A model generated the notes under the pieces. The model did no database searches and was not told where the DNA came from. It was given only the letters and a program-made list of their open reading frames with translations. 64,000 nt of DNA from an uncultured Planctomycetaceae bacterium (GTDB lineage: Bacteria > Planctomycetota > Planctomycetia > Isosphaerales > Isosphaeraceae), in contig CAWIAD010000002.1 of the NCBI GenBank assembly GCA_963833985.1, forward strand, positions 5,792,001 through 5,856,000. Reading direction: 5' to 3'. Numbering within the stretch: the first letter of the stretch is position 1; every line of letters starts with the position of its first letter. Position numbers and translations under genes: made by a program. Below, in pieces: positions 1 to 64,000 of the stretch.

Positions 1-2342
1 ATCTTCAGCGCCTTGCGCTGCTTCGCCCCGTTGATCGGGGTGATGGGATCGCGTGCCTTTTCCGTCCCCTTGAAGTCGCGGTTGACCGATTGGCCGCCGA
101 TGTATTCGGAAGCAAGGTACGCCCCGTTGCCGTACTGGCTGACGCACGAGCTGAACGCGGTGCGGAGCCGGGCCCAGGACTCGTTGTCGCGGACGACCTT
201 CTGATCGAGGTCCTTGAGAAGCTCGGCCGCCATCGCGATGCGCTGCTTGCCGTAGGCGAGCGTATCGTTCGTCAAATCGTAGGTGTTGATCTGCGGGTCG
301 TTGTCGCTGAAGTCGTCGTCGGTGCCGAATGCCAGGTCCGGGTCAGCGGACTTCGCGGCGATCTTCTTGAGCTCGGCCGCTTCGTCACCGTCCACGGCCT
401 TGTAGGCGTACTCGATGGCCCAGTAATCATACGGGCCGATCGTGGTCGAGGCGTAGTCGCCCTGCTTCTGGCCCTTGGGGGCGATATTGATGGGATTGTA
501 ATCCATCACGCTGCCGGTCATGCCCTTCACACGGGTGATCGCCGTGTCGTTGATCTGGTCGGGCCGGAGCATGACGCTGGCCTTGAAGTTGTGCCGCAGG
601 CCCAGCGAGTGGCCAACCTCGTGCATCACCACTTCCTTGATCGCCTGGCCGAGGAATTCCTCAGGCAGCTTCGGCTCGTTGTCCTTCTTGTCCTTCTCCT
701 TGTCCTTGTCCTTGTCGGTGTCTGCGCGAGGCCAGGGCCAGCGAGGCGAACCGCATCTCGCTCGCCTTGGCGGTCGAGTAGTTGCAAGTCGTGAGGCGTC
801 CCTGGCTCATGCGGCGGAAGAGGTGGGCCTGCACCGGGTCCCAGCTTGAGGGAACCACATCCAGGGCCATGCCGCCGGGAACGCCGGTTCCGGGGCCGGC
901 CACACCCTGATTGGCCAGCAGCGATTGCTGGAACAACGCCGCTCGGCGGCTGCCGGCAGGGGGAACCGGCAGTCCATAGCCCTGCTTCAGCGCCATGATC
1001 GGGCTGAGGATCTCCCCCATGGCCAGCGGCACAGCGCTGGAGGAGAAGCCGGCGCCCGCGCCGCGCCGGTCGGTATCGGCACGCCGACCAGGAACGCATA
1101 TTCCTCTTTCCAGGTCTTGATCCAGCTCGCGTCGAAGATCACGTCGCCGTCAATCATCTCGCCGGTCATGGGATCGCTGCGCAGGCCGGACATGGCGAAC
1201 GTCGACCCGGTCGTGATCCAGCGCAGGGTGCAATAATTGATGTCCTCCGGCTCGAAGTCGTCGCGCTCGTTCTGCCAGCGCACGGCCACGGCGTCCAGGA
1301 AGCCAATCTTCTCGAATGCCTTGTTCCACTCGAGGATGCCCTGCTGCACGTAGGGCCGGTACTCGACGGGCACGTTGTCCTCGATCCACCAGACGATCTG
1401 CTTCTTGGGTGGCGACAGTTTCGCCTTGGGGTCGGCCTTCTCCAGCCGCCAGCGGTTGATCATGCGCCTGGCGTCGGTTTCGGGATTGGGATTACCGTAA
1501 TCGGTCACGGAATTGAGGAAGTGACCCACCCGGTAGTCAGCCAGCCGCGGGTGATAGCCCGGGTCCGGGGCCTTGCACAGGCTGTAGTGGATCACCATCG
1601 TGATCCCGCGGCTGTCCACGATCGGCGACGACCCTCCGAAGGAATAATAAGAACCTGAGCCGAAGCCGCCCGAGAACGTCGCCTCCACCTGGATCTCGAC
1701 GTTGTTGGGGTAGGTGCGAATCTTGAACCATCGCGAGCGGTTGCGGTCCAGGCTGCCAAAGCCGACCTGGGCGAAGTCGGTCATGAAAATATCGGCGAAG
1801 TCGATCACCAGCGCACCGCCGTTCGGGCTGATGCTCAGGATCGGCAGGGCCATCAGGATCGAGTCGGTGTAGTTCTGCTTGACGGCCTTGTCCAGCGGTG
1901 AGCCGGCCGGTGCGGTGAAGTGGATGTTCTTGCGGATGAGCTGGAGCTTGTCGTCCACGCGGCGGAACATGAGCACCCACTCGTCACCGAAGTTGAGCGG
2001 GTTGCCCGCACTGGTCACGCCGCGGGCAATCACGATCGGCGCCAGGATGGGCTGCTCGAGCTGCTGCGGCTTGATCTCGGCGTAAAGATGCTGCTCCTTC
2101 TCATGCAGTGTGAAGTAGCCCTCGTATTTCTTCGAGTCCTTGGTCAGTTCGTTGAAGTCCTGGAACTTTTTCGGCTCGCCGTGTTTCGCGGCAGCCTTCT
2201 CCAGGCCGTGCAGCGCCGGACCCGGAGGATCCGCCGCCACGACCGGATCGTCCGTCCCGGAACCGTGAACGACGGGTAGTGGAACGCTCGCCAGAGCGAC
2301 GAGAAGCGCTCCGGACAGAAGCGCCGGCAACAGTCGCCTCAT
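1..2342 (-). CDS. Secreted zinc-dependent metalloprotease (Met-zincin, DUF5117/DUF5118-type); runs off the window's left edge; two apparent frameshifts (~1030, ~725)
   Basis: Signal peptide MRRLLPALLSGALLVALA; the ORFs 987-2342 and 661-1032 and a third frame join up; the third frame reads IKEVVMHEVGHSLGLRHNFKAS (HExxHxxGxxH, ~580-640) and later GSVMDYNP (Met-turn). Confidence 0.85.
680..717 (-). repeat. Short GACAAG-type tandem repeat encoding a DKDKDKEKDKKD linker
   Basis: Repeated ccttgt units on the + strand, just before the zinc-binding helix. Confidence 0.6.
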
Positions 2343-2656
2343 CTTCGTATCTCCTGATTGTCTGCCGCATCTTGGCCTGCGATGGATGGCTCGCGAGGAT
2401 TGACAGGGATTACCGAGATGCTAGCCCCTTTGTAGTCTCCGCAAGTCGCATCTTCGACAAACTCGAGGGCTCGTACAAGAGTCACGCGAATTTTTTCGGT
2501 GTCCTGCGGGGTGCAGCGAGATGCCACCTGGCCGGAACCTTACTGGCTCTCTCGGACGTGGTAGAATGCGAGATCCATCCGGCGGCAGCTACTGAGGCTG
2601 CCGGCGCCTCTTTTCGAGCCCGGCCGTTCCGGGCAGATCACGATGAACGCAAGCCA

Positions 2657-3271
2657 GTGAAAAATAAACTGAAATGGATGGCGATCCTCGTGCTCGTCGT
2701 GCTCGGCCCGATCGTGCTGGCCCTGAGCCTGTCGCGAGGTTGTGGTGACGCGGCTCTACCCGCGGTTGATCCGGCGGCCTCGCGACTTCGCCTGACCAGT
2801 GCCGCGTTTCCGGAGGGAGGCACGATCCCCCGGGAGTTCACCTGCGACGGTCCGAACCGGTCGCCGCCCCTGGAATGGACCGGCGTACCCGAATCGGCCC
2901 GCTCGCTGGTGCTGCTCTGCGATGATCCGGACGCCCCGGCAGGAGTCTGGTCGCACTGGGTGCTCTACGACCTGTCGCCGCGCATCACCTCGCTCGACCC
3001 GGGGATCTCGCCGGATGTCATGCCGACCCTCGAGCCCAAGATCGTGGTCAAGCAGCCCAGGTTGTTCTTCGAGCAGGGCATGAATGATTTCGGCAAGATC
3101 GGCTACGGGGGACCGTGTCCACCTTCGGGCTCGCACCGCTACGTCTTTCGACTTTACGCCCTTGATCAGATCACGAACCTTGCTCCCGGCGCGAACCGCG
3201 CCACGGTGCTCAGGGCCATCGAGGGCCATGTCGTGGCGGCCGGAGAGCTGATGGGCAAGTACGGGCGCTGA
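2657..3271 (+). CDS. YbhB/YbcL family Raf-kinase-inhibitor-like (PEBP) protein, exported or lipoprotein
   Basis: Motifs SPPLEW, DDPDAP, WSHWVLY, GYGGPCPPSGSHRYVFRLYALD; N-terminal hydrophobic segment ending in SRGC; start GTG 2657 or ATG 2678. Confidence 0.9.
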   Translation: MKNKLKWMAILVLVVLGPIVLALSLSRGCGDAALPAVDPAASRLRLTSAAFPEGGTIPREFTCDGPNRSPPLEWTGVPESARSLVLLCDDPDAPAGVWSHWVLYDLSPRITSLDPGISPDVMPTLEPKIVVKQPRLFFEQGMNDFGKIGYGGPCPPSGSHRYVFRLYALDQITNLAPGANRATVLRAIEGHVVAAGELMGKYGR

Positions 3272-3294
3272 CCCACCGCGAGCAGGGCGAAACG

Positions 3295-3315
3295 GAACAT
3301 GGCCACGCCGTGTTC
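3295..3315. terminator. Possible hairpin terminator between convergent genes
   Basis: GAACATGGC-CAC-GCCGTGTTC stem-loop between the two stop codons; no clear U-tract. Confidence 0.3.
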
Positions 3316-4618
3316 AGTGCTGACCCCTGGCGATGGCGCGCAGCGTTTCGATAACTCGGTCCACCTCGTTCTCCGTCGTGTAACAGGCACAACCCAGACG
3401 GAGCAGACCGCTGGGCTCCTGACCCAGTCGCTGCACCACGGTCTGGGCGTAGAAATTGCCATGCGACGCGAAGATCCCGCGCCTGGCCAGCGCGATCGCG
3501 ACCTCGCTGGCTGGAACGCCGTCGACAACAAGAGCCAGCGTGGGGGTCCGGGCGGCGCAGGGCGGAGGTCCGAAAAGCCGAACCCCGAGGATGGCACCGC
3601 ACCCCTCCCAGAACTGCTCCAGCAGCGCGCATCCTCGCTGGTGCAGCGCTGAGTAGACGGTTCCCAGCCGCTGTCGCCGTGACGCGACCCAGTGGTCCGA
3701 TTCGCCTGCATTGGAGCCGGCCTGCTCTTGCCGATCCAGGCTCGCCAGAAAGTCCACGGCAGCTCCGGCGCCCGCGATTCCCTCGTGGTTCTGGGTTCCA
3801 GCTTCAAGACGCTCGGGGACCGTGTCCGGCGCGGGAGCGAGCTTTGTGACCTCGAGAGTGCGCAGCAAGTCCCGTCTGGCGTAAAGTATGCCAACATGAG
3901 GACCATAGAACTTGTAAGCCGAGCAGACCATGAAATCGCAGCCCCATTCCTGCACGTCCACAAGCTGGTGGGGAGCGTGGTGGACGGCGTCGACGAAGGC
4001 CAGGGCCTCCGCCTCGTGCGCCATGGCCACGGCACGCGCCACGTCGTTGATGGTGCCCAGGGCATTCGACGCGGCGCCGATCGCCAGCAGCTTCGTCCCG
4101 TGCTGATTCAGGCAGCGATCGAGGTCGTCCCAGTCGAGCAGCCCGGTCTCCGGGATCATGCGGCACTGGCGGACGGTGATTCCCCGTTCCTTTTCCAGGG
4201 CGCGCCAGGGATCGATGTTGGCGTGGTGGTCGAGCTCGGTGACCACGATGGCATCGCCGGGGCGAAGCCGCCGGCCCAGCGCCCGGCTGACGCGGAAGGT
4301 GAGCGAGGTCATGTTCGCGCCGAAGACGATCTCATCGGGCGAAGCGTTTACGAAGTCCGCCAGGGCACGCCGTGCCCTGGAGATGGCCGCATCGGTCTCG
4401 GCACTGGTGGGGAAGGCCCAGTGCGTGTTGGCGTTGTGGTGCAGCAGGTAATCCGTGATGGCGTCGGCCACGCTGCGCGGGACCTGCGTTCCGCCCGGTC
4501 CATCGAAATAGGCCACAGGGAAGTCCCTGTGCCTGCGCTCCAGGGCAGGGAAAGCGGCACGAATGTCGTCGACGGTGGCCAGGTGCGGCGCGTCCAGTCT
4601 TTCATTCCGTGGCGGCAT
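3314..4618 (-). CDS. Cysteine desulfurase-like protein (aminotransferase class V, VC1184-type)
   Basis: Motifs YFDGPGGTQVP, ELDHHAN, DAVH, CSAYKFYGPH (PLP lysine), EAGT; start at 4618 or 4669. Confidence 0.9.
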   Translation of the reverse strand: MPPRNERLDAPHLATVDDIRAAFPALERRHRDFPVAYFDGPGGTQVPRSVADAITDYLLHHNANTHWAFPTSAETDAAISRARRALADFVNASPDEIVFGANMTSLTFRVSRALGRRLRPGDAIVVTELDHHANIDPWRALEKERGITVRQCRMIPETGLLDWDDLDRCLNQHGTKLLAIGAASNALGTINDVARAVAMAHEAEALAFVDAVHHAPHQLVDVQEWGCDFMVCSAYKFYGPHVGILYARRDLLRTLEVTKLAPAPDTVPERLEAGTQNHEGIAGAGAAVDFLASLDRQEQAGSNAGESDHWVASRRQRLGTVYSALHQRGCALLEQFWEGCGAILGVRLFGPPPCAARTPTLALVVDGVPASEVAIALARRGIFASHGNFYAQTVVQRLGQEPSGLLRLGCACYTTENEVDRVIETLRAIARGQH

Positions 4619-4774
4619 GCCGTTACTCTCTAGAAAAAGAAGCGGACCAGCTTGATCTGGTTCGTTCATGCCCGGCTTCCGTGGCCACGACCATCACGCG
4701 CGGCATGCATCGGATACCAGTCGTATGATATCATGATGAGCCTCGGCGTGACGAGACAAGTTGGGAGCGAGCCC

Positions 4775-5092
4775 ATGATCTGTGTTGCGGTGACGTACGT
4801 GATCAAGCCCGGCCGTGAAGCCGAGGCCGCCGACCTGTTCCGGGCCATGACCGCGCAGACGCGCGCCGAGCCCGGCTGCCGTATGTACCTGGCGCATCGT
4901 TCCACAACCGACCCGCGCAGGTTCTTCCTCTACGAGCAATACGACGACCAGGCCGCGCTCGACGCCCATCGTGCCGCGCCGCATTTCGAGAAATACGTCA
5001 AGGACGGGCTCTTCCCCATCACCGAGAGCCGCGCGCCGAGCTTTTCGAGCCGCTTGCGGACTGAGACTTCACACCTGTCCCGCGGCTCATGA
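4775..5092 (+). CDS. Antibiotic biosynthesis monooxygenase (ABM) / putative quinol monooxygenase
   Basis: TRAEPGCRMY...FFLYEQYDDQAALDAHRAAPHF; one missing G near 5038 would give ...RAPELFEPLAD* ending at about 5064. Confidence 0.85.
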   Translation: MICVAVTYVIKPGREAEAADLFRAMTAQTRAEPGCRMYLAHRSTTDPRRFFLYEQYDDQAALDAHRAAPHFEKYVKDGLFPITESRAPSFSSRLRTETSHLSRGS

Positions 5093-5258
5093 CTCCCGGA
5101 AAACGCCATCGCTTGCATCCAATCTGGCGACATGGTAAAGGTGAGAGATTCAGTTCCGGATGCACACCCGCGTGACCGGCCGGATCGGTCATTGCGCAAA
5201 GACTGGCGCCGCTGGCTGTGAGAGCCTGGTCGCGGCCTGGGCGTGGAAGGGATCGACG

Positions 5259-6284
5259 ATGAGAGTGCGGCATGCTCTCGGATTCACGCTGATCGAACTC
5301 CTCGTCGTGATCGCCATTATCAGCGTGCTGATCGGCCTTCTCCTACCCGCCGTTCAATCAGCGCGCGAGGCAGCGCGGAGAATCCAGTGCGTGAACAACC
5401 TGAAGCAGCTTGGCCTATCCATCCACAGTTACCACGACGTCAATGGGAGCTTTCCACCCGGTCAGCTGCTATACATGAACTGGCAAGATCTATCGTGCCT
5501 GTTGCCCCTTCTGCCCTACCTCGAGCAGGCGCCGCTCTACAATGCGTTCAATTTCGCTGATGTATTTCCAATCAACGGCCTGGGGCCCGTGCTGCCTTAC
5601 TACCTACCAAACACGACAGTGGCGAGAACTCAGGTCGCAGGGTTTCTCTGTCCGTCGGATCTCAACCGGCTGGCCAACCCTGAGGGCCATAGCAACTATT
5701 GCGGCAACAGCGGGTCCACTCCCCAGGCTGCCGAGACGATCTGCTGGGCTAACGGTCCTTTCGTGGCCCCGTCACCAAACGCCGGCTACCGGGGATGTCG
5801 GGTATTCCGCATCGCAAGCGTCCGCGACGGTCTCGGCTCCACGGCCTGCTTCAGCGAGCGAGTGCTCGGGGTCGGCGATGCCAACCAGCCGGATTCCAGT
5901 ACCCCAACCTCGGCGTACTTTGAGGTCGGCGGCCCGGGTGACGTCATGAACACATCCGCGTACTATACGATGTGCAAGGCTGCTAGTCCGGATTCAACAA
6001 GCCTGGTCAATGGCCTTGCGGCGGGTATGTACTGGACCTACGGCTACCTCAGCGAGACGCGCTACACCCACATCATGACGCCCAATACTCAGAGCTGCGA
6101 GGTGGGCGGGCCCTGGTACGGAGAGCGCGGAGCGATGACAGCAGCCAGCCGCCACCCAGGAACGGTGAACCTGCTGCTCTGCGATGGCTCCGTGAAATCG
6201 ATCAATGCCGCGATCGCTGCCGCCACCTGGTGGGCCCTGGGCACGATTGCCGGCGGCGAGGTGATCTCGGCGGACGCGTACTGA
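5259..6284 (+). CDS. DUF1559 planctomycete prepilin-type N-terminal cleavage/methylation protein
   Basis: [14 protein letters not shown]...[28 protein letters not shown]-terminal [16 protein letters not shown] (H-X9-DG motif). Confidence 0.95.
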
Positions 6285-6511
6285 TCGGGGAGAGTGTTGG
6301 AGCCGTCCACCGTTCGAGATCCCAGCGGATTCCTCGGGCTACCCACGCCTCGAGGCCCACGTGTACATGTGACCTTGTCTTATCTCCAGGCTGACCGGCT
6401 TGCACCCGGTTCCGCCTCGGGGCCACCTGGTCGAAGTCTTCGGCAACATTGGAGTAAACTGGTTCTGAGTTCACCTCCGGTCCAACTTCCAGCGTCCCCG
6501 GGATCTCACCC

Positions 6512-6736
6512 ATGAATGAATCAAACGAGCTTCTTCTCGCCATAGAGCAACTCAAGCGGTCCAACCGCCGGTGGAAGACGCTGGCGCACACCGTCTCCAT
6601 CGTGCTGGTCTCCGTCGCGTTTTTTCTGATGATTGGAGCTCAGCGGGAGCGTATGCGGGCTGAAGCCGCGATGCAGCAGTTAGCGATGGCTATGGCGGAT
6701 GAGCAGCGAGCCGCGAGTCAGGCACAGCAAAGATAA
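6512..6736 (+). CDS. Small hypothetical single-pass membrane protein
   Basis: ATG start, basic patch, one hydrophobic helix, then a coiled-coil-like tail. Confidence 0.55.
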   Translation: MNESNELLLAIEQLKRSNRRWKTLAHTVSIVLVSVAFFLMIGAQRERMRAEAAMQQLAMAMADEQRAASQAQQR

Positions 6737-6906
6737 GGTTGGCTGCTGACTCGACCTCGTGCATTGGCAATGGAGAATCAAGGCAGTATCAAGGTGGTTG
6801 AGATCACAGCCCGACCGCCTTGCCTCGCCGTCCCGGCAAGCCCCTTGATTTCATTCCTTCGCGTTCAGCGAGCTTCTCCCAGAAGTTCACACTGGAGCCT
6901 TTCCTT

Positions 6907-7260
6907 TTGACCATCATCGAGGAGCACGCGAGCAACGACGGCTTGCTGAAGTTCATCGTCTGCCGCGCGGACGATGGCGATGTGGCCATTAACTTTGAGG
7001 GCTTCGCGTGGCATACGCATACGCATGCGGATGTCCTGGCCTCGAGTTCGGGACTGAGTAAGCCAGACGCGATGCGGCGCTTCATCGACGACATGCTGGA
7101 AGACCGGGCGATCAGCGCAGTCAGCCGGGTCGATGGAGTGGCGGGAGACGTCTGCATCACCGAGGACCCGGCCTTTGAGCGACTCTACCCGTCCCGGGAC
7201 GAGACGATCGAGTTCCGTTCCTGGAGCAGCAAGTTTCGCCCCGAGACAGCACGGAATTGA
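6907..7260 (+). CDS. Hypothetical protein
   Basis: Globular-looking ORF (IIEEHASNDGLLKFIVCRADDGDVAINFEGFAWHTH...); start uncertain. Confidence 0.5.
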   Translation: MTIIEEHASNDGLLKFIVCRADDGDVAINFEGFAWHTHTHADVLASSSGLSKPDAMRRFIDDMLEDRAISAVSRVDGVAGDVCITEDPAFERLYPSRDETIEFRSWSSKFRPETARN

Positions 7261-7766
7261 GGCTCGCCGTGTTTCTGGAGTGCGCGCCAGATCCGTTGAG
7301 AAAGTCAGGCAAAACAAGCCCCTGCCTGTTTGGGATCCAGGTCTGCGTGGGTACGGCCTGTTTCTTGATTGCCGCCGACTTCGCGGCGATTGACGGGAGT
7401 CTGGCGAGGGAACTCCATGTCCCACTCGCAAGCTTCGCAGAGCGTTCCTTCTTGTTGATTCCCATGATCGCTCTGCTGCCTTTTTTCTGGCCCCGTCAAG
7501 TTCCAGCCTGGCTGCGTGTGGTCGTCTGCGATGGGATCATTCTTGGCCTCGTTGTTCTGCCGCTGGCTGTCGTGGCCCTCGGCACGCCAAGCCTGCCGGT
7601 TTTCAATGTCCCTCCCATGTTCTCCCCGGTGCTGTATGTCGAGCCGGATGTTCCGGTCGTCTTCGCCGGTGACCACGATGGCTGGCGAGCCTATTATCCC
7701 CGTTCCCGGGACGAGCGCGTCGTTCGCGATGCCTTGCATCGTCGGGGCATCGAGGTTCGCCCGTAG
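7257..7766 (+). CDS. Hypothetical membrane protein
   Basis: Two to three hydrophobic segments; overlaps the preceding stop codon. Confidence 0.4.
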   Translation: MRLAVFLECAPDPLRKSGKTSPCLFGIQVCVGTACFLIAADFAAIDGSLARELHVPLASFAERSFLLIPMIALLPFFWPRQVPAWLRVVVCDGIILGLVVLPLAVVALGTPSLPVFNVPPMFSPVLYVEPDVPVVFAGDHDGWRAYYPRSRDERVVRDALHRRGIEVRP

Positions 7767-7903
7767 GCGGACGCGGTGTCGGGCTGGGTTCCTGGCCGCA
7801 AAGAGAATTTGTGACGGTGAGGACGCATAAGCGATCCCAGCACTAGGCCGATCGGATCATGCAGCGATCGCCGGCGGAGTGGGGTCGAGACTCGATGTCT
7901 ACA

Positions 7904-8446
7904 TGGGCCTTTTGACGCTCACTTTTGAGGAAGGGACTGAGATCCTGTCAGCAGGTCACCGACACTTCAATCGCGATTCCAGGGGACGGCTGATACGCGC
8001 ACTCCCGTGTACGACGTGCATCCTGGCTCTGATGCCGGTGGGGGCGGTAGCATCGGGGCGAGTGGCTCGCCGGGGTAAGGGATCGATCGACGCCCGGCAA
8101 GCTGTCCGGATCGCCTAGCGGTACGTGCGCGAAAACGGTTACTCCGAATACGTAACCGAGGATCCGTACCGCCTCGTCCCCGACACGATCGAGTTTTCAA
8201 GAGACCGCCGCGACTGGCTCAAACAGCGCCACAACACTCTGAAGCCCCGTGCTGTCGGATTCCTTGAAGGCGCGCGGAATGACCCCCGAGGGCTCCAAGG
8301 GCTGGACAGTGGGCTTCGAACTGGTGGAACCTATAGGTGATGGGAAAAAGGCAGTCGGCAGGGCGGTCACAAGGGACGCCAGAGGACGGCATCTCACGGT
8401 GCAACATATGGTCTTCAACCTGGATGTTCTTAAGCCCAGACCATAG
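7904..8446 (+). pseudogene. Disrupted hypothetical gene with an in-frame TAG and a frameshift
   Basis: ...AVRIA*RYVRENGYSEY continues in the same frame across TAG 8116-8118, then shifts near 8290 into WTVGFELVEP... Confidence 0.5.
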
Positions 8447-8493
8447 ACCGATGACGCGTCCCTGAAGCTCCGCCTATTTCCGGAGCTGATCCG

Positions 8494-11097
8494 ATGACGA
8501 TGTTTCTTGGTTCGATTCTGGCGACAGCGCTTGTCGTACAAGCTGAAGGCTCGAATCTCCCGGGCAAGATCGTCGACGACCAGGGCAAGCCGGTCGAGGG
8601 GACCCAGGTTATCTTCTTCATTCCCCGGCCCTGGATTGGGAATGGGGAGACGGTGGAGCTGGAGACGAAGACGAACGCGCAGGGTGAATTTCACCTCATC
8701 CTGTCGAGATTGCAGCGTGCCGCTCCCTTTCGACTGTGGGCGTATCGTCCGGGCTGGGCCGTCGCGACGATTGAGAGCCGCTCGTCGCAGTTTAGCGTGG
8801 TCTTGCACAGGGCTCAGCCGAGAACTGTCAAGGTCGAAGGACCCGACGGCCACCCCATAGCGGGTGCGAGACTGTCTCCCCTCTTCCTCGACAACGCCGG
8901 CCGACGTACTCGGGACGAACTCCCCAGGACGTTGGCTAACCAGCTTGCGGTTACCACGGGGTCGGACGGACAGGCGACGCTGAATTACCTGGCTTTCGGC
9001 GTCAAGCTCGTCACCGTGCGTCTTACGACCGCCACGATCGGGACGCAGGACTTGCAATTGCTCCGCAATCCAGCCCGCGAGAACCAGGGAGCGACGGTCG
9101 ACGTTCGCCTCGGGGCAACGAAGCGGTTGGCTGGACGCGTCCGAAATCGATCGGGGCAGCCCGTCGCGGGACAGGAGGTTGAGGTCTGGTCCGGCTCAAG
9201 CGACTGGCTTCGGACGGAGCCCCTTGTTTTCCAGAATGGGCCTGTCCGGACGGCAGCCGACGGCTCGTTCCAGACGCCGGAGAGCCTCCTGGTCGGCTCG
9301 GTATACATGGCGGTTGTGCGAACACCTGGTTTTGAGACGGTTTTTTCTAAATATGTCAAGATCGGCGACCAGATGCCGCCTCTACTGCCGCTTCTTCAGA
9401 GGCCACTGCGGACGATACGCGGACGGGTCACCGACCGACAGGGCACGCCGTTGGCCGGCGTCGAGGTCTTCCAGTCGGGCGACGGGCCGGTGCGGACGAC
9501 GACGCGCACGCAGGCGGACGGCCGGTTCATTCTGGGTGGCTTCCGCGATGGGTCCGTCTTTCTCTTCGCGCGGCGTGAGGGTTTTCGCTTTTTCGGCAGG
9601 CTGACCCAGGCCGGCGAAGAAGAAGTTGCGGTGCAGATGATTCGCATCGGCGAGTTTCCGGCCCCAGCGCTGCGCACCTTGCCTGAGCCGATTCCACGGG
9701 ACGAGGCTCTGTCGCTGACCCGGCGATTGATCCAGCCGTGCTGGGACGCGGCTGTGGCTCAGAAAGATCAGGAAGCCGCCTTTGATGTGCTGACGACCCT
9801 CGCGCCCGCCGATCCTGTAGACGTATTGCAGAAGCTCGAGACCGAGGATGTCGTGAACCCAGCCAGAGTCCCCACCATCAAGCGGTTGGTGGCGCGGGCT
9901 TTGGTCCGGAAAGATCCGTCTGGGGCCGAGAAGCTGGCGGAATCGCTGGATTCACCGATGACGCGCGGCGCAGCACTCTGGGACATTGCTGCTGCGCTGC
10001 CGGAAGATGCTCGGGATCGCAAGCTCGCCTTATTTGAGCGCGCCGCACTTGAAGCCAAGGCCGGGAAGTCTCCCCTCTCTGTGGCGACTGCTGCCCATAG
10101 CTTGTATGACTTGGGGGAGAAGAAGAAGGCCAGGGCTCTGGTCGCCGAGAATGTTGATGCCAGCAAGGTCGCCCCCGAGCGGCGCACACTTCTCGGATAC
10201 GAACTCGCACGCGTCGAACCCGCGGTGGCCCTGAGCATCGCAAGGGAGCTGGCCGCCAACTATCGGCAAGACGCTAACGGGATTCTGTGGAACGTTGCCA
10301 TCGGTTTGGCGGAGGACAACCCCACCGAAGCCGAGCGCGTGCTGAGAATGGTCCCCCAGGCAGAAGGACAAAGCTGGATGCATCCGGCGCTCGCCTGGAA
10401 GCTTGCCAGGAGCGACCCTGCACGTGCCCGAAGGCTCGTTGACGAGTCCCAGCACTACGAAGATTCCCCGCAAACGTATCTTTATCTCGCCTGCGGGCTC
10501 AAGGGACACGACCCAGCAGCCGCGGACGTAGCGTTCTGGAAAGGGATCAGTGAGATCGACAGACAGTTGGAGAAAGGGGTGCGGTCCTTCGGAATAGGAA
10601 TAGAGCGATCGCAGACTTTCCTTATACAGGTAAAGGGGAGCCTGGCAGTGTTCTTGCCCCTGGTGGAGCACATCGACCCGACCCTCGTCCCCGAGATCTT
10701 CTGGCGCGCCCTGGCCGCGCGACCTCCGGTTGACACGCCGCTCTGGCTAGACCCCCCCTCGCTCGGTCGACTAGCCGAACTTCTGGCCTGGTACGACCGC
10801 GGGGCTGCTGCGACCCTGCTCGAGTCCGATCGTCTTGTACGGGAGCAGACCGGCGTCCCGCTCATGAGTCTAAGGTTGAGCGAATTTCGCGGCCGGGTGC
10901 TGTGGGATCCCCGCGCCGTCGTGGCAGACATCGAGCAACTGAATGCCGCGAATGACGCGGAGGCCAGGGTCATCCTTACTCTGAGGAGACTGGTCGGCAC
11001 GACGCTAAGCCGTTCCTACGAGGATCAGTGGCATCTCGTTTGGCGTCTCTATGGCTATGGACAATTGAAAGACCCGCTCGTCAGCAGTGTCTGGTAG
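8494..11097 (+). CDS. Large secreted protein with carboxypeptidase-regulatory-like beta-sandwich repeats and a helical-repeat C-terminus
   Basis: Signal peptide; repeated G-x-V-x-D-xx-G-x-P-V-x-G...T-xxx-G-x-F units; alanine/leucine-rich helical second half. Confidence 0.8.
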   Translation: MTMFLGSILATALVVQAEGSNLPGKIVDDQGKPVEGTQVIFFIPRPWIGNGETVELETKTNAQGEFHLILSRLQRAAPFRLWAYRPGWAVATIESRSSQFSVVLHRAQPRTVKVEGPDGHPIAGARLSPLFLDNAGRRTRDELPRTLANQLAVTTGSDGQATLNYLAFGVKLVTVRLTTATIGTQDLQLLRNPARENQGATVDVRLGATKRLAGRVRNRSGQPVAGQEVEVWSGSSDWLRTEPLVFQNGPVRTAADGSFQTPESLLVGSVYMAVVRTPGFETVFSKYVKIGDQMPPLLPLLQRPLRTIRGRVTDRQGTPLAGVEVFQSGDGPVRTTTRTQADGRFILGGFRDGSVFLFARREGFRFFGRLTQAGEEEVAVQMIRIGEFPAPALRTLPEPIPRDEALSLTRRLIQPCWDAAVAQKDQEAAFDVLTTLAPADPVDVLQKLETEDVVNPARVPTIKRLVARALVRKDPSGAEKLAESLDSPMTRGAALWDIAAALPEDARDRKLALFERAALEAKAGKSPLSVATAAHSLYDLGEKKKARALVAENVDASKVAPERRTLLGYELARVEPAVALSIARELAANYRQDANGILWNVAIGLAEDNPTEAERVLRMVPQAEGQSWMHPALAWKLARSDPARARRLVDESQHYEDSPQTYLYLACGLKGHDPAAADVAFWKGISEIDRQLEKGVRSFGIGIERSQTFLIQVKGSLAVFLPLVEHIDPTLVPEIFWRALAARPPVDTPLWLDPPSLGRLAELLAWYDRGAAATLLESDRLVREQTGVPLMSLRLSEFRGRVLWDPRAVVADIEQLNAANDAEARVILTLRRLVGTTLSRSYEDQWHLVWRLYGYGQLKDPLVSSVW

Positions 11098-11250
11098 GCT
11101 CTGGGTGCGATCATGGGGGTTCTACCGTCACCCAGGAAACGCAATTCATGAAATATTGCTGAATTGTTGAGAGATTCCTCCTCAAGCACTGGTTCGGCAA
11201 CCTGGCGAAACCACTGATCCGGACGCCAGCCCTGGCAGGAGGCCCGGACC

Positions 11251-11454
11251 ATGAGACATCCCTGGGTGCAATCCACGGTGCGGTTGGGGCTGTTCGCGAT
11301 CTTCGTTGTCGGCGTTGCGCTGGGCACCTGGGTGATCACGATGCGCCGTGCTGCGCCGTTTGGCGAGCGCGTCCGACATCACGCCGAGGAGATTTTCGGG
11401 ATCGAGGATGAGATCTCCCCCGACCCAAGTTGGGAAGAAGGCCGTTCGGCGTGA
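11251..11454 (+). CDS. Small planctomycete-type membrane peptide, possibly truncated
   Basis: STVRLGLFAIFVVGVALGTW followed by RR...HHAEE. Confidence 0.4.
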   Translation: MRHPWVQSTVRLGLFAIFVVGVALGTWVITMRRAAPFGERVRHHAEEIFGIEDEISPDPSWEEGRSA

Positions 11455-11690
11455 AGGTCAGCCCCGATCAGCTCTCGAAGATTGTCATGAAGAACGACTC
11501 GCCGGATATCAGGGTCGGGGACCTGTACGATCACATCTGTGGTGCGGTCACGCGGTCTGGCCTCCTGGATCCCACGCTGGACGCAGGCGCTCCCTCGCCG
11601 ACCTTCCAGCGCGAAATCTCAACGCCCTGGGTGTCGATCCTGAAGAGGTCAAGAAAGACAAGGGGCTGATCCATGATCCTGGAGCCTGGC
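11440..11690 (+). pseudogene. Remnant of an acyl-carrier-protein-like gene
   Basis: FGVKVSPDQ...DIRVGDLYDHI, then after a frameshift ALGVDPEEVKKDKGLIHD; resembles ACP helix patterns; no start codon and no phosphopantetheine serine. Confidence 0.4.
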
Positions 11691-11895
11691 GGCGGTATCA
11701 GGTGAATGTCCGCGTTCAGCAGGTCGGCGGGAAACATCGTAGAAAAGGGAGCGGGCCATGTCAGCTTGCCGATTCGAGGTTTGATGGCGGGTTCCAGCAA
11801 GGTGACCGGTGAGAGCCAGCGCTCGTTCGCCGTATCTTCGATGGCCGTTCTCGCTGTCTGGCTCAAGTGGGGGTCATTGGCGAGGAACCAGCAAG
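11690..11895 (-). pseudogene. Remnant of a PIN-domain (VapC-type) toxin
   Basis: WFLANDPHLSQTARTAIEDTANERWLSPVTLLEPAIKPRIGKL...; the N-terminal LLDT motif and the C-terminal DPFDR part are missing. Confidence 0.7.
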
Positions 11896-12029
11896 CAGCA
11901 GGCAAACTCGGTCGGCTGAGTTTCCCTGGGGTCGACCTTCCCGCGTGACGACCGCACGATTCACGTCCGGCTACGGTCGTTTGGCTCGGTGCTTTTGCAC
12001 TCGCTGGAGAAGCTGGCGGAGTATTGAGG

Positions 12030-14798
12030 TCAATCCTTGCGGTCAACCAGTCTCTGGATCTGCCCGGCAAGCTCTCTCTTGAATGCTTCGTTGAGCGCCT
12101 CTTCTGTTCGCGCCCGGTTCGGTTCGGGTTTCCCGTTCTGTTCGGCGGGTGCAAGTTTGGGGGTCCACCCCCGGGGATCGCCGCGGAAGGCGACCTTCCC
12201 GTCCTTGTCGATGCCGACCACGAGGGGGAAGGTGCCGACGCCATATTGCCGGGCGGTGGCGCCGATCTCTAGCACGTTGCTGGTCTGCCGCTCGAGGTCC
12301 ATTGCCCAGAGCAGCGGCGCCCGTTTGAATTCGAGAACCCTGCGAACCAGCTTCTCGTCCTCTCCCGGTCCGTGGATCGCAAGGAAGAAGACACCGCGCG
12401 GTTCGAATTGATTCCGGAGCTGGGCAAGAACGGAAAGATGGCTCACCGAAAGCGCGTTGGAGACGTTCCAGAAGTAGAGCACAACCATGCGGCCACGCTG
12501 CTCGGCGAGGGTTCGCAGCCGGCCGTCCGACGAAGCGGCAAACAGCCATTCCGGGGCAGGCTGGCCAATGGGAACAGGTTGCAAAACACCTTGCGCGGCA
12601 ATGGCTTGATTGGGCTCAGGCCGCGCGGGGAGCTTGATCTGAACTTCCTCCGGCGAGCCGTCGGCCACGAAGACGCGTTCGGCATGCAGGTTTCCGAACT
12701 GGACGAACAGCCTCACCGGCCCGGCGCGGAGGTTTCGGCACGCGAATCGCCCTCTCTCATCCGACCGGGTGCGGTCCTCCCACGCGCTTCCCAGCGCCAG
12801 GCAGGAGGGACTGATCAGGGCCCCGGCGACCGGGCGGCCCTGGTGATCCACGACCATGCCTTTGAGCCTCCACGCCCGGATAGAGGCAAATCGGCTCCAT
12901 GCTCAAAGGATTGTTCGTCTCCTTCGGGTCGAAGCGCGCTTCCTGCGACGTGGCTCTGGAGAAACCCTCCTTGGTGGCAATGACCACCTGGTTTGGCACA
13001 CCTCCGTCAAGAAGGTGACGCGGGACGGACAGCAGGTCGTAGCGGCCCTGCGCATCCGTGATCCATTGCCCGTGATCCCCTAGCCAAAGCTGGGGGCCAG
13101 TCCGCAGGGCAACCTTCGCGCCAACGACCGGCCTTCCCAGATCGTCCACAACGTGGCCGACGATCTCGCCCTCGTCGCCGGGACCCGGCTTGGGCAGGTC
13201 GATCCGAATGACCAGCTTACCCTGCTCCTTGACCGGCTCGACGAAGGCGGGCGCGTGAAGCGTGGCCGATCTTCCGGCTGAGTCGGTCAGCCGGAAACGT
13301 CGAGTTGCTCCGGGTACCGTTGAGATTTCATTGAGCGCATCGGGGCGAAATCCGGGCGCTGATTCCAGCGATATGAGAAAACCTCCGGGAGCGTGTGGTG
13401 ATTCCTTGACCGAGATGTCAAATCGGCCGCCTTCACTCGGGAGCGTGAGAAGGGCCAGCCCCTCACGGTCCGCCTCCGCACGGCAGTAACCCACCGACCA
13501 GATCGTGGCTCTTGACGACACCGGCTTCGCCGCTTTGAAGACGCGAAAGTTCCAGACCGTGCCCGGTCGGAGTACGAAATCCTTCCGAACTGAGCGGTTG
13601 TCAGGGCCGAGTGCCACTTCTTCCACTGTGTCGGACCGTGGCAACAAGTAGCCAGGAGGGGGATATCGCAGAATGAGCATGGACGTGCCGGCAGGAACAT
13701 CAAGAGCGAATTCGCCATCGGGACCGGTCGTCAACTCGGGTACCGTCCACGGCCCGGATAACCTGTCGAACAGAGGCGTCGCAAGCTCCTTTTGCAGGAA
13801 CTCAAGCCTCGCTCCCGGTATCGGCTGCCCCGTCCCGTCGACCCGAACCGAGCCCGTCAGGCGGTAGGTCGTTTGAGGCTTTGCTGGCTCTTGCGGCTTT
13901 CCCTGGGAATTCGCTGAAACGAGCCGAGCCGTGAGAATCGGTTGCGCCTTGCCATGCTGTCCCGCGGCCAGCAGGTGCAGGCCCCAGTAGCCGGAGCCGA
14001 CGCCGAGCGCCAGAAGGACCGCGGCCGCTTTCAATCGGCGGAGAAACATCGATCGGATCACCCCCCGCGCCAGCGTGGCGGCTGCATCGCCCGTGACGAA
14101 GCCGGAGGCAATCTCCAACGTCGAGTGAACCAGCGCGGCGGGAACGGCCGTCTGTGCCTGGCTTACCTCGCCGGCGAGCCTGAGACCTGGCGAGACCGCG
14201 GCTCCACGGCGGACCAGCCCCCTGCGCAGCCGCTCGCGTGCCCGGGCCAGCCGGCCGCGCACGGCTCCCTCCGAGAGTCCGAGCCGGAACGCTGCTTCCT
14301 GGTAGCTCAAACCCTCGAGGTAGCAAAGGGTGATCGCTGCTCGCAAGTGCTCGGGAAGCCGGGCAGTTTCCTCCTGGAGGATCGTGACCTCCTCGTGATC
14401 TTGATCTTCGGCCGGATCAGCTCTCTCCTGCCTCAGAGATGCCACCGCCCGATCTCCGGTGTGCCAGCGCCGCTGCGCAGCCTGGCATGCGAGGCCACCC
14501 GCTGGGCCACGCCGAAGAGCCAGCTTGCCAGCGAGTTGTGGCGGCGGATCGACCCCGCCTGCCGTACCAGGACGAGGAACGCAGCCTGGAAGGCGTCCTC
14601 GGCGTCGTGCGGATCGCTCAGCACGCCGCGGCAGACGCGCAGCACCATCGGCCCGTGCCGGCTCATGAGTTCCTCGAAAGCGGCCTCCGCCCCCTCGTCG
14701 CGCCGGACCAGAAAGCGTTCCAGGAGCTGCGCATCGCTCATCGATCCAGTCGTGCCCAGGGTAAACAGCCCCTGCACCAGACGACTTGCCCTGGCCAT
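12030..14798 (-). CDS. ECF sigma-70 factor with a transmembrane helix, carboxypeptidase-regulatory-like domains and a C-terminal TlpA/redoxin-like domain; frameshifts at ~14450 and ~12860
   Basis: Region 2: SDAQLLERF...AAFEELMSRHGPMVLRVCR...DAEDAFQAAFLVL; region 4: LPEHLRAAITLCYLEGLSYQEAA...VRGRLARAR; thioredoxin-fold tail RGRMVVLYFW...YGVGTFPLVVGIDKDG. Confidence 0.85.
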
Positions 14799-15403
14799 GT
14801 TTCCCGCCCCCTCACCAAGCCCTGCCCGATCACACATCGCCTCAGTGTAGTGTCGGGGTCGGGCAGTTTCCTCACGGTGATTCCTGGGGAAAGCTCTGGC
14901 GACTGGGAATGGAACCGGATCATCTCCGAGCGGCTCGCCTCTCGTGATTCAGATCCCGTCTCATGTTTCGCAAATAATCCGCGTGGTTCATCACACCGTG
15001 CCGTAAACTGTGCTTGAGGGGAACTCTTGTTTCGGGGTTTTCGGACAGACTGTTCCTTGACAATGCGGTTTCGGAGCAAGATCCCAAGATCCAGGGACCG
15101 CGTCACGGACGGCGCGGCCCGAGGGAGGGATGCGACCGTTTGACCAGAGGGAAGGGTGGTATCGGGTGTGATGGCTCAGCAACGCGGTCCATACCGCTCG
15201 CGCCGGCCCCATCCCGCTGAAAAGCTTGTTAACGGCGCGAACGAAGCCAATGGCTTGCGTGCTGGAACTTCTGAATTTTTAATGGTTTATGGGGAAATTG
15301 GCATTGGAATCGCCTGCGGAACGAACCCATTTTGGGCGAGTAGTCCTGTCACTCGCAAGGGACGGTCAGCGTCATTGCCTTTCCGGTCTTGGGGGTTCTC
15401 AGT

Positions 15404-16111
15404 ATGCGAGAGCGGCAAGCCAGAGCCTCCCTGGCCGATCCGGCGGCAAAACAACCGTTCGACATCGACGACGTCTTCAGGCGGTTGCGGCAGGCGGTCG
15501 AGGGACTGCCCAAGGCGGCGATGTTCGAGTTGCGGGATCGCGGGTTCGGGACGCCGTTCGAGCAACTCGTGGGCAGCCTGATCTCGGCACGGACCCGCGA
15601 TGAGACGACGCTTGCGGTTTGCCTCCAGCTCTTCACGCAGGCGCGGACGCCCGCGCAGATGGTGGGGCTGGGCGAGGAACGCCTATCGAAGTTGCTGCAC
15701 GGCGCCAGCTTTCCCGAGCCCAAGGCGCGGGACATCATCGCCATCGCACGCAAGATCGAGGCGGAGTACGGCGGCCGCGTGCCGGACACGCTCGAAGAGC
15801 TGACCGCGCTGCGAGGCATCGGCCCGAAGATCGCCGCCCTGACGCTGGCGGTGGGGTTTGGCAAGCCCTTCATCGCGGTGGACACCCATGTGCACCGGGT
15901 GACCAACCGTTGGGGCTACGTGGCCACGCGCACACCGCAGCAAACCATGACGGCACTCGCGGCCAGGCTTCCCGAGCGTTACTGGATCGAGATCAACGAG
16001 CGGCTGGTGCCGTTCGGCAAGTGGATCTGCACCGGCGGCGCAGCTCCGCGGTGCTCCACGTGCCTGCTCCTTTCCATGTGCCGCCAGGTGGGGGTGGAGA
16101 GACAGCGATGA
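15404..16111 (+). CDS. nth: Endonuclease III (HhH-GPD DNA glycosylase/AP lyase with 4Fe-4S cluster)
   Basis: TPFEQLVGSLISART, helix-hairpin-helix LRGIGPKIA, VDTHVHRV, C-terminal C-X7-C-X2-C-X5-C. Confidence 0.9.
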   Translation: MRERQARASLADPAAKQPFDIDDVFRRLRQAVEGLPKAAMFELRDRGFGTPFEQLVGSLISARTRDETTLAVCLQLFTQARTPAQMVGLGEERLSKLLHGASFPEPKARDIIAIARKIEAEYGGRVPDTLEELTALRGIGPKIAALTLAVGFGKPFIAVDTHVHRVTNRWGYVATRTPQQTMTALAARLPERYWIEINERLVPFGKWICTGGAAPRCSTCLLLSMCRQVGVERQR

Positions 16112-16164
16112 AAGCTGGACCAGCCGTCCGCATGAAATGCTCGCTTGTCTGTTCAGTCTGACCG

Positions 16165-16183
16165 TGATAGCATTTTGACATCA
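16165..16183. promoter_or_regulatory. Putative operator for the FitA-like antitoxin
   Basis: TGATAGCA-ttt-TGACATCA imperfect inverted repeat about 30 bp upstream of the antitoxin; TGATAGCA is the known FitAB half-site. Confidence 0.6.
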
Positions 16184-16214
16184 GAGGCAACTGAACGACG
16201 ATCTGGAGACCGCC

Positions 16215-16448
16215 ATGGGTCAGATCCTTGTGCGAGGTTTAGGCGATGACGTGATCGGTCGGCTGAAGAAGCGGGCTGACTTGAATCATCGCTCGCTGGA
16301 ATCGGAGCTACGAGATATCCTGGAGCAAGTATCCAAACAACTGGATATAACGGTCGCAGCCGATCTCGCTGATCGGATTCGAAGCAAGCTCGAGGGCCGG
16401 ACTCATAGTGATAGTGCCGCTTTGATCCGCGAGGATCGCGATCGATGA
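16215..16448 (+). CDS. FitA-like ribbon-helix-helix antitoxin
   Basis: MGQILVRGLGDDVIGRLKKRADLNHRSLESELRDIL...DSAALIREDRDR; GGAG ribosome-binding site; ATGA overlap with the toxin gene. Confidence 0.9.
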   Translation: MGQILVRGLGDDVIGRLKKRADLNHRSLESELRDILEQVSKQLDITVAADLADRIRSKLEGRTHSDSAALIREDRDR

Positions 16449-16903
16449 TCGGCCCGGCCGCACAATCATCGAACACGTTCATGGATGTCGTTATCGACGC
16501 AAGTGTTGGTGTCAAGTGGTTCATCCCGGAAGTCCACTCCGCGGACGCCCGGCGCTTTCTCGTGCCTCGCTTTCGCCGCCATGTTCCGGTGCTGTTCCTG
16601 ACCGAGGTTGGACAAGTTCTCTGGAAGAAGTTCCATCAGCGTGGCGAGCTATCGGCCGACGAAGGGAGGGGTATTCTTCGCCTGCTCCCGTTCATCACAC
16701 TCGAGATGCACCCTGTGGCCCCCCTCCTGGAGCCCGCCTTCGAGATCGCTCTGGCCACGGGACGAACCCTGTATGACAGCGTTTACCTTGCCCTCAGCAC
16801 GGCGCTGAGATGCAAGCTGGTCACCGCGGATCGAAGGCTGTTCAATGCGCTGCAAGGTAGTGCATTCGCCGATGACATCATCTGGATCGAGACCTCAATC
16901 TGA
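16445..16903 (+). CDS. vapC: VapC/FitB PIN-domain toxin
   Basis: VVIDASVGVKWF, TEV, TLYDSVYLAL, LVTADRRL; start at 16445 or 16481. Confidence 0.9.
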   Translation: MIGPAAQSSNTFMDVVIDASVGVKWFIPEVHSADARRFLVPRFRRHVPVLFLTEVGQVLWKKFHQRGELSADEGRGILRLLPFITLEMHPVAPLLEPAFEIALATGRTLYDSVYLALSTALRCKLVTADRRLFNALQGSAFADDIIWIETSI

Positions 16904-16914
16904 CCGCCGGAGGA

Positions 16915-18356
16915 TCACGCCAGGATGTCGCGCACGACGTCGCCTTCCACGTCGGTCAGCCGGAAGTCGCGGCCGGCGTAGCGGTACGTGAGCTTGGTGT
17001 GGTCGAAGCCCAGCAAGTGCAGGATGGTCGCGTGCAGGTCGTGGACGTGCACGGGCTTCTCGATGGCCTTGTAGCCGAATTCATCGGTGGCACCGTGGAT
17101 GTGGCCGCCCTTGACCCCGCCGCCGGCGAGCCAGACCGAGAAGCCCCAGTGGTTGTGGTCGCGTCCCATGCTCGGCTTGCCGCCGGCCAGCTCGACCGAC
17201 GGCGTGCGGCCGAATTCGCCCCCGCAGAGGATGAGCGTCTCCTCGAACAGCCCGCGCTGCTTGAGATCGGTCAAGAGGGCCGCGATCGCCTGGTCGCACT
17301 GCTGCCCCAGCGAGCGGTGGGCGCCGGCGATGTTGTCGTGGCTGTCCCAGGGCTGGACATCGCCGTGGAAGAGCTGGACGAAGCGAACTCCGCGCTCGAT
17401 CAACCGGCGGGCGATGAGCAGTTGCCTCGCCTGCACTCCGGGGCCGTACATCGCGCGGATGTGTTCTGGCTCCTGTTCGACATCGAAGGCGTCGGTGGCC
17501 GTCATCTGCATCCGGTAAGCCAGCTCGAAGCTGGCGATCCGGGCCTCGAGATTATCGTCCTCGGAGCGGGTCTGCTGGTGGCGCCGGTTGAGCTCGGCCA
17601 GCAGATCGAGCTGGCGTCTCTGGTCTCGCTTCGAGAGGACCGGGTTGCGAATGTTCTCGATGAGGTCCTCGGCCTTCTCCTTCCGGGTGTCGATGTAGGT
17701 ACCCTGGTAGATGCCCGGCAGGAAAGCCGACCTCCAGTTGGAAACGTCGGCCACCGGCAGGCCGGGGCAGAGCGTGATGTAGCCGGGCAGGTTCTCGTTT
17801 TCCGTGCCCATGCCGTAGGTGAGCCAGGCACCCATGCTGGGCGCGAGAGCCGCTCGTCGCCGCAGTTCATGAGCCGCATCGACTGCTCATGGTTGGGCGT
17901 GTTCGCGTGCATCGAGCGGATGACGCAGAGGTCGTCGGCATGCTCGGCCGTGCGGGCGAAGATCTCGCTGACCGGGATGCCGCTTTCCCCGTACTGTCGA
18001 AACCGGAACGGCGACGGCAGCGCAAAACCGGTCTTCCGCTCCGTGGAAAGATTCCCCTGCGGCAGCATCTTGCCTTCGTGCTTCTTGAGCAGGGGCTTGG
18101 GGTCGAAGGTGTCCACCTGGGACGGGCCGCCGTTCAGGTAAATATGAATGACATGTTTGGCCCTGGCCGGGAAATGGGGTGCTTTCGGGGCCAGGGGGCC
18201 GTTTGCATGCGAAGTCGGAGTTGCGGCCTCGGCGTCCGCCAGTCCCAGCAACCCGGCATCCTGGAGCAGACCAACCAGTCCCAGCATGCCGAGGCCCGTT
18301 CCTGTCTGGCAAAGTGCCTGGCGACGGGTCATGAGGTTCTTCTCGTTACAGTTCAT
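16915..18356 (-). CDS. DUF1501 domain protein with Tat-like signal; frameshift at ~17840
   Basis: TRRQAL, AKHVIHIYLNGGPSQVDTFDPKP, ARRLIERGVRFVQ, WDSH, GEFGRTP, GRDH, HVHDLHATILHLLG. Confidence 0.92.
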
Positions 18357-18422
18357 GGCTTGAGCCCTCGCATGGCAGATGGCAATGGAATGTCAATTCC
18401 GCTCAGCACTCGCCATTTGCTG

Positions 18423-21311
18423 TTAATCCACAAATACCAATTCATTGGTCATGAGCAAGATCTGGGCAAGCTGCTGTAGGGGATCGAGCTGGGAACGCTC
18501 GTGGAGATCCTTCAGGCGTTTTGAGTCAGATGCCAGGAAGCGTAAGGCGGCTTCGAGCTCGGCCGGGTCGGGCGAGCGGGCGAGGACCCGGCGATAGAGT
18601 GCGCGGACCTGGGCCGCGGGCGATCCCGCGCGGGCGATCTCGGAGCGGGCCGCGAGCGCCCTGGCGTGCTCGATCACCAGGGGCGCGTTCATGCTGAAGA
18701 GCGCCTGCTGCGGGACGGTCGTGCGCGGCCTGCGCTCGGACGAAAGGTCGGGGCTGGCGAAGTCGAAGGCGCGGAAGACGGCGGGCAGGCTTTGCCGGTC
18801 CACGAGCCCATAGACAGTCCTGCGGCCGACCTTCGTGTCGTTCACCACGTCGACGGGCCGGCCGCCCATCTTCGGGTCGAGCTGCCCCGAGACGGCCAGA
18901 AGCGTGTCGCGCATGGCCTCCAGGTCGAGACGGCGGCGAGGGAACCGCCAGAGCAGATGGTTTTCGGGGTCGACCCTGCGGCAGGCGGGCCGGTCCAGGC
19001 TCGCCTGCTGATATGTGCTGGAGAGAACCATCAGCCGGTGCAGGCTCTTGAGGGACCACCCCGACTGCATGAACCGGGCCGCCAGGTCGTCGAGCAGCTC
19101 GGGGTGTGTGGGAGGGTTGCTGCGTGTGCCGAAGTCGCTGGGAGTCGAGACCAGCGGCTCGCCGAAGTGGTGCATCCAGACGCGGTTCACGAGCACGCGG
19201 CTGGTGAGCGGGTTGTCGGCCGCGGTGATGGCGTGGGCCAGGTCGAGCCGGCCGCTGCCGTGTGCAAAGGGTTCGGGGCGGTCGCCGGCCAGCACCTGGA
19301 GGAAGCGCCGGGGAACGCGGTCGCCCGGCTGCGCGGGGTTGCCACGTACGAAGACGCGCGGGTCGTAGGCGTCGGCCGAGTCCCGCAGAACCATGGCACG
19401 CGGGGCGGCCGTGTCGGCAGCCTGGACGACCATCCGGTCCAGTTCCACCTGCTTGCCGCCAAACGCGTCTTTCTCCCCGCGCGACATGTGGTAGTACGTC
19501 TGGCTCACCGGGAAATAGGCCGGACTGTCGTGGCTGGCGACGATCTCGAGGATCTGACGGAACGCGTTGCCTGCTTCGGTGTTGCCTGCCGTCTGTGCCG
19601 GCAGCTTCGTTTTCTTCGAGCCCTCGTAGACGTCACGGAGCAAGACTCCGTAGAGACGCGGGACGTCGGCCCTGGTTTTGAGCGAGGCCCGGCCGAGGGC
19701 TGCCCTCACCAGCGGGTTACACTGCCCGCGCTCGGTGCCGGCGGGACGCGTGGACCAGTGGGCCAGCACCGCGCTGGCCTCGGCCGCGAAATCCGCGTCG
19801 GCCAGCGCCATGAGGTCGTGCCAGGGCCCGAAAACGGGGTCGTCGGGCGTGGCCCGCTGCTTGAGGAAGCGCCTCCAGCGGGCCACCATCTGCGGCCGCA
19901 GGTCCTCCGGCGCCAGCGAGAAGAAGAAGATGGCCGTCTCGAGCGGGTCGGGCTCGGTCAGTCCCGCCCGCGCCAGGTAATCCCCCGTGCGCTGGCGGGC
20001 CATCTCGAGCAAGAGCTTGTACTGGCTGTCCAGGAACTGGCGGATCTCGGCCCGCTTCGCCGAGGCCTTCTTCTCGAACTCGACGCAGCCGGGCCGGGTG
20101 TCCGGGCGTTCGACCAGGGGCAGCTCCAGCGGTGCCTCGCTGCTGGCGAAGACGCCGTAGAGCGCGTAGTAGTCGGCCGTGGAAATGGCGTCGTACTTGT
20201 GGTCGTGGCAGCGGGCGCAGGCCACGGTCAGACCCAGCAGGCCGCGGCAGACGGTGTCGATCCGGTCGTCGAGCTGGTCGTGCACGTTGTTGTCGAACAT
20301 CCGGCCCAGGGTGAGGAAACCCATCGCCGCCAGCCGCCAGGGTTCGTGCTTCGGAGCGGCCACGTCGGCGGCGAGCTGGTCGGTGACGAACTGGTCGAAC
20401 GGCAGGTCCTGGTTGAATGCCCGGATGACGTAGTCGCGATAGGTATAGGCATAGGGCCGGACGCGATCGTTGCCAAACATGAGGACGCCGTCCTTGGTGT
20501 CGGCATAGCGCGCGACGTCGAGCCAGTGCCGCGCCCAGCGCTCACCGTAGCGCGGAGAGGCCAGCAGGCGATCGACGACGCGGGCGAAGGCGTCGTCCGC
20601 GTTGTCGTTCTCGAACGCCTCGATCTCCTCGACCGTAGGAGGCAGGCCGATCAGGTCGTAGCAGGTGCGCCTCAGAAGCGTGCGCCGGTCGGCCGGCGGC
20701 GAGGGTGAAAGCCCGGCGGCCTCGAGCCGCGCCAGCACAAACGCGTCGATGGGCGTACGCGGCCACGAACGGTCCTTGACCGGCGGAGCAGCCTGCCGCC
20801 GGATCGGCTGATAGGCCCAGTGCTTGCGGCCCACGGCGAAATCGATGCCGCGCTTCTTCGCAACGACGGATTGTCGGGCCGCATTGGCGCGATCGGGAGG
20901 AGCGGCCGCCCCATTCTTCACCCATTGCTCCAGGTCGGCAATCGCGGCCGCAGGAAGCTTGGCCCTGGGGGGCATGCGCGTGGTCTCGTCATCGTAGCGA
21001 ATGGCCTGGACCAGCAGGGAGTCGTCCGGTTTGCCGGGGACGAGCACCGCACCACTGCTGCCGCCCTTGCGAAGACCTTCCGCCGAGTCCAGCAACAGCC
21101 CGCCCTTTGGCTTCCGGACCTGTGCCGAATGGCAGCCATAACAGTGCTCGACCAGCACGGGACGAACCCTGGACTCGAAGAACTCCAGGCCGGCAGGCTC
21201 CGGCTCGGCGGCCAGCACGCGGGCCCTTCCAGGGGTGGCCGGCACGCTCAGGACCAGCGCCGTCCCGATCACAACTGTGGCGACACGTTCCCTGAAAGTG
21301 TATGCAATCAT
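18423..21311 (-). CDS. Planctomycete cytochrome c / DUF1549 / DUF1553 (PSD1) protein
   Basis: FFESRVRPVLVEHCYGCH, HWAYQP, YGERWARHWLDVARYADT, CARCHDHK, NRVWMHHFG, PTHPELLD; paired with DUF1501. Confidence 0.95.
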   Translation of the reverse strand: MIAYTFRERVATVVIGTALVLSVPATPGRARVLAAEPEPAGLEFFESRVRPVLVEHCYGCHSAQVRKPKGGLLLDSAEGLRKGGSSGAVLVPGKPDDSLLVQAIRYDDETTRMPPRAKLPAAAIADLEQWVKNGAAAPPDRANAARQSVVAKKRGIDFAVGRKHWAYQPIRRQAAPPVKDRSWPRTPIDAFVLARLEAAGLSPSPPADRRTLLRRTCYDLIGLPPTVEEIEAFENDNADDAFARVVDRLLASPRYGERWARHWLDVARYADTKDGVLMFGNDRVRPYAYTYRDYVIRAFNQDLPFDQFVTDQLAADVAAPKHEPWRLAAMGFLTLGRMFDNNVHDQLDDRIDTVCRGLLGLTVACARCHDHKYDAISTADYYALYGVFASSEAPLELPLVERPDTRPGCVEFEKKASAKRAEIRQFLDSQYKLLLEMARQRTGDYLARAGLTEPDPLETAIFFFSLAPEDLRPQMVARWRRFLKQRATPDDPVFGPWHDLMALADADFAAEASAVLAHWSTRPAGTERGQCNPLVRAALGRASLKTRADVPRLYGVLLRDVYEGSKKTKLPAQTAGNTEAGNAFRQILEIVASHDSPAYFPVSQTYYHMSRGEKDAFGGKQVELDRMVVQAADTAAPRAMVLRDSADAYDPRVFVRGNPAQPGDRVPRRFLQVLAGDRPEPFAHGSGRLDLAHAITAADNPLTSRVLVNRVWMHHFGEPLVSTPSDFGTRSNPPTHPELLDDLAARFMQSGWSLKSLHRLMVLSSTYQQASLDRPACRRVDPENHLLWRFPRRRLDLEAMRDTLLAVSGQLDPKMGGRPVDVVNDTKVGRRTVYGLVDRQSLPAVFRAFDFASPDLSSERRPRTTVPQQALFSMNAPLVIEHARALAARSEIARAGSPAAQVRALYRRVLARSPDPAELEAALRFLASDSKRLKDLHERSQLDPLQQLAQILLMTNELVFVD

Positions 21312-21538
21312 GCCTTGCCCCCGTTGGTCGCCGGTCAAACATTCATTGGATATTCCGTCCCGGTGGGCGGTCTGCTGTCAAGCACCTGGGAAGAGAAAAC
21401 GTTTCACCGGAGCTGGCCAGCCGGCCCGCTCAATGACTGGCCGAACGGGGTTCCGGCTCTTGCCGTTGCCTTGCGCGGGGGGCAAGATGGGGTTCTTCGA
21501 TTGCCGGACTCCTCACCCTCGAGCGCGGAACTTCCCCC

Positions 21539-21943
21539 ATGAAAAACGCACTGATCGGTGTCCTTGCTGTCACGCTTGGCCTGGTGCTCGGCCTGGAGGC
21601 GAGAGCGCGCATCGCACGACCCGCCGATCCGAAGCTGGCGCACATGGTCTTCTTCTGGCTGAAGGATCATTCCCAGGAATCGAAGGAGAAGTTTATTGCC
21701 TCGTGTGAGAAGCTTCTGAGCGGCCATGAGGGCGCAGTGTACTTCTCGGTGGGAACCCGGGCCGCGGACGTCGATGAACCCGTCAGTGTGAAGGATTTCG
21801 ACATCGCCCTGCACGTCGTCTTCGCCAGCAAGGAGGGAAAGCTCAAGTATCTCAAGAGCCCCCGCCATGACCAGTTCGTCGCCGACAACAAGGAACTGTT
21901 CGAGAAGGTTCAGGTCTTCGATTCGTATCTCGTCCAGGAGTGA
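21539..21943 (+). CDS. Exported Dabb-family (stress-responsive alpha/beta barrel) protein
   Basis: Signal peptide; HMVFFWLK...DFDIALHVVF...YLKSPRHDQFV...VQVFDS. Confidence 0.85.
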   Translation: MKNALIGVLAVTLGLVLGLEARARIARPADPKLAHMVFFWLKDHSQESKEKFIASCEKLLSGHEGAVYFSVGTRAADVDEPVSVKDFDIALHVVFASKEGKLKYLKSPRHDQFVADNKELFEKVQVFDSYLVQE

Positions 21944-22020
21944 CCCGGGCGCAGAACTTGCGGAATCTGACGTTGCCTGAACCAAGGCCCCCGCGTTCCT
22001 ACTCTTGCAAGGGCAGCGTC

Positions 22021-22689
22021 ATGATGCCGATTGGCGGAGTTCTGCTGGATGTCGATGGTACGCTCGTTGATAGCAACGACGCCCATGCGCGTGCCTGGGT
22101 GAAGGCATTTGCCGCGAACGGGATCGATGTCGGCTTCGAGAGGGTCCGCCGGCTCATCGGCAAGGGAGGCGACAAGGTCCTCAAGGAGATTGCCGGCTGG
22201 GACGAGGATCGGCCCGAGGCGAAACAGGTCAGCGACCGTCGCCGGGAGATCTTCCTGCGGGAGTTCCTGCCGTCGCTTCATGCCTTTCCGAGGACCCGGG
22301 AGCTGCTCGAGCGGATGCGGTCCGATGGGCTGAGGCTCGTCGTCGCCAGCTCGGCGAAGGCCGATGAGCTGGAGCGGCTGCTTGACCTGTGTGGCGCCCG
22401 GGACCTGATCGAGGAGAAAACGTCCTCCGACGACGCAGAACGCTCCAAGCCCGACCCGGACATCGTCGCCGCGGCACTCGGGCAGATTCGCCTTCCGGCC
22501 AGCGGGGTTGTGATGCTGGGCGATACCCCGTACGACATCGAGTCGGCCGCGCGCGCGGGTGTCGGCGTGATCGCCCTGCGCTGTGGCGGCTGGGACGATA
22601 CGGATCTCAAGGGTGCTCTGGCCATCTTCCAGGACCCTGCGGACCTGCTCGACCATTACGACACGTCGCCGCTCGGAAAGGGGCGATAA
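22021..22689 (+). CDS. HAD-superfamily hydrolase
   Basis: Motifs LLDVDGTLVDS, VASS, KPDPD, GDTPYD. Confidence 0.92.
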   Translation: MMPIGGVLLDVDGTLVDSNDAHARAWVKAFAANGIDVGFERVRRLIGKGGDKVLKEIAGWDEDRPEAKQVSDRRREIFLREFLPSLHAFPRTRELLERMRSDGLRLVVASSAKADELERLLDLCGARDLIEEKTSSDDAERSKPDPDIVAAALGQIRLPASGVVMLGDTPYDIESAARAGVGVIALRCGGWDDTDLKGALAIFQDPADLLDHYDTSPLGKGR

Positions 22690-22723
22690 GCACAGGGGCC
22701 CGGTTGGTCCTCCGGTCCGAGGC

Positions 22724-25690
22724 TCACGGACGAGTGATCGGTGCCGCGACGATCGGGTCGGCCGTGAGCTGGGCTGCCGCACGGCGGTCGGCTTCGGCAA
22801 GCTTGTCTTTTCCCTGCTTTTCGTAGACTCGTGCGCGCAGCAGCCGAGCCTCGGCGGACGTCGCTGAGAAGCGTACGGCCTCCTCGGCGTCGGCAAGGGC
22901 ATGCTCGAGGTCCGCCTTCGTCAGAAACGCCTCGCCCCGGGCGAGCAGGAATACCAGGCGGCGTGGGACGAAATCCTCGACGGCGAAGATGTCTGGCCGG
23001 CTGGAATCGACAAACTCCATGAATCTTTTGAGGTCGGCCAGCGCCCGCTCCGTGTCTCCCCGCCGCGCGGAGATGCTGCCGCGGTAGAGGAACGCGCAGG
23101 GCGGCCAGATCGCATGCTCGGCGAGCGTGAGGTTCTTGATCGCCTGGTCGTGGTCGCCGCGCAAGCGATCCAGATAGTAGCCTCTGGATGCCAGCACCCA
23201 GCGCACCGTGTCCGGGTTCTTCCTCGCGACTTCGTCGAAGGCTTTCTCAGCCTCGGCGAAGCGGCTGGCAAGAGCCAGAACAGAAGCCTTCGCGGTCAGC
23301 CAGCTTGCCTTCAACTCCGGTTGCCGCGATGCCGCTTCGGTGAAGTCGGCCAGTGCCCGGTCCCAGTGGCCCAGGCGTGCCAGAGCGAACCCTCGGTAGC
23401 CATGGACCCAGATGATGCTGGGTTGGATGCGCAAGGCTCTTTCGCAGTCGGCGAGTGCTCGAGCGGTCTCGCCCTGCACCAGGTACGCGTGGGCCCGGCC
23501 CGCAAGCGCCCAGCCATACTTGTTTTCGATCAGCTTCGGGTTTCTCGCGATCGCCTGCGTGTAGTCCTCAATGGCGGCCGCAATCTCGCTGAGGCCAAGC
23601 TCGAAGTGGGCCCGAGTCTCATAGGCGATATGCTTGTCCAGGTCGGAGCTGACGCGGATCGCCTCCGCGAAGTCGGCCTTGGCGCTCTGGTAATCTCTCC
23701 GTGATGCGAAGAAGTGTGCCCTGGTAAACCAGAATCGGTTCATTCCCGGAGCAAGCTCGATGGCCCGATTGATATCTGCCAGGGCGCGGTCGTCCTGGCC
23801 CAGGGAGGCAAGGGCCATGGACCTGGTCATGAGCGGCCAGGGGGAATCGGGATAGCGATTGAGGAACTCGTTCAGATCGGCGATCGCAAGCTTCCATTCG
23901 CCCAGCTGGTTGTATGCGGACCCCCGGTGCGAGTAAGCGCCCCAGCAACTGGGGTCGAGGCGCAGCGCCTCGGTCGCATCCGCGATCGAGCGGCGATTGT
24001 CACCGCTGCAATGCTCGACATAGGCCCTCAGCTCGAAGGCCCGCGCGTTCTTCGGATCGAGACGGAGGATCTCCGTGGCATCGGCGATCACCCCTGGCAG
24101 GTTCCAGCAACGCTGATCGGCGTACACGCCGGCTCGCGAGAGCCTCGCGCTGATGTTGGTCGGGTCAAGCTGGATCGCCTCCGAGTATCGGTCGATCGCC
24201 TGCGAGATCTCCCCAAGCCGGAAGGCTCGGGTCCCCAGGGCGGCCAGGTCGAGCGCCTTCCTGGCCGCCTCGGGCGCCACGGCCGCGAAAGCGGGTGCCG
24301 GAGATGCGGAGCGCCGCTCAGCTCCAAGGGCAACGGCTGCCGGGGGGACTGGCGAACGGACGGTGGAGATGGCCGTTTTCTCGGCTTCCAGGGGAATCAG
24401 CGCCAGAGCCGTCTTGGCGTTCCGGGCTGGCTGGAACGACTGATATGCCAGCCAGGCCGCGGCCGCGATCAAGATCGCCGCAAGTCCGCCGATCAGCGGG
24501 ATCGCCAGCCTGGCGCGAGGGAAGAGTCGGCGGGGAGACTTCAGCGATTCGGCCTTCATGGGATCGGCTGACACCAGGCGCGCGGGTTGCTGAAGCTGGG
24601 CCAGATGAAGAGCAAGCTGCTCGGCGACATCCGAAGCGCGCTGAAAGCGCGCCTCCGGGTCCTTGGCCATGAGCCTGGCAACGGTCGCCGCCAGCCACTC
24701 GGGAATCTCCGGGTTCAGCTCGCGGATCGAGCGCGGTGGCTCATCGCTGACCTTGCGCAGCACCGCCACGGTGGACTCGGCGCGGAAAGGCGGCTGCCCG
24801 GTACACATTGCAAAGAGCACGCTGCCCAGACTGTAGAGGTCCGAACGATGGTCCGAGGCCTCCCCTCTTGCCTGCTCGGGCGACATGTAGTGCGGCGTTC
24901 CCAGCACGACGCCACTGTCCGTGATGCTGGCGTCGTCCAGGGCGCGAGCCAGGCCGAAATCGGTGATCTTGACCCGCTCGACGCTATTCTCCAGCAGCAG
25001 GTTGGAAGGTTTGATGTCGCGATGGATCAGCCCCTGTTCATGCGCGGCAGCCAGGCCCGCCGCGACCTGCATGCCGATGCGGAGGATCTCCTTGAGTTCC
25101 AGCGCGCCCTTGCGCTGGATCTTGTCCTGGAGTGATTGACCCGCGACAAATTGCATCACCAGGTAGGGATGTCCCGCAGCCTCGTCGACCGCGTGAATCG
25201 TCACGACGTTCTCATGGCAGACCGCGGCAGCCGCCCGCGCTTCGCGCTCGAACCGCATCCGGGCCGGCTTGCTGGCAGCGAGCGCCGGGGCCAGCATCTT
25301 CACGGCAACGATGCGGCTCAGGCGTTCGTCGAGTGCCCGGAAGACGACTCCCATGCCCCCCTGGCCGATGTGCTGGAGGATCTCATAGGGCCCCAGCCGG
25401 CCCAGCGACCCAGGCCGATCCGAAGGTGCCAGGAACTCCAGCATGGTGCGGACCGCGTGAGGCACGGTCTTCTCATTCGCCGTGGCCAGCGGATCCGCAA
25501 GCAGAGGATCTTCTTGCGTCGCTGTGATCGCACCGGGGGCGCTGGTCGTATCGCTGGATGGCACCGGGCTCTCAAGCCGTCGCGGCGCCTCGCCTCCGGC
25601 CGGGTCCAGGCTTGTCCCCACCTGCCTGTCACAGTCTGGGTAGCCCCCGGCAGACGACACGGTGGAACGCGGGTTCATCGGGATGCTCAT
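22724..25690 (-). CDS. Hanks-type Ser/Thr protein kinase with a transmembrane helix and a long TPR array
   Basis: GQGGMGVV, VAVK, HRDIKPSN, DFG, GTPHYMSPEQ; hydrophobic helix LAIPLIGGLAAILIAAAAWL; many TPR repeats. Confidence 0.95.
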   Translation of the reverse strand: MSIPMNPRSTVSSAGGYPDCDRQVGTSLDPAGGEAPRRLESPVPSSDTTSAPGAITATQEDPLLADPLATANEKTVPHAVRTMLEFLAPSDRPGSLGRLGPYEILQHIGQGGMGVVFRALDERLSRIVAVKMLAPALAASKPARMRFEREARAAAAVCHENVVTIHAVDEAAGHPYLVMQFVAGQSLQDKIQRKGALELKEILRIGMQVAAGLAAAHEQGLIHRDIKPSNLLLENSVERVKITDFGLARALDDASITDSGVVLGTPHYMSPEQARGEASDHRSDLYSLGSVLFAMCTGQPPFRAESTVAVLRKVSDEPPRSIRELNPEIPEWLAATVARLMAKDPEARFQRASDVAEQLALHLAQLQQPARLVSADPMKAESLKSPRRLFPRARLAIPLIGGLAAILIAAAAWLAYQSFQPARNAKTALALIPLEAEKTAISTVRSPVPPAAVALGAERRSASPAPAFAAVAPEAARKALDLAALGTRAFRLGEISQAIDRYSEAIQLDPTNISARLSRAGVYADQRCWNLPGVIADATEILRLDPKNARAFELRAYVEHCSGDNRRSIADATEALRLDPSCWGAYSHRGSAYNQLGEWKLAIADLNEFLNRYPDSPWPLMTRSMALASLGQDDRALADINRAIELAPGMNRFWFTRAHFFASRRDYQSAKADFAEAIRVSSDLDKHIAYETRAHFELGLSEIAAAIEDYTQAIARNPKLIENKYGWALAGRAHAYLVQGETARALADCERALRIQPSIIWVHGYRGFALARLGHWDRALADFTEAASRQPELKASWLTAKASVLALASRFAEAEKAFDEVARKNPDTVRWVLASRGYYLDRLRGDHDQAIKNLTLAEHAIWPPCAFLYRGSISARRGDTERALADLKRFMEFVDSSRPDIFAVEDFVPRRLVFLLARGEAFLTKADLEHALADAEEAVRFSATSAEARLLRARVYEKQGKDKLAEADRRAAAQLTADPIVAAPITRP

Positions 25691-25963
25691 TCGCCGCTCT
25701 CGCTGATTGACAGGTACGGTTGAGGCGATGCTTGTGAAAATCCATGCCATCGCGCCAGCGAGGAACAATGGGATCGAACAATTGTACCCGTTCAATGCAA
25801 GCTGTTGCACCAGTTCGCCAGGGAAAGCTGGATCAAGAGCGAGATCGACGGAAGCGCGCCGCGATTGCCGATGCGGCGCCCTTCGTGGCCCACACCCGTC
25901 TGGCTGATCCGGATTCACCGGTGCACCACATCAGCGGCCGGCTGGCAACAAGCGGCTGGCAGC

Positions 25964-28900
25964 TCAATCCAGGGCGACGCTGAATCGTTCGGTCGCCAGC
26001 AACCGCACCGGTCCGAGCAGGCCAGAGGCAACAGGGACGTCCGTCTTCTTCCAGAGCCGCCAGGCCGTGAAGGTGGAGCGCCCGGTCGGGCTCGTCTTGC
26101 CTTCGTTCAGCCACCGCGGCCATTCCTTGAGCGTGCCATTGGGGTTCCGCGGGCTGTCTTCGGGTAACTGCTCATCGCCGATCAATCGGTTGATCCAGAG
26201 GTTCACCACCTGGACCTCCAGAGCGTTGGAGCCGGGATGCGCGGCGCTGGTCAGGTCCACCAGGTAGGGCGGCTTCCAGACCGTGCCCAGATCCTTGCCG
26301 TTGAGCCTGATCCGGGCCATCACTTCCACCCGTCCGAGGTCCAGGTAGACCCGTCGTGAGGGACCGAACAGCTCCGGTCGCAGCTCGATCGTCCGGGTAT
26401 ATGCCGCCTCGCCGGAGTAGTACTTGATGCCGGGATCGGCGTTTTGCGACCACGACTGGAGCTCCGGGAATGCAGCCTGATTCGCTACACCCCGGCCCGG
26501 CGTGAAACGCACGCTCCAGGGGCCATCGAGCTCCGTCGGCTCGGGGAGCACGGGCACCTCCAGCCGTTTCGATCCCGAGGGGAGTGCCAGCTCGTACTGC
26601 CCTGGCTTCCAGGCCTCGAGCTCGAGCGGACCGTCGGCGCTGCGGTGCACGTCAATCACGCGCTCCTGAGGAGTCCTGCGCCAGGACAATCGTCTCCGGG
26701 TCTTTGGCCTCGGCCGTGCAGGACAGCCCGTCCACGGCGTACTCGACGACCAGGGTCTTGACCACGCCAAATGCAGGGTCGTCACCGGCCGCCATCCTGG
26801 CCACTTCGAAGCGATCCGCGCCGGCATCGACCATGTGCTGGACCTGCGCCCGCACGTCGCGGGTACGTGCAGGATCGCCAGGAACTCCATAAACCGCCTT
26901 GCCAATGACGAGCTTCGCGGCCGGCTTGACGGCTGTGGTCAGGATGGCCTTGCCATCATGCCGAACGCTGGCGACCTGGAAGTTGTTGCCCACCTGGTTG
27001 CGGAACACGACGAATACCGAGCCGCTCGCCTCCAGGGGAACCAGCACCCGGGTGACGCCCGGCTCTTCGGAGTACACCGCGGCCAGCTCCATCCGTCCCG
27101 ATTCGGGGCACCAGAATTCGGGCGCCTTGCCGGTCACGCGGAACGAGCAAACGGCGGACTGGCGGATGGGATTCGGGTTGGACACGAAGTACAGCTCGCT
27201 GTCGCCCAGGGTGCGGTGCAGGAAACGGAGATCCGACGAACTCTGAAAATCGGGCAGGACCCCAGCCGCGGCCAGCACGCGCTCCGGATGGATCCCCGAG
27301 ACGATGCGTCCCTGGCCCAGGCGGTGTTCCTTGACGGCCTTGCCGTCGCAATCGGCCCAGAGTTCGGCGGCAAGCTGCTGGACAAGGGCGTCACATTCCG
27401 GGTATCCACCCAGGCCGGGCGACCTGTTGGGCCGCGAGCCCACCACCGTCGCGCCCGCTGCAACCAGGGACTTGACCTTCCCCAGCAAGGCAGGCGTCAT
27501 CGTGGCCGTTTCCGGCAACACCAGCAGGCGGTAGCTCATGCCGTCGGGGAGCACGAGACGGCCATCGCGCACGGTCATACGCCCGAGCACGACGCCGGCG
27601 TCGCATTCGTCCCAGTTGTAGCCGTCGCGGGGGTGCTCGTGGAACGACTGCGGCGGCGCCTCGGGTTGCAGGTAGCAGAGATCGGCCACGAAGCGCCCCT
27701 GGCGAAGCAGGTACTGGCACCGCGCCAGGTAATCGTGCCAGGGCCTCGTCCAGTTCCACCAGGTCTCGGTGCGCTCGTAATGAATGCCCCACGGTCCCAT
27801 GGTCATGCCCGGCCGCACATCGGCCCAGGGCTGGAGCGCATAGCGGTGGAACACGAAGCGGTTGATGCCCTCGCAGAAGGCACGGTCTCCCAGTGCCTTG
27901 AGCGTCGCCGGGTGCTGGGTCCAGCGCTCGGCGTCGGTGGCGGTGAATGCCTCGGCCCCGATGATCGGCTTGCCGTAAGTATGAGCCGCCGACGCCATGC
28001 CCCGGCAGCTTTCCATGTAGCTGCCGCCGATCCAGAACTCACCCATCGGCTCGTCGGCTTGCCCGGCATAGGGCAAGTGGTCGCACGGGCTACCGTAGGC
28101 CTCGGCCGTGAACCTGAGCCCGCGCTCGTGGGCAAGCTGGCTCATCCGCCCCGCGTAGTTCGCGATCACCAGCTCCGAGATCGTCTGCCGCAGGTCCCAG
28201 AGGAAGCGCTCGGAGATCTCGGGGCTACCCACCACCCGTCCGCTGAGGACCGGCAGGTAGGGCGTCATGGTGTAGCCGCGTCTGCGCTCGAACTCCTCGC
28301 GCATCCGTGCCGTCCAGTTCTGCGTGCCGTTCTCCCAGCTATCAATGTGCGTGGCGACGAGCGTCTTGCCGGCGGCCGGGCCGACGTCGCTGGCCAGCTT
28401 TGCCATCATGCCGGCGAACTGGGCTTCTATCCCCGCGGCGCTGAGCTTGTCGCATTCCAGGCCCCGGCCGCTCGCCGGCGCAGGCTGGTTCACGACGTTT
28501 GTCGTCGTGTGGCCGAACCGCAGGACGACCCATCGGCCTGCCGGGACGTCCCAGGCCAGGCGGCCATCAGCCGCCATCCGCGCGGTCAGGTCGACAACGC
28601 GGTCCTGCGCAATGGCGCTCGGTGCCGCTGCCTGACCCCCGGCCGGCTTCGGGTGATCGCGGCTCTGAAACGCGCCCTTCGCTTCATACTCCGGCAGGCG
28701 GTAGGACCCCGTGTCGGGAACGGCAAGGACGGTGATATCACGGTAGAAGTTCGCCCTGGCCCGAGGCTGCGGCAATGCGCCCTCGTAATGCTTCGGGCCG
28801 GTGATCTGGGTCTCCGTCCAGACGACCTCCTGCATCGACTGCTCGGGCGTGATCCAGGGACCGCCGCTGCCGTTCCAGCCGGCGTCATCATTCATATTGA

Positions 28901-29222
28901 TTTCCAGGCCAAGCCGCCCGGCCTCGGCAACCGCATGGCGGAACATCTCCCGCCAGCGCTCGCTCATGAACGGAACGTTTCCCACGGGCACGCCCTGGTC
29001 GACTTCCATGATGAGCACGCCGCCGATCCCCACGCGCTGCATCGCTTCCAGGTCAGCCGTGATACCCGCCCTGGTGATGTTGCTATTCAGCCAGAACCAG
29101 TAGACCCAGGGGCGAGCGGATGGAGGCGGTTCCTTGAAATTCCTGGCCAGGTCATCGGATGCCATGGCCGGCAGCACGGAAGAAACGGCCACAACCGAGG
29201 AAAGCACGAACATCTTCAACAT
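25964..29222 (-). CDS. Secreted GH106 alpha-L-rhamnosidase-like glycoside hydrolase; frameshift at ~26670
   Basis: RPWVYWFWLNSNIT...ADLEAMQRVGIGG, GLECDKLS, HIDSWE, MGEFW, AEAFT, GINRFVFH; C-terminal GH2-like sugar-binding part LDLGRV...VVNLWINRLIGD...SGLLGPV. Confidence 0.9.
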
Positions 29223-29578
29223 GGTGCGGCTCCTCGCAGCCGGAGGTTCAGGGAGGGTGCGTGCGACGGCGCACGGCATGGATTCGCAGGCGGGTGTGAT
29301 CCACCTCATTGGACCGCTGCCCGCGCGCACAATCAACCCCGCACCGGCCGATGGAGCCCACCACGTGCTTGACCATAGGGCCATTTTCGCAGGACGTACG
29401 ACAGCGCTTGAACCTGCCAGAATTGCCACGATGGAGATTTCCACCAATCCATTGGCGGGATTGACGGGCGGGAATGACTGGCGGGTGGATGAAGCAAGCC
29501 CAGCTGTAGCGGTGGCTTCAACAACGGAGCCAGCCACTACTTGAAGTAAGGGAAACCTGGATGGCTCCACGAGACGAG

Positions 29579-29872
29579 TCAGCCCCGGAACCCTGCCCAG
29601 TCGCAAAAGATTTCGAGGCTTTCGTCCAAATTCCTCGCTCCGCAACGTATCTTGAAGATGCCGCCTGAAAGTAACGCATGTATCCAATCATGCTCATTAC
29701 GTTCGCGTCTTTCCGATGCGAAGTGACGATGTTCACAAGACGTTCCCTTTATATCGATGTCGATCGCCCAACCCGGATTGTCGAGTGTTTGTATCATTAT
29801 GCCATTACAGTGCTCCCAGTCGCCATTGCTCTCGCTTGCGAACCATTCCTGAAGCCGTTGTATCGGCGTCAT
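29579..29872 (-). CDS. Immunity protein 53 (Imm53) family
   Basis: LQEWFASESNGDWEH-x-NGIMIQTLDNPGWAIDIDIKGT...DW...CG..NL. Confidence 0.85.
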   Translation of the reverse strand: MTPIQRLQEWFASESNGDWEHCNGIMIQTLDNPGWAIDIDIKGTSCEHRHFASERRERNEHDWIHALLSGGIFKIRCGARNLDESLEIFCDWAGFRG

Positions 29873-30073
29873 TGCGGTGTCTCCTCAGGGTGGTCAGGGT
29901 GGTTGGGCCACCCACATATCCGGTTCCTACACACGCTTGCAACGAGCGACCCGCTGGTTTCGAGGCTAGTGCCAGCCACTCTTGGAAACAATGGAAAAAG
30001 GATGGCCGCATCTGTCCCTCGTTTGCTGCGTATCAAGCGGCGTCGGCTCACGCTTTCAGCGATCTCTTTATTC

Positions 30074-30428
30074 TCACGCTACGTCACCATTGATCTTGGA
30101 TGTGCCATTCTTGATCTCGTCGCAGATGCGATCAAACCGCTCGAAATACTCGCCCTGGAGAGTCTCCATCGGCAACGAGAACGAGTCGTGCGTGAATCCG
30201 AGACCGAGTTCTCCGGCGAGGTGAGCTGCCTCTCGCTGGAAATCCGGGTAGACGTCACAAGCCGTTTCGAGATCACCTGCGTTGCGCATCCCGTAATCGG
30301 CGACCCACACGCAGTGGATCAGTCGCTCGAAGAGGCGACAGGGCACAGTCGCCGAGGGCAGTCCACTTCGCGATTACGATGTCGCCGGCTTCGATGATCC
30401 ACGTGTCATTGTTGGAAGGACTACTCAT
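30074..30428 (-). CDS. Small acidic hypothetical protein, possibly DMP19/DUF4375-like or immunity-type; frameshift at ~30330
   Basis: MSSPSNNDTWIIEAGDIVIAK...LSPL joins ERLIHCVWVADYGMRNAGDL...EYFERFDRIC. Confidence 0.55.
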
Positions 30429-30686
30429 ACTTCATGACCTCGAGCTCAGTGGAGCTAGCCACGGCTGACCGATCTTGGGGGATTGTGTCACGATTTATCC
30501 ACCGCCGCCAGCTCGGGACCACCTCGATCGCCTGCCCTTGGCGCCGAGATCGCCTGCCGTCTGAGCCATCATGAAGGCGTATTCTCGCCGCTGGACCGAC
30601 ATCTTGAGAAGCCTCGGGGGTGCAGCGGAGCGAATCGCCTTTACGCGCACGGCGCGTCCCCGTGCGGTATTTCTTCCAGGCAACGG

Positions 30687-31898
30687 TCAGGCAAACTGAG
30701 GAATCTTGAGTCGTTCGCCGTCTTTCAGTGCCGACTGGTGGGCGACGATGCCGGGGACGGTCATGTTCAGCGCCAGGGTGATGTCGACCAGGGGTTGGCG
30801 GTCCTCGAGGATCGCTGTGACGAACTCGTTCATGAGGTGGCCGTGCGAGCCGCCGTGGCCCCCCGGATCGACCGAGGGAGGCAATGGTGGACGCTCCAGG
30901 TCGGGCAGCTTCTGCTCCTGGCCGGTATAGCTCATGCCCACCATGAACCCGCGCTGACCGTAGACGCGGCCCGACTCGTGGCCCGGCACGAACGTGTCCC
31001 AGCTCATGGCCATCCGCGCCGTGCCCCCCTCGCTGGTGCGCAGCAGCGCGATCTCGGTGCCAAAGGGGTTCTTGTAACGGTTGTTCTGCGGTTGCAGCTC
31101 CTTGATCAGGCTGGGCATGCCCAGGCACTCGACCGAGGTGAAGCGACCGCCGGTCACAGCCACGTAATACGCGGTGGCGTGGGTGGGGTACCACTGCGGA
31201 GGCAGACCGACGCGCCACTGCTTGTACGAGTCGATCTGCACCGGCGAATGATGCAGGTACTCGCCTTCAGTGTAGACGAGCTTGCCGAACCCGCCGGCCT
31301 TGTAGATCTGCCGCATGGCATGGCAATCGTCGTGGAAGGCCGATGTCTCGAACATCATGTACTTCCGGCCGCTCGACTTGACGGCCTGGTGCAGCGCCTC
31401 GGCGTCCTCCAGCGAGCCGAACACGGCCGGCACGGCAGAGGCGACGTGCTTGCCGTGCTTGAGCACCTCGATGCAGTGGCGAGCATGGCTGGGCGCATCG
31501 GTCGCGACGAAGACGGCTTCCAGCCGGTCGTCCTTCACCAGCTCCTCAAGTGAGGGGTACGTCCTCGTACACCGGCAGGCCTGCGCCAGTGCGGCACAGC
31601 GGTCGGGAAAGAGGTCGCTCACGGCGGCGACCTCGACGTTGGGATGGTCCTGGAAGCCGAACGCCGCGCCGAACTGGCACACGCCGTAGCCGACGATGCC
31701 CACGCGGATGCGCCGGTCACTGACGGGCTGCCAGGCCTGCCGCGGCCGGGTCGAGGTCTTCACGCCCGCGGCGCCCAGGGTCTTCACGTTGGGCGGCTGG
31801 GCCGCTGCCGCTCCTCCAGGCTCGTGGACAGCAACGGCCCCCAGCAAGCCCGCGCCCAGGTGTTTCAGGAGAGTCCGCCGCCCGGTGCTGTCGCTCAT
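30687..31898 (-). CDS. Tat-exported Gfo/Idh/MocA oxidoreductase
   Basis: Tat motif GRRTLLK; IRVGIVGYG; VFVATDAPSHA; GGHGGSH. Confidence 0.9.
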   Translation of the reverse strand: MSDSTGRRTLLKHLGAGLLGAVAVHEPGGAAAAQPPNVKTLGAAGVKTSTRPRQAWQPVSDRRIRVGIVGYGVCQFGAAFGFQDHPNVEVAAVSDLFPDRCAALAQACRCTRTYPSLEELVKDDRLEAVFVATDAPSHARHCIEVLKHGKHVASAVPAVFGSLEDAEALHQAVKSSGRKYMMFETSAFHDDCHAMRQIYKAGGFGKLVYTEGEYLHHSPVQIDSYKQWRVGLPPQWYPTHATAYYVAVTGGRFTSVECLGMPSLIKELQPQNNRYKNPFGTEIALLRTSEGGTARMAMSWDTFVPGHESGRVYGQRGFMVGMSYTGQEQKLPDLERPPLPPSVDPGGHGGSHGHLMNEFVTAILEDRQPLVDITLALNMTVPGIVAHQSALKDGERLKIPQFA

Positions 31899-31964
31899 GG
31901 CCGGCTCCTTCAGGATGTTGAACCGCAAACCATCGAACCGGTGAACGCCGCCGGTCACCCGGCT

Positions 31965-33402
31965 TCAGTCTGCCAGACTCGGATGGCCGGTTCCATCCAC
32001 CTGGCGGCGGATCTCCTGCCAGAGGGCCTCGACGTGACCGCGTTCGGTCCACTCGGCGCCGATGGAGACGCGGACCATCCAGCGGCTGTCGAGGATCGCG
32101 GGAGTGAGGTAGGCTGCGCCCGAGCGATTGACGCGGTCGGCCCAGCCCAGGGTGTGCGCGTCCAGCGCCTCTCCCTCCAGTCCGGCGGGTTCATGGCGGA
32201 TGCAGACCGTTTGCAGTATGACGGGCGCGAGCACGCGCCAGCCGGGGCAGGACCGCACCTGCCCGGCCAGCCAGCGCACATTTTCGATGTCGCGGCGGAG
32301 CCGCGCCTGCAAGGCCGCCACGCCCTCGGTACGAAGCAAGGCCCAGAGCTTCAGTGCCCGGAACCGGCGGCCGAGGGGGATACCCCAGTCGCGGAAGTTC
32401 TTCACCTGGCCGTCGGCGGTCGACTGAAGGTAGCTGGGATTGGTCGACATCACGCGGATCAGGTGCTCCGGGTCGCGGACGAAGTAGAGCGAGCAATCGA
32501 ACGCCGCGCCCAGCCACTTGTGGGCGTTGAGCACCAGCGAGTCGGCGTTCTCGATGCCCTGCCACATCCAGCGGCATTCGGGAAGGATCATGGCCGATCC
32601 CGCCATGGCGGCATCCACGTGCAGCCAGAGGCCGTGGGACCCCGCGATCCGAGCAATGTCTTGCAACGGGTCGACCGCGGTGGTGGTCGTGGTCCCGGTC
32701 GTGGCGACAACGGCGCAGGGCGTCTTGCCCTGGTCCCTGTCGCGGAGGATGGCGGCGTCCAGCGCCTCCGGCCGCATCGCGTAAGTGTCGTCGCAGGCAA
32801 TGAGGCGGAGATTGTCGCGGCCGAACCCCGCCAGCAGCGCGGCTTTCGCGACGGAGCTGTGCGCCTGCTCCGAGCCGTAGACGACCAGCGGTCTGGCCCG
32901 TTCCGACAGACCGCCCCGGCTCATCGCAAAGCCGCTCGAAGCGTTCGCGCGCGCAGAGCAGCGCCACGAGGGTGGAGGTGGACGCCGTGTCCTGGATCAC
33001 ACCGCTCCAGCCACAGGAGAGCCCGACGATCTGGCGCATCCAGTCAGTGACGACCTCCTCGACCTCGGTGAGCGCCGGGCTGGACTGCCAGGAGAGCCCC
33101 AGCACACCCAGACCGGTGCTCAAGAAATCGCCAAGCACACTGGATAAGGAAGCATTGGCCGGAAAGTAACCGAAGAAGCTGGGATGCTGCCAGAGAGAAA
33201 GCCCCGGCAGAATGATCTGCTCGAGATCGCGGAAGATTGCTTCGAATTCTTCCGCGGTCTCGGGTGGGCCGGCGGGCAGTTGTGCCTTCACCTCGCCGGG
33301 AGACACCCGAGCCATCACGGGCCGCTGCTCCAGCGTGGCACGGTCATGCGCAATCCAGTCGATGAGCTGATGGCCAATGATCCGGAATTCCTCGGGCGTC
33401 AT
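31965..33402 (-). CDS. Group II PLP-dependent (aromatic L-amino acid-type) decarboxylase; frameshift at ~32940
   Basis: MTPEEFRIIGHQLIDWIA, WQHPSFFGYFP, HSSVAKA, LHVDAA, NAHKWL (PLP lysine), LGRRFRALKLW. Confidence 0.92.
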
Positions 33403-34326
33403 GAATCCCCCGGTCGTCGAGGTCGCTGACTGCGTGGCTCAGACCTACTTCCAGCATAACCATCCCGTAGGTGCCGCGCCGCGCCGATCCTGTCGTGCCC
33501 CGCCTCTCTCCTGTTGCAAGCGCAACGGAACGAATTGATGCGATTGATAGGTATTTGGATCTCGCACCTTCACCCGGAGCGCGCACGGCAATGTTGCATT
33601 CGCCGCATGTTGTTTGAAATCAACAAAACGATGCGTTGCCGTAACTTCGCTTGCCGACTCTTGCGGTGCTGCGGGCGGGTCCATCCGAGCACACTCTCAT
33701 GGTAAAGCCCGATTCAGTGGGACTTTAGGTCGAAGGATTCTGACCGGATCGGCCACCTTTGATTGTTTTAAGAAACGCCACAATAATTTTGTTTGCATCC
33801 AAAGAGGGCTCCGTTCTAGAATGGCCGCTCTCCCGCAGCAGGAGTTGCTTGCTCCTGAAATCTGATTAGAGAAGTGCATCTCCAAATGTGGATCTTACAG
33901 GCAATCGCTCTTTTACGTGTTGGTCCTCTCCGAAAACATACGGTTCCTAGACCTTGATGATCACCTGCTCGTGATTGCACACGCTAACGGTTCCGGTTTT
34001 TGAGGCGCTGACGGTCTGGTTGTTGGGTTACTTAGTCCACTGATCGCCCTCTCCACACAAGCGCCCCTCGGATTCCGGAACAACACAAGTGCCGGTCGGG
34101 ATCTTCCGGCCCGGTGCTACTCAGTCGATCGGGAAACTCGTGTTCCTCCAGTGACGTGCCGGAAACGGCCGAGGCACGCCGCGGGACGTTTCGTTCGCCC
34201 GGTCCGCTCGGGCCGGTGAACGAAGCCGAATGGTGTGGGCAGAGAACCATGAGATAGCCAGGCGCCAAACCGACAAGTTGAGCGACCGTGGAAGACGGTC
34301 TTTGACGATATTGCAAGGGGCAAGCA
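33403..34326. promoter_or_regulatory. Long divergent control region and leader between the decarboxylase and the PKS operon
   Basis: About 920 bp without a credible ORF; visibly more AT-rich at ~33520-33960; hairpins at 34155-34224. Confidence 0.6.
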
Positions 34327-37300
34327 ATGATCGCCAATGATTCCTTCGATTTCTTCTGTGTGACACCCTGCGGTCTGTGGGACCCGGGCATTGCCATTGC
34401 AGCCGCTCGTGCGGGCGCAATCGGCATACTCGATCTCACTTACGCAAGCGAGGCCGCGGGCGTGCCGGAACCGGTGGAGCGGCTTTCCAGGCTCGCGCAG
34501 TGGGCGCCACGGCCTGTTGCTGCACGGCTGGCTGGGAGAGGTTGGCTCAAGGGCGCTGGAGGTCCTCGCACATGCCGAGGCGATCCTGCTCACCTGCGAG
34601 CCTCTGGACGTACTGGCAGGCACGCTTGCCGCCTGCCGCCCGGCAGCGCGTCGAGTGGGACTCATCGTCACCAGCGAGCCCGAGGCGCGAAGGGCCGCGG
34701 AGCTCGGCTTCGACTTCGTCGTGGCCAAGGGGCACGAGGCGGGGGGACGGGTCGGGGAGGAGACGACGTTCGTGCTGCTCCAGCGGCTGGTGCCGCTGTT
34801 GGGGCTGCCCGTTTATGCGTGGGGCGGCGTCGGGCCGGCCACCGTTGCGGGCTGCCGAGTCGGCGGCGCGGCCGGCGCGGTACTCGACTGGCAGCTCGCA
34901 CTGGCCCGGGAATCCTCGCTGCCCCCGGCGCTGCGGCGTGCGGTGGCGGCCATGGACGGCAGCGAGACGACAACAGTTCTCTGTCCGGGGGGCGGGTCCT
35001 TCCGTCTCTTCGCGCGGGCTGCCACCCCTGCCAGGGACCAGCTTGCGGCCCTTTCCGAAAAGCTGGCCGCCGAGGACTCCACCGATTCCGAGGCCTGGGA
35101 CCGGACCATCAGCCGTCTGATGAGCGAGCCGCGCATCAGCAGCCGGCTCTGGGCCATCGGCCAGGACGCCGCCTTTGCGTCCCATCTGGCGGGCGAGGTC
35201 TCTTCAGTCGCGCGGCTTCTCGACCAGTTCCGTGAACCGATCGCCGCCCTGGAACGCGGCGAGCTTGAAGCCGACGTTCTGGGGCCTGGTGCCCCGCTGG
35301 CCCGGTCGCACGGCACGGCATACCCGATCTTACAGGGGCCGATGACGCGCGTCAGCGATGTACCCGAGTTCTGTGCGGCCGTGGCCGACGCAGGGGGGCT
35401 GCCGTTCCTGGCGCTGGCGCTGTTCCGAGAGGCACAGACACGCGATCTGTTGACGCGCACCGCGGCTTTACTGGCTGGCCGCCCCTGGGGCGTCGGCATC
35501 CTCGGGTTCGTGGACCGCGAGCTACGCGCCGAGCAGACGACCGCCGTGCTCGCGGCACGGCCGCCTTTTGCCATCATCGCGGGCGGCCGTCCCGACCAGG
35601 CGGCCGTCCTCGAAGCTGCGGGGATTACCACCTACCTGCACGTCCCCTCGCCCGACCTGCTGGCCAGCTTCCTCGAGGCGGGCGCGCGGCGGTTCGTCTT
35701 CGAGGGCCGGGAGTGCGGGGGCCACGTCGGCCCGCGAAGCAGCTTCGTGCTCTGGGAATCGATGATCCGCGTGCTGGTCCAGTCCGGGCTTCCAGATGCG
35801 GAGATGCGGAAGATCCACGTGGCGTTCGCGGGCGGCATCCACGACGCGACGAGCGGGGCGATGGTCGCGGCGATCGCGCAGCCGCTGGTGAAGCGCGGCG
35901 TGAATGTGGGCGCCCTCCTGGGCACCGCGTACCTCTTCACCGAGGAGATCGTCAGCTCGAACGCCATCGTTTCCCAGTTCCAGGAGATCGCCAGGAGCTG
36001 CGATCAGACCATCCTGGTCGAATCGGGCCCGGGACACGCCATCCGCTGCGCGGATACCAAGTACGTTCGCTACTTCGAGGCCCGCAAGGTCGAGCTGATG
36101 CGCGCAGGCCGTCCCCAGGAGGAGATCCGCGAGGAGCTCGAGGCGCTGAACATGGGGCGTTTGCGGATCGCCTCCAAGGGAATTGTCCGCCAGCCGGCAG
36201 CCGCGTCGGGCGGCGACGGACTGGTGCGTGTGGATATCCGCCAGCAGGAACGCGACGGCATGTACATGATCGGCCAGGTGGCCGCACTGCGGCGGAACAT
36301 CTGCACGATCGCGGAGATGCACCGCGACGTCTCTGCGGGTTCCGCCGGCCGGCTCGCGACCTGGACGAGCCTGCCCGCGGTTCCGCGGATCGACGTGGAG
36401 CCGTCTGCCCCGCCCCTGGAGATCGCCGTCGTCGGCCTCTCGTGCCTTGTGCCAGGCGCCACGACGATCACCGAGCTCTGGGACAGCATCATCCAGAAAC
36501 GCGACCTGATTGCCGAGATCCCCCCTGACCGGTTCGACGTCGACCGCTGGTTCGACCCCGACCGCGGCACCCGCGACAAGTTCAACAGCCGCTGGGGCGG
36601 CTTCCTGGCCGAGGTCCCGTTCGACCCGTTCAAGTTCGGCATCCCGCCGGCCGCCTTGCGGAGTATCGAGCCGGCGCAACTGCTGGCCCTCGAGGTGGTC
36701 GACCGCGTGCTCCGCGATGCCGGCTATCACGGCCGCAACCCTGCCAGGGCTCGCACCGGAGTGATCTTCGGTGTGTCGGGAGGAGCGGCCGACCTGGGCT
36801 TGAAGTATGGCTTCCGAGCCCTGCTTCCCCATTATTTCGAGAACCCCGGAGCGCTGCTGTGGGACCAGTTGCCCGAGTGGACCGAGGACAGCTTCGCGGG
36901 CATCCTCGCGAACGTGCTGGCGGGCCGGATCAGTAACCGGTTCGACCTGGGCGGCCCCAACTTCACGGTCGACGCGGCGTGCGCCTCGTCGCTGGCGGCG
37001 GTGTACCTGGGCTGCCGCGAACTGGCGGCCGGAACCAGCGACATGATGATCGTCGGCGGCTGCGACACGGTGCAGAACCCCTTCGCCTACCTCTGCTTCT
37101 CCAAGAGTGGTGCGCTCTCGCCCCGGGGCCGGTCGCGGGCATTCGATGCCAGCGCCGACGGCATCGTGATCAGCGAGGGGCTGGCGGCCGTGGTCCTCAA
37201 GCGGCTCGCCGACGCCGAGCGCGACGGCGATCGCATCTACGCCGTCATCCGGGCGGTGGCAGGCGCCTCCGACGGCCGCAGCAAGGGGCTCACCGCTCCC

Positions 37301-40300
37301 CGGCCGGAAGGCCAGATGCTCACGCTCCGCCGCGCGTACGCCCAGGCCGGCTTCGGACCCGAGACGGTCGGCCTCTTCGAGGCTCACGGCACCGGCACGG
37401 CGGTCGGCGACGCAACCGAGTGCCGGACACTGGCAAACCTGCTGGCCGATCGTGGGGCAGCCCCTCAGTCCGCGGCGGTGGGCAGCATCAAATCGATGAT
37501 CGGCCACACCAAGTCCACGGCCGGCGTCATCAGCCTGATCAAGACGTCGCTCGCCCTCTACCACCGGGTGCTCCCACCCACACTGCATGTGGAACGGCCG
37601 AACCCGAAAGCCGGCATGGACGGCGGAGCGCTCTACGTGAATACGGAACTGCGGCCGTGGATCCGCAACAGCCATCCCCGGCGGGCCGGCGTCTCGTCGT
37701 TCGGTTTCGGCGGCACGAACTTCCACGCCGTGCTGGAGGGCTACGAAGATCAGGCGGGCACGCCGGCGCGGGAGCCGGCCCACCGCAGCCGGTCGGCCGA
37801 GCTGGTCGTCCTCTCGGGCCGATCGACGGCGGATCTCGCCGCGCGGCTGCGCGGCCTTGCCGGCGACCTGAAGCGGGCCGTCGCGGGGGGAGCCAGGCTG
37901 GAGCTGGCCGATGTCGCCTATACCCTCTTCCGGCGCTCGCCGCTGGCGGCGGCCGGGCCCCGGGCCGCGATCGTGGCCACCAGCATCGACCAGCTCCAGG
38001 AAAAGCTGGCGGCCGCGGCCGACGGCCTGGAGGCAAACGAATCACCGCGTCCCGAAGCGCTGCTCCAGCGTGACTCCGGCCCGGCCTGGCTCGGTCGCGG
38101 CACACCGCTGGCCTTCCTGTTCCCGGGCCAGGGCGCGCAGTACCCGAACATGCTCCGCGAGCTGGCCACTGAGTTTGCCGAGGTCTCCAGCACCTTCGAG
38201 CGCGCCGACGCGATCCTGGGCGGAGCCTATCCCCGCCGGCTCAGCGAGCTCATCTTCCCACCCCCCGCGTTCAGCGACCAGGAGCGGCTCCAGGCGGCCG
38301 AGGCCCTGAAATCGACCGATGTCGCGCAGCCCGCGCTGGGGGCGTCCGGTCTGGCCCTGCTCCGCCTCATGGCCGCCTTCGGAGTCCGGCCCGACCTGGT
38401 CGGCGGACACAGCTACGGCGAGCTCGTGGCCCTGCACGCCGCTGGAAGCCTGGATGAAGCGACCCTGTTCCAGCTTTCGCTGGCCCGCGGCCAGGCGATG
38501 CATCGGGCGGCCGGCGGCTCCCCAGGTGCCGACGCCGGCACCATGCTCGCCGCCCATGCCGACCGCGGCGAGGTGCTCCGTGCGATCGAGGGCTGTGAGA
38601 ACGTGTGGGTCGCGAACCACAACAGTCCCCGCCAGACGGTGATCAGTGGGTCCAGGTCGGGGATCGCCGGCGCGGCCAGGCGGCTCGAGGCCGCGGGAAT
38701 CAACACCTCGGCCATCGCGGTGGCCTGTGCCTTCCACAGCCCGATCGTGGCCCCGGCCCGCGAGCAGTTCGAGCAAGCGCTGCGGCAAGCCGAGATCCGC
38801 CCCCCTGCCCTGCCGGTGTACAGCAACGTGACGGCCGCGGCCCACGCCGCCGATCCCGATCGGATCCGTGAGCTCCTGAGCGAGCAGATCGTCCGCGAGG
38901 TTCGCTTCGTCGACGAGGTGGAAGCACTTTACGAGGCGGGAGCGCGGGTCTTCGTCGAGCTTGGCCCCGGCGCGGTGGGAGCCAGGCTGGTGAGCCAGAT
39001 TCTCGGCGATCGGCCACACGTGTCGATCGGCTTGCAGGCGCGTGGGACCGGCGGGCTGGAGCCGTTCCTCCGCGGCCTGGCGGAACTGGTGCTGCATGGT
39101 GTCGAGGTCAACCTGGAGCGGCTCTACGAGGGCCGCCGGCTCGAACTCCTCGATCTTGGCAATCCGTCAGCACTTGCCCCGCCCGCGCTGCCCGCGCACA
39201 CCTGGTTGGTGGACGGTGGGTCGGCCCGGCCGATCGGCGAGCCACGGAAGCGAGCCCTCCGCGCAACCCTGGTGTCACCGGAAGAGGCCCGCAACGGGGC
39301 AAACGCGGCTGTGCAACCAGCCGGCAACGGGCACGCGCCGGCCGCGGCGCACGCCGGCCGGAGCAACGGTGAGCCCCGACACGTCGCGAACAACGGCCAC
39401 GATAGCGCACACAGCAACGGTAGCGCACGCAGCCACGGTGCCAGCAACGAGCAGGCAAGCCACGGCAACGGAACACACGACGATGCGGTGGCCCACAAGA
39501 ATGGGGCCAACGCCCATGCGGCCGCTCACCCCGGTGATTCGAGGCTCACGACCATGACAACGGCCAAGCTGAAAAACCCCGCGCCCTCCAACGGCCACTC
39601 CCACCCTCCGGACAGCGCAGCCCCCGAGTCGAGGTCCCAGGTTGTCCCGAACGGGCAGAAGACGAGCAACGGTTCCCCGCCGGCCCGGGTCCCCGATCAC
39701 CCGACCGGGGCACCGCTCCAGGCAGACCTGGATGCCTACGCCGATTTTCAGAGGACGATGAGGCGGTTCATCCGGGCCCAGAACTCGGTCCTCGAGGCCT
39801 TTTTCGATCGCGCCAGCTCCGGCGGAGCAGGCCTGGATCTCGGATTCGGCCAGGCGGCAACGGTTGTGCCGTTCGCGGTGAACGGGCATTCCGAAGCACA
39901 GCCTGCCGCCCAGGCAACACCATCGGTTGCAATCGACATCCCCCCCTTCATGCCGCAACCGGTGCGAAACGGCAGCACCCACGATGAAACGGCCGCGGCT
40001 CCGACTCCGGTCCAGCTTCAGCCAGTTGCACCCTCACTGCCGCCCCCGACCGCCACGGTTGTGACGAGTGGACTCGGCGTGGCGGAAGCGGAACACCTCC
40101 TGCTGGAGATCACCAGCGAGCGCACGGGTTACCCTGCGGAGATGCTGGGTCTGGACGCGAACCTGGAGGCGGAGCTGGGGATCGACTCGATCAAGCGGGT
40201 GGAGATCATCGGCGCGTTCCGTCGCCGGGCGTTGCCCGGACTTGGCGAGCCGCCGGGGTGGTTCATGGAGGAGATGAGCGCGGCGAAGACGCTGCGGGCG

Positions 40301-43300
40301 ATCCTCGCGGGGGTGGCGAAGCTGGGGGCCGCGGACGGCAGCGCGGCGGCGTCCCCGGTCGCACCACTGCTTGCGGCCGCGACGGTGCCGGGCCCGAGCC
40401 CCGCGGACGCGGAGGGCATGCTGCTGGAGATCACCAGCGAGCGCACGGGTTACCCCGCGGAGATGCTGGGTCTGGACGCGAACCTGGAGGCGGAGCTGGG
40501 GATCGACTCGATCAAGCGGGTGGAGATCATCGGCGCGTTCCGTCGGCGGGCGTTGCCGGGTCTTGGGGAGCCGCCGGGGTGGTTCATGGAGGAGATGAGC
40601 GCGGCGAAGACGTTGCGGGCGATCCTCGCGGGGGTGGCGAAGCTGGGAGCCGCGGACGGCAGCGCGGCGGCGCACCCGGTCGCACCACTGGTTGCGGCAG
40701 CAACGGTGCCGGGTCCGAGCCCTGCGGACGCGGAGGGCATGCTGCTGGAGATCACCAGCGAGCGCACGGGTTACCCGGCGGAGATGCTGGGTCTGGACGC
40801 GAATCTGGAGGCGGAGCTTGGGATCGACTCGATCAAGCGGGTGGAGATCATCGGCGCGTTCCGTCGCCGTGCGTTGCCCGGTCTCGGCGAGCCGCCGGGG
40901 TGGTTCATGGAGGAGATGAGCGCGGCGAAGACCTTGCGGGCAATCCTCGCGGGGGTGGCGAAGCTGGGGGATCAGCCATCCGCCGCTTCCACGACCGAGG
41001 TCGCAGCGCCGGTCGAGACGCGTGACCACCACGCCGGGATGACCCTGGATGCTTGCCCCAGGTGCGTGGCGGAAGCATTCGAGGAACCTCAGGGCGCCGA
41101 CGCATGCAGCGTCCTGCCCGAGGGCGTCTGGATTCTCACGGACGACGGTCACGGCTACGCGCCGATGCTGGCCCGGGAGATCGAGCAGGGGGGCGGCCGC
41201 CCGGTTCTCCTGCGGGATGCCGATCTGAGCACTCGCGAGGCGGTGGCGAGAGTTGTCGACCCCTTGCGGCAGGAAGGAATCGCCGGAGTCATTCATCTGG
41301 CGCCGCTCCGCCTGCGCCGAGCTTCCCGGGCATTGCGGCCGAGGACTGGGCCGGCCGCGTGAATATCGAATGGAAGGGTTTGCTGTTCTTGATGCAGGCC
41401 GTTGTGCCCGAGCTGCGCGCCGCGAAGAACGGGTCGTTCTCCGTCGTCGCCTTGACGAGCGGTGGTGCGCAGTTCGGGGGCGAACCCGAGCTGGAGCTGA
41501 CCTGCCCGTGGCGCGGAGGGATCGCGGGAATGCTCAAGACGGCGGCCCGGGAATGGCCCGAGGCGCGGTTCCGCACGGTCGACGCCGACGAGCTTCCGGA
41601 GCCGGCGGCCCTGCTTCTGGAACCGGTCACGAGCGGCTCCGTGGAGGTGGGCTACCGGGGAGGCCGCCGCTTCGCCTTGCGGGTCATACGAAAAGAAATG
41701 TCCCCCAATCCGGGGACGCTCGAAGGTGTCCTGGACGCACGTAGCGTTGTGCTCGTGACCGGCGGAGCCCAGGGCATCACGGGCGAGGTGGTCCGCGAGC
41801 TGGCCGCGCACTCGCGTGCGACGTTCGTCTTGCTTGGCCGCTCGCAGCCGCCCGCTGCCGCTGAGGACTCCGAGACCGCGGCGCTTTCGAGCGTCGCCGA
41901 GCTCCGGCAAGCCATTCTCAGCCGCACGCGACGGGAAGGCCTCACCCTCGTTCCCCAGCAGATTGAGGCGAGGCTCCAGCGATTGCTCAGGGAGCGCGAG
42001 ATCCGCGCCACCTTGAAGGCAATCCGGGCGGCCGGCTCGAACGTCGAGTACCTCTCGTGCGATGTGCGCGACGGCGCACAGCTCGAGGCGATCGTCGCGA
42101 TGGTTCGCGAACGGTTCGGGGAGATCGACGGAGTCATTCACGGAGCCGGCATCATCGAGGATCGGCTCATCGCCGACAAGCTGGTTGACTCGTTTGACCG
42201 GGTCGTGGGCACCAAGATCGATCCGCTGCTGACGCTTCTGCCCGTGCTGGATGCCGCGCGTTTGAGATTCATCCTGCTCTTCTCGTCGGTGGCCGGATTC
42301 TTCGGCAACCCGGGCCAGGTGGATTACGCGGCCGCCAACGAGACACTCAACCGCATCGCTGGGCGGCTCCGCCATCTGGGTTACAAGAAAGTGGTTGCGC
42401 TCAACTGGGGCCCCTGGACTGGCGCCGGGATGGTCAAGCCGGAAGTGGCGCGGCAATTCGAGTCGCGCGGGGTTCCCATGGTCACGGTGGAAGCCGGCCG
42501 GCCGGCGGTCCTGCGGGAGCTTGCCAGCCCGGGCGACGACGCCTGCGTGATCCTGGGGCCAGGCCCCTGGGTTGAGCCCGCGGATCGCATCCGCTCCCGG
42601 CGATCCTCGGCGGAATCCACGCCACTCCTTGCGGGGCATGCGCTGGCACACCTTGCGGGCAGCGTGGTGGAGGCCTCGGTCATTCTCGACCCGTCCCGCC
42701 AACCTTATCTCAACCACCATGAGATCGACGGCAAGCCGGTACTTCCCCTGGCCGTCGCCATGGAGTTGATGGCCGAGGCGGCCGCGGCCGCCGAGCCCGA
42801 ATGGCATGTCGTCGAGATCCAGAACGTGCGGATGTATTCGGGAGTGGTCATTGGCGGTCGACCGCGTACGGTCGCGGTCCGCGCCGAGCCCATCGTCCGG
42901 AGCGAAAGCGAGGGCGAGTGGCGGGTGCGCCTGACCGATCCGGCCCAGCCGGGTCGGCCGCTCTACGAGTCGATGGTGCGGATGGCCGCGCAGCGTCCCG
43001 TGCCGCCGCCGGCACCGGCCATCGATCGCATCGCCGATCCATTTACCATGAGCGCCGCGGAGACCTACATCCGCTGGCTCTTCCACGGCCGTCTGCTGTG
43101 GGTGATCGAGGATCTCAGGAGCCTCGACTCCAGCGGCATGGACGCGATTGTTCGTCCGTCGAGCCCGCAAGATTGCCTGGGCCGGCACGTCGGCCGCGGC
43201 TGGCTCATTGACCCCATCGTGCTGGATGCCGGCCCCCAGATCGCCACGTTCTGGAGCCGCAGGATGTATGACACGACCGTGCTGCCCAGCCGGATCAAGT

Positions 43301-43494
43301 CATTCGAGTGCTACGGCTCGATGGCGGGAGGGCCGCTGGAGATGATTCTTCGGGTGCACAACGTCGAGGCCGAAGGAAACCTCCTGGAGGCCTCGGTCTG
43401 GTACCTGCGGGACGGCCGCCTGATCGGCAAGATGGTGGGCCTGGAAAGCGCGGGGAATTCCAATTTGAACCGCATCACCGGGAGCCCGCGCTGA
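34327..43494 (+). CDS. PKS1: iterative Pfa/HglE-like type I PKS, (NMO/FabK-like ER)x2-KS-AT-ACPx3-KR-DH; frameshifts at ~34500 and ~41310
   Basis: ER: QGPMTRVSD, EGRECGGHVG, FAGGIHD; KS: DAACASS, EAHGTGT, KSMIGHTK; AT: GHSYG, CAFHS; three copies of LGIDSIKRVEI; KR: VTGGAQGI, YAAAN; DH: HEIDGKPVLP. Confidence 0.93.
40100..40968 (+). repeat. Three near-identical tandem ACP-encoding repeats with a 321-bp period
   Basis: ctgctggagatcaccagcgagcgcacggg occurs at 40100, 40421 and 40742. Confidence 0.95.
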
Positions 43495-46400
43495 TGCCTC
43501 CAGCCCACACCCGCACGCAAGACATCAGCCCAGGGGAAGACATTGCCATCGTCGGTATGGCGTGCATCTTCCCGGGCGCCGATTCCCTTGAAAAGTACTG
43601 GCAGAACATCCTCGGCCAGGTTGATTGCGTGTCGGATCCGCCTCCGAAACACAGCGCGGAGTGGCGGACCGCCACGGACCCACGCAGCTCCGAGCCGGTG
43701 TACGCTTCACGCGGGGGCTTCCTGGGCGACCTCTGCCGCTTCGACCCGACGCGCTTCGGCGTGCTGCCCGCGAGCGTGGACGGCGGCGAGCCCGACCAGT
43801 ACCTGGCGCTCCGCTGCGCCTTCGAGGCCCTGGCCGATGCCGGCGTCCCGCAGCTTCCCCTGAACCGCCAGCGCACGGCCGTGATCATGGGCCGGGGGGC
43901 GTTCATCAACCGGGGCCTGCTCGCCTGGATCAATCACGGAGCCGTCGTCGACCAGGTGCTGGGGCTGCTCCGCGTTCTGGAACCCGACCGGGGCGAGCAG
44001 GAGCTGGCCGCCCTTGCCGCCGAGCTGAAACGGAACCTGCCACCCTTTACTTCAGAGTCCGTTCCCGGCCTCGCTCACAGCGTCCTCGTCGGCCGCATCG
44101 CCAACCGCCTGGATCTGATGGGTCCGGCGTACACGCTCGATGCCGCCTGCTCCTCTTCGCTCCTGGCGGTGGAGCACGGCATTCGCGAGCTCAGGTCCGG
44201 GCACTGCGACGCGGTCCTCGCCGGCGGCGTCCAGGTGAGCACGCCGGCTCTCATCTACCAGACCTTCTGCAAGATCGGCGCGCCCAGCCGGAGCGGTCGA
44301 ATCGCCCCCTTCTCGGCGACCGCCGATGGGACCCTGCTCGGCGAGGGCTGCGGGATCCTGGTGCTCAAGCGGCGCAGCGACGCGGAGCGCGATGGGAACC
44401 GGATCTACGCCGTGGTGAAGGAGGTCGGCGTCTCCTCCGACGGCAACGGGGCCGGCATCCTCGCCCCGCGCACCGAGGGCCAGCAGCTGGCCATGCGTCG
44501 CGCTTACGAGCAAGCCGGACTATCGACCGGGTCGATCGCTCTTCTGGAAGCCCACGGTACGGGAATTCCGCTCGGCGACCAGACGGAAATGAACTCTCTC
44601 GTGAACTGCTTCGGCGGCCGAGACGCGGAGGGGCCGCGGATCGCGCTGGGCAGCGTCAAGTCGATGCTCGGCCACCTCATCCCCGCCTCGGGTGCCGCGT
44701 CGCTCATCAAGGTGGCCCTGTCGCTGTACCACCGCACCCTGCCGCCCATGCTGCATGCCGAGACGCCGCACCCCGGGTTAGGCCTGGAGAAGACGCCGTT
44801 TTACCTGTCCACGCAGACCAGGCCCTGGATCCATGGCGCAGTCGATTCCCCGCGTCGCGCAGGGGTCAATGCGTTCGGCTTCGGCGGCATCAACACGCAC
44901 GCCATTCTCGAGGAGCACCAGGCCGCCGACGAGACGACCCTGCCCAGGCTGGAGAAGGAATGGCCCGTCGAGCTCGTCGTCGTCTCCGCCCCGGACCGAG
45001 CGTCCTTGCCCGCGCGGTTGAACGCCCTGGCCGGCTGGCTGGAGCAGGCAAGCGGCGTCTCGCTCCTGGACGTCGCGGCCGCCTGTAGCGCCGAACCGGG
45101 CGTTTGCCGGGTTGCCATCGTGGTCCAGAGCCTCGACGACCTGAAGAAGAAGCTCCTGCACGTCGCGCGGCTGCTGGAGCAGCCTGAGCGGCAGAAGATC
45201 CAGGATCGCAGCGGTCTCTTCTGGTACGCCGAGCCGCCGGGCGCGACGGGCCGCGTCGCGTTCCTCTTCCCGGGCGAAGGGGCTCAGTACGCGGGGATGC
45301 TCGGGGAGCTGTGCCGACATTTCCCCGAGGTGCGCCGGGAGTTCGATCTCACCGATCTGGCTCTGACGCTTTCGGATGCCAACCTGCCGCTCTCCCGTCA
45401 CATCTACCCGCCGCCCGGCCTCGAGCAGGGAGCGGATGCCGACCTGCTCGATCTCCAGGGGGCGGTGGTGGCCGTGACGGCGGCCAGCCGGGCGCTCCTG
45501 GCCCTGATGGGCCGGCTGGGCATCCAGGCGGATGCCGTCCTCGGGCACAGCAGTGGCGAGTACGGCGCCCTCCTGGCCGCGGGCGTATACGATCTCTCGG
45601 ACGAGGAAGAGCGCGTGCGGATGATCGGTGGAGGCGCCCGGAACGCCGTCCGCCTGGCCAGTTCCGGACTGGTTCCCGAAGCGGTCCTGACGACGATCGG
45701 TGGTGCAGATCGCGGCGCGGTCGAGCGCGTGCTCGCCGGGTCCGGCGGCCGGCTCACCATCGCTGTGGACAACTGCCCCAGCCAGCTCGTCCTCGCGGGC
45801 GACGAGGCGGCTTCGGCCGCGGCCGTCGCGGCGCTTCAGGGCAAAGGGGGGCTCTGCCAGCGGTTGCCCTGGGGAAGGGCCTACCACACCGAGGCTTTTA
45901 CCCCGGCCTGTGCCATCGTCGCCGAATACTTCCAGACCCTGCATTTCCGCAAGCCCAGGCGAGAACTCTGGTCGTGCGCCTCGGTCTCGGTGTATCCCGA
46001 AGATCCCGAGGCCGTTCGCGAGCTGGCGATCAGGCAGTGGCGAACCCCCGTACGCTTCCGCGAGACAATCCAGGCCATGCACGAGGCGGGAGTGCGCGTC
46101 TTCGTGGAGGTCGGCCCCCGCGGGAACCTCTCCGCATTCGTATCGGATACCCTGGGCAAGCAGCCCCACCTCGCCATTCGGATGGATGTTCCACGAAAGG
46201 GGGGCATCGAGCAGCTCTGCCGGGCCGTCGGCATGCTGGTCGCCGCCGGAGTGTCCGTCAACCTGGCGGAACTCTACCACAAGCGATCTCCGCGCCTCCT
46301 GGACCTGTCCGCCACTCCGCCGAAACCCCCCCGCGTTCAGCCTCCGCTCAGCCAGGTGATGCCGGAACTCAAGGTCTCGGAAGCGGTCGCCCGGCGCTGG

Positions 46401-48813
46401 CAGATCTCCCGGCAGCCTGCCGCGAGCCAGCCTACCGCGAGCCAGCCTGTCAATGGATCGGTGCGCACGGCTGCGGCTGCGTCCCCGGCTTCATCGGCCT
46501 CTCCTGGCGCTGCGCTGGTGCCTCCGGTCGGCCCCGCATCGGCTGCGATCTCTCCGCTCGCGGATCCGCAGAGCCTCGTCTTGCCCCAGCCCGGCCAGCT
46601 CGATCTGACCACATCCGGCAACGGCGAGACACGAGCCATGGACACAGCCACGGCGGTTCCCTGGCGGTCGGCCATCTCCCCCGGAACGGATTTCCGGGCA
46701 CGCGCACTGGCCGAGTACCAGCAGACGATGCGGCAGTTCCTTGATGCCCAGGAGCGAGTCGGCCTCGCGCGGTTCAAGCCCAGGCCCGCGAGGATGATCA
46801 AGGCACGAGACGGGCAGAACCCAGGGGCGTGCCACGACCAGCAGGCACCGGTGCCGCGCTGGGAGTCGCGGCCACTGCCGATCGCGGTGCCTGCGCCCGT
46901 AGCCGTCTCTGTGCCGGCATCCGCGTTGGCATCCGTATCGGCCCCGGCCTCGATGGCGTCTCCGGCGCTCGCACCGGTCAAGACGGCCCACACGACCGGG
47001 CAGGCGAGCGCACCCGACCCGACGCATGGCGGATCACTGGCTCACCCGGTGCCGGCGGCGGAGTGGGTCCCGGTCCACGCTCCAGCCGCTCCCGCCATCG
47101 TCCCGCGTCCGCTTCCTTACCTGGAGACGATCCTCTTCCTCGAGCCGGGGAGCCGACTCTCGGCCGAGTGCGAGCTTGACGTCTCCAGGCACCTGTTTCT
47201 GAGCGATCATACCTTCTTCGGCCGCCAGCTCTCGGTGAGCGATCCGACGCTGAGCTCCTTGCCGATCATGCCCCTGGCCATGACGCTGGAGCTGCTGGCG
47301 GAAGCGGCCGTGGCGCTCAGGCCTGGGCTCACCGTCGTGGCGTTGCGAGATGTCCGAACGTTTCGCTGGGTCCCCTTCGAGACGCCCACCCGGCGCGTCA
47401 GGCTGGAAGCGAAGAGCCGCGATGACAGCCTGCTGGTCGACGTCGCCGCCTACGAGGCTGACCGCGATGGCACCGGCGGCATGATCGCGGAGGCCGAGAT
47501 CGAGCTGGCGGAGTTGCCTGTTCCACTGGGCGAAGCCGTCGTGGCGGATACTGCGACGACTCCCTTCGCGTGGCCCCAGTCCGACATCTACGAGTGGATG
47601 CTGATCAACGGCCCGGCGCTGCAAGGCATCAACTCGATCGACGCTTGCGACCCCCACGGAGTTCGCGCGAGTCTCCGACCCCCTGAACCCTCCTTGCTGC
47701 GGCCCATCGACCGCCCGGGCGCGCTGGTCTTGCCCGCCAGCGCCATCGACCTGGCCGGCCAGCTCATCGGGCTTCAGGCGGTTCACTCGCTGGACGGAGA
47801 CCATCTCCCGGTCATCTATCCCAATCACTTCGCGTCCCTGGAGCTGGGACCCCTGCCCCCTGCCGGTGCATCGCTGGTGGGCATCGCCCGGGTCGACATG
47901 AGCGAGGCCGAGGTCGATTGTGACGTCGAGATCAAGGATGCTGATGGCGGAGTGCTGCTGCGCATCCTCGGCTGGCGCCATGAGCGCGTGAGGCTGCCGC
48001 GCAGCGTCTACTCCTACTGGTCTGCACCGCGGCAGATTGTGCTCTCCGAGATGATCACGGAGCAGTTCCAGGGGATACCGGGGGTCGACTCCTGTGCCGT
48101 CACCGCGATTGACATGTCCTCCGGAAGAGTGCTGCTTCAGCGGCTCTGGAGCCAGGTGCTCGCCCGGATGATCCTGGGCCGTGAGGAGCGCCGGCTCTTT
48201 GGCGAGCTGAAACTTCCGCCGCTGGCCGCGGTCTCGTGGCTGCTGGGGCGGGCCGCCGTCAAGGATGCGGTGCGGGCGCTGCTGCGCGGAGTTGTGCATG
48301 GCCGACGTCCCTGTCCTCTCCGGTGCACACGGGGAGCCACTGGTCCGGCTGCCCGCGGCAACTGCGCCGGTGGTCAGCCTGGCGCACAAGGGCTTGCATG
48401 CCGTGGGCATCGCCGCCGATCCCGGCCGGTTTCACGGCGTGGGGATCGACATCGAGCCGCGGGGTCCCATGGACGCCGGAGTGCTCGAGGACGCCTTCGA
48501 CGCGTCCGAACGCCGGCTCATCGAGGGGGCGGCCCGCACCTCGGCCGAGCCGGCGGAGGTCTGGTACCTTTCGGCTTGGTGCTGCAAGGAGGCCGTCGGC
48601 AAGGCACTCGGCCGGGGCGTCGCCGGCGGGCCAAGAAGTCTTGAGCTCAAAGCGGTCGATTGCACGACCGGCCGCCTGTCACTGGGGCTCCGCGGCGCCC
48701 TGGCGGCCGCATTGCCGGAGTTCTCGGGCCGTGATCGCAGCATCGACGCTTATCGCCGTACGGTCGGTCCCCATGTCATTGCCGTCTGTCTGCTTGAAAC
48801 GGAGCACCGGTGA
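43494..48813 (+). CDS. PKS2: KS-AT-DH(double hotdog)-Sfp-type PPTase with no ACP; frameshift at ~48285
   Basis: TGATG overlap with PKS1; KS: DAACSSS, EAHGTG, KSMLGHL; AT: GHSSG, RAYHT; DH: SDHTFFG...PIMP; PPTase: WLLGRAAVKDAVR, SLAHKG, GIDIE, WCCKEAVGKA. Confidence 0.92.
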
Positions 48814-48881
48814 GCTGAGCGAGCCGGTTTGTTCGCAAGGTTCGCGGGTTCTTGCTGCTTCATCTGTCCGGGGGTTTGCTC

Positions 48882-50470
48882 ATGAGAACGGTTCTCTTCG
48901 GCCTTGACGGAGCGACGTACACGGTCCTCGAGCATCTCATCGCCGAGGGAGTGATGCCCAACCTGGCGGCGTTCCAGGACGAGGGTTGCAAGGGCACGCT
49001 CCTGTCCACGCCCCATCCGCTCACGCCACAGGCCTGGACCACCCTGGCGACGGGCCGCAGCGCGGGCCACCACGGGATCCACGACTTTCTGCGCCCCGAG
49101 ACCAAGGCGGGCGGGGTTTTCTGGCGGGTCAACGACGCCCGCGACATCCACTGTCAGACCATCTGGCAGCATGCCTCGCGGCAAGGCAAGCGCGTGACGG
49201 TGCTGAACTACTATGGCACCTCGCCTCCCCTGCCGATCCAGGGCCACTCCATTCCGGCGTTTGTCACCGGGCGTCATCTCAGGCGGTCCAGCTACCCCGC
49301 CGACATCCTCGGCCGACTCCAGGGGCTGGAAGGGTTTGACGTCAACATCATCGGCCTCGATGCCGACAAGGAGGTCGAGGCGCTTCAGGACATGGAGCCC
49401 GATCGTTGGTGCGGCTGGATCGAGCACCATATCCGCCGCGAGCGTGCCTGGTTCGCGGCGCTCGAGCACCTCATGATGCATGAGCCCAGCGACCTCACGG
49501 CCATCGTCTTCGACGGCGTGGACCGGATCCAGCATCTGGCCTTCCGATTTCTCGACCCCGCGCTCATCCCCCAGGATCCGACGCCCTGGGAAGCCGAGGT
49601 GATCGCCCTCTGCCGCGCCTATTTCCGGCAAATCGATGATTTCCTGGGCCGGACGGTGCGGATTCTCGGCGATTCGGGACGGGTCTTCATTGCCTCGGAC
49701 CACGGGTTCACCGCCAGCCGCGACATCGTCTACATCAACAAATGGCTGGCCGAGCAGGGCTGGCTGCACTGGCGCGCGGCGCGGCCGTCGATGAGAAGCA
49801 TGCCATCTACAAGAAGGAGCTGGCGTCGGTCACCAACGACATTGATGTTTCGCGGACGAGGGCCTACGCGCTGACGCCAAGCTGCATCGGCCTCTACATC
49901 ACCGTTCCGCCCGACGATTACGAACCGTTCCGTGAAGAGCTGATCGCCCGGCTGCAAACGCTCAAGGCGAGCGACGGCGAGCCTCTGGTCGAGCAGCTTT
50001 TCCGCCGTGAAGACGCGTTCTCGGGACCGTTCCTCGGACGCATTCCGGACGTGAGCATGCGGTTCCGCGGCGGCGCGTGTCTGTCCGTGTTGAACGCGGA
50101 AAGCGTCGTGGTCACGCGCGATCGGCCCGTCGGCACACATCATCCGCACGGCGTGCTGCTGGGCCGCGGTCCCGGTGTTCGTCGGGGCGCCACGGCCGGG
50201 CTGATGAACATCCTCGACGTGGCTCCGCTGCTGCTGCACAGCCTGGGCCTGGAGATCCCCCTGGAATACGAGGGGACGTTCCCCAATCGCCTGTACGACC
50301 CGGGTTATCTGCGGAGCGACCCGCCCCGGATCGGCCAGGAGGCCGGAGAGCCGGTCGTCGCGGCCGGGCCCGAGCACGGGACGGTCGTCGAAGAGCGTGG
50401 CGAACTGCTCGACGAGGACGACAAGGCCGGCGTGCTCGAACGGCTCCGGAGCCTGGGTTACGTCGAGTGA
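48882..50470 (+). CDS. Alkaline phosphatase superfamily protein (nucleotide pyrophosphatase/phosphodiesterase-like), copy 1; frameshift at ~49775
   Basis: LFGLDGAT, PLTPQAWTT (Thr nucleophile region), DRIQH, SDHGF, GTHHPHG, C-terminal ERLRSLGYVE. Confidence 0.9.
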
Positions 50471-50534
50471 ACAGGGCGGCGCGAATGCAGTGCTCTGGAA
50501 GAAAGTTGCTGGTTTTCCGAGGTCAGAAACGGTC

Positions 50535-53175
50535 ATGCGAGTGAACCTGGACGATCGCCAGTCTACAGAGTCGACACCCCTGACCAGGGGAGCGCGCCGT
50601 ACCCGGTCGCGCGGGCTCTGTACGGGCCACTTCCGCAAGGTGGCCGAGGGGGGCTTCGGCGATCCGGCCAACTCGTACGCCTACAGCTACGCCTGGTATG
50701 ATGATCATCTCTACATTGGCACGATCCGCAACCTGCTGGTCCTGATCAAGAAGCGGCTGCCCCTGGATACGCCCAGCGTGTGCTGGCCGGTTCCGCTACC
50801 CGATTCCGACGACGACGTGGACCTCTGCGCCGAGATCTGGCGCTATTCGCCAAGAACCGCGCAATGGCAGCGAGTCTATCGCTCGCCCTTGACCACAGGC
50901 GTCGAGGGGAGGACGGTGCCCCTCTCCTCGGGGTTTCGCAACATGGCCGTCTTTCAAGGCAAGAGCGACCGCCGCCCGGCGATCTACACCGTGGCGAGCT
51001 GCGGGACCTTCGGACTGGGACCGGTCCTCCTGCGATCTCCCGACGGCGTCGAATTCGGAGTGGTGACCGAGCCGGGGATGGGTCTGGGCGACACGCGAGT
51101 CACCACGTTCCGGGGCGTGCTGCCGTTCAAGGACTGGCTGTTCATGGCTCCGGTCGGATCGCGGGGCGGGTACTGCAACATGTCCTACAACGCCGTGATC
51201 CTGTGCAGCCAGGACCCGGCCGCCTCACACTTCGAGCTCAGCAACCAACCCGGGTTCGGCGACCCCACGAACATGGGCATCTACGACTTCTGCGTGAACG
51301 GGAATTATCTCTACGCCAGCACTGCGAACTTTCGCGAAGGCTTCCAGCTCTGGCGCACCGATGCGGAGGGCCCTCCTCCGCACCGCTGGGAGAAGATGCT
51401 CGATCACGGCGCGGATCGGGGCCCGTTCAACGAGGCGGCCATCTGCCTGGCCAGCTTCCAGGACGACGTCTACATGGGGACGGCCATCCAGAACGGCGGG
51501 TTTGACCAGATCAACCAGATTGGCCCCGCGGCCGGCGAGGTCATCCGGATGCACCCCGACGGCCGCTGGGACCTGGTGGTCGGCGAGCCGCGGATGACCC
51601 GGCAGGGATTCAAGGCACCCACCAGCGGCATGGGCACGGGCTTCGACAACCCCTTCGCCGGCTATATCTGGAGGATGTGCGCGCATGATGGGTCGATCTA
51701 CGTCAGCACTTACGATTCGTCGTCCTTCCTTCCTTTCTCCGAACCCGAACGGTGGCCGACCTGGAGCCGCAAGCTGGTTGATCCCGAGCTCATGAACCGG
51801 TTCATGGAGCTGCGCGGGGGCTGCGAGCTCTGGAGAAGCAACGACGGCGACAACTGGGTGGCCGTCACCCGCAACGGCTTCGACAATCCCTACAACTACG
51901 GCTTCCGCACGCTCCTCTCCAGTCCGGTCGGCCTGTTCGTGGGCTCGGCCAATCCCTTCGGACCCAAGGTGGCCGTCTGGGGCGGTTCCGGCTGGCGCTG
52001 ATGAGGATAACCCCCGAGGCGGCATCGAGGTCTGGCTCGGCTCTCTGGAGCACGCCGGCCAGGACCATCCGGACGCGACTCCGCCGCGCCACGGCGATAC
52101 GACCTTCTGGCTGCGCACGGACGACCGGGTCGCCAGCGGCTTCCTGTCATCGCTCCTGGAGAGCCCCAGCGTCAACGGCAACGGTCACGCCAACGGTCAC
52201 GGTAAGGGCCCGATTCACGCGGCCGGGGCGGTGGAGACTGCCGAGGAGAGTGCGCAGCACCTGCTCGGCGCGCTGCTTGACGGGCTTTGCTCCGACGCGG
52301 CGGATCCGCCCCCGCCGATCCACGACTATCTTCAGGTCCGGTCCGGCCGCGACCGTCGCTGGGAGTACGATCCCGTCCGCCGACTCACCGGGTTCGACTC
52401 TGACCTGATTGGCCTGGTGGACGACCTCGACGAGGAACTGAACGAGTTCTACGGCGGCGCGGATCTGCGGAACGTGGGATTCTGGACGCGGGACACGCAG
52501 ATCCCGCGGTCGGCTTGCCGCCAGTTGATCGAGGAGCTGATCTGCCTGGCCAGATCCTCCAGTCCCGGGGCCGAGTTCCAGCCGTCGACGGTTCTGGCAG
52601 TCGGAGCGGGAGCCATGTCCATCGCCCGGATCGTGCGGGAGCAGTGGCCCGGGGCGCAATGCACCGCGGTGCTTGGCGACCTGGAACTGGACAACCCGAA
52701 CCTCCACCCGGGCATCGTACCGCTGGCTGCCACGCCCGGCCGCCTGCCTGCCGCCGACGGTTCGTGCGACCTGCTGATCTGGGTTGAAAATCCACTCTCC
52801 CTGGACCAGGAAGCGGCGTGCCGGGAAGCAGGGCGTGTGCTCCGGCCCGGCGGCCGGCTGGCGGCCTCGGTGCTGGCCGGCATCCCGCTGGACCGGGAAT
52901 ACGAGCTCTTGCAGCACGCCGATGGGCCCAGCCTCGCCGAGGAGTACGCGGCACGACTGGAGCAGAGGGGCCTGGGCGCCGTCCGCGTTCTGGATGTCAG
53001 CGCACGAAGCTGGATCCCGTTCTTCCGCTACAGCCGCGAGTTCTTCTCGTCCAAGTTGATGTTCCAGCAGATCGACCAGGAGCAGCACGACCGCATTCTT
53101 GGCACTTTACCCGGAGGTGGGTTGGCCGTCGTGGCCTACCTGCTCGTGACTGCCGCGAAGCCCCAGGAGCCGTGA
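50535..53175 (+). CDS. Beta-propeller-like repeat protein fused to a class I SAM methyltransferase-like domain; one extra base at ~52000
   Basis: Repeats of GF(G/D)(D/N)PxN...LYxxT; removing one G in cgctgatgag gives WRYEDNPRGGIEVWLG, which is open into the 52231 frame (NVGFW, LPAADGSCD, RVLRPGGRL). Confidence 0.75.
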
Positions 53176-53179
53176 GACC

Positions 53180-54082
53180 ATGCCAGTTCTTCAAAACGTG
53201 AATACAACTTACGAGCCGTTTAGCCGCGAGCCCGAGTACATCGAGGCGAACCAGCAGTTCGTGAGGCGGATTCCTCTCGCGCACGTCGGCCGGTTCCTGG
53301 ACCTGGCCTGCGGCACCGGCACGGTCAGCCGGTTGCTCCTGGAGGAGGCGCCTCGGGCGTTCCTGAACGGCGTCGATCTGGACCCGGTGCAGATCGAGCT
53401 TGCGACCGAGGAGTTCGCTGAGCTTGGCTATGAGGTGCGCCATGGCTTTGACCTGGCGGACGAGATCGTCAGGGGCAAGCCGGTGGTCACGCTCGCGGTG
53501 GGAAGCGCCGATGAGCTGCTCTTCCCGGACGCCAGCTTCGATTGCGTCACGATCGCCAATGCGATTCACATGATGCCCGACAAGGCAAAGTTCCTCCGCG
53601 AGGTCCACCGGGTGCTCAAGCCGGGTGGAGTGTTCGGCTTCAACTCGTCCTTCTACGCGGGGACCTATCCCGCAGGGACGGAGCGCCACGGTTTCATCTG
53701 GCTCCGCGAGGCCAAGCTCTACATCGACCGGCTCAACGAACAGCTCAAGGCCGAAGGGCGGACCGGGGAGCTGATCCGCCGCGTCCACGGAACGACCCGG
53801 GCCGCTTTCCAGAACCGCTGGTACAGTCCTCAGGAGTGGTCGAGCCTGCTCCAGGCGGCGTCACTTCAGGTCCACGACGTCCATGAGCGGGTGGTGATGA
53901 TGGACGAGCGCTGTCTCGCGGCCGTCGGCGCCTACGGGGGGCTGGCCGAGGTGCTCATGAGCGGCTACCCGGTCGAGGCGGCCTCCACGGCGCTCCAGGC
54001 GACCGCCGGGGCTGGCCTCCAAGAGCTGGGGGTCGCCGCCATCCCGCGCAACTGGCTGGAGGTCTGGGCGGTCAGGCCGTGA
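53180..54082 (+). CDS. Class I SAM-dependent methyltransferase
   Basis: FLDLACGTG, GVD, FPDASFD, RVLKPGG. Confidence 0.9.
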   Translation: MPVLQNVNTTYEPFSREPEYIEANQQFVRRIPLAHVGRFLDLACGTGTVSRLLLEEAPRAFLNGVDLDPVQIELATEEFAELGYEVRHGFDLADEIVRGKPVVTLAVGSADELLFPDASFDCVTIANAIHMMPDKAKFLREVHRVLKPGGVFGFNSSFYAGTYPAGTERHGFIWLREAKLYIDRLNEQLKAEGRTGELIRRVHGTTRAAFQNRWYSPQEWSSLLQAASLQVHDVHERVVMMDERCLAAVGAYGGLAEVLMSGYPVEAASTALQATAGAGLQELGVAAIPRNWLEVWAVRP

Positions 54083-54211
54083 TCGGCAAGACCGGCTCTG
54101 GTGATGGGTTCTCTTGATCCTTGCAAGTGCAGCAGGTCCGGCCGACGGGCGGCCGGCCGATTCCGTTCTCTCGCGGTGGTTTCACCGTTTCATCTTTCGG
54201 AGGCATTGTTC

Positions 54212-54523
54212 ATGTCCCGCGAAACGCTCAGCGCAAAGCACACTCAGCAGGAAGTGTTCCAGAACATCGTCGGCATCCTCCAGGACATGACCAGCGACTG
54301 GGAGGCGGCCTACGACGGAGGGATCCAGCCCGGGACGCGGCTCATCGCCGATCTCGGATTCGAATCGATCGACGTCGTGCAGCTCGTGGTCGCCATCGAG
54401 GAAGCCTACCAGAGCCGCTCTCTGCCGTTCGAGAAGCTGCTCATGGCCGACGGACGCTATGTCGATGAGCTGTCCGTGAGCCAGATTGTTGATTTCCTGG
54501 TTGCCAACCTGAACGCGCAGTGA
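54212..54523 (+). CDS. Stand-alone acyl carrier protein
   Basis: GGAGG ribosome-binding site; TRLIADLGFESIDVVQLVVAIEE...SVSQIVDFL. Confidence 0.88.
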   Translation: MSRETLSAKHTQQEVFQNIVGILQDMTSDWEAAYDGGIQPGTRLIADLGFESIDVVQLVVAIEEAYQSRSLPFEKLLMADGRYVDELSVSQIVDFLVANLNAQ

Positions 54524-54534
54524 GGATCCGTGGG

Positions 54535-54561
54535 TCAGGCCCTGGCACGGCCGGGGCCTGA
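54535..54561 (+). other. Strong intra-operon RNA hairpin just after the ACP gene
   Basis: TCAGGCCCTGGC-ACG-GCCGGGGCCTGA, a 12-bp stem with one G-U pair and no U-tract. Confidence 0.55.
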
Positions 54562-54675
54562 ACCTGGACCCCGACCACCCGGAGTACCGGCGCAGGCAAG
54601 CTTATCTGCTCATGACACGACACCGAGGGGCGAGCCGGCCAGGAACGCCAGCCCCCGCGCTTTCGAGGCGAGCTT

Positions 54676-56254
54676 ATGAATTCGACGATCTTGATCGGCA
54701 TCGATGGGGCCACCTTCACGATCCTGGACCGCCTGATCGCCGAGGGCGCCATGCCCACCCTCAAGGCGCTCCAAACCCGGGGCGTACGCGCCGAACTCCT
54801 CTCCACGCCCCACCCGCTGACTCCCCCGGCATGGACCACGCTCATGACCGGCCGGAGCCCGGGCAATCACGGCATCTTCGACTTTCTCCGCAGCGAGGTC
54901 CGCGGGAACGGGGCGTTCTTCACGCTCAACAATTTCCGCGACATCCAGTGCGAGACCATCTGGTCGATCATCAGCCGGCAGGGAGGCAAGGTCCTCTCGC
55001 TCGGCTTCCCGCTCATGGCCCCTCCTCCCCCGGTCCACGGCGCGATCGTTCCGGGCCTGCTCTCCTGGCGCCATCTAAGACGCAACGTGCATCCCGCCGG
55101 GCTGTATGACGAGCTCGATGGCGCTGCCCGGACTGGACGCCAAGGAGCTGTCATGGGATTTCGAGAAGGAGAAGGCGATCCGGTTCATGCCCGAGGAGGA
55201 ATTCGCTTCCTGGGTGCGGCAGCACACCGCGCGTGACCGGCACTGGTTCGCCATCCTGCGCCATTTGCTCATGAAGGAAACCTACGACCTGATCGCCGTG
55301 ATGTTCGATGGCACCGACAAGCTCCAGCACGGCTGCTGGCGCGTGCTCGATCCGGAGTGCGCTCCGGAGCATCCCAACGAGGCCGAGCGCGACATTCGCG
55401 AAGCCTGCGTGGAGTATTTCCGCCATCTCGATTCGCTGATCGGCAAGATCATCGAGCTGGGCAACGCGGACGCCCGGGTCTTCATCGCCTCGGACCACGG
55501 CTTCGGCCCCACCGAGCGGTTCTTCCGCGTGAACAAGTGGCTGGAGCAACAGGGTTACCTCGCCTGGAAGTCGCCGGGCAAGAAACGGAAGCCCAGCGAG
55601 AACCTTTATGTCGACCTGGACTGGGAGCACACGGTCGCCTTTGCACCCAGCATGGCGACCAACGGCATCCACATCCGGGTGCAGGACGAGACGAACCCGA
55701 CCGGAGTGCCGGCGGCGGAGTACGAATCCTTCCGGGCCAAGCTGATGGCCGAGCTCCGTGAGATCCGCGACCCGATCAGGGGCGTGCCCATGGTGCGCGA
55801 CATCTTGCTGCGCGAGGAGGTCTTCCCGGGAGTGCACCAGGGGAAGGCGCCGGACCTGACGCTGGTGCTCTACGATTACGGGCTGATCGCCACCTCGGAC
55901 GAGGAGCCCATCATCGAGCCGCGCGACAAGATCGCCGGAATGCACCGTCCCGAGGGCGTTTTCTACGCCTGCGGCCCCGGCATCATCGAGGGCCGGGCGG
56001 TCGAGCAGCAGTCGATCACCGACATCGCGCCGACCTTGCTGTACAGCCTGGGCCTGCCGATCCCGGCCGACTTCGAGGGGGGGATCATCGCCTCGGCCTT
56101 TGAACCGGGGCATCTCGCCGAGCATCCGGCCACCATCGGCCCGGAGACCATCGCGCCGGCCAGCTACGTGGCCCGCCGGGCAGCCCACGAGCTGGAGGCC
56201 GACGCCGAAGAATCGGTCATCGACCGGCTGCGTGCACTGGGTTACGTGGAATGA
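54676..56254 (+). CDS. Alkaline phosphatase superfamily protein, copy 2 (paralogue of 48882-50470); frameshift at ~55118
   Basis: IGIDGAT, PLTPPAWTT, DKLQH, SDHGF, GMHRPEG, C-terminal DRLRALGYVE. Confidence 0.9.
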
Positions 56255-58077
56255 CGGAAGCGAGGATCGCGCGTTCCCTTCATCGATCGAACCGTTCATC
56301 CAGGCCGGTGAGGTCGGTCAGTGCGAGCGGTCCGAAGGCTGAGGAGACTTTGACGGTGGGCGCGAGCTTGCAGGGTCAAGTTGCGATCGTCACGGGGGGC
56401 GGCTCGGGCATTGGCCGGGCCGCCTGCCTGGCCCTGGCACGCGCAGGTGCGCAGGTGCTCGCCGTGGGCCGCAACCGCGACCGGCTGGATGAGACCGTCG
56501 CCCTCATCGAGCAAGAGCCCGCGCCCTGCCCGGTCCGTGTGCGGGCGCTTCCTTGCGCTGCCGACGTGCGGGAGGAGGCCGGCGCCCGGGCCATGGCCGA
56601 TCGTGCGCTCGACTCGTTCGGGCGGATCGATATCCTGGTGTGCGCGGCCGGGATTCTACGGTCCGAGGGCGCTGCGGTTCGCCCCGTCGCCCGTCTGCCC
56701 TTGCAGGCCTGGAGCGAGGTGCTGGACATCAACCTGCGGGGCACGTTCCTGTGCAACCATGCTGTCCTTCCGGTGCTTCTTGCACAGCATTCCGGGAACA
56801 TCGTCAACCTGTCGTCCATGGCCGCCCAGCTCGGGTTCGCCTACGATGCCGCCTACTGCGCCTCGAAATGCGGGATCATCGGCTTCAGCGAGTCGCTGGC
56901 CCAGGAAGTCCAGTCGCGCGGGGTCCGCGTGCAGGTGCTGGTGCCCGGGGCATTCGCGACCGCGCTCATGCACCGGCGCTTCAACGGGGGGGAACAGGGC
57001 GGCACGGAAAACCCAATGCTCCGCCAGATCCCTCCCCCCGCGCGTGGGGGACATGATCGTCCATCTTGTGGCCATGGCGCCCGAGGTTCGCCTGGTGCGC
57101 CCCGTGATCACGCCACTGGTCTGGCCCACGGATACGGGCTGGCGGAGCCAGGGCTCGCGGAATATCGACCGGGACCAGGGCGGCGATGCGTTCTCGCAAC
57201 GAGCTTGCCACTCGAAAGACCGCCCTGCCATACTAGAGTGCCCTACGGAGCATCCCATGTCCGAGTATGCGCTGACATCATCGAGCAACCTGGACGGCCG
57301 CGTCGTCATCGTCACCGGCGGAACGGGCGGGCTGGGCCTGGCCACGTGCCGCGCGGCCGTTCTGGAAGGTGCCTCCGTGGTTGTCGCGGATCTGAGCGAC
57401 GAGCGGCTGGAGGCGGCCGTCCGCGAGCTGGGTTCCCTGTGCAAGCCAGGTGCCGGCGTCCTGTCCATGAGGGTCGACGTCCGCTCGGAGAGCGACACCG
57501 CGGCCATGGCCGAGAAGACCGTGGAGCGGTTCGGCCGGATCGATGCCCTGGTCGCCTGCGCGGGGATCCTCCGCAAGTGTGGCACCTCGCCCAAACCGGT
57601 GGTGTCCATGACCGTGGAAGAGTGGGATGAGATCCTGGGAGTGAACCTGAAGGGCATCTTCTTGACGAACCGCGCCGTGCTCCCACGGATGATCGAGCAG
57701 CGCGAGGGGACGATCATCAATGTCTCTTCAACGTCGGGCCTGACCGGCCGGGCGCATGACGGCGCTACTGCGCCTCCAAGTTCGGAGTCAACGGGCTGTC
57801 CAAGTCCATCGCCGACGAGGTACGAAGCTACGGTGTGAAGGTTCTGGCCATCATGCCCGACGCGATCGATACGCCGATGTGGGAACAGAACCACCCTGTC
57901 CCTCCCCCGGGCAACGCCTTACCGCCGGAGCATGTCGCCGACCTGATCCTGTTCTTGCTCAAGCAACCCAGGGATGTGGTTCTGTCCGACCCGGTGATCA
58001 TGCCGCTGGGAGTGCGCCGCCGCAAGCCGGCGGGCCGGCCGGCCCCGGACGTGAACTCCTCACACCTCCCCGCGTGA
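56251..58077 (+). CDS. Tandem SDR oxidoreductase(s): two SDR domains, apparently one reading frame after correcting indels at ~57035 and ~57765; the second domain has its own GGAG and ATG at 57257
   Basis: Domain 1: VTGGGSGIG, YCASK; domain 2: VTGGTGGLG, and YCASK after correction. Confidence 0.85.
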
Positions 58078-58152
58078 TCGATCAATCCGGAGGGTTGGCA
58101 TTGTTGCTCAGCGACTCGTCCCTCCAGTACCCGGATGCAGAAGGTCACTCCC

Positions 58153-59238
58153 ATGTCCAAGATGCTTCTCGAGTTCCTGGTCGCAGCGCTCCTGTCGACC
58201 GTCGCCGGAGTCGTCTATTTCATGTTTTTTGACAACTTCATGGACCTCCAGAGTGCGGACGCCGCGCAGGTGTATCGGAAGAAAGCCCGAGAACGTTTGG
58301 CCCCGGAACCGGTCCAGCCCCGGGTGGGTCCCCGGCGGGGCATCCTGGGAGCTCAGCCGGCAAGGTCCAAGGTGGCGTCCGGCGACGATGAGCATTTTCT
58401 GAACCACGGCGGCCGTCAGCGCCGCTTCGTCGTACACCTGCCCAGAGGCTACGACGGCTCGAAAGTCCTGCCCGTGGTGCTCGCTTTCCATGGCGGGGGC
58501 GGCCGTGGCGAGTCCATCCAGCGGCAAAGCCAGCTCAGCCGCGTCTCTGATCAGCACGGCTTCATGGCGGTCTATCCGGACGGCACCGGACGGGCCAACC
58601 TGCTTACCTGGAACGCGGGGACCTGCTGCGGCCTTGCGGTCCGCCAGAACGTCGACGACGTCGGCTTCGTGCGGGCCATGGTCGATGAGCTGAACCGGCT
58701 TTACCACATTGATCGCAATCGCATCTTCGCGACGGGCATCAGCAACGGCGCCATGTTCTGCTACCGACTCGCGTGCGAGGCGTCTGACCTGCTCGCAGGC
58801 ATTGGCCCGGTTTCCGGAGACCAGGGTGTCGAAGGCCCGCGTCCGTCCCGCCCCGTCCCGATCGTTCACTTTCACGGGCTGAAAGACCCCAACTGCCCCT
58901 ACCTGGGCGGAGTGGGTCCCAACGCGGTGACCAAGGTCTGGCACCGTCCGATCCCGGAGACCATCGCTTTCTGGGTTCAGGCGAACCATTGCCAGCCCAA
59001 GCCGACGGTTTCCGCTGAGCCTGATTTCACCAAGGAGTCCTACAGTCCCGCGCCCGGACAGAAGGGCAGCCCGATCGTGCTCTACAAGCTGACCGAAGGC
59101 GGGCATACCTGGCCTGGCGGCGTCGATCTCACTCCCCGCCTGGGTACCGGCAAGCTGATCGCGAGCGTCGACGCCAGTACGCTCATGTGGAAATTCTTCG
59201 AATCCCTGCCTCCCCGCGAGGCCCTGGCGGCCCAGTGA
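58153..59238 (+). CDS. Membrane-anchored alpha/beta-hydrolase (PHB depolymerase/LpqC-type esterase)
   Basis: N-terminal transmembrane helix; LAFHGGGG, WNAGTCCG, DDVGF, GISNGA (nucleophile elbow), HGLKD, GGHTWPG. Confidence 0.88.
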   Translation: MSKMLLEFLVAALLSTVAGVVYFMFFDNFMDLQSADAAQVYRKKARERLAPEPVQPRVGPRRGILGAQPARSKVASGDDEHFLNHGGRQRRFVVHLPRGYDGSKVLPVVLAFHGGGGRGESIQRQSQLSRVSDQHGFMAVYPDGTGRANLLTWNAGTCCGLAVRQNVDDVGFVRAMVDELNRLYHIDRNRIFATGISNGAMFCYRLACEASDLLAGIGPVSGDQGVEGPRPSRPVPIVHFHGLKDPNCPYLGGVGPNAVTKVWHRPIPETIAFWVQANHCQPKPTVSAEPDFTKESYSPAPGQKGSPIVLYKLTEGGHTWPGGVDLTPRLGTGKLIASVDASTLMWKFFESLPPREALAAQ

Positions 59239-59303
59239 GCAGCCGACCCTCGGCAAGCCGGCGCCAAGCTATCCCTGGTCCAGCGAGTGAAAGGCTCAGG
59301 TCC

Positions 59304-59885
59304 ATGACCCCGACGAACAACGAGCGGATCACAATTGTCTCCGGATTGCCCCGGTCGGGCACCTCCATGATGATGCGGATGCTTGAAGCCGGGGGAATTG
59401 CTCCGCTCGTGGACGCGGTCCGCGGCGCCGACGCGGACAATCCCAACGGCTACTACGAGTTCGAGCCGGTGCTCAAGCTGGAACGTGATTCGTCCTGGGT
59501 TCCCCAGGCGGCCGGCAAGTCGGTGAAGATCGTTTACCGACTGCTCTATCACCTCCCCGCAGCGTTTCATTACGACGTCATCTTCATGAAACGCGAGCTC
59601 AGAGAGGTGATTGCCTCGCAGGAGGTGATGCTCCAGAGGAAGGGGAAGATCTCCGGCGGCATCAGCGAGGAGAAGCTTGCCGAACTGTTCACCAAGGAGC
59701 TCAACCAGTTTTACAAGTGGATCGGCGAGCAATCCAACTTCCGCATGCTGCCGGTGAACTACAAGGAAGTCATCGACGAGCCTGCGAGAACGGCCTCTGA
59801 AGTCTGCCGCTTCCTCGACAAAGAACTCGATCAGGCCGCCATGGCCCGGGTTTGTGAACCGTCGCTGTACCGCCAGCGCCGCTAG
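59304..59885 (+). CDS. Sulfotransferase-like P-loop protein
   Basis: IVSGLPRSGTSMMMRML (PAPS-binding loop), DNPNGYYE, MKRELREVIASQ. Confidence 0.8.
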   Translation: MTPTNNERITIVSGLPRSGTSMMMRMLEAGGIAPLVDAVRGADADNPNGYYEFEPVLKLERDSSWVPQAAGKSVKIVYRLLYHLPAAFHYDVIFMKRELREVIASQEVMLQRKGKISGGISEEKLAELFTKELNQFYKWIGEQSNFRMLPVNYKEVIDEPARTASEVCRFLDKELDQAAMARVCEPSLYRQRR

Positions 59886-60012
59886 ACCGGGCCGTGTCTC
59901 GGTGCTGCGATGACTGGTTGCCGGTGATTCGTTTCCGACCCGCTTGTTGTGGAAAGCCACCGCAAAGTACAATGAACTTTTTGACACTTTTCCAAGCAAT
60001 GGCTGCAAGATC

Positions 60013-61408
60013 ATGATCCAGGTGAACGGAAATGGCCGCAGCAGTACGAGCCCCGGGGGCCGCGACAACGGCTCGAAGAGTGGGTCCGACTTGCTGCCCT
60101 CCTTCGCTCCGGTGATCAAGGATTTTGGTCAGTCGACGGCGGGCCACGTGACGCTGGCGAAGAGCCTTTATCTTCGCGGCCGACATCAGGAAGCGCTGGC
60201 GGCGCTCGAGTCGGCACTATGCGAGAACCCTGAGCTGGCCCAGGCGCACTTGCTGAAGGGCCTGGTCCTGGCGCAGCGGGCCGAATTCGAACGGGCCACG
60301 GAAAGCCTCACCTACGCAACCCGGCTGGACGAGTCGTCAGCCGACGCGTGGATGGGCCTGGCGTATGTCCGGCTCGAGCTCGAGCGGCTCGAGCCAGCGC
60401 TTGCGGCGGTCGTCCGGTCGGTCGCTCTTGACGAGAACAATGCGAACGCCCTGCTGCTACAGGGAAACATCCTGGCGGCGCTGGACGCGCCGTGGCGAAG
60501 CCATCGCCGCCTACCGCCGCGCCGTACGAGCCAATCCCCAGCTCTCCGTGGCTCGCTACAAGCTTGCGAACCTGCTGGCGGAGGCGGGCGAGAGCGATGA
60601 GGCCATCCGCCAGGCCATGGTGGCGCTGCGGCTCAATCCGGTGAGCAGCAACACGCGGCTGACTCTGGGCAATCTCTACCACCAGCTCGGACGCCTCGAC
60701 GACGCTCTCCAGGAGTTCAGGGCGGCCGCGCAGCTCGGGCAACTTGCTCCCCAGCAGGCACTCGGATACGAGAAGATGGGTCGGGTGTTCCAGGAAATGG
60801 GAGAGAAGGCCGGCGCCATGGCGATGTTCCAGACATCGCTACGGCTCAATCCCAAGGCCATCTTCTGCTATTTACACCTGGCGCGAATTCACCGCGGCGA
60901 CGGGCGCCTGGCCGAGGCACTGGAAATGTCGCAAGCGGCCGTCCAGCTCGATCCCCGCTTTCCTGAAGCCGTCACCTTGCTGGCCGAGCTTCGTGGGCTC
61001 TGCGGGGAGAACCCGCCGGCGTTGACTCACGCGCCCTTCGGGAGCGCTCGTTCCACCAACGGCCACGCCAGGCACTTGCCGGCAAACGGTGTGGCTCACG
61101 CCTTTGCGCCCCTCTCCGATCTGGCTGACGGCCCTGCCGTGGAATGCGCCGTTGTGGGCGAAGCTGAGGCGGATCTTGGCACTTACTCATGCACGACAGA
61201 CTCGGGGCTGACCTGCTCGGTCCATCCATTTTGTGTCACCATCGCGCCCCGCCCATCGAGCCATGTCAACTCGACGGTGGAACGAGATTGCGACTTCCCC
61301 GCAAATATCTCCCTGGTGGCGGCATGCGAGGGTGGCCCTGAACATGCAGCAAATCTCTACCGTGGCCAGACGAGCGGACAGGGGAACTGTCCCGCCCGGC
61401 CCGTTTGA
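60013..61408 (+). CDS. TPR-repeat protein with a Cys-rich C-terminal tail; frameshift at ~60490
   Basis: Successive TPR units (EALAALESALCENPELAQAHLLKG, AMFQTSLRLNP, AVQLDPRFPEA). Confidence 0.85.
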
Positions 61409-61496
61409 GCACGAACGCGTCGTCGTAAGCGCTTCCAGGTCAGCGGACGTCTCCTGAATCCCGGATTGTTCGCAGCGGAGTTCCAGCGCTCATCCC

Positions 61497-63843
61497 ATGG
61501 CAAGCACAACCATCGATCGACCCAGGCTTCGCCCCGGACTGGAGATCTTGCGGATCGGTCCGCGAGAATTCGTCCTCCGCGACCGCCAGAGCGGTGCTCG
61601 GCTCCATGTGGGCGCCGAGGAGCGATACCTGCTGCACCTGATCGAGAGGTCACCGTCGCTGGATGCGATCTGCCGGGCCTTCGAGGCGAGATTTCACCGT
61701 CCGCTCGCCGCCCGCCATGTCCTTGAGTTCTGGGAGCAACTGCACCATCTTGGCCTCACGGACCTGGGCCCAGCGGCGAGTGAACGGGCAGGGCAACCAG
61801 GTCCGCCAGGCGCCGTCGAGCCGCTGCCGGCGCCGTCGGCTCCCCGCCCTCTCTCGAGTCAAGATCCGCATGCGAATCTGAACCTGCTCTTCGACCTGCT
61901 CGTCATGCTTTTCGGCTGGGTCTTCCATCCCATCTGGCTGGTGCCTGTGGTGACGGCAGCCGGGGCGGCGTCGATTGCACTGTACCTGAACTGGGACCGT
62001 TACGCTGGCGAGTTCACTTACGCCTTCCAGGTGGTCCCCAAGCTGCCGTTGCTCGTGTTCGAACTGGTCCAGACCATCGTTCTGGTCAGCTTCACCCGGA
62101 CCGTGCTGATGGCGATGGTTTGCCGCCGCTTCGGCGGCAGGATCACCCGGTTTGGATTCCGGCTCCTCGGCTACGTGGTGCCCACCTTCTACATCGAAAG
62201 CAACCTGTTCGAGGTGCTCACCGACGACCGCGGCAAGTGGACCTGGCTGGGCATCGACTTCTGGACGCGCATCAGCATTGGCTCGCTTGGCATCCTGGCC
62301 ATGTCGGCGAGTCGCCCCTACTCATTCCAGGCCCTGTTCTGGGCGGGGCTGATTGCCCCCTGTCTACTCGGTTTATTTTATCATATTATCATTTTTTATG
62401 AGCAAAGCAGTAGCTACTGGCTCTTGAGTTTCTACGCTGGAGACTACAACCTTCGGCCGCGCGCACTGGCCGAGACGCAGGCCTGGCTGGCCGGGAGAAC
62501 GTCGCCCGAGGCGCTCACCGAGAACGAGCGGTACTGGTTTCGCGCCTTCGGCCTGGGATTCTACGCGTATCGGGTGATTGTCGATACGCTCATATGGCTG
62601 TACCTCGGCCACTGGCTGATCACGAAGTACGAGAGAATCGGCGCACTGATCCTTGTCGCCGGAATCATCTGGGCCTACCGGGAGTCGATCAGGAGAGCAT
62701 TCATGAGCATCGAGAACTTCAGATGGTATGTGCGCACCGGCGGCAAGTGGCAGTTGCGCTGGGCAGCGCGGAGCGCTCCTGGCGGCCGTCGTGTGCCTTG
62801 GCTACATGCCCTGGGATTACGAGATCGTCGGCGAGTGCCGCGTCTTCCCGTCGGAGCAGTCTGGCGTGCGGGTGCGGCTTGAGGACGAGATCCAGTCGGT
62901 GTACGTTTCCGAGGGCGACCATGTCGAGGTCGGGACCGTGATCGCCAGGTTGAAAGGGGTCAAGGCGCGGTCCGACGTGAAGGTCCTGGAGGCGAAGCTG
63001 GCAGCCGCCAGGGCGAACCTGGACATGTACCGTAACGGGTACCGCCCCGAGGACATCAAGCTGGCCGCGGAACAAGTGGAGATTGACAGGCTCCAGTACG
63101 ATTTCGCCCTCAAGGACTGGGCCAGGACCGTGGATCTGGAGCGGAAGAACTGGGTGAGCGCCAAGGAGTCGGACCAGAAGATCCTCGCCCTGGGGGTTGC
63201 CCGCGAGACCCTGGTCGAGGGCAAGGAGAACTACTCCAAGTACCAGAAGGGCTACCGTGAGGAGGAGGTCCGCCAGGCGGAGGCCGACTACAAGAGCGTC
63301 GAGGAACAGCTCGACTACGCCCGGCATATGCTGTCGTGCACGCAGGTGGTCAGCCCGCTCAGGGGCCAGGTCGTCTCGGCCTACATGAAGGAGAAGGTCG
63401 GCCAGCCGACCAATGTCGGCGATCTCGTCGCCGTCATCGCCAACCCCGACAAGCTGTGCGCCGAGGTCGCCGCCGACGATGCAGCCGCGCTCACCGTGAA
63501 AGTGGGAATGCCGGTGAAGATCCGCCTTTACGGCACCTATGGAAGACTGATGACAGGCAAGGTCCGCAGGACGGCTCCCGCCGTGGAGCGGTACGGCAAG
63601 TTCGGCAATTCATCGGTTCGCAACGATCCCGAAACGAGCGCCGAGGAAGCGGCCAACTACAGGTATCGCAACCCTTATTACCACATGCGCGTCTATGTGG
63701 ATATGGATGAGATCCCCGACGGCTTGACCACCGAGATGACCGGCTACGCGCGCATCTTCGTCCAGGAAGACGTGCTCTGGCGAGCGCTCGCGCGACCCAT
63801 CGCGAAATTCCTTCAGACCGAGGTTTGGTCGTGGCTCCCCTGA
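61497..63843 (+). CDS. Fusion of a PqqD/winged-helix-like N-domain, a peptidase M50-like membrane domain lacking catalytic motifs, and a HlyD/membrane-fusion domain; frameshift at ~62770
   Basis: RPRLRPGLEI...FVLRDRQSG...EARF...FWEQLHHLGL; VCRRFGGRITRFGFRLLGYVVPTFY; HlyD: VYVSEGDHVEVGTVIARL, coiled coil, VVSPLRGQV, EMTGYARI. Confidence 0.8.
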
Positions 63844-64000
63844 GCCTCTGATCGGCCGTGGCGAAGCTCTGGCACGCCCGCCGGGCGCATCCGCCCGACT
63901 GGCGTGCCGATGGAAGACCCTGCCCTGCTGCGACACGCTCATCTCCGCCTGATCGCACCACGTGCATGCGAGCAGGTTACTTCGCTTTCCCGTGGTGCGA

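Follow-up and report, generated by a model that had tools for sequence, protein, structure and literature searches.

A 12-gene polyketide synthase operon from an uncultured Planctomycetaceae bacterium and its conserved ACP-AlkP-propeller module

Closest described synthases and the PKS pair

Secondary lipid synthases of Types M and O were listed by Shulse and Allen in 2011 in Renibacterium, Dinoroseobacter, Gloeobacter and Parvularcula; the available part of that survey (PMC3098273) gives their product as uncharacterised and describes a first gene of ER-KS-MAT-ACPn-KR and a second of KS-AT-PPTase architecture. ArsA, the Type P synthase of Azotobacter vinelandii and Beijerinckia indica, has the order ER-KS-MAT-ACP-KR and makes C23-C25 acyl chains (PMC4824345). 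In Beijerinckia, the partner of the ArsA-type synthase is a DH-PPTase, and a type III PKS lies between synthase and PPTase. The bisenarsan (bsn) system of Streptomyces lividans and S. coelicolor uses a two-gene PKS to make a short methyl-branched acyl part that is joined to an anionic head group (PMC12159101). Its arsonate head is supplied by BsnM/N/J, homologues of an EPSP synthase, a mutase and a decarboxylase. The domain layout of the bsn two-gene PKS is reportedly similar to that of the PKS pair described here. Sulfotransferases act on PKS-made chains in CurM and olefin synthase (ACP-ST-TE) and in the sponge swf cluster, which has a B12 radical SAM gene and is predicted to make an alkyl sulfate (PMC3908369). 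The Pfa PUFA synthases and HglE combine tandem LGIDS ACPs with a PfaD-type ER.

The window, a 64,000-nucleotide stretch of an uncultured Planctomycetaceae genome, carries a PKS pair at the head of an operon on the + strand. PKS1 (34327..43494, +) has, by Pfam and NCBIfam, the order FabK/PfaD-type ER (two repeats)-KS-AT-ACP x3-KR-DH, which agrees with Type M/O gene 1 and with ArsA. It carries the motifs DAACASS, GHSYG, xAFH, YAAAN and HxxDG, its homologues of ~2,800-2,900 aa are single ORFs, and its ER-KS part is 52% identical to an ars-like PKS of Beijerinckia. The tandem LGIDSIKRVEI ACPs and FabK/PfaD-type ER recognised in an earlier, sequence-only reading were borne out as three ACPs in 300-nt repeats at 321-nt spacing and an N-terminal NMO/FabK-type ER in two stretches, while the DH domain at the PKS1 end is an addition to that description. 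PKS2 (43494..48813, +) has the order KS-AT-DH-PPTase by Pfam and motifs, in agreement with Type M/O gene 2, and ends like the Beijerinckia DH-PPTase partner. Its KS has an intact Cys-His-His triad and its AT carries GHSSG and xRAYHT; the KS2 cysteine motif is present in 37 of 39 aligned rows, the other two being truncated.

In a KS tree, the PKS2 KS2 grouped with 36 other KS2 rows from clusters that encode the beta-propeller described below (support 98/93); because rows with fewer than 330 aligned residues were left out and only two non-propeller KS2 outgroups were included, this clade is weak evidence. KS1 fell with propeller-cluster KS1s (97/96), apart from the ars-like and Streptomyces KS1s, and the host's own Pfa/Ole-type KS branched apart. 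Type M is told from Type O by where a KS falls relative to their type strains. The core had been described as Pfa/HglE-like. Kinship with Pfa-related secondary lipid synthases holds, including the shared ACP and ER types, but PfaA-D and HglE proper are not the closest relatives. A canonical Pfa PUFA synthase was rejected since KS2 keeps its cysteine and is therefore no chain-length factor, and the PKS1 ER is N-terminally fused rather than a separate PfaD; the DH is of PKS type, not FabA type. A TIGR02813 match to a frameshifted PKS1 piece reached 940 bits, below the 1,010 cut-off. An HglE/hgl island was rejected after Pfam and NCBIfam gave no HglT glycosyltransferase or HglB-type reductase match in the operon, and Type P (ArsABCD) membership was rejected for lack of type III PKS genes among the operon ORFs, from which BsnM/N/J counterparts are also absent.

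By domain order and sequence, the PKS core is closest to Types M/O and ArsA, and hence of an already known kind; related loci occur in Gloeobacterales, Parvularculaceae and Rhodobacterales. DH domains were detected in both window PKSs, whereas the available part of PMC3098273 lists the core only, and does not list for Types M/O the module of ACP, AlkP or sulfotransferase, hydrolase, propeller and M50/HlyD found in the window's family. Where Ars has type III PKS genes, the operon has a free ACP, AlkP, the propeller, a second KS-AT that looks active from its sequence, and an exporter of another kind. CurM and swf differ in PKS architecture, and the sulfotransferase is optional in the window's family and mostly replaced by AlkP. 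We found no description of the whole cluster in the literature.

Operon structure, reading frames and conservation

The lipid-building operon is real: after reading through frame switches, 12 genes run on the + strand over 34327..63843, with intergenic gaps of -4 to 152 nt and overlaps of 1 nt (PKS1/PKS2) and 4 nt (AlkP2/SDR). About 12 co-oriented, tightly spaced genes had been predicted, and all were recovered in place, among them two PKSs, the free ACP, two AlkP paralogues, a second methyltransferase, an esterase, a sulfotransferase and a TPR protein. Homologues back the three composite genes: the propeller-methyltransferase fusion by intact proteins of 800-900 aa, the double SDR by 551-556 aa and the M50-HlyD fusion by 750-860 aa. 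Upstream of PKS1, a divergent, AT-richer intergenic region (33410..34326, no strand) is the likely promoter region; its two weak sigma-70-like matches, against 0.5 expected, are not evidence of function. No tRNA was found, Rfam gave no match, and terminator-like matches did not exceed those in shuffled sequence (11 vs 8.3). Host genes further upstream carry the planctomycete signature domains PSCyt1/PSCyt2/PSD1, DUF1559 and DUF1501.

Ten single-base frame switches interrupt the operon, at ~34,500 and 41,308 (PKS1), 48,285 (PKS2), 49,785 (AlkP1), 52,000 (propeller), 55,120 (AlkP2), 57,040 and 57,765 (SDR), 60,490 (TPR) and 62,765 (M50-HlyD). With 10 switches over 28.5 kb, and 16 over 134.8 kb of genome control, their rate is ~3x that of the genome (3.4 expected; P ~0.003-0.02), so this copy could be decaying, with a real family but a strain that makes nothing; the loss of a hydrolase gene found in relatives would fit such a pseudo-operon. 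However, across 117 alignments there was no premature stop inside coding parts, every break was a single-base frame switch, and all checked catalytic motifs were intact. Frame switches also affect 15 of 112 control genes and the upstream genes in the window, an 87%-identical homologue reads through the propeller junction, though it is broken elsewhere, and the relatives L004-L006 likewise have no hydrolase. Decay of the operon is very improbable, and the frame switches are probably assembly errors.

Conservation was assessed in 47 full-length loci found via the Pfam-less propeller, and in a wider set of 80. A PKS lies within 10 kb in 44 of the 47, with a thioesterase-like hydrolase in 37, AlkP in 35, ACP in 34, an esterase in 28, M50/HlyD in 28 and TPR in 21; AlkP or a sulfotransferase is present in 43, whereas methyltransferases and SDRs are optional (22/47, 10/47 and 18/47). 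The loci without a PKS (three full-length, two shorter) have PKS2 elsewhere in the genome in 5/5 cases. The conserved layout is PKS1-PKS2-ACP-AlkP-hydrolase-propeller. Starting from KS2 instead, loci with 4.9 kb or more of downstream sequence have AlkP after it in 16 of 18 cases, and those with 10 kb have the propeller in 6 of 10, in line with the expectation that tailoring and export genes are co-conserved with the PKSs. The host has planctomycete domains, but the description of a planctomycete operon does not extend to the cluster, which is not phylum-specific: propeller clusters spread over nine phyla, and only 2 of 400 genomes in the host phylum sample carry the propeller, both with KS2 on the same contig. 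When 40 relatives were searched, the query alignment also covered the methyltransferase, with the result that 37/41 'matches' were mostly generic methyltransferases; only 2/40 truly have the propeller.

Two of the four KS2-positive genomes in the host phylum sample have no propeller, including G153, where a PKS pair plus ACP heads a flippase/glycosyltransferase (polysaccharide) locus with a distant AlkP. A subfamily of 8 loci also carries a glycosyltransferase. These loci would suit a PKS pair that supplies a surface glycan with a Wcb/Rkp-like lipid anchor or carrier, with AlkP linking the sugar by a phosphodiester. Neither the window nor any of its close relatives encodes a glycosyltransferase, flippase or capsule ABC transporter, and we regard this role as highly improbable.

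The free ACP, AlkP and the sulfotransferases

With slightly less than even confidence, we propose instead that the cluster makes a long acyl chain, reduced for the most part, which receives a phosphate or sulfate ester on the free ACP, and that the product is exported via M50-HlyD. AlkP1 (48882..50470, +; PF01663) is a predicted cytoplasmic NPP-type AlkP-superfamily enzyme with the motifs GLDGA, LTPQAW, DxxDxxQH, SDHGF and GTHHPHG, and AlkP2 (54676..56254, +; LTPPAW) is a second NPP-type paralogue. Two AlkPs occur in 8/80 loci, at 35-50% identity. The threonine and two-metal ligands are invariant in 38/38 aligned rows, and the nearest solved folds and relatives, with an intact orthologue as query, are NPP and phosphonoacetate hydrolase. 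Formylglycine sulfatases carry C/S-x-P-x-R. A sulfatase identity was rejected because TPxAW occupies this site throughout the 38-row alignment. Judged by these residues, the AlkPs are NPP-type threonine enzymes, of phospho type. Of the phospho- or sulfo-ester head group suggested by the sequence-only reading, an anionic ester step stays plausible, but not a sulfatase-type AlkP.

The free ACP (54212..54523, +; LGFESID) belongs to a distinctive family with invariant W30, S52 and Y83. Of 46 loci, 37 have AlkP after this ACP and 7, all of them in relatives, have the ACP fused to a sulfotransferase, which suggests that AlkP and sulfotransferase likely fill one slot, the addition of an anionic ester to the tethered chain. 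The seven fusions include three Neptuniibacter loci that are kin and count as one event. Among five ACP-sulfotransferase genomes, none encodes a full-length cluster AlkP (four without a match, one with N-terminal partial matches only), while the propeller, as positive control, was found in 5/5. The swap is not strict, as AlkP and a stand-alone sulfotransferase occur together in 11 full-length loci; the stand-alone family was found in 0/5 AlkP genomes, a search run without a positive control and of weak weight. The window's own PAPS-type sulfotransferase (59304..59885, +; PRSGTS, by Pfam/motif) is of a type found in only 3/80 loci; like the methyltransferases and SDRs, it is present as claimed but accessory or optional. 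Among 120 longer homologues, the fusion partner is a related AlkP domain in 42 and APS kinase, which the host also encodes, in 3.

Since most known activities of NPP-type enzymes are hydrolytic, AlkP may take a group off instead of putting one on. It could then serve assembly-line housekeeping, editing the ACP phosphopantetheine or clearing nucleotide by-products, and the product would be a branched or hydroxy acid, neutral or carboxylic, that leaves the cell as a bioactive ester in the way of bisenarsan. The nearest solved relatives are indeed phosphodiesterases, the PKS1-PKS2-ACP-hydrolase platform dispenses with AlkP on a Streptomyces plasmid and in a second cluster of the host, and bisenarsan's short branched acyl part is made by a two-gene Streptomyces PKS (PMC12159101). 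This account leaves unexplained the replacement of AlkP by a sulfotransferase at the ACP and the retention of two paralogues at 35-50% identity in 8 loci, and we consider it quite improbable.

Propeller, export and the proposed pathway

The beta-propeller is fused to a degenerate-looking class I methyltransferase (50535..53175, +). It has no Pfam or NCBIfam match; its structure model has a pLDDT of 88, and R65, R135, R193, R458, E335, N454 and N473 are invariant. Against solved structures, the single protein gave 0 sequence matches and the profile 1 unrelated match at E 1.7; plasmids gave none. The family numbers 1,043 clusters with E values no higher than 1e-30. An automatic Atlas name given to one cluster, 'putative exo-alpha-sialidase', was not adopted for lack of Pfam support. 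Since secreted multidomain proteins with PKD, TSP3, FlgD or S8 domains contain the propeller too, it may only bind. A predicted complex with the free ACP scored 0.01.

The sulfate or phosphate could instead be a leaving group only. Hydrolase release with decarboxylative elimination would then yield a terminal alkene, or alkylation by the propeller an ether, ester or C-C bond, and the end product would hold no S or P. The Neptuniibacter ACP-sulfotransferase fusions adjoin a thioesterase-like hydrolase, mirroring the curacin ACP-ST-TE logic (PMC3908369), some arginines and acidic residues of the propeller are invariant, and the alkylating propeller CylK is in its fold list (Z 22.8). However, CylK ranks 43rd, below generic propellers (Z up to 25.9), which were the only class of fold retrieved, so the match does not appear specific, and the propeller profile has no match to CylK. 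Up to four stand-alone sulfotransferases in one locus suggest retained sulfates, and a dedicated exporter suits a charged product. We think a leaving group rather unlikely.

The remaining genes encode a second, intact SAM methyltransferase (53180..54082, +; Pfam, LDLACGTG; 19/80 loci), a double SDR with TGxxxGxG and YCASK in both halves (56251..58080, +), a PHB-depolymerase-like serine esterase with an N-terminal hydrophobic segment (58135..59238, +; 39/80 loci), a TPR protein (60013..61408, +; 26/80 loci) and a putative fusion of an M50-fold membrane domain to an HlyD adaptor (61497..63843, +), which a few relatives have as two separate proteins. The M50 fold fused to HlyD stands as first described. 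An active site-2 protease was rejected: HExxH is absent in 29 of 30 copies, with SFTRT at the site in the window, and on this motif the domain is a pseudo-protease. TolC-family genes follow M50-HlyD in 4/80 loci, and a B12 radical SAM gene is present in 10/80. A thioesterase-like hydrolase, present in 58/80 related loci, is absent from the window's operon.

Domain content, intact catalytic motifs, conserved layout and the AlkP/sulfotransferase swap are the observations from which we infer a pathway. The PPTase would prime the ACPs, and PKS1, by analogy with ArsA, would iterate malonyl extension with its KR, DH and FMN-type ER to give a long chain. PKS2, whose KS is active and whose AT is non-canonical, might add the last extension or extensions and pass the chain to the free ACP, as an analogue of PfaB with long chains. 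The SDRs would set hydroxyls, one of which AlkP may esterify with an anionic group via a phospho-threonine-type intermediate, an ACP-fused PAPS sulfotransferase standing in at the seven other loci; the methyltransferases and local sulfotransferase could decorate further. Release would fall to the thioesterase-like hydrolase, for the window in trans, e.g. from the host's second PKS cluster copy. The arginine-lined propeller might then bind the anionic product, which the protease-dead M50-HlyD would export, with TolC in some loci, and the anchored esterase could trim it outside.

A wider claim, which we judge unlikely, is that these clusters define an unrecognised class of anionic surface lipid in at least nine phyla. 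AlkP would transfer phospho or sulfo groups in an ACP-dependent way and be exchangeable for a PAPS sulfotransferase, the propeller would be a new enzyme for anionic alkyl esters, and the protease-dead M50 domain would be the inner-membrane channel of an HlyD/TolC lipid exporter. Alkyl sulfates escape standard saponification-based lipid analysis (PMC3908369), which could explain a product without a record. The module occurs in cultured strains (Neptuniibacter marinus, Rhodovulum bhavnagarense, Rhabdochromatium marinum, Tumidithrix helvetica and Cyanobium sp.), so knockout and negative-mode lipidomics are feasible. The conserved accessory module supplies testable chemistry for Types M/O, which had no product assigned when they were listed in 2011, and functions would follow for a large AlkP subfamily annotated only as predicted phosphohydrolase, for a Pfam-less propeller family and for a pseudo-protease/HlyD fusion.

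Integrity of the operon and its synthase core

The operon at 34,327-63,843 of the window contains 12 genes in one direction, with intergenic gaps of -4 to 152 nt, as expected from the sequence-only reading, which described about 12 co-oriented, tightly spaced genes. Using GC-frame analysis and tblastn with intact homologues, we located 10 frame switches in the operon (eight from tblastn, two by inspection), each explained by a single base. No premature stop was found within the coding parts across 117 alignments of the operon, and every catalytic motif checked was intact. As a control, 112 same-genus genes were compared with the host genome, giving 16 frame switches in 134,793 aligned nt; the reading frames of host rpoB and rpoC were unbroken. 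The frame-switch rate was ~3x higher in the operon than in the control (P 0.003-0.02), although the operon was scrutinised harder. Assembly error is a likelier cause of these switches than decay, and it is very improbable that the copy in the window is decayed. Frame switches also split four upstream genes, encoding a DUF5117 protein (1-2,420), DUF1501 (16,915-18,356), a GH106 rhamnosidase (25,964-29,687), and a PLP decarboxylase (31,965-33,402).

PKS1 has the domain order ER(x2)-KS-AT-ACP3-KR-DH and PKS2 the order KS-AT-DH-PPTase; the bsn PKS probably has a similar layout. The KS2 cysteine was present in 37 of 39 rows, and the KS2 rows of propeller clusters formed a single clade (37 rows, support 98/93, with few outgroups). 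The AT2 signature is non-canonical (GHS[S/T]G / xR[A/G]YHT), which would agree with a chain-handling AT like PfaB (PMC12895367). This core is already known, because the supplement of PMC3098273 assigns to Type M (Renibacterium) and Type O (Dinoroseobacter, Gloeobacter, Parvularcula) the genes ER-KS-MAT-ACPn-KR and KS-AT-PPTase, a two-gene layout common to them and the window's PKS pair, and to Azotobacter ArsA the order ER-KS-MAT-ACP-KR, like the front part of PKS1. Five plasmid records also matched ER-KS over its full length, including an ars-like cluster from Beijerinckia (52%) and, from Streptomyces, a cluster of PKS1-PKS2-ACP-hydrolase type. The proposed Pfa/HglE-like core was therefore upheld as a known orphan PKS pair, but with its nearest layouts in Types M and O and ArsA. 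In PMC3098273 the products of Types M and O are given as uncharacterised, and PMC13291983 records fused pfaDA and pfaBC-PPTase in the same way; PMC12159101, PMC4943196, PMC4824345, PMC3908369, and PMC11804610 provide further related literature.

Co-conservation and distribution of the accessory genes

The beta-propeller, which is fused to a methyltransferase in the window and had no Pfam or NCBIfam match, has 385 relatives in the genome collection. The best 80 of these loci were analysed and cover Planctomycetota, Acidobacteriota, Pseudomonadota, Thermodesulfobacteriota, Cyanobacteriota, Actinomycetota, Nitrospirota, Tectomicrobia, and Rhodothermales. Co-occurrence was counted in the 47 of these 80 that span at least 20 kb, with 33 shorter loci excluded. 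As the idea of one pathway implied, the tailoring genes were co-conserved with the synthases: PKS genes occurred in 44 loci, alpha/beta hydrolase in 37, AlkP in 35, ACP in 34, esterase and M50/HlyD in 28 each, fused-type methyltransferase in 22, TPR in 21, cytosolic sulfotransferase in 19, SDR in 18, second methyltransferase in 10, and B12 radical SAM and CoA-transferase in seven each. All five PKS-less loci, three of these 47 and two shorter ones, had PKS2 elsewhere in their own genome. The reverse search from KS2 returned 31 metagenome loci, with AlkP following in 16 of the 18 having enough sequence and the propeller present in 6 of 10. The existence of a genuine family of biosynthetic clusters with co-conserved genes is near certain.

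The family is patchy and wide-ranging, since it is found across many taxa yet is rare around the host: the propeller occurred in only 2 of 40 relatives and, among 400 genomes of the host phylum, in two, with a close KS2 in four. In both propeller genomes of that sample KS2 shared a contig with the propeller; the remaining two KS2 genomes had no propeller. The description as a planctomycete operon thus suits the window, where planctomycete signature domains lie upstream, but not the nine-phylum family.

Intact relatives of the operon include L003, L004, L081, and L072, and cultured carriers are Neptuniibacter marinus, with the ACP-sulfotransferase form, as well as Rhodovulum and cyanobacterial strains, with other forms. 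Variants of the cluster were also observed. A B12 radical SAM subfamily (L012, L017, L020, L021, L033, L038, L043, L047, L058, L075) is largely from Desulfobacterota and Scalindua, and most members also encode a double CoA-transferase III. A subset of loci L095, L119, and L129-L150 carries glycosyltransferase, SDR, and methyltransferases between hydrolase and propeller. In another genome of the host phylum (41% GC), PKS1-PKS2-ACP heads a polysaccharide locus (G153:C6:30,001-62,000; L122-L123) with a flippase, a distant AlkP, a deacetylase, and glycosyltransferases.

Predicted chemistry on the free ACP

AlkP1 and AlkP2 lack a signal peptide and any hydrophobic segment. In their family the LTPxAW threonine is invariant and the two-metal ligand set complete. 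Profile comparison, and the fold of an intact orthologue, place the family closest among solved proteins to Xanthomonas NPP and phosphonoacetate hydrolase. These features favour phosphoryl chemistry over that of a formylglycine sulfatase, which would carry a C/S-x-P-x-R motif.

Among 46 loci, the gene after the free ACP was AlkP in 37, another AlkP-superfamily gene in one, and M50-HlyD in one, while in seven the ACP was fused to a PAPS sulfotransferase (L028, L032, L036, L045, L051, L055, L066; 430-480 aa; Neptuniibacter, Chromatiaceae, and others), recalling the CurM ACP-ST. No full-length cluster AlkP was found in the five ACP-sulfotransferase genomes searched. Because the two enzymes swap beside the ACP, and with this positional pattern as the main clue, they may carry out the same step on a hydroxyacyl chain bound to the ACP; against this, the seven fusions include three that are kin, and both enzyme types occur in 11 loci. 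Within the window sulfotransferase family, 42 of 120 longer homologues were fused to a related serine AlkP and three to APS kinase, which is present in the host. An anionic ester step, as in the phospho- or sulfo-ester head group proposed earlier, is plausible; the AlkPs are not of the formylglycine-sulfatase type.

Our best reading, held tentatively, is that the synthase would build a long reduced acyl chain, an anionic ester would be added while the chain sits on the free ACP, methylation would be optional, and the chain would be released and then exported. That the ester is a mere leaving group for elimination or alkylation seems unlikely. NPPs are mostly hydrolases, which counts against AlkP adding a group; a housekeeping role for a hydrolytic AlkP, with a neutral product, is more doubtful still, and a PKS product serving as a glycan anchor is highly improbable.

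The propeller model (pLDDT 88) matched only generic propellers. Its invariant residues R65, R135, R193, and R458 would lie at strand ends facing one side in the usual propeller register, suggesting a predicted anion pocket. CylK and BrtB are alkylating propellers. The window propeller possibly binds without catalysis, since secreted proteins (P0121-P0259) combine members of its family with PKD, TSP3, FlgD, T9SS, or S8 protease domains. One propeller is fused to a PlsC-type acyltransferase (P0172).

Predicted release and export, and neighbouring loci

The thioesterase-like hydrolase occurs in 58 of the best 80 of 385 loci, yet is missing from the window operon and likewise from three close planctomycete relatives. 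Its best host match (38%) belongs to another PKS1-PKS2-ACP-hydrolase cluster (G000:C1:2,393,000-2,408,000; L092), which also has an SDR, two methyltransferases, and a MacB-type ABC transporter, and in which no ER, AlkP, or propeller was detected. The hydrolase of this second cluster might act in trans for the operon. Directly after HlyD, on the - strand and convergent with the operon, lies another PHB-depolymerase-like esterase (window 63,977 onwards, into L001:1977-3089 in the host DNA past the window end), which shares 46% identity with the operon esterase and may belong to the cluster.

The M50-like/HlyD fusion was correctly recognised and is the usual arrangement of the M50-fold domain, but HExxH is missing from 29 of 30 copies, including that of the window. 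A TolC-family gene follows M50-HlyD in 4 of the best 80 of 385 loci, and we consider M50-HlyD a putative exporter.

A third host cluster, of Pfa type (PfaD-, PfaA-, and PfaBC-like genes; G000:C2:2,280,000-2,297,000; L094), adjoins an OleB-like hydrolase and presumably resembles the planctomycete polyunsaturated-hydrocarbon locus. Some 10 kb beyond the operon (L001:11,777-13,390 and further on, equivalent to window 73,800-84,000), a serine recombinase and transposase-like ORFs may indicate a mobile region.

No description of this accessory set was found in the literature covered, mostly outside subscription journals. Collectively, a known orphan synthase core is accompanied by a seemingly undescribed tailoring and export module that is conserved in nine phyla.
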